This document shows, in pieces, positions 1 to 64,000 of a stretch of 64,000 nucleotides of DNA. A program made the translations under genes and the position numbers. The notes beneath the pieces were generated by a model that searched no databases, had not been told where the DNA came from, and was given only the letters and a program-made list of their open reading frames with translations. Position 1 is the first letter of the stretch, and the number at the start of each line of letters is the position of its first letter. The stretch lies in contig NC_092372.1 of NCBI RefSeq assembly GCF_030028105.1, positions 198,501,898-198,565,897 on the forward strand. The letters run 5' to 3'. The DNA comes from Mobula birostris. Lineage: Eukaryota.

Positions 1-196
1 TGGTAAAGACCCGGCATGGATGAGAGCTGGGATCAGAGGGGGGAGGGGGGAGGCTGAGGGTGTCAGTGGAGAGGGAAGGGTTGGGGTGAGAGGAAGATGG
101 CGCCTCTGAGGGCCCAGGAGCTGACAGTGGGATCTGAGGGAGATGGGATTGCAGAGTGGTGGTTGGGGAAGGGGATACGGGAGTCACAATAGCAGA
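1..196 (-). mobile_element. Penelope-like element, N-terminal ORF fragment (runs off the window start)
   Basis: Reverse complement ends ...CATCCATGCCGGGTCTTTACCA (HPCRVFT), after a Pro/Ser-rich C-rich tract. This matches my recollection of the region preceding the RT in elasmobranch Penelope ORFs. Confidence 0.55.
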
Positions 197-904
197 CTGC
201 ACTGCACTGCCCCTTCACTTTTGGATAGGACCTACCACAAGCTCATTGCAACTCTTTGACACCAGTGCTAAAATATAATTAAATAAAGCTTTAACCTTAA
301 CCAAAGTAGAACTCTCAATTGTGATTTAAGAGCTTAATGCAATTATCATGTAGTTACTTATAAATGGAACAACGTGACAGTTAATGATCCACACTTAATT
401 TTTGTTCAATTAGCACCACCGCCATCCCTTCATATCAACTTCTTCCTTCACCAATGAGGGTTTGAAGAGGTCCAGATGCACCTGCCAGATCTTTCAATTC
501 ATGATTATTCTTCCACATATCCTTCTGGGTAATTTGAGACAAACAAATGAAATTAACTTAATTAGAGGGAAATAGTGAAAGGGATTTCATACAACAGAAC
601 TGGTGTAGCTTCATTTGGAAAATATTACTCAAGAACAAATGGTGCCATAAACATAGGAATCGAGCGTAAAATAAGAAATGGGTCAGATAGAGACGAAAAA
701 ACAGAGGCAAGAGAAAGATGATGGAGGAGGGAAGCTGATGGGGATAAGTAAAGAGGGAAGAGGGTACTTAATTTTAAAAGATTTATAAAAGAAAATAAAC
801 GGGAACAGGTAAATCACCCTAGAGTTCAGCTAAAACATATAAATCATTCACAGCTTCAGTATTCTTCATTTATTTATTTTATTTAGAGATACAGCATGCT
901 AATT

Positions 905-1478
905 GTGTATTTAATATTTCAGCAATATTTTCAGTAATATTGAAAATATATTGCTTTATTAAGCTTTTTGCTCGCATACCTCAAGATGGGTGCACAAAAT
1001 TCATGGGTTCATAAACAGTGAGTAGTGGCTGATAATAATAAAGAGAAAGCAGAAATGGCTGGCTGCATTGGAAAGATAGATGTGTTCGACTGCACAACAG
1101 TTGATGTATATTGAATGAATTCAGCAGTATTTTGAAGCAAATGAAATAGTCAATAAAAAGTGAGTGTCAGTGTTCCTGAGCATAATAGGTGGAAGAGCAT
1201 ACAATTTACTTAGAAGTATGATTGCTCCAACCAAACCAGACAAAATGAGCTTTGCTGATACTATGAGTGCAATGCAGGAAGATTTAGAACCAAAACCATT
1301 GCTGATTGCAGAACACTTTAGCTTTCATAGGTGGATTCAAAAGGCAGAGGAGTCCATTTCAGCTTACATGGCTGAACAAAAGAAGTTGTCTGAGCATTGC
1401 CAGTTCAGTGATGGGCTAAATAATGCACAAAGAGATCATCTAGTTTGTGGAATCTTACAAGAAAGCATTCAAAAAATG
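905..1478 (+). mobile_element. Gypsy LTR retrotransposon remnant: LTR fragment plus degenerate gag
   Basis: ATG at ~1054 (MAGCIGKIDVFD). ORF 1164-1550 reads FLSIIGGRAYNLLRSMIAPTKP...EPKPLLIAEHFSFHR.IQKAEESISAYMAE...CQF...RDHLVCG, typical of fish/metazoan Gypsy gag. Stops are present. Confidence 0.8.
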
Positions 1479-1480
1479 GC

Positions 1481-2229
1481 TGCAGAGTACCCCGGTAGCC
1501 ATCCCCTCAACAACAGGCGTACCACTTTGGATATTGTTGGCAGGGGATGACCAAGCAGAGGAAAATCACAGCAGTCGGGTCCCTCGCACTGAGTCAGCCT
1601 CGGTGACTCAGAGGGCAAGGAGTGAGAAGAGGCGAGCTGTGGTGATAGGGCATTTGTTAGATAGAGGAACCGCAAGGAGGTTCTACGGACAAGAACGAGA
1701 TTCCCGGATGGTTTGTTGCCTTGCCAGGTGCCAGGATCTGGGACATCTCTGATCAAGTCCTTCTTATTCTTAAACGGGAGGGTGAACAGCCAGAGACTTT
1801 GGTCTTTGTGAGTACCAATGACATAGGTAAGAAGAGAGACGAGGTTCTGTAGAGTAAGTTAGCTAGGTGCTAAGGTAAATGGTGGGACCTCTAGGGTTGT
1901 GTTCTTAGGATTGCTACCTGTGCCATGCACTAGTGAGGCAATAAGTAGGAGGATTATTCAGTTTAATATATAGCTAATGAGTTGGTGTAGGAGGAAGGGC
2001 TTTAGATTTCTGGATCATCGGGCTCTCTTCCAGGGAAGGTGGGACCTATACAGAAGAGATGGTTTGCTCCTTAACTGGAGGGGGGCTAATAACCTAGCGG
2101 AAAGTGTTGCTAGTACTGCGCGGGGGCGGGGGGGGGGGGGGGAGGTTTAAACTAGAATTTAATGGGGATGGGAACCAGAACATCAGAAGAGTGCTTGTAG
2201 AGACAGGTGTTGTTAAGGCTTCAGACAAA
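1481..2229 (+). mobile_element. CR1 LINE fragment: ORF1 SGNH-esterase region and ORF1/ORF2 junction
   Basis: RRAVVIG..., MVCCL...ARCQD, VFVSTND and DGLLLNWRGAN align with ORF1 of the full-length CR1 at 17961-18928. Ends GGTTTAAACTAG (2144-2155). Confidence 0.85.
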
Positions 2230-3164
2230 ATGAGACTGTCAAATATGAAAAGTTGTGGGGGTGCTGTGTACTTTTCAAGGCCCGGTAGTATTAGTGCAGC
2301 AAAGAGATGGGCATGAATGTGCTGGGATGAAGGGGCCACTTCTGTGCTGTACCATTCTATGGCACTAGATTACATTTTATGAATTCCTTTATGTTTTGGC
2401 CGGCATTTTGGAGAATCTGATGTGGCTAAATTTAACTCTGACAGGTTAGGACTACGATTGATATATTGCATTGTTGATTTGGTTGCCACAATTGAAACAG
2501 CATGAGGGAAAGTTGGCATTGTTGTTGTATCCATGTGCAGATGTAACTTGGCTGGTTAAGTGCCGGCCAGGTGCCAGACGACTCTCTGTACTGTTGCTAA
2601 GCTACTGAGGCAATTACAAGATATCCTTTATCACAAAGCCAATTTGATAAAAGAAAGCTTTCCTTTTTAAAAAAATTCTTCATATCTGTTTTGCTGAGGG
2701 TGCAAGAAATCTCTGTAACTTTATATATACTGAATGACAAAATAGAGTTCAACATAACTACTCCTTGTATGGGAATATGTCAATGCTTCTAGAAGTGGAG
2801 AGCTCCCAATCTTAGTTGTGTCAATTATTTATTCTTCAAGAAAAAAAGGGAAAAAATTTTCACCTCAGGCTATTCTAAAAGAGCATATTGCAGAGTAGAA
2901 TTGGTACAGTGTCTCCAAAATACAACCTTGTTCTAATTCACAGGACTCTTGTATTTGGTGAAAGTGATACTTAATGGTCAAGGACAACCTCTATGGAAAG
3001 CTGTAGGTGGGTATGTTCCTCTTGAAAGGTCTGATTTTGATGCATGAAGCACTAACAGATATCACATTTAGTGGGTGATGAGAGAGTCAGTCTCACTTCA
3101 TTTGTTTCTCCATAGATTAAAAAGGGAGTGATTAAATTGGGTAATTTTTTTAATATATTGCTAC

Positions 3165-3445
3165 ATGCACTGAGCTGCAGTGAAAACCTGTCTTACACTG
3201 AGGTAGTAGAAGGTAAAACAATAATAGAGTGCCAAACAAAGAAAAGGTGCTCTGCAGGTAGACATTAGGGTCCAAGATTATCACAAGGTAGATTGAGGTC
3301 AAGAGTCCATCTTGTCATACTAAAGAACCATTCAGTAACAGCAGGACTGAAGACTGGTGGTGTGTATTTTCAGTCTTTTGTGTCTTCTGGCCAATGGGAG
3401 GGAGAGAAGAGAGAATGCCTGGGGTGGGTAGGATCTTTGAATGAT
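3165..3445 (-). mobile_element. Rex-Babar LINE 3' fragment (degenerate)
   Basis: Similar to the Rex-Babar 3' end at 38303-38745 (AAGAGTCCATCTT...GAGAAGAGAGAATGCCTGGGGTGG). Confidence 0.55.
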
Positions 3446-3677
3446 ATTCTACTGTGGTAAAGTGCCGTATAATTGAAGGTGCTGTTGTTGCAAGTCATAT
3501 CAAATTGTTGTCTTTTTATGTTTGTGAACATATGATGTTTCTCCTTGTAAGTCATGAGAATTATATTCGACACGTTTATTTCTGCTATGAAGTTGTGTGG
3601 GTTTAGGGCAACAGTACAAAGAATAATGAAAATGGAATAACGACGTGGAGTCAGGATACTGCAGCACCATGGTGCAT

Positions 3678-4057
3678 AGTTCAAGATTTAGGGTTGTTTA
3701 ATGCCTTTTCCAGTACACAACTGTGAAGGAGAATGAAATAATTATTATTCCAGATTGGTTGCAGCAGAAAAACACAAATAAGGAACATAATAATAAAAAT
3801 GCAATAAAAATAAATAAATAAGATAGCTTATATACATAGATTGATTGTATAACTGCATATCCATAATGTGATGCTAGGCAGAGGAGCGCTTGTACCTAAG
3901 GTGAATCTGACAGGAAATGATAAAACAGTGGTGGTGTGGGGTGTGGAGGTTTTGATCAGCCTTAGTGCTTGGGGAAGTAACTATTTTTGAGTCTGGTGGT
4001 CCTGATGTGGATGCTACGTAATTTCCTTCTTGATGGGACTGGGACAAGCAGTCCATG
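3678..4057 (-). mobile_element. Rex-Babar LINE 3' fragment
   Basis: Minus strand encodes the degenerate C-terminal motif VPVPSRR...RSIHIRTTRLKNSYFP, followed by an AT-rich 3'UTR. Confidence 0.7.
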
Positions 4058-4289
4058 AGAATTGTGCAGGATTTGATGGATCATCTGCCGCCTGCATCAT
4101 GACCTGCCCTTTGGTCTGGTTTCTACTAACATTGTCAATTTTCCATTGGACGTAGTTTTCCTCCACATCGATCTCACCATGCCAGGATTTTCATGCCTTA
4201 AGAAGCATGGTGGCAAATCAAGTGTTCACCACTTTTCCATGAGCTTATGTGATAGTAAGATGATTAGCAGGTGTTTTAGGAAGGTTTCC

Positions 4290-4545
4290 AGTGAGCCAAG
4301 GTATAGTTGTAGAGCCATCGGCATACAACACAGAACCAGCCCCTTCAGCCCAACCACTTCATGCCCATCAGCGTAAACTACATTTCCTTACATTTGGCCC
4401 ATATCCCTCTAAACATTGTTCATCCATTCATAGAACATAGAAAGTCTACAGCACATTACAGGCCCTTCAGCCCACAATGTTGTGTTGACCATGTAACCTA
4501 CTCCAGAAGCTGCCTAGAATTTCCCTTCCCCATAGCCCTCTATTT
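4290..4545 (-). mobile_element. Two adjacent CR1 3'-end fragments
   Basis: Both carry the reversed CR1 3' hairpin/tail (...CAGCCCCTTCAGCCCA... and CATAGAACATAGAAAGTCTACAGCAC...GGCCCTTCAGCCCACAATG). Confidence 0.7.
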
Positions 4546-4704
4546 CTCAAATAAATTTCAATCTACAATTATTGAAAATGTACTTTTCAGAATTTTTACT
4601 GCTTTTTGACATCTCAGCAAAAAGAAGATAATTCACTCCTGTTATGAGAGGCTAGACATGCAGATTTTGGGTTGTAAAACCTATAGGCAGACAGGGTGAG
4701 GAAA

Positions 4705-5298
4705 ACAGACAGAAGATATTCTGCAGATGTTGGAAAATTTGAGCAACACACATAGAATTCTGGAGGAACTCAGCAGGCCAGGCAGTCGTCGTTGTGGCTA
4801 TCCCTCGAGGTTGAGGATGATGGTCTTCGTTCTGTTGATCTATTTATGGGCTCTCAAGTGGCTTATGAGTCCAATCTTGGCTTTGAAAGTTTTTCTACAT
4901 TCAGGACAGGTAGTTCCAGATGGCAGATCAGGCTTTGATTGTTGCTGCCTCTCTTTCCATTTTCTTCTCCTTTCTTCTAATTCTGCACATCTATTGGCTT
5001 CGAAAGTTGCTGTTCCTTTTCAGATGATGGCTTGCCAGAGTTTCCTGTCCTTGGCATTGGTTTCCCAATTGTTGATGTTGATGTTACATTTCTTCATTAT
5101 GGCGTTTAAGATGTCTTTGAATCTCTTCTGTTGTCTGCGTCTTTTACGTTTGACTTCTTTAAGCTGGGAAGGCCAAGCAGTATCTGTGGAGGGAAATGAA
5201 TAGATGAAGTGTCTTGGCTTGAAATGTTGAATGCTCTTTCCCTCCATGGATGCTGCCTGACCTGCTGAGTTCCTCTTGTATTTCGTGTGTGTTTCCCA
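4705..5298. mobile_element. Inverted pair of Penelope terminal-repeat tails, interrupted by an RTE
   Basis: GAGGAACTCAGCAGGCCAGGCAG..ATCTGTGGAGGGAAA on the left arm; TTTCCCTCCATGGATGCTGCCTGACCTGCTGAGTTCCTC on the right arm (reverse complement). Confidence 0.75.
4787..5169 (-). mobile_element. RTE-clade LINE 3' fragment with target-site duplication
   Basis: SQLKEVKRKRRRQQKRFKDILNAIMKKCNININNWETNAKDRKLWQAII is an RTE C-terminus. TSD AGGCCAGGCAGT (4775-4786) / AGGCCAAGCAGT (5170-5181). Confidence 0.85.
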
Positions 5299-7057
5299 GA
5301 ATAAGAATATTGCCCATATACTGAAATCCAGTGAAAGAATAAGCCTTAGGTTTGATAATACCTGATTTCAATGTAATGTGGGAATAGGTAGGTGGTATCC
5401 ATCCCAGCAAAATCAAAACTATTGCTGTAATTCACATTCAGATATTGCCAGCCTTCATTCTAAAGCAGTAATTTCAGAGGTCATGCCTTTTATAGCAAGA
5501 CATCTGCACTATCAGATACTCATGGGAGAAGTGTAACAAAACTCACTATTTTGTATCATGTATTTTGTATCAAGAAGTGTTGAAACACTGACAAAACAGG
5601 CATTGTTATGATGGCTGAAAGGCTGCATTATGCATGTTAAAATTTTCGTATAGTCACAGTATTCAATGTTCAGACAAAAGCTTCTATTCCCAGTCTGTTT
5701 CCAGTATTAAGTAATTCCATTAAACGATCACCAAGTCTCTTCAGAACTAGAAAGCATTGTGAATGCAGTAGTTGAAATCGAAGCCATGAGAAACATACAT
5801 TTACAGGTAGATACATCTGAGACAAACTGGTTGAAAAACATGGTTGACAACTTAATTTGCCTTAATTATCTGATCTGACCACAGAGCAATATCAAGGAAT
5901 CTTTTATTGTACTGTATTTGAAAGGTGTACAGAGGTGAATAGTTTAGGCTTCAATAATTCCTTAAGCATATGTCGAAGTTCCTTTTTTATGCAAAACCAG
6001 AAAGCTTTCAGTGTATTCTTAAATTCACCGCTAAGTCAAGGGCAGTCGGGACAATACCTTACAATTGAAATAAACTCTGTGTTTGCACAGCATACTTACG
6101 TGAAAAGTATTTAATGGAATCTTTAATTAAATCTTTCTGCATCTAATCTCTTTAAGTCTAACCTCATCATTAAATTTAATCTCATTGTCTAGCTGGTTTA
6201 TGCTGGAGTAAATGAGTTAGATGGGCCAGATTTATGCGTATAATGATTAGGTGTATATTAATGTTAATTTTGAGAATTATGACAAGCTATGTAATACATG
6301 TCAGCACTAAGAAATCTGCTCTCAAAAAGAACCATGCAGATCTAGGTAGCGTCCAGCAGTAGTATTGTGATACATTGCCTCATGTGCCAACATCATAAGT
6401 TGGCATTTCCTTTGCTACAGTACATCATCTGAATGGCTGAAAAGGAGGAAAGTTGTGTCCTGTTACATCACTTTTGTAACTTGGATTTTTCTACCTCCAC
6501 TGTCTGGAATGTATAAATGACTGGAAACAGAGACTAGCAGCCTCCCTGTTAGTCTTCAGGTATAAGGTCTGCTAACCTCTAGGACTGCCTGAAGAGCAAC
6601 ATCAGCACTCTCTAAGGGAATGGCTGGAAGATTGTGGTATCCCCATTGAAATGAGGATACAAAATACAGCAGTTGCTGGAAATCTGAAATGAAAAGGAAT
6701 GTTTGAAATACTCAAAAGTTCAGGCAGAAAAAAAACAGTGATCATCTCAGTACTGGCCAGTTGTGGTACGAATTAGAACGGCTTGTTATCTGGAATTGTT
6801 GGATTCATTGTCGAGTTTGAAGAGGGGTAATTTCACTCGTCAGCAGTTGGACTGCTCAACATGGGTTAGCTGTAACAGCTTTCTAAGATGATCTAGTGTT
6901 CAGAGGTACCTGAAGGTACATCTGAATACTGAAAGGCAAAACAGAAAGAAAGACCAGTTATAGCAGTTTTAGAGAGATCACGGTGGTGAGAGTCAATACA
7001 CACTGGAAAATGAGAATTATAGCTGCAAGTGGAAAAGTTAAAAATTAGCTAAGGGTG

Positions 7058-7192
7058 GATTAAAAGACATTTGGACAAGTAAATGGATAGGAAAGGTTTA
7101 GAGGGATATGGGTTAAACTCATCCAAGTGAGTAGGTGGACATATTGCTTGACATGGGTGAGTTGACCCAAAGGCCCTGCTTCCATTCTATGA
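7058..7192 (+). mobile_element. CR1 3' end
   Basis: TTAAAAGACATTTGGACAAGTAAATGGATAGGAAAGGTTTAGAGGGATATGG...CCAAAGGCCCTGCTTCCATTCTATG. Confidence 0.75.
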
Positions 7193-8059
7193 TCCTTTTA
7201 AGAAAAAGGAAATTTGGGTACATAAAAAGAAAATAAATACTCTATTTTTTTTCTTCCTATTTAGAAAGTAATGAACAAAATTCATTAAAAAAATTGCTGA
7301 AATGATTCAGTGTCTCTGAGAGAGGTCACCCTGTGCACTGGTTCTTGTGCAATATTATCACATTGGTACAGAAATCACTTGTGGCTAATTGGGGTACCGC
7401 ATAAAAGTAAACATGGACAAATTAAAATTCAAACTGTAGGATATTCCCAAATAAGAAATACATAACTTAAAAATACCAAGGAAAATAAATACAAAATCAT
7501 TGGAGTTTTATTGTCAAAACATTGTTGAAATACTTTGATTAATTACTGAGCTGACAACATGCAAACAAGCAACTTGGAGGGTCCCTGGTCCCCTGGAGGT
7601 ATATCACTGTATGAGTCACTACTCTTCAACAGGAAGTATGCTCCCAGCCTTGCCTTTCATTCACAATCTATGCAAACAAACAGCTGCCCTTCCATTGTTT
7701 TCATTTAGCACAGGATCTTTGCACCATATACTGGAGCATGCATGGACACATGCATTTGTGTATATGCACACACACTGAAGGAGAGAAAAAGAAATGTACA
7801 TGAAAACAAATACTGGGGTCACCATACTCAATTAACTCACATTCTTTTGCATGTAATGCAAACAACACAGTATCTTATCACATCTTGTTGTGTATTTAAT
7901 TCCTGTGCACAGCCAACACTAAATTCATAAGAGGGTCCAAAGTCTTATGCCTTCTGTTATAACAAAGTAGATTAAATAGGGTGCTAGATTTAGATGTTCA
8001 GACATGAATCGTTTGAAAGACAGAGCAAGCATGAAGGGTCAAATAGTTTTCATCTAAAT

Positions 8060-8740
8060 TGGAATGTCTGGTTATCTGAAACTGTTCAATTCATTATTAA
8101 GCCCTGACAGGTATAGTGTGTTTAATTGGCATCAAAAAATGAGATGATGTTCTTTGAACGTTCACTGCACTTCATTGGAGCAGTGTTAGACAGAGAGGTC
8201 AGAGAAAGAGTGGGATGAAGCATTTAAAACAAAAAAAACTCAAATCTCTTACTATCTCTTCTTTCAGTTAGTCCTGACGAAGGGTCTCGGCCCAAAAAGT
8301 CGACTGTACCTCTTCCTATAGATGCTGCCTGGCCTGCTGCATTCACCAGCATTTTTTATGTGTGTTGCAAAAAACTAGCATCTGTAGATTCATGGTTATT
8401 CTCGACTGAATACATAGCAGTCATCCAACCTGCATTTGTGTTCTTCGATGTCAGTGACAATAACACTAGAAGATATAGGAGCAGAACAAGGCCATCTGGC
8501 TGACTGCTTCTGCATTCCCATTCTGTCAGTGCACCTTCTCCCTGTCCCAATCAACAACCGATAAATCCCTGCTTTAAATATCATCTTGGACAGAGGAGAC
8601 CCATGAGCAGCAAACCAAATACAGAACACTAAAATGAAATTAATGAATCACTGTTACATCTGGCGGAATTGCTTGGTTCTCTGGAAGATGAGAAGGGACA
8701 AAGTAAAAGAGCAAGTGTTGTATCTCCTATGGTTGCATGC
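8060..8740 (-). mobile_element. Highly degenerate Penelope GIY-YIG region, with younger inserts at ~8250-8390 and ~8465-8585 (CR1 3' end)
   Basis: Pieces resemble the Penelope endonuclease region at 51001-51382 (GATGTTCTTTGAACGTTCACTGCACTTCATTGGAGCAGTG...TCAGAGAAAGAGTGGG). Confidence 0.45.
8250..8388 (+). mobile_element. Penelope terminal unit with degenerate minimal hammerhead motif
   Basis: AGTC CTGACGA AGGGTCTCGGCCC AAAAA GTC GACT (8270-8305), followed by the ATAGATGCTGCCTGGCCTGCTG...CAGCATTTT tail. Confidence 0.8.
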
Positions 8741-9039
8741 ACTTACAGAGTGGCCTCTGCACTGTAATCCGTTCATATTCATCTATTTCTAACTTCTCCA
8801 GAAAGACTAACTTATCAAGCCTTCCCTACCCTCTCGCAGCCAGCACCACCATCATACAGTATATGTCTCTCAGATTCCCTCGGTCTCTATCCTATTGCAG
8901 ACTTTCCCAACGCTGTCTCCACATCTCCCCCTTCTCTGCAGCTTAACACGTTTGACGTATAACTCTTCACAATTCTGATGAAAGCTTGTCAGACTGAAAA
9001 GATAACTCAGAGAAAAGTGTACAGTAAAAGGCAGGACCA

Positions 9040-9935
9040 AAGTTCCAAGTTCAAACCTCAAAGTTCAAAGTAAATGTTATTATCAGAGTACATACATGTC
9101 ACCACATACAACCCTGAGATGTTTCTGTGGGCATACTTAGCAAATTTGTAGAACAGTGACTGTAAACTGTAAACATCAGGAACTGTTAACTGAAAAAAAT
9201 CTGTGCAAATGCAGATAGAAATAAATTGAAATAAATAACGAGCATGAAATAACAATATAACATACATCAATATAACAATATAAGAGTCCTTAAATGAGAG
9301 TAGTAATCCCCTTTGTTCAAGAGCCCCGTGGTTGAGGGGTCGTAACTGTTCCTGAACCTGGAGGTATGAGTCCTGAGGCACGTGTACCTTCTACCAGATG
9401 TCAGCAGCAAGAAAAGAACATGACTTGGATAGTGGAGATCTTTGATAATGAATGCTCCTTTTCTATGGCAATGTTTCATGTAGGTGTGCTCAATAGTTGG
9501 GAGGGTTTTATCCGTGCTGTACTGGGCTGAAATCTTTCGTAAAATTTTCCTCTCAAAGGTATTGGAATCCCCATAACAGACTCTAATTCAGCCAGTCAGC
9601 ACACTTACCACTATACAACTATAGAAGCTTGCCAAGATTTTCGATGATATGCTGAACCTCCACAGACTCCTGAGGAAGTAGAGGTGCTGTCATGCTTTCT
9701 TCACAATAGTATTTATATAATGGGTCCAGGACAGGTCCTCTGAGATAGTGACATGCAGGAATTTAAAGTTACTGACCCTATCCACCGCTGATCCTCTGAT
9801 GATTACTGGCTCATGGACCTCTGTTTTCCCTCTCCTGGAGCCTGCAATCAGTTCCTTTGTCTTATTGACATCGAGCGAGAGGTTGTTGTTATGACACCAT
9901 TCAGCCAAGTTTTCAGTCTTCCTCCTGTATCCCCT
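9040..9935 (-). mobile_element. Rex-Babar LINE, 5'-truncated
   Basis: YRRKTENLAEWCHNNNLSLDVNKTKELI...VSNFKFLHVTISEDLSWTHYINTIVKKA and LLTSGRRYTCLRTHTSRFRNSY. Tail is (TTTGAAC)n-like. Confidence 0.9.
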
Positions 9936-10074
9936 CATTCAGTCCATCCCCCTCATTCATACAGCCATTAGAAGCCATTAGAAACATTGACATGCAGATC
10001 TTAGGGAGCAAGTATGTTGTTCCCTAAAACCGGCAATACAAGCAGGGCATTACATATATATACGTACATATCAG

Positions 10075-10215
10075 GCATATTTGGATTGTTAGGATATGGG
10101 AGAAAACTGAAACACTTGGGGTAAACGGAAATTATGCAGATTCCATATGGGAATCATCTCCAGTCAGGATCAGTCCTGGCACATTGGAGCTGCGTAGCAG
10201 CTACACTACCTGTGC
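10075..10215 (-). mobile_element. V-SINE (HE1-like), degenerate
   Basis: Reversed V-domain-like sequence GGGAGAAAACTGAAACACTTGGGGTAAAC plus a tRNA-like head. Confidence 0.5.
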
Positions 10216-10407
10216 AGTAAGTTTGATGTAGCAAAACATTCACAATTCACTGGGAAATACGGATTCAAATTTAACACTGGCACATAGAGTATAATAAATA
10301 GAGTATAATAAGCTGGAAGGGACATCTTGTTCAGAAAGTATTGAAAGGGTGAAGTTGAAGGTAGACGGTGTAATGAACTGGAACCTAGGAAGTTCAAAAT
10401 TCAGTAT

Positions 10408-11630
10408 TTAAAATTCAAAGTATATTTATTAATGAGGTACATATATGTCACCATATACAACCCTGAGATTCATTTTCTTTCGGGCATACTCACTGAATTC
10501 TATTACCTGAATAGCAATGAAAGACCACACCAACTTGGGAATTCAATCAGTGTGCAAAAGACGACATACTGTGCAAATACAAAAATGAAGAAATAATAAT
10601 AATAAAAAATAAGAAACAGGATTTGTAAATATCGAGTACATGAGATGAAGAGTTTGTGAAAGCGAATCCATAGCTTGTGGGAATACTTCAGCGATGGGGT
10701 AAGTGAAATTGAGTGAAGCTATCCCCTTTGGTTCAAGATCCTGATGGTTGAGGGGTTATAACCTGGTGGTGTGAGTCCTGTGGCTATTTTACCTTCTTCC
10801 TGATGGCAGCAGCAAGAAGGGAGCATGACTTAGGAGGTGGGGCTCCCTGATGATGGATGCTGCTTTCCTGCAACAATGCTTCATGGAGATGTGCTCAATG
10901 GCAGTGAGGGCTTCACCAGTGAAACAATTGGCCAGATCCGCTACTTTCTATAGGATTTTCCATTCAAGAGGATTGGGATTTCCGTATCAGGCTGTGATGC
11001 AGTGTACTCTCCACACATTTATAGAAGTTTTACAAAGTTTTAGATATCATGCCAAGTCTTCACAAATTCTTAAGGAAGTAGCCTTGCTTTCTTTGTAATT
11101 CCACTTATGTGTGTGTCCCAGGACAGGTCCTCTGAAATAGCAACACCTAGGAATTTAAAGTTGCTGACCCCCTCACCTCTGATCCCCTGATGAGCACTGG
11201 CTGATGGACCTCTGTTTTCCTCCTCCTGAAGCGAATAATCAGCTCCTTGGTCTTGTTGACACCGTGTGAGAGGTTGTTGCTGTAGCACCACTCAGCCAGA
11301 TTTTTATTCTCCCTCCTTACACAGTCGTAAGTGTAAAGTGAGTAGATCAAGGGGCTAAGCACACAGACTTGAGGTGCACCAATGTTGCTGGAGATTGTGG
11401 AGGAGGTGTTGTTGCCAATCCGAACGGACTGTGCTCTGCAAGTGAGGAAGTCGAAGATTCAATTGTACAAGGAGGATTTGAAGCTTATTGATTAGTTTTG
11501 TGGGGATGATAGTACTAAACGTCAAGCTGTAGACGATGAAGAGCATCCTGATGTATGTATCTTTGATGTCCAGATGTTCCAGGGTTGAGTGAAGAGCCAG
11601 TGAGATGGCATCTGCTATGGACCTGTTGTT
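10408..11630 (-). mobile_element. Rex-Babar LINE RT fragment with internal deletion
   Basis: [14 protein letters not shown] joins directly to RRENKNLAEWC, so the FADD segment is deleted at ~11318. Also SNFKFLGVAISEDLSW. Same family as 9040-9935. Confidence 0.9.
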
Positions 11631-11648
11631 CAGAAAGACAAAATGGAA

Positions 11649-12265
11649 CAGAATCTGCCAATGGATATACCCAAGTGAAAATATGTGATGTAAATCAAGT
11701 AAATAAAATATTCTGTATTGTATTTAACTATTAATTTAACTGTTGAAGGAATCCTTGCTAATAGTGGAATAGTGGAAATGCATGATAAATTATGATATGA
11801 TGAAGGCATTTGGCTATCTAAATTGTTGACTTTACTCATGATTCTCCACTTGAAATATTTCCAGGACCAGACATTCTTTCTCAGAAAGGTGTGAAGTGGA
11901 GACACACTCCCTCAGGAAGTGAGAGACAATTGGACTGCAGATTACCCGGGGAACACTTGCTCTGAAATTCAAAAAAATGAAACTGCCAGAGGCGTGAGAA
12001 CGAAGCTGTCTGTTCCCATGGCCAACTCATGTCTGCTGATGGGAAAACCTGAAGACTAGGAAGGGGAAAAATATAATATAAATGTGTCAAAATCCCTGAA
12101 TGCCAAAACTTTATGTGTTGGTTTAAGAAATGAAAAATAGATTCCTAGCCCACAATAAACATAATTTAGCAGAATATGCTATTGGATATTCCTGAGTGAA
12201 AATATGTGATGTAAAGCAAGTAAATAAAATAAATTCAGTATTGTATTTAACAATTAGTTTAACTG
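11649..12265. repeat. Dispersed ~95-bp imperfect direct repeat (11649-11742 and 12170-12265)
   Basis: CAGAATCTGCCAATGGATATACCCAAGTGAAAATATGTGATGTAAATCAAGTAAATAAAATA-TTCTGTATTGTATTTAACTATTAATTTAACTG versus CAGAATATGCTATTGGATATTCCTGAGTGAAAATATGTGATGTAAAGCAAGTAAATAAAATAAATTCAGTATTGTATTTAACAATTAGTTTAACTG. Confidence 0.9.
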
Positions 12266-13404
12266 GGGACACAGCCAGACCTACAGCATAGTGCTAACAG
12301 AGACATAAATTATATTATGGAGTGAATTCCAACTTGTGTCTGGCATAGGGAATTAACACACTAATCAAAATAAAGTATGCCTCATTATCTGTGGGAACAA
12401 TACCAAAATATAATTTGGTTATTGGCACTGATAATGAATTCCTTTAGACTGGATGAGACTGTGTAGAAAAGGGAACTTATTTCACTTATTTACATTCTGT
12501 TGCTGGGGACTGAATTAGGACTTAAAATGACTTTGGTTTTGCAGATAAGGAGAAATGACTTTGGTTTAGTGGCTGTTGGCAAGGTTGTGTACAATTGTAC
12601 GTACCCATGAAGGGGTGGTTCCTGTGACTTGGGGGTTGGGACCTATTTGTATCATGTGCTGTTGGACACCAAGGGAGCACAACAATGCAGTCTGCCTAAT
12701 TGAGCTCCTCCAGTAATAGATCACTAGCAGTCTAATGTGCAGGGTTTGAAATAGGAGCAGTCCAGGAGAGGAAGTTAGCTGACTCTGAACAATCACAAGG
12801 CAGGATTCCTGGTCCAGAAAAAAAAGGTCACAGAAGTACCATCTATCAAGGCAAAGTTCACCATGCAGTAGATGCCTAGATTTCTTCAGCAAGACCTTCT
12901 CTCCAAAGAATGGAAGACAAATGAAAGCATGAATTTTGACAGTGGTTTGCCTGCAATGTCAGCAACTGGCAGCAGAGAAGAAGGTCTGACACAAAACTAG
13001 CTGACCTTTAAGGAGGTATCAAATTCAGTTTATTACTTTAAGTAGTCATGGACAAGGGGTATTTGAGAAGCTTTGCACCCAACTTTGAATATTCTTTTCT
13101 GCTCACCTGATACTCCTGCGACAGTGTCTGCTATCAGTATTTATTAACATGTCCTTGTGTTCCATTAAAAATTCATGTGTGTTGTCAAATATTTTATGGC
13201 CTCCTGCTCTGCTTCAAAAACTCTTCATCACGCATGCAATCCTTTGACTCTGGCCTTTTTTTCTCTCCTTCACCTTATAATGGAAATCAGGGCCTTAAGT
13301 TGCTTTTGTGTGGCAGGTCAATGGTTACTCCTTTGACCATTTTGTATGGATATTTGCGAGCTGGGATTTGACAGTGAACTGAATTATTGTTTTTGTGGCA
13401 CCTG

Positions 13405-13600
13405 TAAGAGTCACAGAGTGCAACAGCGCAGAAACAGGCCCTTTGTCTGCTCTGACCAGGAAGTACCAAATGTTACTGAACCCGAACCAATCCCATTTTA
13501 TTCTCTCTACTTTCTCACCAGCTCTTCCCCCAGAAGGTGCCACGTACATACACACTAGGGGCAAGTCACAGTGGTCAATTAACCTGCAAGTTGAATGTTG
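13405..13600 (-). mobile_element. SINE 3' part with CR1-type tail (HE1-like)
   Basis: AGAGTCACAGAGTGCAACAGCGCAGAAACAGGCCC...CACACTAGGGGCAAGTCACAGTGGTCAATTAACC. Similar to 53925-54165. Confidence 0.55.
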
Positions 13601-13972
13601 GTAAATTCCCATCTTCCTCAGAGTGTACTGCTGCAGTTCCACCCTACCATCATACAGAGCATCCTCACTTTTCTGGTTTGGTGCAGCATCCTCGCTCATA
13701 GGAACAACAGCAATCTGCCAGGTCAGCAGAAAAGGTCATGGGCTGTTGTCTGCTATCACTGCAGGACTTGTACTGTATGTGTCTGGGACAAATAAGCAGG
13801 CACTATTGCGGGCACTACTCACCATGTAAACTGCTTTTTCTTCACACCATCGTAAATGCTTCTTCCCCCAGACAGAAAATATGATCAACCATTCCAGTTT
13901 TCTGCCCCCTGTTTATTGCCTCCCAATACTACACTGCATTGTAAATACTCTAACCCACTCTTTATAATGCTG

Positions 13973-14132
13973 TGCTGCAGGGGTCGTGTTGGGCCCTCAA
14001 CTGTTCACGATATACATTAACGATCTGGAAGAGGGGACCAAGTGCACTCTATCTAGGTTTGCTGATGATACTAAATTGAGTGGAAAAGCAAATCAGGTGG
14101 CCTACTCTTGCTCCTATCTCTTAATGTTCTTA
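13973..14132 (+). mobile_element. Internally deleted CR1 (RT core fused to 3' tail)
   Basis: [35 protein letters not shown] is followed directly by the CR1 3' terminus GGCCTACTCTTGCTCCTATCTCTTAATGTTCTTA. Confidence 0.75.
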
Positions 14133-14921
14133 TATATTGTAGATACATGCTGGTATTTGTGTATGTAATGCCCTGGTTAAGATCTTTTACTGCTATGCTG
14201 TAGGTATTTCAGTTGAGCAGTCTGTTCTGCTTTTAGCATGTTTGGATTTGAGCTAAAGATAAGGGGCTATACGACTTAGGAACATTGTGTCAGCCATTCA
14301 GGATGGTGGGATTGGGAGAAGGTTCTGGAGAACGCTGGGCAGAGATGTTTTTGTGACAGACACTGGTGTGGGTCGAGATCTTTTTGGCAGAAGTTGGGGG
14401 AAGACAGGAAGGAAGATGGCTGAGGATGCCGTCCCTGTTGTACAAAGTGCTTTGTGCAGATGAATGGCCTCAAGGAAAAAGGACCTCTACTCCCATGGGA
14501 GAGCCCACTTGTCTGAGATGGGGTTTGAGCAACATTCGGAAGGTGGTGTGTGCTTTCATACAGAATGTGGGTCCAGTGCGTGAGTTAAAGACAACTTCAA
14601 CATGAGCTCCAATGTATGTGCACATTTGAACTATAATGAGTTTTTAATCTTTTTTCCTACTGTTTGATAAAGCTCAAATTTGTAAATATATTTTATTTAT
14701 AACTGTATGGACCGTATGATCTGTTATTTCTTGCTGACGGCTAAATACACAGGGCCGGTATTTACCCAGTATTCACATAGTTCGGGTTTCGGGTGTCGAG
14801 ACGTCCCAACTTCCAGGTTTTGTTGGGACTCATAGAAACATAGAAAATAGGTGCAGGAGTAGGCCATTCGGCCCTTCGAGCCTGAACTGCCATTCAGTAT
14901 GATCATGGCTGATCATCCAAC

Positions 14922-17900
14922 TCAGAACCCTGTACCAGCCTTCCCTCCATACCCCCTGATCCCTTTAGCAACAAGGGCCATATCTAACTCCCTCTTAAAT
15001 ATAGCCAGTGAACCGGCCTCAACTGTTTCCTGTGGCAGAGAATTCCACAGATTCACCACTCTCTGTGTGAAGAAGTTTTTCCTAATCTCGGTCCTAAAAG
15101 GCTTCCCCTTTATCCTCAAACTGTGACCCCTCGTTCTGGACTTCCCCAACATCGGGAACAATCTTCCTGCATCTAGCCTGTCCAATCCCTTTAGGATTTT
15201 ATACGTTTCAATCAGATCCCCCTTCAATCTTCTAAATTCCAACGAGTATAAGCCTAGTTCATCCAGTCTTTCATCATATGAAAGTCTTGCCATCCCAGAA
15301 ATCAATCTGGTGAACCTTCTTTGTACTCCCTCTATGGCAAGGATGTCTTTCCTCAGATTAGGGGACCAAAACTGCACACAATACTCCAGGTGTGGTCTCA
15401 CCAAGGCCTTGTACAACTGCAGTAGTATCTCCCTGCTCCTGTACTCGAATCCTCTCGCTATAAATGCCAGCATACCATTTGCCTTTTTCACCGCCTGCTG
15501 TACCTGCATGCCCACTTTCAATGACTGGTGTATAATGACACCCAGGTCTCGTTGCACCTACCCTTTTCCTAATCGGCCACCATTCAGATAATAATCTGTT
15601 TTCCTGTTTTTGCCACCAAAGTGGATAACTTCACATTTATCCACATTAAATTGCATCTGCCATGAATTTGCCCACTCACCCAATCTATCCAAGTCACCCT
15701 GCATCCTCTTAACATCCTCCTCACAGCTAACACTGCCGCCCAGCTTTGTGTCATCCGCAAACTTGGAGATGCTGCATTTAATTCCCTCATCCAAGTCATT
15801 AATATATATTGTAAACAACTGGAGTCCCGGCACTGAGCCTTGCGGTACCCCACTAGTCACTGCCTGCCATTCTGAAAAGGTCCTGTTTATTCCCATTCTT
15901 TGCTTCCTGTCTGCCACCCAATTCTCTATCCACATCAATACCTTACCCCCAATACCGTGTGCTTTAAGTTTGCACACTAATCTCCTGTGTGGGACCTTGT
16001 CAAAAGCCTTTTGAAAATCCAAATATACCACATCCACTGGTTCTCCCCTATCCACTCTACTAGTTACATCCTCAAAAAATTCTATGAGATTCGTCAGACA
16101 TGATTTTCCTTTCACAAATCCATGCTGACTTTGTCCGATGATTTCACCGCTTTCCAAATGTGCTGTTATCACATCTTTGATAACTGACTCTAGCAGTTTC
16201 CTCACCACCGATGTTAGGCTAACCGGTCTATAATTCCCCGGTTTCTCTTTCCCTCTTTTTTTAAAAAGTGAGGTTACATTAGCCACCCTCCAATCCGCAG
16301 GAACTAGTCCAGAATCTAAAGAGTTTTGAAAAATTAACACTAATGCATCCACTATTTCTTGGGCTACTTCCTTAAGCACTCTGGGATGCAGACCATCTGG
16401 CCCTGGGGATTTATCTGCCTTTAATCTCTTCAATTTACCTAACACCACTTCCCTACTAACATGTATTTCGCTTAGTTCCTCCATCTCACTGGACCCTCTG
16501 TCCCCTACTATTTCTGGAAGATTATTTATGTCCTCCTTAGTGAAGACAGAACCAAAGTAATTATTCAATTGGTCTGCCATGGCCTTGCTCCCCATAATCA
16601 ATTCACCTGTTTCTGTCTGTAGGGGACCTACATTTGTCTTAACCAATCTTTTTCTTTTCACATATCTATAAAAGCTTTTACAGTCCGTTTTTATGTTCCC
16701 TGCCAGTTTTCTCTCATAATCTTTTTTCCCCTTCCTAATTAAGCCCTTTGTCCTCCTCTGCTGAACTCTGAATTTCTCCCAGTCCTCAGGTGAGCCACTT
16801 TTTCTGGCTAATTTGTATGCTTCTTCTTTGGAATTGATACTATCCCTAATTTCCCTTGTCAGCCACGGGTGCACTACCTTCCTTGATTTATTCTTTTGCC
16901 AAACTGGGATGAACAATTGTTGCGGTTCATCCATGTGATCTTTAAATGCTTGCCATTGCATATCCACCGTCAATCCTTTAAGTGTCATTTGCCAGTCTAC
17001 CTTTGCTAATTCACATCTCATACCTTCAAAGTTACCCTTCTTTAAGTTCAGAACCTTTGTTTCTGAATTAACTATGTCACTCTCCATCTTAATGAAGAAT
17101 TCCACCATATTATGGTCACTCTTACCCAAGGGGCCTCTCACGACAAGATTACTAATTAACCCTTCCTCATTGCTCAAAACCCAGTCTAGAATAGCCTGCT
17201 CTCTAGTCGGTTCCTCGACATGTTGGTTCAAAAAAACCATCCCGCATACATTCCAAGGAATCCTCTTCCTCAGCACCCTTACCAATTTGGTTCACCCAAT
17301 CTACATGTAGATTGAAGTCACCTATTATAACTGCTGTTCCTTTATTGCACACATTTCTAATTTCCTGTTTAATACCATCCCCAACGTCACTACTACTGTT
17401 AGGTGGCCTGTACACAACTCCTACTAGCGTTTTCTGCCCCTTAGTGTTATGCAGCTCTACCCATATCGATTCCACATCCTCCTGGTTTATGTCCTTCCTT
17501 TCTATTGCATTAATCTCCTCTCTAACCAGCAACGCCACCCCACCTCCTTTTCTTTCATGTCTATCCCTCCTGAATATTGAATATCCCTGAATGTTGAGCT
17601 CCCATCCTTGGTCATCCTGGAGCCATGTCTCTGTGATCCCAACTATATCATATTCATTAGTAACAATCTGCACTTTTAATTCATCCACCTTGTTACGAAT
17701 GCTCCTTGCATTGACACACAAAGCCTTCAGGCGCGCTTTTACAACTCTCTTAGCCCTTACACAATTATGTTGAAAAGTGGCCCTTTTTGATGCTTGCCCT
17801 GGATTTGCTGGCCTGCCACTTTTACTTTTCACCTTACTAATTTTTTCTTCTACCCTCATTTTACACCCCTCTGTCGCTCTGCACTGGTTCCCATCCCCCT

Positions 17901-17976
17901 GTTGTGAACTAACCTCCTCTCGCCTAGCCTCTTTAACTTGATTCCCACCCCTCAACCATTCTAGTTTAAAGTCACC
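14922..17976 (-). pseudogene. CR1 ORF2: apurinic endonuclease plus reverse transcriptase, one frameshift and one premature stop
   Basis: Endonuclease motifs NARSI, ITETW, YRPP, GDFN, SDH. RT motifs PGPDG, YRPVSL, YLDFQKAFD, GVPQG, FADD. Extra base in the A7 run at 17230-17236 and an in-frame TAG at 15558-15560. Confidence 0.95.
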
Positions 17977-18928
17977 TCAGTAGCCCTCGCTAATCTCCCT
18001 GCCAGGATATTGGTCCCCCTGGGATTCAAGTGTAACCCGTCCTTTTTGTACAGGTCATGCCTGCGCCAAAAGAGGTCCCAATGATCCAAAAACTTGAATC
18101 CCTGCCCCCTGCTCCAATCCCTCAGCCACGCATTTATCCTCCACCTCATTGCATTCCTACTCTCACCGTCGCGTGGCACAGGCAGTAATCCTGAGATTAC
18201 TACCTTTGCGGTCCTTTTTCTCAACTCCCTTCCTAGCTCCCTATATTCTCCTTTCAGGACCTCTTCCCTTTTCCTACCTATGTCATTGGTACCTATATGT
18301 ACCACGACCTCTGGCTCCTCACCCTCCCACTTCAGGATATCTTTGACATGATCAGAAATATCCCGGACCCTGGCACCAGGGAGGCAAACTACCATCCGGG
18401 TCTCTGGACTGCATCCACAGAATCGCCTATCTGACCCCCTTACTATCGAGTCCCCTATTACAACTGCCCTCCTCTTCCTTTCCCTACCCTTCTGAGCTAC
18501 AGGGCCGGACTCTGTGCCGGAGGCACAGCCACTGTCGCTTCCCCCGGGTAAGCTGTCCCCCCGCCAACAGTACTCAAACAGGAGTACCTATTGTCAAGGC
18601 GCACAGCCACCGGGGTACTCTCTATTACCTGACTCTTCCCCTTCCCCCTCCTAACCCTGACCCACTGGTCTGCCTCCCGTGGCCCCGGTGTGACCACCTG
18701 TCTGTAACTCCTCTCTATCAACTCCTCACTCTCTCTGACCAGACGAAGGTCATCGAGCTGCAGCTCCAGTTCCCTAATGCGGTCCCTTAGGAGCTGCATC
18801 TCGGCGCACCTGGGGCAGATGTGGACGTCCGGGAGGCTTGGAGACTCCAGGGTCTCCCACATCCGACACTGAGAACAGCAAACTGCCCTCACACTCATAC
18901 TGCCCCTCTCCTCAAATAACAACAACAA
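17961..18928 (-). pseudogene. CR1 ORF1: zinc-finger/coiled-coil plus SGNH esterase, one frameshift
   Basis: CSQC...CPRC followed by a leucine zipper (LRDRIRELELQLDDL), then IGDS, HIGTND and DGLHLN esterase motifs. Frameshift in the G-run at ~18557-18565. Confidence 0.9.
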
Positions 18929-19524
18929 AAAAAAATGAATACCAAACCTTCCTAGCCTCGCCCGTTTCCGCCTAAGCCCAGTGAGCCAAAGCCCTTAAGC
19001 CTTCACTCTGCTCCCGGCTCACTCCGCAGCCCGCAAGCTACGCTGCCCTCTGTATGAGGCTCTGTTTCTTTTAAATCTTCTGCACTTCACTGCCCGACAT
19101 CACACGCCTGCGCAGTCCCGCCTCTCTGAACGCCGATGGAAAAAAAAATGAAAAATTCAGAAATGTCTACCTCCGCACTCCCGCTCTGATTCTCAGACTT
19201 CCTTCTTCGACTCAAGTCATGCTGACCCAGGACATACAGAGTTTGAGAAAGGTGGTATTTCTCACTGCTGTGTTGAGTTGCTATTAGCGAGAGTGTAATA
19301 AGCCGTGCTTCTATAGACGCCCGGTAAAAAGGGCGTATTTATGCATGTTATATTCCATATCCATATATGAATCACTCATTTTATTTTTATATGTATTTCT
19401 TTATACTTTATAATTGTTGAATATTTTTCGTTGCATGTCTTGCCGTGACCAACATACTACAGCAAATTCTGAATACGTGTAAATGTATGTATATGGCAGA
19501 TAAAGTTGATCCTTGATCCTTAAT

Positions 19525-19688
19525 GTTTTGGAGATGTGAGAGGAAACGGATGCACCCACAGGGGTCCAACATGATCACAGGGAGAAGCTGCAAGCCCTAA
19601 ACAGACAACCTTCGAGGTCAGAGTAGAATCAGTATTCAGTATCACTGGAGCTAAGAGGCAGCAGCTCTACTAGTTGTACCACTGTTAC
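19525..19688 (-). mobile_element. V-SINE (HE1-like)
   Basis: Reversed V-domain GGAAACGGATGCACCCACAGGG...CACAGGGAGAAGCTGCAA plus a tRNA-like head. Confidence 0.6.
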
Positions 19689-19902
19689 TCCCTCATCCTG
19701 TTTACCCCTATAAACCTCCTTGGTTAAAGTATAAAGTAAATGTATATGTATAGAAAGAACTTCAGAAGGCAAACGACATGTTGGTCTTGATTGAAAGAGG
19801 AGGAAAAGGGAGTTGTAGGAATAAAGGTTGTGAAAGTTGTACTGGGTTTTGGTGAGACCGCATTTGGAGTGTATACAGTTTTAGTGGACCCATTGTTAAT
19901 AT

Positions 19903-20265
19903 TTACTTACTGCCCGTTATGCCACTGGTGCTTAAAGTAGCAATGAAAGTCCTCCATCTATGTCAGTCCTTGGCCATCTTCTCTATTGAGCTCCAGGTGT
20001 AGTTCAGGGTCCTCACTTCTACCTTTACAGTACCAAGTTGTCTTTGGTCTCTGGTGTTTCCTCCACTCTTTAGGGATCCAATGAAGTGCTCTTTTCATGA
20101 TGGAGTTGGTCCCTCTTCTCATCACGTGCCCAATCCATCTCCAGCATTTCCTCATGATGATTGTGGCTATGTCCTCTTGATGACACTAATAGATAGGGTG
20201 TGGTTGGAAATCTTTCTTGGCCAGAAAATGTACTGGAGACTGATTGGAGTCTGCAATATCCAATC
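19903..20265 (-). mobile_element. RTE-clade LINE 3' fragment
   Basis: RKCWRWIGHVMRRGTNSIMKRALHWIPKEWRKHQRPKTTW and YIFWPRKISNHTL. Tail is (TAAG)n. Confidence 0.8.
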
Positions 20266-20477
20266 ATGGACTTGATTGCTGACTTGTAGTGGTTGGGTTA
20301 TGAAGAAAGAAATGAATCTGCTTAGTTTGTAGCTTCTAATTTCTGGAAGAATGAGGGCTGAACACATTAATACATTCAAGATTGTGAGAAATTTGCAGGT
20401 GACATAATGTAATGCCTTATTATCTCACTTTGGAGTCAGTGTTTTGGAGGAAAATATAAGTGATTCGGACTCAGATG

Positions 20478-20699
20478 TGTTACGGTGAGCCGAAACAATC
20501 AACACCTATTGTTCAGCTGACAACAGATCCCAGGCTGACTTTCATTAATTGATCGTCATTCCAATCAATGACTTGAATGTTCTAGGGAAAAACAAGTGCA
20601 ATTGAGGTTGAGGTGAGATTTGTAGTTGTATGGCTTACTGAATAAAGGAGTATTTTGAGTTCCATTTTTGTCCCATCTCCTGGCTTCGGGTCTTATTCA
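20478..20699 (+). repeat. 5' LTR of the Gypsy provirus
   Basis: TG...CA ends. Shares ATCCCAGGCTG, TGAATGTTCT and TTACTGAATAAAGGAGTATTT.GAGTTC...TCTCCTGGCTT with 23903-24139. Confidence 0.8.
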
Positions 20700-23600
20700 T
20701 AGTTTAAGGTGAGCAAAGACAACAAATTGCTCATGAGTTTCTGTATTACATCAACAAGGCAATTTCAGCAAAGGACTTACTTGCATTTCTACAAGAGCAG
20801 AAAGCTTAATTTGAAGTGGCCCAACTGAAGTTAATTGAAACCTTGACCAGCAGGGTATTAGTGAGCCCAACGATACGGGTGTTAAACTCTTTACAGAACT
20901 CATGTGAGGCAGCTGTTGCGTCCATTACCAACTTCCAGTTTAATGGCGCTTCAGGTGTAATGTTTGAATCCCGGGTCAAATGTTACAAAGATTAATTCCC
21001 AGTCAAGTTCACCAGCAAAGACAACTTGTGGAAGACACACATTTTGCTCCTAAGATAGGGTACTGCTGAACATAAGCATTACTTGAACTGCATTTTGCCC
21101 AGGAATCTATCATTGACCTATTGTTTGATGAAATTGTCTAATAACTAACAAGCATTTTTGGAGAGCAGCCATCTCTCTTCAGTGTCCGGTACCGATGCCT
21201 AAAACTCATTGAACATGATACCAATTACTTCATCACATGTCAGTGTCATCAATCGCGAATGTGAAAAGTTCAAGCAGTCTGACGTTTATTTACCAACTTC
21301 AGGTATTTGCACACAGCTCCTGGTCAGACTGGTGCAAGAACCCTGATTTCAGTTTGCAAGCTGTGACTCAAGAATATCAGTGTTTGATCAACCACATACA
21401 CCACTCCAACCTGGTTGAAGAGAACCAGTTTCCAATGGCCCAAATATCAATACTCGGCAGGTCTCTAAGTGATTAAATGCAATTTGTTAGAACTGTGGTG
21501 TGTTGAATTACCCAAGAAATTGTCAACACAGGAAACACATTTGCAGCAAATGCCAACACCGTGGTCATAAAGACGGCTTTTTCCCATCCTTCTTTGTCCT
21601 CTAGGCCGGTGAAACACAAGGTCAAGAAGTTCCAAAAGCCATGAAAATCTACAAGAAATTCAATGGTCATGTTCAAAGTTGACTTTGCCCCCAGGAGAAG
21701 GCACATCAATGTACTTATCAACGATCAGCTGATAAAGCTACAACTCAAAATGCACGTGGTGTCCACCAGTCAAATCAACTTACCACTCGGGCTGCAGTGC
21801 ATCGGGTAGAACCCTCCAGTTGGTTGGCAAACTGCACTACATGGTGAAACTGAATGGTAACCAAGTCAATGGTGTGTGTTACCTAACAGACCACCTGGAA
21901 TTGATTGGATGGACAAGCTTGATCTCTGGAGCATCCCTCTGGATGAGGTCTATATGAAGACACTGGCCGCTCATATCATGTCAGTCAATGCCATACCACC
22001 ATCAGTATGTGAGACCATACAATAGCAACTGCAACATCACTATGCAGCAGTATTTCACAAAAGTTTATGTTGCTGCACCAACCTGCAAGCAGAACTCCAA
22101 CTCTGTGCAGATGCAAGGCCAATCTTCTGCTCCAAAGACCAGTACAATACACTGCCTTACTAATTGTGGAGCAAGAGCTAGATCACCTGCAGCAAGCTGG
22201 TGTGATCAAAGCTGTCGACTACTCACATTGGGCTGCTCCTATAGTCATTATCAAGGGAGCCAATGGCACAGCGAGGTCGTGAGCAAACTTCTCAACTGGT
22301 CTCCATGCGGCTCTGGAGATGCACCAGTACCCATTGCTAGTACCAGTATATCATTTTGCAAAGTTGAATGGTGGTCCTTACTTTGAAAAGTTGGACTTGC
22401 CTGAAGCCTGCCTCCAGGTAGAAGTGGTGGAAAACTCACAGGAGCTTCTCATCATTACAACACATAAGGGGTTGTTTTCCTTCCTCCATCTGCCTTCCGG
22501 GGTCAAGGTGGCTCCTTCAATTTTCCAACACCTTACGAACACCAATCAGAGTGGCATTGATGGAGTTGTCACTTACCTCAATGGCATCATTGTGATAGGC
22601 ACGGATAAGGCAGAACTATGCAGATCCCTGGACCATGATTTGAACAAGCTACAAGACTTTGAATTGCACTTTCAGGCAGAAACATGTAGCCTCCTGAAGT
22701 CTTCAACTATGTATCTGGGACTCATCATAGAGGAACACAGTCATCACCCAGATCCCCAAAACATCACTGCTTTCTTTAAAGATGCCTTTACCATCAGACG
22801 TCAGCACATTATGATCTTTTTAAGACATGATCAGTAATTATTCAACATTTCTCCCAGCTGAGGGATCCACCTACTGTTCTGCTCAACAAGGGTGCTACGT
22901 GGAAGTAGTCCAAACAATGACAAACGGTGAAGAATATGTTGTTGTCTGACCATCTCTCGAAGCATCTCAACCCAGAGTTGCCTATCATCATCACGATGGA
23001 TGTGACCAACTACGGGGTGGGAGCTGCCATATCTCATATCTTTCCTGGCGGTTCCGAAAAAGCTGTCATGCATGCAGCCAGATTACTGATCACAGTAGAA
23101 AGGAACTTCTGACATGTTGACAAGGAAGCCTTGGGAATAATCTTTGCTGTGAAGAACCTCCACAAAATGCTTTATGGCAGATATTTCACTGCCATTACAG
23201 ATCACAAACTACCGCTGTCCATCTATGTGTCTAAGAAAGGCATCCTAGTGTACACAGCTAATTGTCTACAAAGGTGAACAATGATGTTATTCGCCTACAA
23301 TTTTGAAATCAAGTACCTTTCAACCCAGGAACTTGGTCAGGCGGATGCCCTCTCCAGACTAATGAATCAGCTGGTTACTGAAAACGATGACTCAGTTGTG
23401 GCTGCAATTTCTGGGCATTCCAAAGTAAACTGGGTTGTATGAGATGCTGCTGAAAGTTTTACGATCACGGTCGACAGGATCAGAGCAGAAATTGCTGCAG
23501 ATTCTCTTCAGATGGCCAGTCAAGATTAAGCTTTTACCGATGTCATACATTGCTCTCAAATGTGGACACCTGCCTAATGTTTGGAGACAGAATAGTGATT

Positions 23601-23902
23601 CCAAAAGTACTGATATCAATCGAAAGAAAGCCCTGACATAAAGCTTTATGTACAGGCTGGACATAGACAATTGCAAGCAGTGTACTCAATCTACTATGGT
23701 CACAAAGAATCCAAGTAGATCTGATCCACAACCATGGCCTCAGTTTACGTGTCCAAACCAACCACCAGTACCAGCACATCCTGAATAGAAAGTGACAGGC
23801 TGCAACCGCTAAGATGGACTTATCACAAGTGTAAAACAATTGTTCCAATCCAAAACAACCCTTGACTCAAATCCTATAGGTAATCATCTTCCAGAGGGTA
23901 GG

Positions 23903-24139
23903 TGAAATGACAAGCCAAAACAGCCAACAACTGTTGGTCAACAACTACCAATCCCAGGCTGGCTTTGATTGTTGTTCAAATCAACATTTTGAATGTTCTT
24001 GGGTAAACCAGTTAAATAGTTGTGCTTTGGGATGTATAGCTGAGTTTGAGCTTTGAGATTTATAGTTGCATGGTTTTACTGAATAAAGGAGTATTTCGAG
24101 TTCTGGCCTTATCCTGTCTCCTGGCTTTTGGTCTCATCA
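23903..24139 (+). repeat. 3' LTR of the Gypsy provirus
   Basis: Follows the PPT, has TG...CA ends and AATAAA, and is homologous to 20478-20699. Confidence 0.8.
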
Positions 24140-25500
24140 GTATTTATGGGCAAATGAGCCACAACAAGATAAAGAGAAGTTATATAGACCATTGTAAATC
24201 TTTACAAACCTCAGTCTTGGAGAGCTGTGGACACTCTGAGGATTACATCCAAGTCTGAGATCAGTCATTGTGGGCAGGTAATCAAAATTACAAGATCAGT
24301 CAGGATCTTATTGAATTACAGAGCAGATTTGAAGGCCAGTATGGACAATGCTTGTTCATGTTTTTTCTGCTTTGACAGTCTCCTTGATTCAGGAAACACT
24401 GTGACCAATTGCTGAGCTATGAAGATACCTGCTAAACTGTCAACATTAATTCCTTGGAGAGAGGAACACAACAGGCAGAAGCAGTCAACTGATTAGGTTC
24501 TTCTACATCTCAAGCCGTGGACATGTATCAAGCCTTGGCAGGTAGGTCAGGCTTAAGAGATGTATGGCATTACTGAGCATGCTTTCTAACATGAAGATAC
24601 ATTGATGGCATTCAACCGTTCAGAGGAAGAAAGGGAACAAGCATAGGAAGTCTCTAAAGACAGAGGGAAAGACTTTGCTTAATATGGCAGCCAACCATCT
24701 CAGCCTCAGCAAACTTTGAAGAGAATCTTCGTTCCATGAGGGTAGCATGTAGATAGAGCATCAGGTTGGTTAGGCAGAAATACCCACCATGTATAATCAC
24801 AGAGAAAACAACAATGCACATTTGGGAAATTTACCTTTGAATGTGTAAAGGGTCAACTTCCCAAACTAAAACAGCTCAGTCAACATCAAATAAGATTGCA
24901 ACGGAGACAATTGCTACACGGTATTTCTGCTCCTGGCCTGTTATGGGAAAGTTGTTTCTACATAGAACTATCTTGAACCATCCAGGCATATCCATATATG
25001 GAATATACATCATCGCCCAATACTTCCGTTATTGTCTGGATCACACACAGGCAATTACATTGCTCTGGCTTTAACTAACTTGATATGAAGAGAGCTGTTA
25101 TGCAACATCAGACCATGTACATATAAAGGCTTTGTTTTGTCCCAGTCATCTCTGTTTTCTTTGGAAATTCATACTGACCTCTTCAACTAGCAAATGGCCA
25201 AGAATACAGTCAGCAATAATTTATCAACTCATGGTCTTCTTCCAGCACTCTTTGCCTTTCAGCTCACATAGAACTTGGCAAACTTGACTTTAAATTCCTT
25301 GCTTGCCTTCATGGTAGTTTTCACCTCATACATTTTGTTCTCACTTGAACCAAAGACCACTGGACAAGTGCCACCAAATTGGCCCTCCCTGTTATTTCTC
25401 TCCGTCTAACTTTAGATATCCAGCATACTGGTTATATCCCACAGATCTGCTGTTACCCATAGATAATACAGACAAATAAAACATAAACTGATCGTTAATG

Positions 25501-25789
25501 GGCACCATGGCAATGTAACAGTTAGTGTGACACTATTATAGCTTGGGACACTGAAGTTTGGAGTCCTCTGTAAGGATTTTGTATGTTCTCCCCGAGGACT
25601 GTGTAGGTTTCTTCCAGGTGCTCCAGTTTCCTCCTACAATCCAAAGATGTAATGGCTAGTTGGTTAATTGGTCATTGTAAATTTTCCCATTATTAATTTA
25701 GGGTTGAATCGATGGGTTACTGGTGGCGTGGCTCGAAGGGCTGGCAGGGCTTATTCCACACTGTATCTCTAAATAAATAAATAAACAAA
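25501..25789 (+). mobile_element. V-SINE (HE1-like), near full length
   Basis: tRNA-like head, V-domain TTGTATGTTCTCCCCGAGGACTGTGTAGGTTTCTTCCAGGTGCTCCAGTTTCCTCCTACA, LINE-derived end and (TAAA)n tail. Confidence 0.8.
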
Positions 25790-25814
25790 CTACACTCTAT
25801 CAGCTACACTAATT

Positions 25815-28800
25815 TATAGAACATAGACCACAGAAATTTATAGCACAGGACAGGGCCTTCAGTCCATGGTGCTGTGCCAAACTATTTAAATTAGTAATAA
25901 AATGTTTAACTAAACCAATTTCTTCTGCAGACACAATGTCCATTTCCCTCCATTTTTGCATATTCATGTCCCTTTCTAAGAGCCCCTTATATACCTCTTT
26001 CTCACCTGCCTCTATTACCATCCCTGGAAGCACATTCCAGGCACCCATAACTCACCCTGCACATCTCTTTTGAAGTTATTCCCTCCCGGGCCTACCTCCT
26101 CTTAGAGATTATTATTTTGCAGCACAGTTGAGAGCCGTGATATGCTGGTGCAACCCATCATGTGACGCTCAATGAGAAAACATTGAGGAGAGGATACTTT
26201 CCATCCCCATACAGGCAATTTTGGCTGCTAACAACCTACAAAGTTACATAAATACTATTGACAACCCATGGGTAAAATGGACTCTAAAAATATGGAAAAC
26301 TATTATCAAACAAATATAAACTAGGGAGAGACATTGCAATTCTTAAATGGTGTGCATATGACTTGGATTTTACGCCGAATAAACTGGATGCTAGATTGAA
26401 GGACTGGACAGCAAAAAGAATAACAGCTATTTGCAATATAATGAAAGAAGGAACACTGTTCAGTTTTGAAATGCTCAAAGAGAAACACTTATTAGAAAAA
26501 CAAGGCTTTTACCGGTATTTACAGATATGACAGTATGTTAATAGGGTGGTTAAATAATAGGGTAACCAAGGCAAGTACATGTCTGATAGAGCTATTTAGA
26601 AAAGTGTATAATTCAGACAATGGTAGTAGAATAATTTCAAGTGTGTATAAGAGTTTGTCAAATCTTAAAACACATTCGACTTCATATATTAAAACAAAAT
26701 GGGAGAAGGAAGGAGGGATAATAATATCTGAGGTAGGCTGGACAATAATATGGAGGTATCAATGGACGTGTACCAGTTCACAGAAATGGAGCGAGTTTGG
26801 GTAGAAAAACTTGATAAGATATTTTATTACACCCTCTCAGAAATCCCATTATGATATTAACCTCCTTGTTTTCTGGAGAAATTGTGGAAGTCAGAATGCA
26901 AAACATTATCGTATCTTCTGGGAATGCCCTGTTATCAAAAACAATTGGAGTGGGATATGTAATGCCCTACAAGACATCTTTAAATGTGAAAGACCCTTAG
27001 AGAGTAAAATCATATATTTTGGGTATACCTCAAGAATGGTTGAAAAGAGATAAATATTTAATGAATGTACTGCTGGTGGCGGGTAAGAAGACCCTTACCA
27101 GGAAATGGTTATCACAGGAGAGCCCAACTTTAAATGTATAGATGGAAATTACAATGGACATTTACAAAATGGAGAAGATAACAGCATCTGTTAATCATAA
27201 GTTGGAACAATTTTATTCATACTGGAAAAAATATTTTAACTACATAACACCTGATTTTATTCTCACAAGTCAATGAATATGTTGTTAAAAAAAAGATCAC
27301 TCCCTACTCTGTACATAGTTTTCTTCTTTCGATTGTTCTTTCTTTCCTCTCCTTTCTATAAGTGTATACCTCAGATAAATATTAAGTGGAGATTTGTGTC
27401 AAACATGATTATATGATATATATGTAGTGTCTGAAATACATCTTGTGGAAATGTTTCATGGTGAAATTCAATACAAAATCAATTAAAAAAAGGAGTTATT
27501 CCCTCTCACTTTAAATGCATGCCCTCTAGTTTCAGACATATTGAAAATGAAAAAAAAGAAGTTGGTTGCCTATTCTATCTTTATGTCTAGTCGACATTCC
27601 CTCCCCTCTATCTTTACCTCTTATAATCTTATAAACTTCTAAGGGGACTTCCTTCGGCTTCCACCGCTCCAAAGAAAACAACCTAAGTTTGTCCAACCTC
27701 CCCTATAGTGCATGACCTCTAATCCAGACAGCTTCTTAGAAAACCTCTTCTGCATCCTCATTGATGCCTTCACATTCTTCCTGTAATGGAGTAGGCCAGA
27801 ACTGAATGCAATATTCCAGATCTGGCCTAAAAAAGCATTTTATAAAGATGAAATAAATTTCTCAACTTTTGAACTCAGTTCCTTGATTAATAAAGACAAG
27901 CATGCCTTATGACTTCTTTACCACTTTATCAACCTGGGCTGCTGCTTTTAGATATATTTAAATTTGTACACCAAGATGCTTTTGAGCATCAATCCTTCCA
28001 GGTCTTGCCATTAACATTATACCATCCTTTTACATTTGATCTCCCATAGTGCAATATGGCAAGATTACACTCCATCTGCATTTCGGCAACTAATCTACAG
28101 TATATCCTGCTCTATCCTTTGGCAATCTCCTATACTATCCACAATGCCACCTATTTGCCACCATCTGAGAATTTACCAACCTATTCATCAAAGCCATTTA
28201 TAAATATCACAAGCATTAGATTTTCCAGCACAGATCCCTGTAGAACATAACTAGTCATGGACCCCCAGCTACAATAAGTCCTGTAGACCATATCCTCTGC
28301 CTTCTATGGGCAATCCAATTCTAAACCTAAATGGTGCAGTCACCATGAATTCCGTGTCTATTATTCTTCCTGATGAGCCTACCTTTAGGGATCTCGACCA
28401 ACTCTTTACAAAAATCACAGCCTTATCTTCCTCAAACATCTTCATCGGCTTTTTCCAAAATTTCAGTTAAGACATGGCATGTCTCACACAAAGTCATGCT
28501 GACTGTGCCTAATTACAAGCAAGTTTTATCAAATGCTATAAATCCTATCTCTAAGAATCTTCTCCAGTGGCTTCCCTACCACTGACACAAGACTCATCAG
28601 TCTGTAGTTTCTGGGATCAACCCTATTTCCCTTCTTAAACAATGGAACAACATTAGGTACTTTCCAGTTCACTGGTGTCTAGAGAGGACACAAAAATGTT
28701 GGTCAAGGCCCCAGCAATCTCAACTTTTGCCTCTTTCAATAACTTAGAGTAATCCCATCAGGCCCTGTGTACTTTAAGAGACCCAATACTATCTTTTACC
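25815..28800 (-). mobile_element. Old CR1 ORF2/3' fragment split by an L1-clade insertion
   Basis: GAWNVLPGMVIEAG...GLLERDMN at the 3' end. Degenerate RT continues at 27506-28800. Confidence 0.8.
26086..27491 (+). mobile_element. L1/Tx1-clade LINE, 5'-truncated, with poly(A) and TSD
   Basis: C-terminal zf-RVT-like WRNCGSQNAKHYRIFWECPVI and IKTKWEKEGGIIISE, then an A-tail. TSD GAAGTTATTCCCTC (26072-26085) / GGAGTTATTCCCTC (27492-27505). Confidence 0.85.
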
Positions 28801-28874
28801 GCTCTAGCATATTCCGTTCTTAGATCTCTCCTTCTCCCATCAGTTTCTCCACTTTTGAAAGGTAACTTGCTCCT

Positions 28875-28975
28875 TGTTCTGACAAATGGTTTTACAATCT
28901 GAAATGTTAAGGCTTTCCACAGATGCTGTCTGACCTGCTGAATGTTTTCAGTATTTTCTATTTTTGTTCCAACTC
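28875..28975 (+). mobile_element. Penelope terminal unit, degenerate
   Basis: TTCTGACAAATGGTTTTACAATCTGAAATGTTAA...CACAGATGCTGTCTGACCTGCTGAATGTTTTCAGTATTTTC. Confidence 0.55.
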
Positions 28976-29209
28976 TTAATCCATTCCTCACCAAAACTCT
29001 ACGCCTTTCTACTCCTCCTTGCTCTTATCACAAGTCATTCTAAAAATGGTTTTCTTTCCTCAGGCAACAATCCCTCTCGAAAGTTCTCTCTTCAACTATA
29101 CTGAACCTAGTTCCCCTTTATGGACGGATATTTGTTCTGCGGCCTTGCAACCATCACTGTTCAACAATCTGATGCAAAAAAAAACTTTAGCTGCTAGGTA
29201 CCTAATGTA

Positions 29210-29325
29210 GAAGCTGAAAATGCTGGAAATATTCAAAAGTCAGGTAGCGTTTGCATAGGGAAAAAACTCTGTTTATTTCTCCACATATGATGCCTGTCCT
29301 GCTTAGTAGTTCAAGAATGTACTGC
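29210..29325. mobile_element. Inverted pair of Penelope tails (short palindromic relic)
   Basis: AAAATGCTGGAAATATTCAAAAGTCAGGTAGCGTTTG...ATATGATGCCTGTCCTGCTTAGTAGTTCAAGAAT. Confidence 0.5.
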
Positions 29326-29438
29326 TTTTCTTTCTCAAAGTCAATGTCTGGACTTGTCCAGCTTAAATTCAACCTTGTTTTAGCACTGAACAGCGTCTGG
29401 AAAATTTGGCAAATTTAGTAGTGAGACCCGCTACTCTA

Positions 29439-29965
29439 TGTTGTAATGTGAACAAAATCACAGAAGAGACGTAGCTACACACATAAAAATTGCTGGTGAA
29501 CGCAGCAGGCCAGGCAGCATCAATAGGAAGAGGTACAGTCGGCGTTTTGGGCCGAGACCCTTCATCAGGGCGTAGCTGGTAGATGTGAAGTAGTCTTTTA
29601 TTCAACAAAATGAGACACAGCAGGCGTCATATTGAGACCCTTCTGGAAGATGAGGCCTGCTCAACCCAACAATACATGCTAAAGAACAAAGGAAAGTTCT
29701 ATATTTACAAGGTATTTACAATGCCTCTTTTGAATTATATGTAAATTTCACATCTCCTTCTTTGCACTTATACACCAGACACCCAAAATGAATTATCAAT
29801 CAACATTGTCTGTTTTTTTTGATTAACTGCAGTTCACAGCTCAAGGAACCTATTGTTCCAGAGCTGCATTTTAAATTTAATCTACAGTCTAAAGATTGCT
29901 TGCTGAAGTTAGTTGCTGAAGTTAATGTTTTGCTGTAGAACCTAACTCTAGAATACTCTCTAACA
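29439..29965 (-). mobile_element. Solo LTR
   Basis: TGTT...AACA termini, flanking 5-mers CTCTA/CTCTT, and AATAAA on the minus strand (~29597-29603). Interrupted by a Penelope unit. Confidence 0.6.
29477..29570 (-). mobile_element. Penelope hammerhead-plus-tail unit with TSD
   Basis: Reverse complement reads CC CTGATGA AGGGTCTCGGCCC AAAAC GCC GACTGT...tail. TSD CGTAGCT (29470-29476 / 29571-29577). Confidence 0.85.
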
Positions 29966-30723
29966 CTCTTGGTTGCAAAAACTTATTTATTTCTGCCCCC
30001 TATGAATGTGATTTTCATCCTGCATCTTCTTGACCACTTTGTTGCCCTCATGTGACCACTGTTTGTTTGTGAGTCATGGTTCAGCTGGTAACACTACTGC
30101 CTCCAAGTCAGACAACTCTTGAGCTCAAAGATCCATCCTGATGAGGCAAAGGTTCGATGTTTTTCAACCAAGAGCTCAGTTTTCAAACTATTTCTTCACA
30201 ACTACATGGCTTCCTTAATTCTTCCACTGGCTCCTGTGTCTCTGAGATTTCATGCTCAGTGAGTTAATATTTTCCAATCATGTATTTTGGACAGCTAGAA
30301 TAATGAAAAGTTCAGGCATGTCTTAAAACAGCTGCTGGGCAGTGGTTAAACTGTAATCATCCCAGGAGAGGAAGACTGATCCACTGCAGTCTTGGCCAGT
30401 CACCCTGCTGGCCCTGAACTAATTAGGTCATGGACGTCCATTATAGGGAGGCAAACTTCTCAGCACAGTGGAGTCTCAGGTTACTCTCAAGGAGTTTTGA
30501 GAGAAACTCTGCTCCTCCAGGGCCCACTAGATATATAAACATTTGACTTTTGAATCCCCTTTGTCAGCTTTCTGCAAGTACAAAAACCATGAGGCATGCT
30601 GAACCCAAAAGTGGTATTAAGATCACACTAACATCAAAGAATCCTAATTTATCATTATTTCTAATTTTACTTCAGGCTTACTTGACTTGTTGATTCACGC
30701 GTCAAGCTAATGCTTGAGGAAAG

Positions 30724-30820
30724 CACACACAAAACGATGGAGAAGCTCAACAGGTCAGGCAGCATCTATGGAGGGAAATAAACAGTCGACATTTAGGGTG
30801 GAAATCTTTCATCAGAACTC
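30724..30820 (-). mobile_element. Penelope hammerhead-plus-tail unit
   Basis: Reverse complement reads AGTT CTGATGA AAGATTTCCACCC TAAAT GTC GACTGT...ATAGATGCTGCCTGACCTG. Confidence 0.75.
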
Positions 30821-30989
30821 AGTGCAAAACGTTTCTTTCTCTCAAATGTTGTGGTTCTACTATTTCTCTTTGGATGAGAGGCTTCAGGGTTATTTCTGAA
30901 AAGGCTGGATAGGACCAGGTAATGGTTACAGCACAGAAGGAAGAATACCCACATTCCTCTCGACTGGAGTAACTCTTTTGCTCTCCCCA

Positions 30990-31785
30990 AGGCAAGTCAA
31001 GTTTATTGTGCAGAAGTATGTTGAGATAAACATACAATGAAAAACTTGCTTGCAGCAGCAACACAGATACATAAGTACAGACAACACACAGAATATAAAT
31101 TATACATAAGTTATACAAGACAATGAAGGAAGAGAGAATAAAATAATTTATTGAAAAATGTTAGTGCAAAAAAAAACCATGTCCATATTAGTGGAAGAAG
31201 TGATTGGTTGTGTTCCATTATTGTGATAAGGTTAATGTCGGGCAGGTCAGTTTAGGAACTTAATGACTATAGACTAGTAATTGTTCCTGAACCTGGAGTT
31301 ATGAGACTTCAGGCATCTTGATCTCCTCCTGCCTGACAGTACCAGTGAAGAAGGGCATGGCCGGGATGTTGGAGATTTTTGATGATAGAAGCTGCCTTCG
31401 AGAGGCAGTGTCTCCTATAGATGCTGTCAATGGTGGGAGGAGCCGTGCCCACTAATAGACTGGGCTGCACCACCTACACTCTGCAACCACTTCAATTCCT
31501 ATGCATTGGAATTGTTGTACTGAGCCACGGTGCAACCAGTCAGGATACTTTCAATAGTGTATCTGTAGGGTGTTTGGTAACACACCAAATCTCCTTCAGC
31601 ACTTAAGAAAGTCGAAGTGTTGGCATGCTTCCTTCATGGTTGTATCTATATGCTGGGTCTAGGACTGATCATCTGAGACATTAATGCTTGGGAATTTGGA
31701 GATATTTACTCTCTCTGCCCCTAACCCACCAATTAGAACTGGCACATGGTCCCTTAACTTACCCTTTCTGAAATCAATGGCATGC
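30990..31785 (-). mobile_element. Rex-Babar LINE 3' fragment
   Basis: IDFRKGKLRDHVPVLIGGLGAERVNISKFPSINVSDDQS. Confidence 0.8.
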
Positions 31786-31815
31786 TCATTCTCCCGAAAT
31801 TTCTTTCCTAACAAT

Positions 31816-33281
31816 TCTTCTTCATGTGCCTTGGGCATTACACGCTTGGGCAATTATGGCTTTCCACATAGAACAATCCCAAGCAGCGTCAATGATATCT
31901 CACACTCTTAGATCTGTTAGTTCTTTCACAGTGTCCATATACTTTCTTCTTTGCCTTCCTCTTCCGCGTTTCCCAGGCATACGGCCTTGTAATGTAAGGA
32001 ATTCTATTTCTCCCTTTCTGATGACATGGCCCAGGAATTTAAGTTTCCTCTCATTTAACGTTCTCATTAAAGATCTTTTTGTATGAGCACGTTGGAGTAC
32101 TGTCTCATGAGTTACCCTATCTCTATATGATACTTTCAGCATTCTTCTAAGAAACCACATTTCTGTGGCTTGTAAGTTTCTTTGGAGTTCTGGTGTTATA
32201 GTCCATGTTTCGGAAGCATACAGCCAGATTGGCCAGATGTAACATTTTAGTAGCCTAAGCGTTGTTATAGAAGTGTGTCTGTTGGTAAAAATGGGTTTCA
32301 TTTTTTGGAAGTTGGTTTTGGCAATGGAAATTATTCTTTTTATTTCTACTTTACTTCTATCATCTTGTGATATAGAGCTACCAAGGTAATTAATGCTGGT
32401 CTTTTGTTCAATCTCTTGGTTACTGATGTACAATTGGCAGTTGGGAGTATCCTGCTGTTTTGATATTACCATATATCTGGTTTTTTTACAGTTGATGGTT
32501 AGACCAAAATCTGCACTTGTTTGTACTACTTTGTGTAGGAGAATTTGTAGGTCTTCTGCAGCACTTGCTATTAGGGTGCTATTAGTGTCTGCATATCTTA
32601 TATTGCTGATGTTAACACCTCCAATTTTTATCCCATCTCGGTCTTCTATTTCTCTGAGAATCATTTCACTATAGATATTAAACAATTCTGGTGAGGCAAT
32701 GCACCCCTGTCTAACTCCTCTTTAAATTTTAGTCCAACTGCTTATATTATCATCAAGTTTTACTGCTGCCATTTGGTTCCAATATAAATTTTGAAGCCGT
32801 TGTTGGTCCCTTCAGTCAATGTTTAGTTTAGCAAGAATTTGAAATAATTTTTCATGTTGCACTTTGTTGAATGCTTTAGTGAAATCAATAAAATATAAAA
32901 AGACATCATTTTGATATTCAATTGCCCTTTCTGAAAGCATTTGTAGTATGTAAATTGCGTTCCTAGTTCCTCTATCCTCAATAAACCCATACTGCAGTTT
33001 AGAAGTTTCTGGTCTTACTTGTTTTTGATTTGACTCAGAACAATTCTCAACAAAATCTTTATTATGTGACTCATAGGAGTGATTGTTCTATAATTTTCGC
33101 AGTCAATAGTTCCAGGAATTTTTGGCAGACTTATAAATACTGATTTCAAGAGATCGTCAGGCAATACACCAGACTCATATATGCCATTAAACAGTTCAAA
33201 AAGTATATCCATGCCCAGATCTTCGAGGGCTTGTATCATTTCTACTGAAATTTCATCAGGTCCAGCCACCCCATACACCCC
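31816..33281 (-). mobile_element. RTE-clade LINE RT region, 5'-truncated
   Basis: AGPDEI...IPGTIDCENYRTI; FNIYSEMILRE...NIRYAD; LYASETWT...EMWFLRRML; FLGHVIR...GKRGRGR. Tail is (GAA)n. Candidate TSD TTCCTAACAAT (31805-31815) / TTCCTAATAAT (33282-33292). Confidence 0.9.
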
Positions 33282-33459
33282 TTCCTAATAATATCTTTAT
33301 CTAATTCCCTGTTGATGGTCACAGTGGAATCTGCCTCCATAATATGCCCAGGAAATACATTCCAGTTCCCTACCACAGGCTGGTGAAAAAGAAATACTCA
33401 TTCAATGCTTAGCATTCAGGATGGGGGTAATAAATTGGAGTTGACACTAGCTTTGCAGA

Positions 33460-34785
33460 GGAAACCAGAGAGTTGTAGTACATGGTTGCCTCTCTGGCTG
33501 GAGGCCCGTGACTAGTGGTGTGCCACAGGGATTGGTGCTGGGTCCATTGTTCTTCTTGTTCTATATCATCAGTCTGGATGATAACATGGTAAAATGGACC
33601 AGCAAATTTTCAGATGACATCAAGATTGGGGACATAGTGGACAGTGAGGAAAGCAATCAAAGCTTGCAGCAGGATCTGGACCAGCTGGAAAATTGGGTTT
33701 AAAACTGGCAGATGGAACTTCATGCAGGCAAAAAAGTGTGAGGTGTTGCACTTTGGGAGGATCAACCAGGGTAGGACTTACATGGTGAACTGCAGGGCAC
33801 TGAAATGTGTGGTAGAACAGAGAGATCTGGGAATATAGATTCAAAATTCATTTGAAAGTTGCATCACAGGTAGCTGGAGTCATAAAGAGAGCTTTTGGCA
33901 CATTGGCCTTCATAAATCTAAATACTGGGTACAGGAGTTGTTATGTTGTGTTGAAGTTTTCCAATACATTGGTGAGATCCATTTTGGAATATTGAGCATA
34001 GTTCTGGTCACCTAACTATAGGAAAGGTATTAATAAAATTGAAAGACTGCAGAGAAAATTTACAATGATTTTGCCGGGATTTGAAGACCTGAGTTATAAG
34101 GAAATGTAGAATAGGTTAGGACATTTTCCCCTGGTGTGTATGAGATTTGATAGAATATCTTGAGGGTATTATTATGGCACACCCAAGCAGGTATTTTCCA
34201 CTGAGGTTGGGTGAGGCTAGAACTAGTGGTCATGGGTTAAGGGTGAAAGGTAAAATATTTTAGAGGAATATAAAGGGTTGAGTTGAGCGTTAAAGGGCAA
34301 AAGTTCAGGGGTAACATGAGGGGGAACTTTACTCAGAGAGTAGTAGCTGTGTGGAACGAGCTTCCAGCAGAAGTGGTTGAGGCAGATTCGAAGTTGTCGT
34401 TTAAAGTTAAATTGGATAGATATATGGACGGGAAAGGAATGGAGGGTTATGGGCCGAGTGCAGGTCGGTGGGACTAGGTGAGAGTAAGAGTTCAGCATGG
34501 ACTAGAAGGGCTGAGATAGCCTGTTTCCGTGCTGTAATTGTTATATGTTATATGGTTATTATAAGGGGGAAATTCTTCACTCAGAGGATGGTGAGAGTGT
34601 GGAACAAAATGCTATCAGAAGCAGTTGATGTGGGTTTGATTTCAACATTTAAGACTAATTTAGATAAGTAGATTAATTTAGATAATGTATGGAGTGCTAT
34701 AGTCTGGTTGCATCAATAGTTCAGCATGGACTAGATGGGCCAAGGACATGTTTCTGTCCTGTCGTGTTATATGACTCTCTGACTC
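33460..34785 (+). mobile_element. CR1 RT/3' fragment with a nested CR1 3' end
   Basis: TSGVPQGLVLGP...KFSDDIKIG...; ends CTATATGACTCTGTGACTC-like tail. Confidence 0.85.
34278..34559 (+). mobile_element. Younger CR1 3' fragment nested in a CR1
   Basis: VKGQKFRGNMRGNFTQRVVAVWNELP with a (TATGGTTA)-type tail. Same subfamily as 56587-57240. Confidence 0.85.
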
Positions 34786-34794
34786 ATTTCATTC

Positions 34795-35830
34795 TGTGTT
34801 CTCTTCCCTTTCATTTATGACCCGTGACCTCTAGTGCTTGACCCTCCGTCAAAGCGAACAGCCTCCCACTTTTCTCTCTGTCCACACCTCGATCATTTAT
34901 AGATTTTTATCAGAAGTCCCATTAGCCTTCTGTTCTCTAAAAGAAACAGTCTCAAGCTCTCTAATCTATCCTTGTAATTCAGGTCGTTCAGCCAGGAATC
35001 ATTCTCATAAATCTTTTCTGAATTCTCCCTTATGTCTTCACATACTTGCTGCAACTTTAGCTCGATTGAAGTGTACAGGATGGTTAGAGGCACAGACAGA
35101 GCGGATTGTCAGAGATTTTTTCTCAGAGTGGAAATGACAAATACAAGGGAACATAGTTTTATGGCGATTGGAGGAAAGTATAGAGAGATGTCAGAGGTTA
35201 GTTGTTTAACAGAGAGTGGAGGGTGTGTGGAACACCCTGCCAGGAATGATGGTAGAGGCATTTAAAAATCTCTTAGGCATATGGATGACAGAGACATGGA
35301 AGATTATGTACAAGGGAATGATTAGATTGATCTTGGAGTAAGTTAAAAGGTTAGCACACCATTGTGGGTCAGAGGGCCTGTAATGTCCCAAGTTCTATGT
35401 TCTATGTTCCATCTCATGGGGAATATTGCTGAACACAATATTCCAGTTCAGGCAAGAGCAGTGTTTCGTAAATGCTCAGCATAACTTCTCTCCAAATTAA
35501 CTGTCTTCTCCACCTGCCCAACTGCTTCCAAAGATTCGTGAACACATTCGCATGGTCCCTCTGCTCTTGCACCATTTCTGAACAGAATCCTTTCCTATAT
35601 TTTGTCCCCCTTCATTCTTCCTACCAAAGTGCTTCATCTCACATTCAACTTCATTCGCCCAGCAGATGCCATTTCCACCAGCCGACTTATAATTTACTGC
35701 GATCATCACCGTTAAAAATGCTGTCAAGGTGTGTGCCAAATACAAATTTAGAAACTGTGGTTTGTCCAAATCAATGTCATCAATAGAAATAAAAATAACA
35801 ATGGCCAAAACACTGAGCCCTCCGCGATAC
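34795..35830 (-). mobile_element. Old CR1 fragment (minus strand) containing a plus-strand CR1 3' end at 35063-35408
   Basis: LNYKDRLESLRLFLLENRRLMGLLIKIYK on minus. EVYRMVRGTDRADCQRFF...(TTCTATG)n on plus. Confidence 0.75.
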
Positions 35831-35835
35831 CATAA

Positions 35836-37135
35836 TTCAGAATCAAGTGTGGTTCATTATCACTGAAATAGATTGTGAAATATATTGTGCTGCCCTCACC
35901 CCCATCTCCTCCATTTCCTGAACATCTGTGCTCACTTCATCTTCCTGCCGCCTTAACGATGACAGAGTTCCTCTTGTCCTTACCTACCACTCCACTCCAT
36001 GAGCCTCCACATCCAACACATCATTCTCCGCAACTTCCGCCATCTCCAAAGGAATCGTACCACTAAACATATCTTTATTTCGCCCCTCTGTCTGCAAGGG
36101 ATCATTCCCTCCATGGTTCCCTTATCTATTCATTCCACCCCACTAATCTCCCTCCCAAACAACTTAAATGTGACCAGACATTTTAATTCGGATTCCCATT
36201 CCCATTCTGACATGTCAGTCCATGACCCCCACCCCCCCCCACCCCATGCCAAGATGATGCCGCCCTCAGGGTGGAGGAGCAACACCTTATATTCAGTCTG
36301 GGTAGCCTCCAACCTAATGGCATGAATATTGATTTATCCTTCTGATCAAAAAAGAATTCCCTCCCCCTTCTCTCTTCTATTCCCCATTCTGGCCTCTTAC
36401 CTCTTCTCACCTGCCTACCATCTCCTCCTTCCCTTTCTCCTATGGTCCACTCTCCTCTCTTAACAGATTCCTTCCTCTCCAGCCCTTTATCTTTCCTACC
36501 CACCTGGCTCCCTCCCCCGCCCCATCACCTTCTAGTGATCCTCCTTCCCATCCCCTAACCTTTCTATGCTAGCATCTTCCCCCTTCCTTTCCAATTCTGA
36601 AGAAGGATCACGGCCTAAAACGTCAACTGTTTATTCATTTTCATAGATGCTGCCTGACTTGCTGAGTTCCTACAGCATTTTGTGTGTGTTGCTTTGGATT
36701 TCCAGCATCTGCAGATCTTCTCATGTTTATATTGTGAAATTTGTTGTTTTATTTCTGCAGTACAGGTATAAGGTATAAAATGACTATAAGTTGCAAAAAT
36801 CAGTCAATCCATAAATAAATAAATATTGGGAAAGAGGAATAGGGAGTTAGTTCATAGACTGTACAGAAATCTGAAAGTGGAGGGAAAGAAGTTGTTGCTG
36901 AAATATTGAGCGTGGATCCTCAGACTCCTGAGGTAGGAATGAGAAGAGGGAATGCTCTGTGTGGTGAGTGTCCTTAATGATGGATGCCACTTTTTCGAGT
37001 CACCACCTCTTAAAGATGACCTCAGTGGTGGGGAGGGTTGTGCCCATGATCCAGTTGGTTATGTCTGAAACATACTGCAGCCTCTTTTGATACTGTCTCC
37101 ATACCGGGTGGTGATACAACCAATCAGAATTCTTC
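35836..37135 (-). mobile_element. Rex-Babar 3' fragment split by Penelope
   Basis: Tail TCAGAATCAAG...; after 36740 it continues AGAAATCTGAAAGTGGAGGGAAAGAAGTTGTTGCTGAAA..., as at 42800-42890. Confidence 0.7.
35882..36730 (+). mobile_element. Penelope element 3' part (partial GIY-YIG region, pyrimidine tract, hammerhead, tail) with 10-bp TSD
   Basis: SLHIQHIILRNFRHLQR...VTRHFNSDSHSHSDMSVH...RVEEQHLIFSLGSLQPNGMNID. Hammerhead-like motif at 36593-36630. TSD ATTGTGAAAT (35872-35881 / 36731-36740). Confidence 0.9.
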
Positions 37136-38302
37136 TTCTGTCTGAAAAATAACCTCTCACTGAAGCCCTCTGTTGTCTGCCAAATTGCCTACTTTGTACA
37201 CATGCTGTCAAAGTCCCTTTTATGTCATGTGCTTTAACTTCACTGGTCTATCATAGAATCTACCCCCATTATCTTCTATTATGCCAGGCTCGGCTCCTTT
37301 GAGCATGCTGTCCTGTCACTTTGCCAGTGCTGATTTTCACTTGTTCCATTCAAAAGTCCTCATCCATGTCTTCAATAACTCCATGACTCCACTCTGCTCT
37401 GTCCCAGACACATTCCCTTATAACATTCGGTGTTCTGACTCTTTCTGTTTATTTATTCCCTTCTTTCCCTTACAGCTGTCAGCAGGACCCTCAGCTGTCT
37501 CTGTCATGATGGCTAGACCCTATAATTTTAAAATTGCTCTCTCTTTCTTTCCTTTAAAAGCCTCTTGTGAAAAGCATCGGTTTCTCCATTTTCCTCTTCT
37601 AGTCTTTCCTTCGACATTTCAGCATCAGTGCACCATTGAATAGTGCCTTCGTTTGTACTTAGTATTAAAGTTGCTATGCAATGACAAGTCGTGTGCTCTT
37701 CTTTGGAGGTGAGTTCAATTATTGCTCACTGACTCCATCTACAGGAGCCTAGTCTACATTGCCACTGAATCACATCTGGACTCTTTTCTGCCGGGGAAAA
37801 ATATTGCAGCTGCTTTGAGGGAATACAAATGACTAAAATTAATTAACAGTCGTGCCTGCTCACTGTGAGGTAAGCTCCACTGAAGTCGTGCTCTGACTGG
37901 AGCAGAAAACAATGGAAAGATGTCACCATTCGATTCACTCCGGGTTTTTACCTCAAAAATTAAAATAGCACAGGAAAATTGGAAGGTATGATGGGCTGGA
38001 TTTTTTTCCTTTTGTTCTGAATATTTCAATGCTTTTATTTCACAAAAAGAGCAAATTTGGTAGGGAAAGAAAATTCAATATTTAATTTAATTCAAAATTT
38101 AACAGTAAAAAGACAGGTGTCCTCAAGATCTAATCAGGTTTACTGGAAATGCACCAAATACTACTGTTGCCAACTGAATGGATCGGCTGAAAATTTTCTG
38201 CAAACTAATATTTGTCACAATTTTTCTGATTACTGTCTCGGCTGTGTTTGTTTCATTTTGGAGATCATTCGAGTACAATAACATCTCCAACTTACATTTA
38301 TA

Positions 38303-38745
38303 TTGGAATTGGAATTGATTTATTACAGCCACATGTACCAAGATGCAGTGAAAAAACTGCTTTACAAGCGGTCCTGCAAAGTACATTGAGGTAGTACGAG
38401 GGAAAAGCAATAACTGAATGCAGAATATACCATCGCAGTTACAGGTACAGGGAAAATATTGTGTAGGTAGTGGATAAGGTACAAGGGCCACATTAAGGAC
38501 GATTGTGGGGTAAAGACTTCATCGTTAACATACAAGAGGATTATTCCAGAATCTCTTAACAGTGGGGTGGAAGCAGTCCTTGTGTTTGTTGATGTGTATC
38601 AATTTTGTATCTTCTGCCTGATGGAAGGGGGAGAAGAGGAAGTATCTGTGGTTGGAGGTGTCTTTGATTGCACTGTCTGCGTTTCCTTGGAAGCAGGAAA
38701 AGTGGACAGACACATGGAAGGGAGGCTAGTTTTCATGATGGAGTC
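38303..38745 (-). mobile_element. Rex-Babar 3' fragment
   Basis: SCFQGNADSAIKDTSNHRYFLFSPFHQAED; (AATTCC)n-type tail. Confidence 0.7.
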
Positions 38746-38859
38746 TTTAACAAAAGAATATATCTTAAGGTGCTTCATGAAAATATAACATCAAAGTTTA
38801 TCGTCAAGTAACATGAAATGATGTTAGTAAAGTGACAAGAGACAAAGTTTCAAAATTGG

Positions 38860-39087
38860 AGGGAGAGTGAGAAATTCCTTTAGCCAGAGGATGGTGAATC
38901 TGGGAATTCATTGCCACAGGCAGCTGTAGAGGCCAAGTCATTGGGTGTATTTAGAGCAGAGATTGATACATTTTTGATTTGTAAGGGAGTCAAAAGTTAT
39001 TCGGAAAAAGCAGGAAAATGACTTAGAGAGAGATAATAAATCAGCCATGATAGAATAGGGGAACAAACTTGATGGGCTGAATGGTCT
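38860..39087 (+). mobile_element. CR1 3' fragment
   Basis: AATTCCTTTAGCCAGAGGATGGTGAATCTGGGAATTCATTGCCACAG...TCAGCCATGATAGAAT...GATGGGCTGAATGG. Confidence 0.8.
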
Positions 39088-39857
39088 TATCAAGTTCAAG
39101 TTTATTGTCATTCATCCTGTATACCACCAAAAGAAAATAACATTCTTCCTGACCCAAGTGCACAGCATAGTACATATGACTCACACACAAGGCATAAAGT
39201 AATATTACCACAAATAAATTAACAAATAATAAAATATAATCCAGAAGATTGACATTTGTCGTAAGGTGCATTTACAACACAAGTTGAAAAATAGACAGTA
39301 TAACATTACTGGCACTTCATGCATGACGAAAGCTGGGTGGGTGGCACGAAGTTCAGTAGTCTCAGGGCCTGGGGGAAGAAGCTGTTTCCCATCTTAACTG
39401 ACCTTGTCCTAATGTTACAAAAGCTCCTACCTGATGGTAGGGGTTCAAAGAGAGTGTGGGATGGATGGGAGGAATACTTGACAATGTTAGGGGGCTGTAT
39501 ACACAGTGCTCCTGATAAATATCTTGGATGGGTGGAAGAGACACCTTTACAATCCTCTCAGTAGTCCTAACATTCCCTTGTAAGGTCTTGCGGTCAGATG
39601 ACTGGCAATCGGTCAAGACACTCTCAACGGTTCTCCTGTAGAAATTGGTTAGAATGGAGTTAGGATCTCCTCAAGAATTAGAGATGCTGCTGTAATTTCT
39701 TGATTAAAGAGGTGGTGTTGTGGGACCAGGTGAGATCTCAGTAACCTAAGTGCACTCCTAGTAACCCTGTGCTCCTCAGTCTCTCCATGGATGAGTTATT
39801 TATGTGCAGTAAGGAGTGGGCAGTCTGCGCCCTCCTAAAGTCCAGAATCATCTCTTA
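39088..39857 (-). mobile_element. Rex-Babar 3' fragment
   Basis: DCQSSDRKTLQGNVRTTERIVKVSLPPIQDIYQEHC; (AACTTG)n tail. Confidence 0.85.
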
Positions 39858-41224
39858 TGGAAATGCTTAGGGGGATTTTAGCAGAACTGAAGGCACATGT
39901 AACTTGTAGTGGTAGAGTGAAGGAAATAGTAGAGTTAGAGAAATACAGGGAATTCTTTCAGTTTAACAGAGAATGACAAAGCTATGAAAGTACATTGTTA
40001 TTAGTATCAAAGAAGCTGTTTTGAAGGGTTTCTATCTTCAGTTATAAGACACCGACCACAATCCTATTCTGCCCTTGCCCTCAGGCCACTCGTTGTCACT
40101 TCAACCCTGACAATGGTGACCTCTCAGCAGATATTGAAACCATCCTTGCCTTTGAAGAGTAGAGAAAGTAACACATTCCAAAGTAAAGTTAATTTATTTA
40201 GATTTTCCTAAGTCATGTTAAACCATGGCAGAGTTACAGGATAGAATTGTCTATGATGTTCATAGGTAGCTTGTCGAACGAGACAACTATTAGCCTGCAA
40301 GAGAAAATTCTTTGTGACAATCATTCTTTGAAACTTATAGCCATCCATCAACAGCAGGATAAACATGATATACCCATATTAGCAGTTTGTTAGATTTTTG
40401 GATATAGTTTCAACAGCTTCCTTGGCTCTCGACTTAAAGACTTTAGAACCACATTCCACCCTGGGAAGTCTGCACTCTTTTTTCTCTGTCCAAGGTACAT
40501 GACCCCAATGTTTTAAAGGCAATTTATCTAAATTTCTTTGATGGTTATTGCATGCTAGCTGTTTGTGTTGAGCCGTCAGCTACTGTAAACTATTCACTGT
40601 GACAGTTTGCAGATAACCATACGTTGTGCTGATCTAAAGACAGGAATCTGCAACAATTCTGTACATAAATAATGCAGGGCATACGATGCAAAAGTGTTAG
40701 TTTTCCCTAATGAGCTGTTGTAGATAATTTCCCTGTATGCTTCACCATAGAGATATTTGCTTATTACTGTAAGGATACAGATGTTTGCTTTTCAGAGAAG
40801 GTATCAGATTAAAGATAGTTTTTGTTCCTAAATGAACTTTGACTTATACAGCAACAAACTCTAGTTTGGGCCTGTCTTCTTCCCTAGCTGGGTGGCATGG
40901 ACAACTTAACAGAGTAGTATCAACTTGCAGGGATTTTGCCTGATTTTGAGCTGTTGCAGCCAAGTCTCTTTCCACCAGTGATCTCACAGCATATGTAGCA
41001 CAGTTTCGCTGGTGGAAGGAATACAGCAGCTCACAAAATACCACCCACCTGCCCCATTGGTTTTCTCCTGCCCGATCAGTGCCGGAATCTATTGGTCTTA
41101 CGATGCCCTCACCAAGTCACCTCAGAACCATAGAACAAGGAAGTCCTCCTGAAATCTCTGAATTTGTCCATCTAGGAGGAATGTGGAGGTCAGATCAGTA
41201 GGGATACTTAAAGAAAAAGATAAA

Positions 41225-41545
41225 GTTAAACCTTTAATTGTCACATGTACATAGAAACATCGAAAGATACAGTTAAAAAAATGTTGTTTGTATCAATGAC
41301 CGATACAGTCCGAGGTTGTACTGGGACTGCACACAAGTCTTGCCATGCTTCTGGCACCATCATAGAATGCCCACGACTTACTGCATCCTACATCTTTGGA
41401 ATGTGGGAGGAAACTGGAGCACCTGGAGGAAACACACACTGCCTCGGGGAGAAGGTACAAACCCCTTATAGACAGCAGTGGGAATGGAATCACAATTGCC
41501 GGAGTTATAAAGTGTTACGCTAACAGTTACTCCACCATGCCAACA
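41225..41545 (-). mobile_element. V-SINE, near full length
   Basis: Reversed V-domain TTGGAATGTGGGAGGAAACTGGAGCACCTGGAGGAAACACAC...GGGGAGAAGGTACAAAC plus a tRNA-like head. Confidence 0.8.
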
Positions 41546-41830
41546 CTACAGTAAGAGGCTGTAGAGAAGTTTTGAAAGATTAGGGAATTGAGCTTCAAAA
41601 GAAGAGTTGAACGCTGGGGCACACCAGTCCTGATCATATTGAATGGCAGGAGAAGTTTGAGGGACAGAGTGGCCAACTCCTATCTCCTTGTGTCCCAAAG
41701 GATTGAAGAGAAAGAGATGAGGAGACAATTTTTGATGAAGTATGGTTGAGGGTTAGGGAATGGTTGAGGAAAGGTCAATTTTACTAACAAGAAATTTGGA
41801 TAGATACTTGAAGAGACTCAGGACTCGATT

Positions 41831-41958
41831 AAGGGTCTCAGCACAAAATGCCAACTGTTTATTCCCCTCCGTGGATGCTGCCTGCCCTGGCAAGCTCCTC
41901 CAGCATTTCATGTGTGGTGCTCGTGATTTCCAACATCTGCAGAATCTCTGGTGTTTTT
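41831..41958 (+). mobile_element. Penelope terminal unit (partial hammerhead plus tail)
   Basis: AAGGGTCTCAGCACAAAATGCCAACTGT...GATGCTGCCTGCCC...CCAGCATTT...CAACATCTGCAGAATC. Confidence 0.75.
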
Positions 41959-42644
41959 GCTGTTAGGAGAGAGCAGGACAGTGAGATATGTTTTAGATTG
42001 TTCTTGCAGAAACGAGCACAGGCATGAAGAATAAAATTCAGCTCAGTTATTTCCCATAGTTTTATATTGACTCACATTGGGTGTGATTCTTCAGACACTG
42101 GCTACATCTTGCAAGCTTTTCTTCTGTCTATGACGGTAAATGCTAACAAACTATTGTCAACCAGTAGGAGGAGGTGAGGGGACCTGTCAGCACCTGACGT
42201 TTAGCAATGTTTACTCAAAGGGGACTTGTAAAATAAAAGTGATAGATTATTCCTTCCCTCCTTAGCCTAAGGGTGCTGAGACAAACCTTAGAAAACTGAG
42301 ATTGTTGATGTTTTCTTGACAACAGTTAAAACAAGCAATTAAAAATCCTAGCCCACATTACTGAGTTCCAAATCATTGCATTTGCAAACCCACCTCAATA
42401 TTAACAAAAGTGATAAAAAGAAGTAAAGCAGAACCAGTTAAGAAGTGAGGTGACTCCAGGAGTAAAGGGATAAGGATTGAAAGACTGTGAATATTCTTTC
42501 AAGAACAGTTATGGCTATAGAGAGACCCTGTTTTTAATTTAGTAAGTTTCTGTGGAAAGCAGTGTAAGGTTGTTTCCACTGTGGTGTGGAGGGGGGGAGG
42601 TGGGAAGCAAAATTAAAGGAAAGGCATTCACAAAGATCACTCGA

Positions 42645-43055
42645 ATTAGAATCAGGAATCAGTATCAAATTTGTGGTTTTGTGGTGGCAGGACAGTGCAA
42701 TACATAAAGAAAGACTATAAACTGCATTAAAATTTAAACTAAATAAGTTGCACAAAAACAGAGCAAAAATAGTGAGGTAGTGTTTATGGGTTGGTTCATT
42801 GTCCATCAGAAATCTGATGGTGGAGGGGAAGAAGCTGTTCCTAAAACACTGAGTCTGTGCCTTCAGGCTCCTGTACCTCCTCTCTGATGGAATTGATAGG
42901 AAGAGAAGAGTGGGCCCAGGTCCTTGCTTACGCAGGAGTTGATTCTGGCCATGACAACCTCTCAAAGCACTTCATCACAGTAGGTGTAAGTGCAACTGGG
43001 TGAGAGTCGTTGGGGCAGCTCACTCAGCTTTTCTTGGGCACTGGTATGATTGAAA
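42645..43055 (-). mobile_element. Rex-Babar fragment (3' end joined to an internal RT piece)
   Basis: IPSERRYRSLKAQTQCFRNSFFPSTIR at the 3' end; upstream piece CTCTCAAAGCACTTCATCACAGTAGGTGTAAGTGC...TTCTTGGGCACTGGTATGAT. Confidence 0.75.
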
Positions 43056-45239
43056 CCTCAAGTGGCTTTGGTGTCAAGCCTGTCATTTAATTTGAGGGAA
43101 TTAATTGAGAATGTAGAGTTGAAATGATTGAGTCCTTCCTTAAACTTGGTGACCATGCTGCCCTGAGCAACTGATACTGAATTTCTTAACATAATCGATA
43201 TACAACTATTTGATTTTCTGGGAAAATAACAATCCTATTGCTGGAAGAGTTTGTTTCAACTGCTGTTAAAGACAATTGATTTTTGAGTAAATTGACTACT
43301 TGCTGTGTGATATTTAGAGACATTCACCCAGCCTTCATTCAAGTAAAGTGCCTGATTCACTATTGGCCGTAGCGTTCTGAAAGAAAACCATATCAAAACT
43401 GATTGGAAACATTGGATTTACCAGATCAGACATGGAACTGGTATAGTAAGACTGTGCTGAATGGTCTTTATTGTTACTAAAGCATCTGATTGAAACCACT
43501 TCCAATGTATTGTTCTCCACCTTAAAAGTGGGATGGACAGAATATTTCTAGACTTAAAACATCAAATGTGTTTGCATTTACTACCTATTATGTGTTTCCA
43601 ACATTTTCAATTTTGTTTCAGATTTTCAAAACCCACAGATTTTGATTATTCTTCCTCCCTATCTTTTCAAGCTGAGCACTTTTCATGTTGCAGCTCATTT
43701 GCAGTGAAGTTGACACTTGAACCAATAAATTTAATTGACCCCACATACATTAATTACACAAGCAGAAAGGACACCAGTCCCATGGATGCATCAATTTCAG
43801 ATCTAATCCCGATCCGAGAAAATAGTTGCTTGAGAAGCAAGCTTCTTTACTGAGCTGTCCTGCAAAGGGTTACGGAGGGCTTATTTTCCATGAAATGGAG
43901 GGACAGCCGAAATAGAGGAGTGTCATTTTTTTTTGCAATAATATAAATGAGGGTCTGTAGCAAAACCAGTCTCTGTGGGTCTTTATATGTGGGTCAGAAA
44001 GCAGTAAAAAGGATTAGAAATAGTTGTCATGTGGATGTCTTTTTTGAAGAGAGATACTGACATAGGCAAAGGTTCAGCAAAAAGGCATAAATGATTAAGT
44101 GTAAAATAACATTCTATAATGATTAAAATTAATGAGCTGCGCAGATTCAATCTACGTTTTTGTTGCCATTAAAGTTGTTGTCGACCTTGTTTAGATTGGA
44201 ACAGGAGAACACTGTCCCCTTCGTTTAACGATCTGCAAACAAAAGATCAGCAGGCTGGGAGGAGACAGATTAAGCCCAGCAGGTTGTCTTTAACCATTAA
44301 ATAATCAAACAAGGAACAGCATGTCTCTGCCAATGGTGAAGTTGACACATGCTGCGAAGGTCTTTGGCTAGACAATCTAAGACCCTGTAAGCTGTGAATG
44401 CGACACAAACCAACACCGCTACTGGACCGCCAGGAGCATTCATTCCCTCGTGAAACGCTGTCCAGTTCAGGATGGCGAGTGAAGGGGGAAGGGAGGGTGC
44501 AGCAACTGTCAAGGAAATGGCTGAGTGACTGGGCGTCGAGCCAAAACGCTGTCTCACAAGTCTATCAAGCTGAAAAAGGAGCCTAGTGCCTGGGAAAGAG
44601 TACAGGCTTGTGGTACAAACTGGCCTTGGAAAGCAGACTTCCACTACAGAGGAGGTTCCTAAAATTATTGTTTCGCATTTCATAAAAATTACACCATTTG
44701 GGTACTGCATCAATGGAAGGGGGGAGTTAGCATTAATGAATTTATTATTGAGCAGCACAGATCAATAGAACTCTCTAGAACTCTGCAGATCATTTGCAGC
44801 ACCCATTAATTATCAGTTGTTTCTGAGTACTGGTGGAAGTGCAATCCTTTTAAATCGTTTTCCTGAAAGACACAGATTTTTCTATTACCTTTATTTTTAA
44901 AAAATATAATATTCAATTGTGGAAGGTTTTTCATATTGAGAAACTCTGCACTGTGTCATTTCACACACAAGCGCTGTCAGGCCCATGAGTTCAGCTTTTC
45001 AGACAGGCCTGATCAACCTCAATCGTTTTGAAATGTACATATTAGGGCTTCCATGCAGTAACTAGCAGGGATTGCTACTTTGAGGTCACTGAATATACGC
45101 TTATACTTTTAACCACAGTTAAAAGCTTTAGCTTTATGCTTTAGTTTTTAACTACAGTTGGAATCTCTGGTTTCAGAGGCAGTTTGAACTCTGATGCTAC
45201 TTTTATATCAGGAGTGCAAAGGAATAACGCTTAAAATGC

Positions 45240-46130
45240 AAAGTAAATTTGTTATCGAAATACCTACTGTATATGCCACCATATACTACTCTGAGATTCA
45301 TTTTCTTGCGGGTATTCAAAGGTTCATTTTATTATTGAAGTACTTATGCAGAATACAACTCTGAGATTTGCCTTCTCCAGATAGCCATGAAAAGCAGAAA
45401 TGCCATAGAAGTAGTTGAAAGAAAAGATATCACTGCAACTCCCCCCTCCAAAAAACAAAAAAACAAAAAGAAACAAAATCTCGCAAACTCCAAAGCCCCC
45501 CAACCCCTCCCTTGCACAAAAATTAACAGATTGCCCACCTGGAAAACGACAGCTAGAACATCAATCTCCAACCCCTTCCCTCACACAAAAATCTAATATA
45601 TTATCCACATGGAGTAGAAAAAAGAAATACAATAGAATCCCTGAAAAAATGCCCACAAAGACTGACAAACAACCAATATGCAAAAGAAGACAAACCGTGT
45701 GAACACAAAAATAATAATAAATAAAGCTGAGAACATGAGTTGAAGAGTCCTTGAAAGTGAGTTCATGGGTGGTGGAATCAGTTCCGTATTATGGTGAGTG
45801 AAGTTATCCATGCTGGTTCAGGAGATGATGGTTGAAGGGTAATAGCTGTTCCTGAACCTGGTGGTGTGGAACCTATGGCTCTTGTATCTCCTTCCTGATA
45901 GCAGTAGCAGGAAGACAGCATGGCCTGGATGGTGAGGTCCTTGATGATGGATGTTGCTTTCTTGTGGCAACACTCCTTGTTGATGTGCTCTATGGTGGAG
46001 AGGTCTTTTCCTGTGATGGAGTGTGGTGCATTCACCACCTTTTGTAGGCTTTTCCTTTCTTGGGTATTGATGTTTCCATACCAAGCCATGATGCAGTCAG
46101 TCAAGATACTCTCTCATGTGCATCTATAGA
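45240..46130 (-). mobile_element. Rex-Babar 3' fragment with long 3'UTR
   Basis: DCIMAWYGNINTQERKSLQKVVNA...SIIKD...LLLSGRRYKSHRFHTTRFRNSYYPS. Confidence 0.85.
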
Positions 46131-46409
46131 AACATATGATTGGGAGTTTCTACAGGTAGTATCTTACATACCCCCATTCTCTTTCAAACCAACGGTGGTC
46201 ACACAGTCATTGAGTTATACAGCAAAGCAACACTGATGGTTACAGATGGCTTCTGCTACCATCCAGACCATGTGCCTGGTAACTTCCTCATCCTCATCAG
46301 GTGACACCCTGCTAATGTGGTCATTGGCTCTTGTCTTATACCTTCCCCGAGGAGCTAATGAGTGATTAGCCGCTCGGCATGTGACCTCTACCGTGAGTCT
46401 CCCCCACAC

Positions 46410-46645
46410 ACGTGGTAGTGTAGCAGTGAGCATAGCATTATTACAGCAGCAGAGACCAGGGTTCAAATGCACCGCTGCCTGTAAGGAGCTTGTAAGTTCC
46501 CCTCGTGACCGTGGGGGTTTCTCCTGTGTGCTCTGGTTTCCTCCCATGTTCCAAAGGTGTACAGCTTGCATGGGTATAATTGGGAAGCGTGGGCTCATTG
46601 GGTCAGAAGGGCCTGTTACTGCTTTCTATCTCGAAATGAATAAAA
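46410..46645 (+). mobile_element. V-SINE
   Basis: B-box-like GGTTCAAATGC; V-domain TGTAAGGAGCTTGTAAGTTCCCTCGTGACCGTGGGGGTTTCTCCTGTGTGCTCTGGTTTCCTCCCA; LINE-type tail. Confidence 0.8.
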
Positions 46646-48093
46646 CTGGAAAAAGTCAGCATAGTAGCCATGTAGAGTGATTGAAAATCATTATTTTCTG
46701 TGTGTATTTAATTAAAATTGGTGTATTTTCTTACCTTATTCAAAACGATTTTAAGGATGTCCCAGGTTAAGACAGAAATGACCCTGACCCTCATTTGAAT
46801 TTGGACTGGAGTGTGTGAGGGAGCTGAAGGAATATGCATGAGAGGTAGATGCAGGCAAATTTAAAGCAGGAAGTGCTGGGGTGGTGATGGGAATAAGAGG
46901 GTGGATAGGACATGACTGGGAAGACACTGAGGGCAAAAATAAATGATGAGGGAAGGAGTGAAAAGTGACACATTTTGCTCATGACCCAAGGTGCTGCCAT
47001 GTGCATTTCTACGACATACAAACGACGTCATCAACCATTAGTAACCATAAGGAAAGAAGAGAAAAGGGAAACCAGCAATTCTGTGATGGGAATAAGAGGG
47101 AAGTGCAACTGCACAAAATAGTGAAAAGTAGCAGCCGTGGGATAACACATAGTTGTTTTTTTTTCACTGTCTGTACCTGACCCAGATCCTTGCAATTTAC
47201 AGATGAAAACTGCTGGACCTGACCTGCAAAATACTGTGGTGTCCAAAAGGAGTTTTCCGGATGATCCTAATTCACTAAAACAAGAAAATGTTTTTAACAG
47301 CCAGCACCGAAAGCTTATACAGTGCTAATATCCTCCACATTGAGAAGATCTCTTTCAGTGAGACAAAGGTTGTTTACTGTTCTGTATCTTCTTCATAGTT
47401 GCTTCTGTGTGAGTTACTGTTTGTGCGAGTGAGTATTCATGAGAAGGCAATGTTCTCTTTTAAAGCGGAATATTGCAGCATTTTTTCCAGCATGAAAGAA
47501 GCACTCCGTTATTTTACCTCAATGCTCCTGTATGGATGGTATGCTAGACAGGTTTTTTCATTATATTTTAATAAACCAATTTAATAAAACAACAGATAAA
47601 CTGCTGGAAGAATTCAATGGCTCAAGCAGCTTCTGTGGAGGCAAAAAAAAATATGTGAGCAAATTATTCATGCAAATATTTCATTTCTTCTTTTCTCAGA
47701 GTCTTGTGGTTGCCTGGAGCTGATAAATATCACGGCTGAAGAAAGTGGCCAAGGAATTTGACAAATCTACAATCATGTCAGCGTGTGACCTCTTTTGGTT
47801 TTGAAACCAAACCAGCCTCAGCTAATTTCCACTTTGAAAGATGTTGAACAAAACTGGTTTGGATAGGATTGATATAAGATTGAGTGTTTTATGGTTGGCG
47901 AAAACTTGGTTGGCTGACGGGCCTGTTTTCATTCTATATCTTTGTATGTGTAAAGTGCAAAAGGATATTGTATTCATGTTACAGGGTTAGAAAGGTTTTT
48001 CTTGGGAACATCTTGTGTTCACACTGAAGTGAAGATGGTTATGAAAGTGGGCCCCAGCAGTGATCCAACAATCAGTAATCCAACACATTGATA

Positions 48094-48227
48094 TGATGAA
48101 GGGTCTCAGCCCAAAACATCATCTGTTTATTTTCCTCCATTGATGCTGCCTGACCTGCTGAGATCCTCCAGCGTTTTGTGTGTGTCTCTCTGGATGCCCA
48201 GCATCTGCAGAATCAATTATTATGTTT
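48094..48227 (+). mobile_element. Penelope hammerhead-plus-tail unit
   Basis: TGATGA AGGGTCTCAGCCC AAAAC ATC...tail. Candidate TSD ACATTGATATGA (48085-48096) / ACATTCATGTGA (48228-48239). Confidence 0.8.
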
Positions 48228-48979
48228 ACATTCATGTGACTCCTAGATGCCATCACTACGGTCACTGTATTACAAATCTGCTGTCCTCTTTCCGGATGTT
48301 TGTAGTGCTGATATGTCACTGCCATTTCACCTGTTCTCTTGCTGTCACCTTGCAAGTTCAAACTTGAGCCCAGAACTATTCAAGACTGCTCTCCCAGCAC
48401 ATCTGCAGCCTTCTCCATTATAAGCAGAAGTGGGCCATGCCAAGTACTTCCTCCCATCGTTTGTGTTCTCCCCCCTCACTTTCTCCTCCATAGGTGTTTA
48501 CCACATGACACGAGTCAAGGGATAAGCCTCTCATTGGCAAGATTTTATAGCATAAACTCATCATGATGAACCTTGACACTTGCTCCTCTGTTGAAATCCC
48601 CGCATTGGTATTACAGCCTGAGCACACAGGGTCTGCGGTGGGCTGGCATTTATTGTATGCATGATATTTACACGTGTGCAGAGGTGACAAACCAAAGTCT
48701 AGGGTCATATCATCAAGTTGCCAAGTAACACCCTAGATTTTATCATGTAGGTTCCAGTAGGGAAGGCACAATAGCTGCAGGATATTGGGCATCATGAATT
48801 CTTCCAATGCAGTACTTACTAGAGTCATAGAGTTATACAGCACAGACACTGATCTGTAGGACCTGTGTGTATGATGACTATCAAATACCTGACTATTAGC
48901 AACAGCATCATTATGTGCCATGTCATATGACGCAGACCATCATGGTCTCATGACCGTAGCCGTTCTTAGATACATCGAA

Positions 48980-49160
48980 TAGAGCATAGAAAACCTGCAG
49001 CACAATACAGGCCCTTCGGCCCACAAAGCTGTGCCGAACATGTCCTTACCTTAGAACCACCTAGGGTTACCCATATCCCTCTATTATTCTAAGCTTCACA
49101 TACCTATCCAGGACCTCTTTAAAGACCCTATCATTTCCACCTCCTTCTGACACCGGCCTA
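48980..49160 (-). mobile_element. CR1 3' end
   Basis: Nearly colinear with the first ~190 bp of the CR1 at 49662-50190. Confidence 0.8.
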
Positions 49161-49176
49161 CAAACTTTATTAATGC

Positions 49177-49268
49177 AGTCCTGAAGAAGGGTCCCACCCC
49201 AAAACAATGACTGTTCATTTCCGTAGAAGCTGCCTGACCTGCTGAGTTCCTCCAGCATTTTGTACGTG
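49177..49268 (+). mobile_element. Penelope hammerhead-plus-tail unit with TSD
   Basis: CAGTC CTGAAGA AGGGTCCCACCCC AAAAC AAT GACTG...tail. TSD TTATTAATGC (49167-49176) / TTACTAATGC (49269-49278). Confidence 0.8.
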
Positions 49269-49661
49269 TTACTAATGCCACTGCAAGCTTGTCTGTAACC
49301 CTTAGGTGATGGAGAATTCAATGTTCTTTGCTGACGTCCTTTACTGGAAAAAGGATGGCAATCAGCTCCTTCTCTAGTTTCATATCATAAATCTCATAGC
49401 CAGATTGACTTTGACCGAGATGGTCTTTGAACTCTTCACCTTGGTTATAACTTGGAGCTTTTAGCTGATGCAGATGACAACATTCCATGGCATCCTTACT
49501 AAAGTGGCATCATATATTGTTGCTTGCTGAGACTCCCTCTGACCACTACCACAATCTAAACTCCATACTTATTCCTCTTTCTCTATCGTTCAACAGCTTA
49601 TCTTGCTCTCCATGCCTTCTGCACATTTTCTCAGTCATGGCAGAGTCAAATTCAAGTCTTA

Positions 49662-50190
49662 GAAACATAGAAACATAGAAAACCTACAATACAATACAGG
49701 CCCTTCGGCCCACAAATCTGTGCCGAACATATCCCTACCTTGGAACTACCTAGGCTTTACACATAACCCTCTATTTTTCTAAGCTGCCTGTAGCCATCCA
49801 GGAGTCTCTTAAAAGACCCTATCGTTTCCACCTCCACCACCACCACCGGCAGCCCATTCCACAGACTCACCACTCTCTGCGTAAAAAACTTACCCCTGTC
49901 ATCTTCTCTGTACCTACTTCCAAGCACCTTAAAACTATACCCTATCGTGCTAGCCAATTCAGCCCTGGGGAAAAGCCTCTGACTATCCACATGATCAATG
50001 CCTCTCATCATCTCGTACACCTCTATCAGGTCACCTCTCATCCTCTGCCACTCCAAGGAGAAAAGACCAAGTTCACTCAACCTATTCTCATAAGGCATGC
50101 TCTCCAATCCAGGCAACATCCTTGTAAATCTCTTCTGCACCCTTTCTATGGTTTTCTACGTCCTTCCTGTAGTGAGGCGACCAGAACTGA
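49662..50190 (-). mobile_element. CR1 3' fragment
   Basis: QKRFTRMLPGLESMPYENRLSELGLFSLE...RGKFFTQRVVSLWNGLP; (TTTCTATG)n tail. Confidence 0.9.
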
Positions 50191-50584
50191 GACAAAGACA
50201 AAGACTCTTACAGTTGACACATTACTCCATGTAGACTTTACCAGACCGAATAACTCTGGAAAGCACCAAATATTTGTGCCTAGCAACAACTAGTTGAAAT
50301 TTTTATCTAAGAACAAATGCTCCCATTAAATTTTTCATGTTGTGGTCCTTCAGGACAGTGAGTGCATGTTGCATTGTGCAAGAGGAATTAGGGGAAGGCA
50401 ATACTCTGAGTATTGTGCTCTAGTTTAGCAGCACAGCAATCAAATCAGCATTGCAGATCCATTAATATTATAAGCTGCCAGCTTTATCACATCAGACCTT
50501 AGCATTAAATACCTTGCTAATATAGCAGTGGCATGATTTATGCTGCCTCCATACTGCCAAAACAATGAATACTATGTTGCTCAA

Positions 50585-51382
50585 AGAAGAGAAAATCTGT
50601 AGATGCCAGAAATCCAAGCAACACACACAAAACTCTGGAGGAACTCAGCAGGTCAGGCAGCATCTATGGAAAAGAGTAAACAGACGATGTTTCAGGCCAA
50701 GACCCTTCATCAGGACTGGAAAAAGAAATGAGAAGTTAGAACAAGAAGGTGGGGGGAGGGGAGGAAGAAGGGGAAGGTGGTAGGTGATAGGTGAAATGGG
50801 AGGAGGGCGAGGAGTAAAGTAAAAAGCTGGAAAACTGAGAGGTGAAAGAGTGTAGGGTTGGAGAGGGGAAATCTGATAAGAGAGGGTTGAAGACCATGGA
50901 AGAAAGGGAAGAGAGAGGAGCTCCAGAGGGAGGTGATGGGCAGGTAAGGAGATAAGGTGAGAGAGGGAAACAGGAATGGGAATGGTGAAGAGGGGGGCAA
51001 TTACCAGAAATTCAAGAAATCGATACTCATGCCATAAGGTTGGATGCTATCCAGAAGGAATATAAGGTGTTGTTCCTCCAACCTGAGTGTGGCTTCATCG
51101 CGGCAGTAGAAGGGGGCATATACTGACATGTTGGAATGGGATTGGGAAGTATAATTGAAATGGGTGGCAACCAGGAGATCCTGCTTTTTCTGGTGGATGG
51201 AGCGTAGGTGCTCAGAGAAGGGGTCACCCAATCTGCATCAGGTCTCATCGATATACAGGAGGCCACACTGGAGCACCGGACACAGCAGATGACCCCAACA
51301 GACTCACAAGTAAAGTGTTACCTCCTTTGGAAGTATCGTTTGGGGCCCTGAATGGTAGTGAGGGAGGAGGCGCAGGGCAGGT
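50585..51382 (-). mobile_element. Penelope element 3' part: GIY-YIG endonuclease remnant, hammerhead and tail
   Basis: Minus strand reads HFTCESVGVICCVRCSSVASCI.., then GDPFSEHLRSIHQKKQDLLVATHFN...LRLEEQHLIFLLDSIQPYGMSIDF. Hammerhead at 50681-50718. Confidence 0.9.
50681..50718 (-). ncRNA. Minimal type-I hammerhead ribozyme motif (best-preserved copy)
   Basis: CAGUC CUGAUGA AGGGUCUUGGCCU GAAAC AUC GUCUG. CUGANGA and GAAA cores are intact, stem II is short, stem I has one mismatch, and the NUH triplet is AUC. Confidence 0.65.
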
Positions 51383-51654
51383 ATGGAGTTAACTTTTGCA
51401 GATCAGTTTTACCAAAATATTTACAAAAGATGGAAATTGTCCCACAATGCAATATTTTATGCTTGACTTAAACATTCATTGTCAGAGCTGACGTAAAACA
51501 AGAGCATGTGCTGAACTGATTGGTAGCCCCTTCAGCCAATTATAATATCTTCAGCATATAAAAACTTAGAATTGGAATTGGAAAGAGGGGTAGGGAGATC
51601 TTAAATAATAGGCAAAACAGTGGGTAAAGTGATAAAATTCCCATTATTAAATAG

Positions 51655-53480
51655 AAGTCATGGAAGGTATAGAACACTACAGCACAGAAACAGTCCCTGT
51701 GGCCCATCTAGTCCATGCCCAGCCATTGATCTGTCTGTTCCCATCGACCTGCCCCTGGAACATAGCCCTCAATTTCCTTCCCACCCATGTACCTATCCAA
51801 GTTTCTCTTAAATGTTGAAATCAAACCCAGATCCAGCGCTTGCACTGGCATCTGACTCCACACCGTCACCACACTCTGAGTGAAGAAACTCTCCCTCATG
51901 TAACCCCATTAAAGTGGTCATACATTTCTTATTCCTCAGTTCTATCCATAAAGTCTCACTAGACAAGTTCTCCAGTCTGTCCTGTCTGAGGACTGCCATG
52001 ACATTTTCCCTGACTAGTAATGCCTGCCCTCCCCCTTTAATCCCTGGTTCCCCAGAATACTGGCCCTCCTGTAACCAAGTCTCACTAATGGCCATAATGT
52101 TGTAATTCCATGAGTTGATCCATGCCCAAAGCACATCCGCCTTTCCTACAATACTTCTTGCATTGAAATATATGCTGCTCAGAGCATTAGTCCCACCATC
52201 CTCAACCTTTCGATTCCTGACTTTGTATGTAGGCTTAACAATATCTTTCTCCACAACCACTCCTCTACTGTTCTGGCACTCTCGTTCCCATCTCCCTGCA
52301 ACTCTTGTTTAAACGCACCCCCCCCCACCCCCGCTGTGTACCACTAGCAAACCTTCCCACTAACATATTACTTCCCCCCCGTCCCCCACCTCAGTTCAGG
52401 TGCAAACAGTCCTTTCAGTACCGGTCCCACTTTCCCTGGAAGAGAGCCCAATGATCTAAAAATCTGAAGCCCTCACTCTTGCACCATCTCCTTACTCACA
52501 TGTTAAATTGCATGATTTTCCTATTTCTGGGCCTCACTAATCTGTGGTCCAGTTAGCAATCCGGGGATCAGAACTTTGGATGTCCTGTCCTTTAATTTAC
52601 CACCAAACTGACTGAACTCTGTTTGCAGGACCTTGTCAACTCTCCTACCCATGACTTTGGTACTGATATGGACCATGACCTCTGTTTTCCCATTCTCCCA
52701 TTTAAAAGTGTTACGGACTCAGTCCGATATGTACCTGATCTTGGCACCCAGGAGGCAACATGTCACCTGGGAATCTTGTTCTCGTCCACAAAACCTCCTT
52801 CCTGTTCCCCTGCGCACCAAATCCTCTATCACTACAACTCGCCTCTTCTCCCCACTTCCCTTCTGAGCCACAGAGCCAGGCTCAGTGTGAGAGAGCTGAC
52901 TGCTGTGGCCTCCCTCTGCTAGGTCATCCCCACAAATGTATCCAATGCAATATTCCTGTTGTTAAGCGGAATAGCCACAGGGGTACTCTGCACTGGTTGC
53001 CTCTCTCCTTTGCCCCTCCTGACGCTCTCTCAGTTACCTGTCTCCTTCACCTTGGGTGTAACTACTTCCCAAAATGTCCTGTCTATCAACCCCTCTGCCT
53101 CACAGACGATCCGGAGTTCATACAGCTCCTGCTCCAACTCCTTTACGCAGTCTGTTAGAAGCAGAGCAGCATGTAGTCGTTGCAGAGTTACTGAATTTCT
53201 CCCTGTCCTCCCACATCCCGCAAGAGGAGCATTCCACTATCCTGCCTGGCATTCCCACTGTGCTAAAACTGCAATAAAAAAGAAATAAAGAATAAAGTTT
53301 TAAGAATTCTACATACAGCCTGCACCTCCCCTCGCCGAAGACTTGATGAGCCAAAGGCTCTACTCCCCACTCTATCACTGGCCCACTCACACAATGGCTG
53401 TTCTACTTAAATCTATCCTCTCTTCTATTAGATATTGCCAAGAGCCTAACTATGCACAATCAAATGCCCTGCTTACTTCT
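51655..53480 (-). mobile_element. Internally deleted CR1: 5'UTR, ORF1 and endonuclease start fused to the 3' end
   Basis: MPGRIVECSSCGMWE marks the ORF1 start, and degenerate esterase follows. IYFNARSIVGKAD...ISETWLQ...IELRNKK..TTLMGL then jumps at ~51900 to MRESFFTQSVVTVW and the tail. Confidence 0.85.
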
Positions 53481-53924
53481 TTCAAACACTCTCTTCCTCT
53501 GCACTATCCAATGTCACCTCACGAACTGTGGCTCACAAAATGGGAAATAGCTAAATATGGGAAATTTTCTAGCAGTGTCCATCTTCAATAGGTCTTAACC
53601 TGATTTTTTTTATGAAGCCATTGTGTCCTGTTTACTGCTTACTGAATTCCCACTATTTGCATGAGCCTAACCTGCTCTGTCTGCATTCATGCCAATGTTT
53701 AAATGTGAAATAAGCTTCAAGCCATGTGTCAGTGCCCTCAATAAAGGCATTCATAAATGTTCCTGTCCTTGGTCACCTACTGCTGAAAATTTTACTCTTC
53801 CAGTGCCCTAACGGCCAGTCTCATTCCTTCTACCCTCTTTGAGCATAAGGTAATCCACGTCTCTCTTGCACTAGCCCTTGTTTTTTTACACATAACTGCT
53901 AAGCTTGCCAAGATATTATAAGGG

Positions 53925-54165
53925 TTATGAAGTCACTCAACATGGAAACTGTTCCCTTGGCCCATCGGGCCCCTGCCAACCAACAAGCACACATTCACAT
54001 CAGTCTAGCATTAATCCAATTTGTTCTCTCCAAATTGCCTCAACTCTCCTTCCTCAGATTCTACCTCCCACCTACACATTAAAGGCAATATTAGTGGTGA
54101 GTGAACCTACAAAACTGAAAATTTCTGCGATGTGGAGGAAACTAGACTACCTGGAGGAAATCCAT
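53925..54165 (-). mobile_element. V-SINE 3' part with CR1-type tail
   Basis: GAAGTCACTCAACATGGAAACTGTTCCCTTGGCCCA...TGTGGAGGAAACTAGACTACCTGGAGGAAATCCA. Confidence 0.6.
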
Positions 54166-54291
54166 GGTATTGGTAAGAGGTTAAGAGTGGGAATAAAGGG
54201 AACCTTTTCTGTCTGGTTGTCAGTTGCTAGTGTTGTTCCACGGGTGCCTGTGTTGGGACTGATGCTTTTTACATTATATGTCAATCATTAG

Positions 54292-54757
54292 GAATTAAGA
54301 TCAGGTCACTCGTCTGAGTGCTACCGGTACCATGTAACCCAGTACTACCTGTCGCATGGTTGGGTGGTCGATGACTAAACCGGCTCCCCCACCAGGCTTG
54401 CCTGGTGAGGAGGGTGACTAGACACCCTGCAGGACAAAAAACAAGACCTGTCAAAGGGCGGATGAACCCTCTCGTAGGGTCAACGTGCCATGAAGCGTGG
54501 AAAGGGCATCCCTTGTATCGAAGCTTGGTCCGGCCATTCACCATAACAGAACTTCCCCCCGCCGTCTTGGACCTCACCATGCTGCTGGATCTGGGAGGGG
54601 ATGTCGAGAGGGTGGGTCTGGACCTGTGCATCCCCCTACTCACCTAAAATCCACTCATGCACAGGCTGTTCCCTTCTGAGGAATGGGGTACCACCCCACT
54701 AACTGACTGAAAGGAACCATCATAATCCTATGGGATGGATAGCCAGAGAGAGAGAGA
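54292..54757 (+). mobile_element. Unclassified GC-rich short retro-element with (AG)n tail
   Basis: Interrupts the CR1 reading frame between YVN and DDG, and ends in (AG)7. No pol III A/B boxes recognised. Confidence 0.6.
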
Positions 54758-54905
54758 GGATGATGGAATTGATGGCTTTGTTACAAAGTTTGCAGAAAAT
54801 ATAAAGATAGGTGGAGGGGCAGGTAGTTTTGAGGAAGTAGAGGGGCTACAGAAGGACTCATACAGAATAGGAGAATGGGCAAAGAAATGCCAGATGGAAC
54901 ACAGT

Positions 54906-55046
54906 CAAAGCACAGTCCTGCCAAAGGGTCTCAGCCAAAACGTCGACTGTACTCTTTTCAATAGATGCTGCCTGGCCTGCTGAGTTCCTCCAGCATTTTG
55001 TGTGTGTTGCTTGGATTTCCAGCATCTGCCAAATTTCTTTTGTTTG
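54906..55046 (+). mobile_element. Penelope hammerhead-plus-tail unit with 14-bp TSD
   Basis: CAGTC CTGCCAA AGGGTCTCAGCC AAAAC GTC GACTG...tail. TSD AGATGGAACACAGT (54892-54905) / AGATGGAATACAGT (55047-55060). Confidence 0.9.
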
Positions 55047-55854
55047 AGATGGAATACAGTGTCAGGAAATGTATGGTCATGCACTTTGGTAGAAGAAATG
55101 AAAGGGTTGAACATTTTCTAAATGGAGAGAAAATTCAGAAACATGAGGTGCAAAGGGACTTGGGAGTCTTTGTGCAGGATTCCCTAAAGGTTAACTTGCA
55201 GGTTGAGTCTGTGATGAGGATGGCAAATGCAGTGTTAGCAACAATTTTAAGAAGACCAGAATATAAAAGCAAGGATATAATGTTGAGACTTTATAAAGCA
55301 CTGGTGAGCAGTGTTAACCACACAGTATGAATAATTGATGTGTTAACTTCACAACAGTTCAAAGTAGGTTCACAAAAATGATTCCAGAATTGAATGGCTT
55401 GTTGTATGAAGAGCGCTTGATGGGTCTGGGTCTATATTCACTAGAATTCAGAAGAATAAAGGGTAACCTCATGGAAACGTATCAAATTGTGAAAGGCCTT
55501 GTTAGAGTGGATGCGGAGAGGATGTTTCCTATGGTGGGAGAACCTAAGATCAGAGGACACAACCTCAGAGTAGATGGGCAATCTTTTAGAACGTAGATGA
55601 AGAGGAATTTCTTTAGCCAGGGAGTGGCGAGTCTGTGGAATTCTTTGTCACAGGCAGCTGTGGAGGCCAAGCCTTTAAGTATATTAAAGGCAGAGGTTGA
55701 TAGATTCTTAACTGATCAGGGCATGAAGGGATACGGGAAGAAAGCAGATTGGGGCTGAGGGGAAATGGATTAGCCAGGATGAAATAGCAAAGCAGACTTG
55801 ACAGGCCAAATGGCTAATTCTGCTCCTATATCTTATGGTATTATGGTCTATCTT

Positions 55855-56354
55855 TGTGCATATTGAACGTCTCACAATCATGACCTTGATCATAAGTGAA
55901 CTGGCTGCAGGAGCATTGATTACAGCCATGAGATACAATACAACCGTAAGAAGGCAGGACAATGAGAAGGCAGCCATGGGAACATGAAAGTTAGGTACAA
56001 ACAGGGGTGGGACTCGTGAAGAGTGATGACAAGCGATGATTGGTTCTGGTCTGGTGGTTTGAGCTGGTGCTAATGTATTGGTCCACTTACTACTGCATTT
56101 CACTTCAGTGGAAAGGGTATAAAGGTCTAGCAGCCGGGGTGCTTGGGTGTAGTTCTCTGAGGCCTCACCGACAGGCTGGCCATGAATGACATCGCGGATC
56201 AGCAGAATGGGAGCTGTGCTGCAGTGAGAGGTATCCGCGCATTACTGGATAAATATTTTAATGCTTGTCCTGTTCTATTGTAATAAACAATTTTTGTAGT
56301 TCTAAGTAGATAATTAGAGTTTGTATTTTATTGTCTAACCAGGACTTATCTGCA
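55855..56354 (+). mobile_element. Probable solo LTR
   Basis: TG...CA ends, TATAAA at ~56118, AATAAA at 56282, and flanking 5-mers ATCTT/AACTT. Confidence 0.55.
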
Positions 56355-56586
56355 AACTTATTGATGTAGTGAAACACCCAACTGGTCAGAGGAAGAATAT
56401 TCAAGCTCCACACAGACAGCACCAGTCGTCAGGCTTGAACTCGGGTTACTGAATCTGTGAGGCTGCAACTCCACCTGGTGCATCATTCTTCCTCCTTCTG
56501 TTGCTGTTAAACAACACCTTGATCTTAAAGTTCCCAATGCTTTCAAATCAACACCTGACCTTGCCCCTCTCTCTCTGAAAACCTTC

Positions 56587-57240
56587 ATATAACCATATAA
56601 CCATATAACAATTGAAGCATGGAAACAGGCCATCTCGTCCCTTCTAGTCCATGCCAAACTCTTACTCTCACCTGTCCCTACTGACCTGCACTCAACCCAT
56701 AACCCTCCATTCCTTTCCTGTTCATATATCTACCCAATTTAACTTTAAACGACAACATTGAACCTGCCTCAACCACGTCTACTGGAAGCTCGTTCCACAC
56801 AGCTACCACTCTCTGAGTAAAGAAGTTCCCCCTCATGTTACCCCTAAACTTTTGCCCTTTAACTCTCAACTCATGTCCTCTTGCTGGAATCTCTCCCATT
56901 CTCAATGGAAAAAGCCTATCCACTTCAAATCTATCAATCCCCCTCATAATTTTACACACCTCTATCAAGTCCCCCCTCAACCTTCTACACTCCAAAGAAT
57001 AAAGACCTAACTTGTTCAACCTTTCTCTGTAACTTAGGAAATGAAACCCAGGCAATGTTCTAGTAAATCTTCTCTGTACTCTCTCAATTTTGTTGACATC
57101 TTTCCTATAATTCGGTGACCCGAACTGTACACAATACTCCAAATTTGGCCTTACCAATGCCTTATACAATTTCAACATTACATCCCAACTCCTATATTCA
57201 ATGCTCTGATTAATAAAGGCCAGCATACCAAAAGCTTTCT
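56587..57240 (-). mobile_element. Young CR1 3' fragment with an open C-terminal frame
   Basis: Uninterrupted 182-aa ORF (LYKALVRPNLEYCVQF...FFTQRVVAVWNELP) and (TATGGTTA)n tail. Confidence 0.9.
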
Positions 57241-59298
57241 TCTGAAATAAACTCTGTGATTCAAGAAGGCATGGGTACCAGTTATAATAAATTCTGGCCT
57301 TTCTAGCAATGGCTGAAAAACAAACAAGGACATGAAAATTTCATCCACTTTCCTAATCCTTTTTAAATTGCCAAGACCTTTTTGAGGAAGTTACCAGGAA
57401 AGCTGATTAAGGCAATGCAGTGGATGTTGTCTACATGGACTTTAGCAAGGCATTTGACGAGGTCCTGCATGGGAGGTTGATCAAAAAGGTTCAGTCGCCT
57501 GGCGTTTAAGATGAGGTAATAAATTGGATTAGACATCAGCTTTCTGGGAGAAGCCAGAGAGTGTTAGTAGATGTTTGCCTCTCTGATTAGAGACCTGTGA
57601 CTAGTGGAGTACCACAGAGGCTGGTGCTGTGTCCATTGTTGTTTACCATCTTTAGCAACGATCTAGATCAGGAGCCGGCAACCTTTTTGCCTCTGTGGGC
57701 TGGATCGCGTATTAATGAGCGGACGGTAGGCCAGATAACTGCCATAAAAACATGAAATATGGGAATTATCCATTTAAATACATCTAGTTATGTTTTGCGT
57801 CAAATTAATGAATAATGCATGTTAGAAAATCCATTTGTGCTTAATCAAGGATGCCAATTAGTAATCAAAGAAATCAGTTTAGTTGCAAGTTATTTCAATC
57901 AAGGTATCTTTTGAATCTATTAAAAGGAGACAAAGAATCTTTAAACCTAAAACATATGAATGATGGTAAATTAAGTATAATAAAAAAGAAAATTTTAATG
58001 CGAACAGTCGATAAATCAATGTGAAACTTGATGCTGTTTGTTGCTTGAAAGCTTTTCTCAATATTGGGTGTCAGACTTGTTGATGCCAAGAGCAAGACAT
58101 TATCCAGATGGCCATCAGTCAATCTTGTTCTCAAATGGTTCTTGGTGTGCTTCATTTTTGAAAATAATTGTTCACACATATAAGTGCTGCCAAACAATGA
58201 TGCTATCTTTTTTGCATGGTCCACTAAGTTAGGATACTTCCCACTTGGATGAATATATTTTCTATAGAAGTCAATCACTGACACATCTTCAGAATGAAAT
58301 TTCGATCTCAATATGTCGTCACACTGCATCTCAGTCAATTCCATTTGAAAAATTTCTGATGCAGTGTTCACTTCCACATCAAATGGAGTAGCAAACAGCT
58401 TGAACTCATTTGCATGCAAGCGAAAATCATCAAAACAAGATGAAAACTCTTTTCTCAATTCTTGGACGATATTCACACAAATGCCTCGATCTTGTGATTA
58501 CATTTTTGAAAAGTGGGAAAATGTGCACAATTTTCTTTTTGAAGCTGGTACTCCCACAATTGCAGCTTTCTTTCGAAGGCCACAATATGACCATACATCT
58601 CATGTATCAGCTGATTTTTTTTCCTTGAAGTTGTAAATTCAAGTTATTTTAAATGAGTTGTAATGTCCACAAGAAATGCCAAGGTTGCAAACCAATCACA
58701 AAAATGTGAAGCATCCTGATTTTTGCTTTCAAGGAATGTTGCAATGCAAATACTCTTTCCAGCATTGACCCTCGGCTAAGCCAGCGTACATTGCAGAAAT
58801 AAGCCAGGTCCCCATATTCTGCCTCTGTATCCAACAAAAACTGCTGAAACTGGCGATGATTAATCCACGAAATAGGATCAGATTCACTGCCTTCACAACA
58901 ATGTCCATAACATCCTTTAATTTCAAATACTTGGCACATAATGCCTCTTGATGGATAATGCAATGAATTTTAACCAGTTTCTGTGTGATTCCAAGGTTTT
59001 CCATTTGTCCTTGCAGCAATGCGATGATGGCTTTTTTCTGTCCCACCATTGCTGGCGCCCCATCAGTTGTGATGCCAATTAGCTTCGACACATTAAGTTT
59101 CATTTCTGACATCATTTTCAACAAAGCTTCAAAAATGTCTGCTCCAGTAACCGTGTCCTTCATAGGAATTAATTGAATAAACTTTTCAAAAATTTGCAAA
59201 GTTGAGGTCACTCCTCACACAAACACTGCAAGTTGAGCAGTGTCTCTCAAGTCTGTGCTCTCATCAAGCACAATTGAAAAAAATTGCAATTCGTTACA

Positions 59299-60221
59299 GG
59301 CATCCCATGGCCAAGTGCTTAGGGCGTTGGACTAGCGATCTGAAGGTCATGGGTTTTAGCCTCGGCCAAGGCAGCGTGTGTGTCCTTGAGACAGGCACTT
59401 AACCACACAATGCTCCAGTCTACCCAGCTGGCATATTGGACTGGTCAAAGCACACTGAGGCTGTCTACAAGAAGGGTCAGAGCCATCTCTATTTCCTGAG
59501 GAGAATGAGGTCCTTTAACATCTGCTGGATGATGCTGAGGATGGGCTACGAGTCTGTGGTGGCCAGTGCTATCATGTTTTCTGTTGTGTGCTGGGGCAGC
59601 AGGCTGAGGGTAGCAGACACCAACAGAATCAACAGACTCATTCGTAAGGCCAGTGATGTGCGAATGGAACTGGACTCTCTGACGGTGGTGTCTGAAAAGA
59701 GGATGCTGTCCAAGTTGCATGCCATCTTGGACAATGTCTCCCATCCACTACATAATGGACTTGTTGGGCACAGGAGTACATTCAGCCAGAGACTCATTCC
59801 ACCGAGATGCAATACAGAGAGTCATAGGAAGTCATTCCTGCCTGTGGCCATCAAACTTTACAACTCCTCCCTTGGAGGGTTAGACACCCTGAGCCAATAG
59901 GCTGGTCCTGGACTCATTTCCTGGGATAATTTACATATTACTATTTAATTATTTATGGTTTTATTACTATTTATTTATTTATAGTGCAACTGTAACAAAA
60001 ACCAATTTCCCTTGGGATCAATAAAGTATGACTATAACTATGACTGTGACTATGAATGAGAATTGGTACCGGCAAAAATGCTGGGGGTTAACCTTGCGAT
60101 AGACTGGTGTCCTATCCGGTGGTGGAGGGGGGAAGTCTGGTACTCTCAGTTGCTTCACGCTACGGAAACCGGCATAAGCACCCATCTGATGGGCCACAAG
60201 GCTCGTGACAGATTTTAATCT
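59299..60221 (+). mobile_element. tRNA-derived SINE with CORE-like and Meta-like central domains (59299-59430 plus 60056-60221)
   Basis: A-box TGGCCAAGTG and degenerate B-box GGTTTTAGCC. GTGTCCTTGAGACAGGCACTTAACC, then GGTACCGGC...GCTGGGGGTTAACCTTGCGATAGACTGG...GCTTCACGCTACGGAAACCGG. Confidence 0.7.
59431..60055 (+). mobile_element. Young Rex-Babar 3' fragment nested in the SINE
   Basis: Open 154-aa frame DWSKHTEAVYKKGQSHLYFLRRMRSF...SFLPVAIKLYN, AATAAA and (GACTAT)n tail. Confidence 0.9.
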
Positions 60222-63200
60222 TCAATCGCTTAAACACTTTTAACATCTGCTGACACTTCTTCAACTCGCCATGTGATCGTTCTTGCTGACAGGCTGATAG
60301 ATGCAAATAAAGATTTCTTTTCAGGACAAACAATATCCACCACTGTCAGTAAACATTCTTTCACAAACTCTCCATCTGTAAAAGGCTTCATCTTTTCTGC
60401 AACATGTTTTGAGACTTTGTAGCTGGCATGGGTATTTCCTTCATTTTCTCTGCTTTCCTTGGCAAAAAATGATGTTTGTTTTCCAAAACTAGCCTTCATT
60501 CGATCAACTTCATCTTTCCTTGCTTGTTCAGTAAACTTGTTCAAATTTCCACTACGGCGGGTCTCGTAATGTCGCCTGATATTCGCCAACAGCAACATTT
60601 TCTAGGCAAATGAGACAAACTGGTTTCCCAGTTTGCTCGATGTCAATGTAATCTCGTGTCAAAGTGACTTGGAAATTTCGGCACTCAGTGTCTACCTTGC
60701 TGCGTTTTGCATTCATTGCCATTGGAATTTTTTTCTTCGATTTTATTTCAAAATGCGAGTTATTCAACTAGTATCATAGCACATGTAAATATCTGGATAT
60801 TTAGCGTGGATTTATTGTTAAAACACAGTGACACTGTTTCTGTTTACAAATTTGAACGATCCCACCTGAAAACCTGCGCGTGCACGGTGAGTATCTAATA
60901 CATATTAATAAGGTAGTCTGTCTTCCCGTCATTCGTACATACCAGTGTTTGGTTTGGAACAAAACGGAACGTGGGGCCAGTGTAACAAGACGCCATGCAT
61001 GTTCATCAGTGTGCTCGCGTGAAACACTCAGAATAAGGAAAAATCGTTCGCGGGCCGGATAAGCATAATATCTCAATATTTGCTCGCAGGCCGGTCAACA
61101 TATCTTCGCGGGCCGGATCTGGCCCACGGGCCGTAGGGTGCCTACGCCTGATCTACATGATAATGTGGTTAACTGGATCAACAAATTTGCAGTGACAATA
61201 GATTGGGGGTGTAGCGGAGAGGGATCTGGATCAGCTGGGAAAAAAGGGCTGACAAACGGCAGATAAATCCAGGGTGTTGCACTTCAGTATGACCAATCAG
61301 GGTAAGTCTTACGCAGTGAATGATACAGACCTGAGGGGTGTGGTAGAACAAAGGGATCTGGGAATACAGTCCATAATTTATTGAAGGTGGCATCACAGGT
61401 AGATGGGATCGTAAAGAAAGTTTTTGATACATTGTCCTTCCTACAACAAAGGATTAAGTACAGGAGATGGGATATTTTGAAGTGGCATAAGAGGTTGGTG
61501 AGGCCTAATTTGGAGTATTGTGTACAGTTTTGGTCACTACCTAAAGGAAAGATGTAAATAAGGTTGAAAGAGTGGAGAGAAAATTTATAAGGATGTTACC
61601 CTTAGAATATAGAAGATTGAGAGGAGATTTGATAGAGATATACAAAATTATGAGGGGTGCAGATAGGGTAAATGCAAATAGGCTTGTACCACTGAGGTTG
61701 GGAGGGACTACAACCAGAGGTCATGGGTTAAGGGTGACAGGTGAAAAGTTTAAGGGGACCATGAGGGGAAACTTCTTTACTCAGAGGATTGTGAGAGATC
61801 GAACAAGCTGCCAGCACAAGTGGTGCATGTGAGCTTGATTTTAATGTTTAAGTGAAGTTTGGATAGGTACATGGGTGGTAGGGGTATGGACGGCTATGGT
61901 CCCAGTGTAGGTCGGTGGGATTAGGAGGTTTAAGTGGTTTTGGCATGAACTAGATGGGCCGAAGGGCCCGTTTCTGAGCTATGCTTTACTATGACTCTAT
62001 GGCTGTATGACCATTCTCTCTGTAATTCCTCTTTAAATCCATCTGCACTTTGAACTTCCTTTCCTTCTTAAGATGCTGCTCAAGCCTATTCCTGACTGAT
62101 CTATTTATCAGTCAGCCTGGTAACATCACTTAGGTTGAATTTAGATTCATAACTGTGCTGTGTTGCTCCATTTATCATTGCAGGCTATTGTTTGGTACAC
62201 GTCTATAATTCTATGATTTACTTAGTCAGATATTGATCTCAGAGAAACAAAGAGATTAATGCAAACTTTAAATAGTGCTTTTCTTTTTTTCAGGAAAATA
62301 GTGAAACTTAAATTCTTTACAGTTGACATCAAGGCAGTAGTGGCTGGGGTGTGGGAAGGGGTGATAGGCAGAGAAGGGAGGGAACAATATTTTGACCTTT
62401 GGCCCTCTCATCAAAACCTCGTGAGCCCAACATCCAGCCCAGCAGATGTTGTGGGAAGTCCTCTGCTATTGTTATCAGTGAAGTCTATCAGCAGAGTACT
62501 TCCCTTAATTTGGCAGCAATCTGTGTCCTTCTCAGCCCTGAACGCCGACCCTAAGTCATCTGTGATTTAAAAATTGACTTCTGGCTGGGTCCCAACGAGA
62601 CAGAACAAGGCCTGTAACCTTGAGTAATGGAAACGACTTACACTGACTGAAATAATGACAGGAAAAATGTTGTCTGTATAATCTGTAGGTCGATGTTTGC
62701 AAAGAAACAGAGGCTACCCATTAGCTGCCAATAATTATGACAAATTACTCCAGGTTCAACTGTGACGCCCTGCAGCATATCTGCTGACAAGCCGCTCTGT
62801 GGGGGGTGATATTCAGTGAGAGGTCAAGCTCACAATGGATGGCAAGGATCATTAATGAAGCTTGAAAATCAAATGGCTCTAATGCAAGCCTCTGACTATT
62901 ACTCAAAGGATTATTCAAGGCGCTGCCTGCTACATGTTTCAAAGTTCTTCATACCTTACGTTCCCTTGGTAACAATCACTGAGATATGTACTTTGCTGTC
63001 AGAAATTACTGAGGGACAGCTCAACTCAATTTTCAGGCTGCTTTACTTGGATTCGTCCTGTAATAATTCAAACTGCCCATGACCTTCCACCTCAGTTTAA
63101 CAAAGGGCCAGGTTGCGATCCTTTACATTGCCGGGAAGTACGAGGTTAAATCAACTGTCTAACAAGGTTTGCGGCTTCAAGCTGCAACAGATTGACAGCA

Positions 63201-63824
63201 CCTTTTCACTGTGGGCTGAATCAAATCAATTCCAAAGGAAAACCTTTTAGCCCTGAGCCCGGCAAGGATCCACTGGGCCGACTGGCTTCCTTCTGTGCTC
63301 TAACAATTCAGTAATTCCAGGATTCTTGTTGGCTTAAGTCATTACATGGGCAGCAAATGGTCAACAATGTCAGCTGTGGGGCATTGTACAAATCCAGAGA
63401 CAAGTAGAACTGCCCAAGGAAGAACTTTCACTTCAGGAGTTGGTATTGTCATTCCAAGTATTTCTGAATGCTAGCCTTAAGGATGCCAGATGTGTACTAT
63501 GTCAGCTTATTTGCCAGATGTGGCACTGAGGGAGAGTCAACATATGCTGTTGTAGGGCTGGTTGCTGCAAGGTATCCAGGTCCCATTTATGACATGGGCA
63601 CTGACCTAGAAATCTTACTGAATTGTGAAATATTTACTTAAAGTACACAAATAAATATGCAAAAATGCTTGAATTAGAAGGTAAGAAAGTAGTCAGGTTT
63701 AGAGAGAGAGAGTAGGTTTAAGTATGTAAATTCAGATTTTCATTCATTTTTGTACTTTTATTAAGTTTTCTCACTGCGGCCAGATGCAGGAAATTTAGAG
63801 TAACACACAGAAAACACAAGTCAA

Positions 63825-64000
63825 GCAAAGTTCAAAGCTCAAAGAAAATGTATTATGAATGTACATATAAGTCGCCATATACAACCTTGAGATTCACTTT
63901 CTTATAGGCATACTGAATAAATCTAATAACTATAATAGAATCAATGGAAGATCACACCAACAGGCTGGACAAACAGTGTGCAAAAGACAACAAACTGTGC
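63825..64000 (-). mobile_element. Rex-Babar 3'UTR (continues past the window end)
   Basis: AGTTCAAAG...GTACATATAAGTCGCCATATACAACCTTGAGATTCAC matches 9060-9120, 10420-10570 and 45240-45315. Confidence 0.8.

Follow-up and report, generated by a model that had tools for sequence, protein, structure and literature searches.

The pro-pol junction of HTLV-1 is reportedly crossed by -1 frameshifting at the heptamer U_UUA_AAC. This heptamer is among the most shift-prone for mammalian ribosomes and is named for IBV (PMC5009743; here and below, PMC numbers refer to excerpts of the papers). For the Dictyostelium elements TRE5-A and TRE3-A, -1 frameshifting is stated to be required for ORF2 (PMC5911963); HeT-A needs a frameshift within gag (PMC5009743), and for Paramecium elements +1 shifting or reinitiation has been suggested (PMC5405496). 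The initiation of ORF2 is called an open question in PMC3894237, and frameshifting is not among the routes listed in the excerpt. The esterase of ZfL2-1 is described without mention of a frameshift in the excerpt of PMC3905857; CR1 is not mentioned in that of PMC5009743, where natural G-quadruplex stimulators are said not to have been known as of 2016; and the excerpts of PMC3708506, PMC13405545, PMC7175516, PMC4255032 and PMC5006619 hold nothing on CR1 frameshifting. No paper describing a CR1 frameshift was found in the literature searched; the 1997 papers on chicken and turtle CR1, which lie outside its coverage, may mention the overlap.

Here we describe the junction of ORF1 and ORF2 in a CR1 element located in a 64,000-nucleotide stretch of Mobula birostris DNA (the window). 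Among LINEs, CR1 is one of the major clades in sharks, reptiles and birds. The junction appears to be a real, strongly conserved recoding signal, i.e., a known mechanism in a clade for which we found no earlier report.

The CR1 element and the junction of its reading frames

The element is full-length and decayed (Table 1). Its assignment as CR1-type rests on an ORF1 that encodes an esterase, an ORF2 with APE endonuclease and reverse transcriptase (RT), and the 3′ hairpin with tandem repeats, rather than on an RT tree. The 5′ limit is placed where 8 of 29 related copies stop matching (19201-19217), and the 3′ end is the TTTCTATG repeat. This end consists of a hairpin followed by short tandem repeats without poly(A), which is a feature of CR1 elements. 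The esterase domain of ORF1 matches PF13472 (E 2e-16) and ORF2 matches PF03372 (APE endonuclease) and PF00078 (RT) in Pfam; ORF1 is 94% identical to a 311-aa Mobula protein. The window copy is dead, a point absent from the sequence-only reading that preceded this analysis, because each ORF has a frame break (near 18560 in ORF1 and near 17236 in ORF2) and ORF2 also carries a stop at 15560-15558.

Table 1. Features of the CR1 copy and its ORF1/ORF2 junction, in window positions
Feature	Position	Strand	Remarks
CR1-type LINE, decayed, full-length, ~4.4 kb	14831..19215	-	5′ limit from related copies, 3′ end from repeat
ORF1: Cys-pair motif, predicted coiled-coil-like stretch, SGNH/GDSL esterase	17961..18898	-	ORFs, Pfam
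-1-frame TGA closing ORF2 upstream	17977..17979	-	2 open codons before heptamer here
Slippery heptamer U_UUA_AAC	17964..17970	-	ORF1 register: last base of Thr codon, then Leu, Asn
ORF1 stop, directly 3′ of heptamer	17961..17963	-	TAG here, TAA in other subfamilies
G-rich motif, conserved, candidate stimulator	17940..17956	-	starts ~7 nt 3′ of heptamer
Second copy of G-rich motif	17888..17900 (region 17905-17888)	-	
In-frame ATG of window copy	17857..17859	-	not conserved (ATG/GTG)
ORF2, -1 frame: 86-codon linker, APE endonuclease, reverse transcriptase	14922..17970	-	ORFs, Pfam
Conserved Asn of APE endonuclease	17712-17710	-	
Reverse transcriptase in ORF2	about 16253-15600	-	
3′ terminal hairpin region and TTTCTATG repeats	14831..14890	-	sequence; hairpin predicted in 21 related copies

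The sequence-only reading had claimed that ORF1 ends in the heptamer TTTAAAC with the stop directly behind it, that the heptamer stands in the X_XXY_YYZ register, that ORF2 lies exactly in the -1 frame, closed upstream by a TGA, and that an in-frame Met precedes the endonuclease. Each of these points was borne out. The minus strand reads GTG ACT TTA AAC TAG, which gives T_TTA_AAC in the ORF1 frame; the TGA is in place, and the ATG lies 37 codons past the TTT, or ~34 past the stop. In the list of open reading frames, the ORF at 17961-18587 ends in ...ATEVTLN and the ORF at 17203-17976 begins with GDFKLEWLRGG. The heptamer by itself is not rare and means little, there being eight X_XXY_YYZ words in the 4-kb element (about 0.002 per position); it is the fixed position and the nucleotide invariance across subfamilies that exceed chance.

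Two further decayed esterase-CR1 copies, belonging to other subfamilies, are present in the window at 2146-2155 (+) and 52313-52304 (-). Both have TTTAAAC at the end of ORF1 followed by the G-rich motif, and in the copy at 52313-52304 the ORF1 stop is gone by a point change.

Conservation of the junction among copies, subfamilies and species

In the host genome of 4.0 Gb, a degenerate pattern for the esterase motif DGLHLN gave 22,881 matches, versus 754 for a reversed control. TTTAAACTAR stands exactly 53 nt past the motif in 12,812 of the 22,881 matches and in none of the control. Spellings of Leu-Asn-stop that break the heptamer number 503 with a non-T first base and 302 with a non-A third base of the Leu codon, these genome-wide counts covering the two positions named. 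Judged by eye from 100 listed examples of each class, they are scattered over many subfamilies; such spellings are at the level of decay expected after insertion.

Among 126 anchor matches in fetched loci, 94 with an upstream esterase were kept and 32 were dropped; 18 of the 94 copies come from loci chosen for having the heptamer and 76 are unselected. The heptamer is exact and in register in 54 of the unselected copies and lies within a few bases of its place in 62. The 94 copies form 13 subfamilies of at least two copies, plus 20 singletons, and the 11 clusters whose frame is open are 33-91% identical to one another in the endonuclease (median 52%). Conservation of the heptamer and its register across CR1 subfamilies, a check that the sequence-only reading had proposed, was found in 13 of 13 subfamilies, which share ancestry and are not independent trials, and in 10 of 10 when only unselected copies are used.

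The pattern of conservation is one of nucleotides. The longest invariant run in all 13 subfamilies is TTTAAACTA (9 nt, the next being 4 nt), and the same run is invariant in the 10 subfamilies of unselected copies (next, 6 nt). Fourteen codons specify an invariant residue in the 13 subfamilies; 12 of them vary synonymously, including those for the catalytic Asp and His, and the terminal Leu and Asn are the sole ones fixed to one codon. The base before Leu is always T, though the codon that it completes specifies Ser, Gly, Thr, Ala, Cys or Asp, while among variable codons a single third base is kept in 5 of 83. The ORF1 stop itself varies between TAG and TAA. It should be noted that dual coding, in which Leu-Asn is read in frame 0 and Phe-Lys-Leu in frame -1, would likewise hold the bases constant were ORF2 to begin a little upstream in some other way.

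Homologues in other species were compared as proteins. Of 73 homologous proteins, 49 reach the C-terminal esterase motif, and these end in Leu-Asn-stop (42), continue as Phe-Lys-Leu (three) or do neither (four). The set takes in named rays, skates, a sawfish and a shark, a cluster of galliform birds (P0071; 55 members, one of them turkey; 33% identity to ORF1, E 1.6e-21), and proteins at 30-39% identity that are likely of invertebrate source, because the named partial matches beside them are annelid. In this distant group, gene predictions include putative esterase-endonuclease fusions that read YL-KLV and LFKLV at the join. Where Leu-Asn-stop is encoded in frame 0 and Phe-Lys-Leu in frame -1, codon logic forces TTTAAAY. 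The evidence from outside the host genome and its close relatives is at the level of protein, the bird junction being known from protein alone. Contigs from four further organisms show, among the rows listed, no substitution of at least 8% at 17961-17970, and the flanks vary. Searches of metagenome, viral, prokaryote-genome and plasmid sequences for the junction DNA of distant animals gave nothing or unrelated esterases.

Several other records came up alongside these homologues. A metagenome esterase ORF (L101:321-1575), 33% identical, continues into a Pro/Ser-rich repeat tail and is without the Leu-Asn-stop end at the matching place. A protein with the source name Pseudomonas aeruginosa SGNH hydrolase (P0010) is 64% identical to ORF1 and ends in Leu-Asn-stop; it is likely animal DNA in a bacterial record. 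Finally, ray and sawfish gene models that bear names such as TMEM204, RPS24, HAO2 and VSIG10L2 (P0024, P0025, P0053, P0064 and P0070) include CR1 ORF1 sequence, probably as annotation spill-over from LINE copies.

Expression of ORF2 and alternatives to the proposed frameshifting

Two questions bear on how ORF2 is expressed: (i) where its coding sequence begins; and (ii) whether it has a start codon. In nine of the 10 subfamilies of at least three copies, the endonuclease Asn is in the -1 frame, 49-86 codons past the heptamer; the tenth was missed by the Asn pattern, and one of its copies shows the motif in the -1 frame. Over 563 linker codons of the nine subfamilies there are two stops in the -1 frame, compared with 53 and 64 in the others. 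Upstream of the heptamer, the -1 frame is closed within 2-23 codons.

In six of the nine subfamilies, the ORF2 frame is free of ATG up to the endonuclease Asn (the first ATG lies beyond the Asn or is not reached). Linker ATGs are found in the other three at unrelated positions, one of them three codons past the TTT. At the site of the window ATG, GTG prevails genome-wide (2,534 pattern matches versus 944 for ATG, where the GTG pattern is more degenerate by one base and a sister subfamily contributes to the ATG matches), although ATG is present in 24 of the 29 copies most similar to that of the window. Dependence of ORF2 on a conserved downstream AUG, which had been raised in the sequence-only reading as a point against frameshifting, was thus not seen.

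The window subfamily is itself chimeric. ORF1 and the first 56 bases of the linker match L089 (92% and 89%, respectively); beyond that point, the linker and the endonuclease match L160 (93%). The two parts meet in frame ~55 nt past the slippery site, and the -1 frame has been kept. The second copy of the G-rich motif is likely the scar of this in-frame recombination between two subfamilies. ORF2 is thus coding from the junction onward, in most subfamilies with no start codon of its own.

We regard it as highly probable that programmed -1 ribosomal frameshifting at U_UUA_AAC joins ORF1 to the endonuclease and RT in a fusion protein, because this accounts at once for a heptamer that is fixed and in register, for the open linker and for the lack of an AUG. 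The esterase-endonuclease-RT fusion after the manner of gag-pol that had been proposed in the sequence-only reading is supported at this level by the invariant heptamer and register and by the lack of a conserved AUG. Most ribosomes would terminate at UAG or UAA, and their product would be ORF1p. In the few that slip, tRNA-Leu would shift from UUA to UUU and tRNA-Asn from AAC to AAA, and reading would go on with CUA; the transframe product would be ...EVTLN-LEWL... or ...EVTL-KLEWL.... The extent of slippage would set a high ratio of ORF1p to fusion, as in Gag and Gag-Pol. The least certain step is the pause. Its candidate causes are the G-rich motif, which might fold into a two-layer G-quadruplex or bind a protein, and the adjacent stop, if this is decoded slowly.

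A different possibility is that a separate ORF2 protein is made by ribosomes that terminate at the ORF1 stop and reinitiate at a neighbouring non-AUG codon, a route proposed for mammalian L1. The conserved bases would then serve as a signal to restart or would stem from dual coding. AUG-independent initiation of mammalian LINE ORF2 is considered likely in a review (PMC5009743), and SART1 provides a precedent with its UAAUG stop-start (PMC3894237). Reinitiation accounts for the open linker and the lack of an AUG as well as frameshifting does, and makes an RNA stimulator unnecessary. It does not, however, predict an exact X_XXY_YYZ in register or an invariant T under six amino acids. A UAAUG-type junction was looked for as an ATG in the overlap with the ORF1 stop and found in none of the nine subfamilies, and inspection by eye gave no near-cognate start codon common to the subfamilies after the stop. 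We therefore consider reinitiation improbable.

Much the same material bears on a second alternative, in which ORF1p needs its C-terminal Leu-Asn at the protein level and ORF2 starts at downstream AUGs specific to each subfamily. Leu-Asn-stop is kept in distant proteins, and there are the linker ATGs of the window copy and of three subfamilies; yet it is the codons that are fixed and not the residues alone, the linker is stop-free in the -1 frame starting at the heptamer, and the six subfamilies whose first in-frame ATG is past the endonuclease Asn or not reached largely refute a downstream start. It would be surprising if this explanation were correct. The frame might instead be changed in the RNA, either through a splice or through polymerase slippage that inserts a single base at the T3A3 run; the resulting fusion would be identical, and the bases would be conserved in this case too. 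We give this explanation hardly any weight: runs of three are short for polymerase slippage, an RNA lengthened in this way would be reverse transcribed into new genomic copies, yet it is the unshifted form that prevails in the genome (54 of 76 unselected copies), and no recurrent insertion or splice-like joint was seen at the junction among the rows listed for contigs of eight runs.

An implication of programmed frameshifting, if it is the mechanism, is that ORF2 annotations begun at the first Met cut into the endonuclease. The RT would act while joined to the esterase and coiled coil, much as Pol is carried by Gag. Such a fusion fits the Gag-like membrane role that has been speculated for the esterase (PMC3905857).

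Candidate stimulators and comparison with known systems

The G-rich motif downstream of the heptamer has conservation of 0.92-1.0 at 11 of its 17 positions across the 13 subfamilies. Its start falls within the 5-9 nt spacing at which a 3′ stimulatory structure would be expected. It also encodes Gly-x-Gly-Asn in the -1 frame, and there may be a protein-level reason for its conservation. Seven of 13 representatives are predicted to form a two-layer G-quadruplex at the motif, a result that does not beat shuffled sequences. No conserved hairpin was found 3′ of the heptamer in 60-nt pseudoknot-free folds of the 13 representatives (z -1.9 to +1.1); in 100-nt folds, three of the 13 reach z -1.65 or lower with structures that differ from each other. 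A search for a long-range partner of the motif gave best sites that differ among copies, none of them shared, and Rfam returned 0 matches.

Pairing with the 3′ end of the element was also considered, in 21 copies (40 were fetched, 24 near full length were kept, and three of these had no located hairpin). Families 3, 7 and 10 show good pairing, whereas copies of families 2, 13 and 25 pair with their own end no better than with those of other families, and the sole copy of family 1 ranks poorly (top 30%); over the 21 copies, the values are -16.9 kcal/mol for an element's own end versus -15.8 for other families' ends. It was rejected as a general mechanism because the arm that would have to pair is already tied up in the 3′ hairpin. 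The 3′ terminal hairpin and the tandem repeat unit differ among subfamilies, and the arms change while the predicted pairing stays (L172-L211).

These observations can be put together in a broader proposal: that a single U_UUA_AAC-stop frameshift is common to the esterase-CR1 elements from cartilaginous fish to birds, and probably of invertebrates, predating the split of sharks and birds; that it yields an esterase-endonuclease-RT fusion; and that it is driven by the G-rich element, possibly as a G-quadruplex, and the adjacent stop, with no pseudoknot. We put this forward tentatively, as something that may well be so and that falls somewhat short of being probable. If true, a stimulator without a hairpin would be of interest to the recoding field.

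With chicken and turtle CR1 and ZfL2-1, the element shares an esterase ORF1, an ORF2 with APE endonuclease and RT and a 3′ hairpin with short tandem repeats. TRE5-A and TRE3-A of Dictyostelium are APE-type non-LTR elements like CR1, but their clade and their host are different, and the excerpt of PMC5911963 neither describes an esterase ORF1 for them nor gives their slippery sequence. Mammalian L1, SART1 and non-LTR elements with a 2A sequence at ORF2 face the same problem of low-level ORF2 expression. These make a separate ORF2p by initiation or by a skipped peptide bond, whereas in CR1 the ORFs overlap at a slippery site and a fusion is predicted; if this is true, the CR1 answer differs from the worked LINE examples, which use initiation.

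Finally, the heptamer and register at the CR1 junction are those of coronavirus 1a/1b and HTLV-1 pro-pol, where the polymerase ORF likewise lies downstream in the -1 frame. The viral U_UUA_AAC sites have a pseudoknot as stimulator, whereas the CR1 junction has a G-rich motif and no conserved local structure was found there. The CR1 junction differs further in that the stop directly follows the heptamer, and in that its host element is not a virus but a non-LTR retrotransposon with an esterase ORF1.

Follow-up and report, generated by a model that had tools for sequence, protein, structure and literature searches.

Seven short repeats singled out in a 64,000-nt stretch of Mobula birostris DNA (the window) are terminal-repeat (pLTR) ends, ~95–140 bp long, of an autonomous Neptune-type Penelope-like retroelement (PLE), and across the 4-Gb genome, which contains ~750,000 such ends, their 5′ breakpoints form a sharp peak just ahead of a minimal hammerhead ribozyme motif. 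The shared edge of this peak, A(−4)/G(−3), on balance probably marks the 5′ end of the element RNA, where RT would run off (positions are counted from C3 of CUGANGA as 0, with negative numbers upstream). Both the elements and the ribozyme motif were known before, and the breakpoint peak is the only new part; no prior description of it was found in the openly accessible main texts searched. The stubs are a genomic fossil record that addresses the copying mechanism of PLEs and the role of their hammerhead.

With nhmmer, 12 copies of the repeat were detected in the window, against seven in the selective list of the first-pass annotation:

4706–4785, − strand: pLTR stub without the hammerhead, start at ~+53
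5160–5303, + strand: older pLTR stub that starts at +2 (5203) and is preceded head-to-head by a short inverted arm
8240–8388, + strand: pLTR copy of young subfamily A with a decayed core, joined at −34 and retaining some of the pyrimidine tract; no TSD found
28876–28952, + strand: old pLTR, weakly matched at 24 bits; no junction call
29477–29569, − strand: short pLTR insertion of subfamily A, junction at −1 (29569), short 3′ end, marginal 8–9-nt TSD
30724–30819, − strand: short pLTR copy of an older subfamily, junction A(−4) at 30819; no TSD found
35890–36729, + strand: longer copy, absent from the earlier list, with ORF remnants, 3′UTR, pLTR and tail
41831–41958, + strand: short tailed pLTR copy lacking the 5′ half of the core (junction +6); no convincing TSD found
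48094–48227, + strand: short tailed pLTR copy, junction at +1; the 8-nt TSD proposed for it is at chance level
49177–49268, + strand: short pLTR insertion, junction A(−4), 10-nt TSD
50580–51382, − strand: longer copy, absent from the earlier list, with a GIY-YIG remnant (51007–51377), 3′UTR, pLTR and tail
54906–55046, + strand: short pLTR insertion with tail, of the mutated-core subfamily (CUGCCAA), 14-nt TSD

All seven segments of the earlier list were real and belonged to one shared repeat; the start of one, given there as 8250–8388, was corrected to 8240. Six of their junctions lay near the 5′ edge of the motif (−1, +1, −4, −4, −4 and +6), as had been claimed, and the seventh at −34. In the insertion at 54906–55046 the element begins at 54914, which is A(−4), and 54906–54913 are eight extra bases behind the TSD. 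TSDs had been assigned to four insertions. Scored against a null of 300 random pairs, two were strong (54892–54905/55047–55060, 14 nt with one mismatch, score 12, null above 8 in 0/300; and 49167–49176/49269–49278, 10 nt with one mismatch, score 8, null 3/300), one was marginal (29468–29476/29569–29577, score 7, null at least 7 in 12/300) and the fourth was at chance level (48085–48092/48228–48235, score 6, null 67/300). The pLTR matches of the two longer copies (36591–36729, + strand, and 50580–50720, − strand) run upstream into Penelope 3′UTR and GIY-YIG remnants. No tandem array of pLTR units was found within the window.

The ORF C-terminus lay directly upstream in 43 of 279 random copies, and the pLTR was present on both sides of the ORF, continuing into its 5′ region (L264 joins L118). 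L115 contained a single ORF, a stop-free 710-aa frame comprising RT, a Cys linker and GIY-YIG; it matched Pfam RVT_1 with an E-value of 8.8e-6 and 26 bits, below the 29.6 cut-off, and YIDD and GVIY...LYIGET were recognized in it by eye. The linker CKRNKCYTC and ADKGG (the DKG motif) were present in P0001, satisfying the CX2-5CxxC definition of the RT-EN linker, which together with DKG defines EN+ PLEs in the accessible text of PMC8557442; a PDB sequence search with P0001 gave no match. Assignment to Neptune as against Nematis was made from motifs and layout, without a tree. Copies fell into two 3′ end classes (~+95 and ~+130). A neighbour on the opposite strand accompanied 95/279 copies, and one on the same strand within 600 nt only 24/279. 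TSDs flanked 20 of 46 young copies (unique flank, uncensored, from 114) against 0–2 in shuffles, and 4 of 22 older hotspot copies (22 of 38 used) against 0–1. For EN+ PLEs, the available portions of PMC8557442 and PMC3846280 give a layout of pLTR, optional 30–40-bp tail, inverted 5′-truncated arm and TSD. Shared with Neptune and Nematis as described there are the single RT plus C-terminal GIY-YIG ORF, the CX4CxxC linker, DKG, the pLTR, an optional ~34-nt tail, head-to-head inversions, 10–15-bp TSDs and partial tandems; the family here differs in its extreme copy number and sharp 5′ breakpoint peak.

The first-pass annotation had read the repeats as terminal repeats of Penelope that carry a minimal hammerhead with an ACGU palindrome, and had inferred a motif consensus; both readings were borne out. 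Column counts over 86 ungapped copies gave the CUGANGA / GAAA / UH core, stems I and II and the palindromic 15.2–16.2, and no loop III; 74–99% of stem cells pair, and where the common types of pair vary, the change is on one side only. The core was intact in 39/46 young copies and in 66/154 of all copies reaching C3, and since none of the seven listed window copies keeps an intact CUGANGA...GAAA..UH core, the motif is a consensus of the family. The CTGANGA word alone was not enriched in the window (53 matches versus 43.8 ± 6.8), and an Rfam search of the window gave no hammerhead at gathering score. The lowest-energy fold predicted for a real young copy was a rod from −4 to +31, with a predicted energy of −14.7 kcal/mol (−8 to +36) versus −8.1 for the hammerhead fold; in subfamily A the Watson-Crick stem of the rod terminates exactly at −4. 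Two copies are predicted by cofolding to pair through several segments. The CUGCCAA subfamily, which includes a variant with T at −4, has multiplied while bearing a mutated catalytic core.

Genome-wide, junctions gather on the upstream side of the predicted GUC cut and not at the cut itself, as the first-pass annotation had noticed in the window, and they form a sharp peak at the 5′ edge of the motif. Among 91 at-risk young copies (those reaching this edge), 23 stop in 0 to −9. The hazard per 100 nt was 2.9 there, 0.72 in +1 to +27 and 0.37 in −10 to −79, giving a peak 4–8 times higher than either side (nominal p = 7e-6 and 9e-10, respectively). Unique-flank young copies alone gave 13/45, and the best 10-nt window contained 24/58 junctions, against a maximum of 22 in 5,000 constant-hazard simulations. 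At the cut site (+28) there were 0/114 junctions, and at +27 there was one. In older subfamilies 38/108 fell in the peak, with the mode at −4. This older set kept 214 of 291 copies (score at least 40, 3′ end reached), and its permissive local alignment overextends some junctions into the pyrimidine tract: it assigned −24 and −43 to the window copies at 29571 and 49173, whereas TSDs and a second junction call place them at −1 and −4, and its −10 to −19 bin is unreliable because of this over-extension. None of 34 known-long ORF-linked controls was miscalled as a junction. Counts over the genome were 1,591 filtered junction-type versus 26,847 read-through matches, with ~17% of junctions in −6 to −2.

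The young peak has its mode at G(−3) and a sharp edge at A(−4), ahead of CUGANGA. By hand tally of the 100 matches listed, G(−3) was present in 82, A(−4) in 45 of those 82 (p = 9e-7 versus 0.29) and consensus T(−5) in 13 of those 45; as A(−4) exceeds background and T(−5) equals it, the edge is sharp at −4. The peak does not depend on an intact core, being retained in the CUGCCAA subfamily (21 purine-flanked versus 109 pyrimidine-flanked matches, about half of copies after scaling). Three of nine ORF-continuing copies reaching 0 also start in 0 to −9; read-through past −4 was seen in 6/9 ORF-continuing copies and in about three quarters of young copies. The TSD adjoins the junction in ~8/13 unique-flank hotspot copies, so that an upstream exon is not included. 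An all-vs-all upstream alignment was dropped as inflated by shared inverted arms, and loose ends at −4 in all four contig sets were left unused, their consensus being the pyrimidine tract of other subfamilies. A base-sharp stop before the ribozyme, even with a mutated core, argues for uncut RNA as the source of most insertions, and suggests an RNA with a defined 5′ end.

That hammerhead self-cleavage sets the 5′ junction, or the RT arrest at the ribozyme fold suggested earlier, is barely credible. The hazard is mildly raised over +1 to +27 (0.6–0.9 per 100 nt versus 0.1–0.3 far upstream) and the copy beginning at +27 is TSD-flanked, but cleavage predicts the empty position +28, arrest predicts the 3′ foot of stem I (~+32) or further 3′, where junctions are rarest (hazard 0.12 in +28 to +49), and the peak survives with a C-U-G-C-C-A-A core. 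As an origin of the main peak both are largely refuted; cleavage may still account for a small fraction. Very little probability is likewise given to ordinary 5′ truncation with clustering from microhomology, the pyrimidine tract or lost alignment. Most TSD-resolved hotspot junctions do have 1–3 nt of microhomology, and the upstream sequences of the subfamilies also diverge at −4, but the GTC word at −3 had 16/78 events in subfamily A and 23/98 in older subfamilies, against 1/90 and 8/122 for the identical word at +10 and 1/99 and 2/143 at +25; the hazard is low within the tract, known-long copies were not miscalled, and hotspot flanks are unique DNA with TSDs. For subfamily A these controls refute it. 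A separate ribozyme-SINE family had also been proposed. That the short units propagate themselves as a non-autonomous ribozyme SINE or retrozyme, with their own transcripts or circles copied in trans, is improbable. Short copies have their own TSDs and would retain an internal promoter, and internally deleted mini-units of 390–485 nt occur rarely (29/45 tail-read-through loci); at two loci the same junction recurs. Against this, 19 hotspot copies differed from 58 long ones at no site after correction (16 sites, smallest p 0.047), the two did not cluster apart (p 0.195) and they had the same 3′ end classes, in a small sample from subfamily A only; units begin at −4, not at the cut, and mini-unit junctions vary between loci. 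Because 43/279 ends join the ORF, only 24/279 have a same-strand neighbour, and short and long copies are inseparable, the pLTR ends are not retrozymes; they are mostly not arranged as head-to-tail tandem units, and neither a canonical hammerhead with helix III and loop nor units bounded by cleavage sites were found. Of the related suggestions, template jumping from the hotspot holds for some copies, and copying of more than one unit was observed only in the rare mini class, at 2/3 informative loci.

Two rivals are given somewhat more weight. A fold-back, in which the cDNA mirror hairpin (−4 to +31) leaves the RNA once the 5′ strand of stem I is copied and then joins the target or self-primes, seems rather unlikely. 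It would suit the rod, whose predicted energy is lower than that of the hammerhead fold, and the end of its stem at −4 in subfamily A, and a stem-I fold-back appearance was seen in 4/45 A(−4) copies among the matches listed (hand tally). In older subfamilies, however, a C(−5):G(+32) pair makes the stem longer without C(−5) rising above background in junction copies (3/15 and 1/8), and the CUGCCAA subfamily, which has lost the rod's inner helix, yields junction copies at least as frequently. A 3′ splice site, with a pyrimidine tract and YAG (−5 to −3) ending an intron and bound splicing factors or an RNA end formed there halting RT at −4 to −2, is also unlikely, if slightly less so: YAG stands at −5 to −3 behind a long pyrimidine tract in 33/38 ORF-linked copies, a branch-like TACTA(A/G/T)C word lies at −24 to −18, and the D. 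virilis Penelope intron terminates at the 5′ end of helix I (PMC4209133). On the other side, hotspot copies have no common upstream exon and their TSDs adjoin the junction, the presumed branch point has no peak (unique-flank hazard 0.33 in −10 to −19), a second CAG at −9 to −7 in subfamily A has few junctions, and no strong GT donor was seen by eye in the 3′UTR. No recurrent GT..AG joint ending at −2 occurred among the 15 of 560 joints listed, a result given no weight either way.

We favour run-off from the RNA 5′ end. Transcription would start at the initiator-like YYAGTCC, giving an RNA 5′ end at −4; the RNP would prime at the tail of the same 5′ pLTR, at an internal site ~100 or 135 nt downstream; and the run-off cDNA would join the second nick through 1–3 nt of microhomology, leaving a dead-end stub with a TSD. 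Templates that are circular or arise by read-through (tandem), or a jump by the run-off cDNA, may account for the longer copies. YYANWYY lies at −6 to 0 in 33/38 ORF-linked copies, and the D. virilis Penelope pLTR has an internal promoter with an Inr (PMC2377424). In the green anole, according to the part of PMC11167929 available, internal RT starts define the tail, 5′ truncation of the template gives a shorter product, and hammerhead cleavage is unneeded; as the protein-binding region there lies downstream of the RT start, the pLTR-ORF junction would be the competent priming site. Several points weigh against run-off. A cap-derived extra G was unseen in the young subfamily (G(−5) in 12 of the 45 listed, p 0.22) and weakly suggested in older subfamilies (6/15 and 4/8, where inversion can explain all four of the latter); the mode lies at G(−3) rather than at A(−4), the presumed +1; as a motif YYANWYY is weak, and seven of its eight matches within the final 485 nt of L118 have no peak; and the −4/−3 bases also form the YAG acceptor and the 5′ strand of stem I. 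The D. virilis element starts ~120 nt upstream of helix I, to which its intron end maps instead (PMC2377424, PMC4209133). Since many copies read through −4, the model also needs either another class of template that is longer or a jump that leaves no seam. An additional initiator at −8 was rejected for want of a full match.

Minus-strand strong-stop DNA of LTR retroelements is a short cDNA that is primed internally, close to the 5′ end of the RNA, and extends as far as that end. A comparable cDNA, reverse transcribed from the 5′ pLTR tail to −4 and then transferred to the 3′ pLTR or to tandem or circular RNA to copy the ORF, is a tentative extension of run-off, to which we give a minor share of belief. 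Priming here would be on target DNA and strand transfer is putative; because of that priming, a failed transfer would leave a genomic stub. If so, hundreds of thousands of stubs would be failed transfers, mapping the start site to the base, and pLTR regeneration and partial tandems would be explained without ribozyme cleavage.

With the green anole Poseidon PAc (Frangieh et al. 2024, PMC11167929), as far as the accessible text goes, the family shares two 3′ end classes ~34 nt apart, which correspond to two internal RT starts, and insertion from uncleaved RNA; the tail lies upstream of the likely ATG here and inside the ORF in PAc, for which that text reports no preferred 5′ junction of genomic copies. 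Animal non-LTR retrozymes (PMC7229834; bioRxiv 10.64898/2026.07.22.740005) share a type I hammerhead, a PLE pLTR origin and large TSDs, but in the available parts of these sources consist of tandem 150–450-bp units with canonical hammerheads and circles, whereas the stubs here are scattered, carry a minimal motif that has decayed, and start ahead of the cut site. In common with the minimal type I hammerhead of PLEs are the short helix I (4–5 bp), the unpaired base between 9 and 10.1, G10.1-C11.1, the palindromic 15.2–16.2 (ACGU) and the occurrence mostly as dispersed single motifs from truncated PLEs; here helix II is just 3–4 bp, one subfamily has a mutated core, and a rival rod fold has the higher predicted stability.

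The seven short segments listed in the first-pass annotation were confirmed as copies of a single repeat, the terminal-repeat (pLTR) end of a Penelope-like element (PLE) with a minimal hammerhead; the list was selective, a profile search of the window returning 12 copies. With C3 of CUGANGA as position 0, six of the seven started between −4 and +6, near the hammerhead 5′ edge as claimed, and the seventh at −34. An intact hammerhead core was found in none of the seven. Compared with 300 random pairs, two of the four claimed TSDs were strong (14 and 10 nt) and one was marginal, but the fourth was at chance level. Two unlisted window copies extended upstream into 3′UTR and endonuclease remnants. 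Another part of the same Penelope ORF was seen in the window:

1–195, minus strand: fragment of the N-terminal region, clipped by the window edge

In this 4.0-Gb genome, closely related copies had a pyrimidine-rich 3′UTR upstream of the repeat, preceded by an ORF. At the related locus L115, a 710-aa stop-free frame contained an RT core, matched by Pfam RVT_1 at E = 8.8e-6 but short of the curated threshold, together with DKG and a CX4CxxC linker; by eye, its end looks GIY-YIG-like. By the definitions in the available portion of PMC8557442, the element as predicted from sequence is a Neptune/Nematis-type PLE. Sampling of 150 evenly spaced 10-kb stretches gave 279 copies, extrapolating to ~750,000 genome-wide; one exact 33-mer had 55,762 matches. 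The ORF end lay directly upstream in 43 of the 279. Copies ended at ~+95 or ~+130, the difference being the known Penelope tail. TSDs flanked 20 of 46 unique-flank young copies, versus 0–2 in 15 shuffles. Minimal hammerheads in PLE pLTRs were already described, mostly as single motifs of truncated elements (PMC4209133).

For the breakpoint analysis, a motif on the 3′ side of the ribozyme served to pick 114 young copies, of which 54 came from the evenly spaced sample and 60 were pattern hits in the first 40 Mb of contig C1, each arm of an inversion being counted. As anticipated in the first-pass annotation, the junctions formed a sharp peak at the 5′ edge of the motif and not a smooth truncation curve: 23 of 91 at-risk copies stopped in 0 to −9, a hazard of 2.9 per 100 nt versus 0.72 in +1 to +27 and 0.37 in −10 to −79 (nominal p = 7e-6 and 9e-10, respectively). 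By subset, such stops were made by 13/45 unique-flank copies, 8/45 copies from random stretches alone and 15/46 pattern hits. Because this bin was chosen after looking at earlier junction data, a scan test was added; its best 10-nt window held 24 of 58 stops, which was not reached in 5,000 constant-hazard simulations. In older subfamilies 38 of 108 fell in the peak (mode −4), and none of 34 ORF-linked controls was wrongly called as a junction. Filtered junction-type matches genome-wide numbered 1,591 against 26,847 of the read-through type, indicating that ~17% of the young copies that extend to −2 end within −6 to −2. In a hand tally of the 100 matches listed, G(−3) was present in 82 and A(−4) in 45 of those 82, with −5 at background. 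The breakpoint peak is real, with a sharp upstream edge at −4 and its mode at −3. A literature search, confined to papers outside subscription, found no description of it.

The junctions sat upstream of the predicted cut between +27 and +28, as first noted, and hammerhead cleavage was rejected as the cause of the peak (0/114 at +28, 1/114 at +27). The proposed RT arrest at the ribozyme fold was not borne out, the hazard being lowest in +28 to +49. Microhomology was also rejected for young subfamily A: the identical GTC word at −3, +10 and +25 accounted for 16/78, 1/90 and 1/99 events. Nor was catalysis required, since the peak was also present in a CUGCCAA-core subfamily (130 exact matches in the assembly, 21 purine-flanked versus 109 pyrimidine-flanked), which has a copy in the window:

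54914–55046: CUGCCAA-core subfamily copy, element start at 54914

A T at −4 variant recurred among read-through-type matches of this subfamily.

Three features coincide in the bases at the edge. An initiator-like word (YYAGTCC) and a YAG acceptor preceded by a pyrimidine tract were each present in 33/38 ORF-linked copies; the third is stem I, whose 5′ strand (AGTC) occupies −4 to −1. We lean towards reading the edge at −4/−3 as the 5′ end of the element RNA, which would begin at about −4 and at which reverse transcription would end. This is favoured because the edge is one-sided, because 3/9 ORF-continuing copies start at the same edge, and because TSDs adjoin the junction, so that no exon is carried along. 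The last point speaks against a stop tied to splicing at the YAG acceptor, an unlikely reading for all that the acceptor and its tract are common. The edge also held at −4 where stem I was one pair longer (C at −5; 3/15 and 1/8 older-subfamily junction copies), which again favours an RNA 5′ end and makes it quite improbable that the cDNA stops by folding back on itself at stem I, although a predicted rod fold of −14.7 versus −8.1 kcal/mol for the hammerhead fold would suit such folding.

According to the available portion of PMC11167929, the tail of an anole element is defined by two internal positions from which reverse transcription begins; binding by the protein takes place downstream of both, and a shorter template 5′ end gives a shorter product, cleavage not being needed. 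In D. virilis Penelope, the pLTR contains an internal promoter that includes an initiator, as described in the available portion of PMC2377424. Counting against an RNA 5′ end, young junction copies among the matches listed had no cap-G excess (12/45, p = 0.22), seven further initiator-like words nearby lacked a peak, the majority of copies read through −4, and in D. virilis Penelope it is the end of an intron, not the transcription start, that maps to helix I (PMC4209133). Subfamily A, a young subfamily, resembles that intron end before helix I, with a branch-point-like TACTAAC or variants at −24 to −18 (e.g. L263 and L290), a pyrimidine tract and two AGs.

The suggestion of template jumping was upheld for some copies: cDNA ending at −3/−4 sometimes re-primes. 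Preceding letters fitted +5 to +10 in 9 of 100 matches listed, L293 resumed at −3, and three adjacent hammerhead-edge matches 73 nt apart (G000:C1:59379229-59379409) formed a small tandem with units from about −4. A separate short-unit family was not supported, 19 hotspot copies and 58 long copies of subfamily A being not different (p = 0.195). Retrozymes are tandem units, according to the available portions of PMC7229834 and bioRxiv 10.64898/2026.07.22.740005, whereas the repeats studied here are not; of the 279 copies, 160 were solo, 95 had opposite-strand neighbours only and 24 had same-strand neighbours.

Past the tail, sequence ran into the ORF 5′ region in 174 exact matches (L264 joins L118). 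Among the first 45 examined, 29 were internally deleted two-pLTR units, with junctions varying between loci. These mini-units (L261–L305, e.g. L265, L268, L263 and L303) were ~160–640 nt, one being longer, and their body ends clustered at +280 to +295; none was found in the window. The same junction occurred twice in two of three informative loci (L265 and L268), as more-than-unit copying would give. This doubled junction is rare and is the sole retrozyme-like trait found.

Other features of the window were as follows:

1164–1550 and 22283–22837, plus strand: decayed gag-like and RT-like frames, presumably of LTR-retrotransposon type (by eye)
14922–18994, minus strand: long LINE with little decay, its frames (577 aa stop-free) being those of an endonuclease and an RT; by eye we take it to be CR1-like
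46195–46407, minus strand: match to the Rfam family for nuclear RNase P RNA, scoring 42.6 bits against a gathering threshold of 28, 3′ part degraded, likely a retrocopy or pseudogene
57895–60601, minus strand: cut-and-paste transposase pieces split by another element, by eye assumed to be hAT-like
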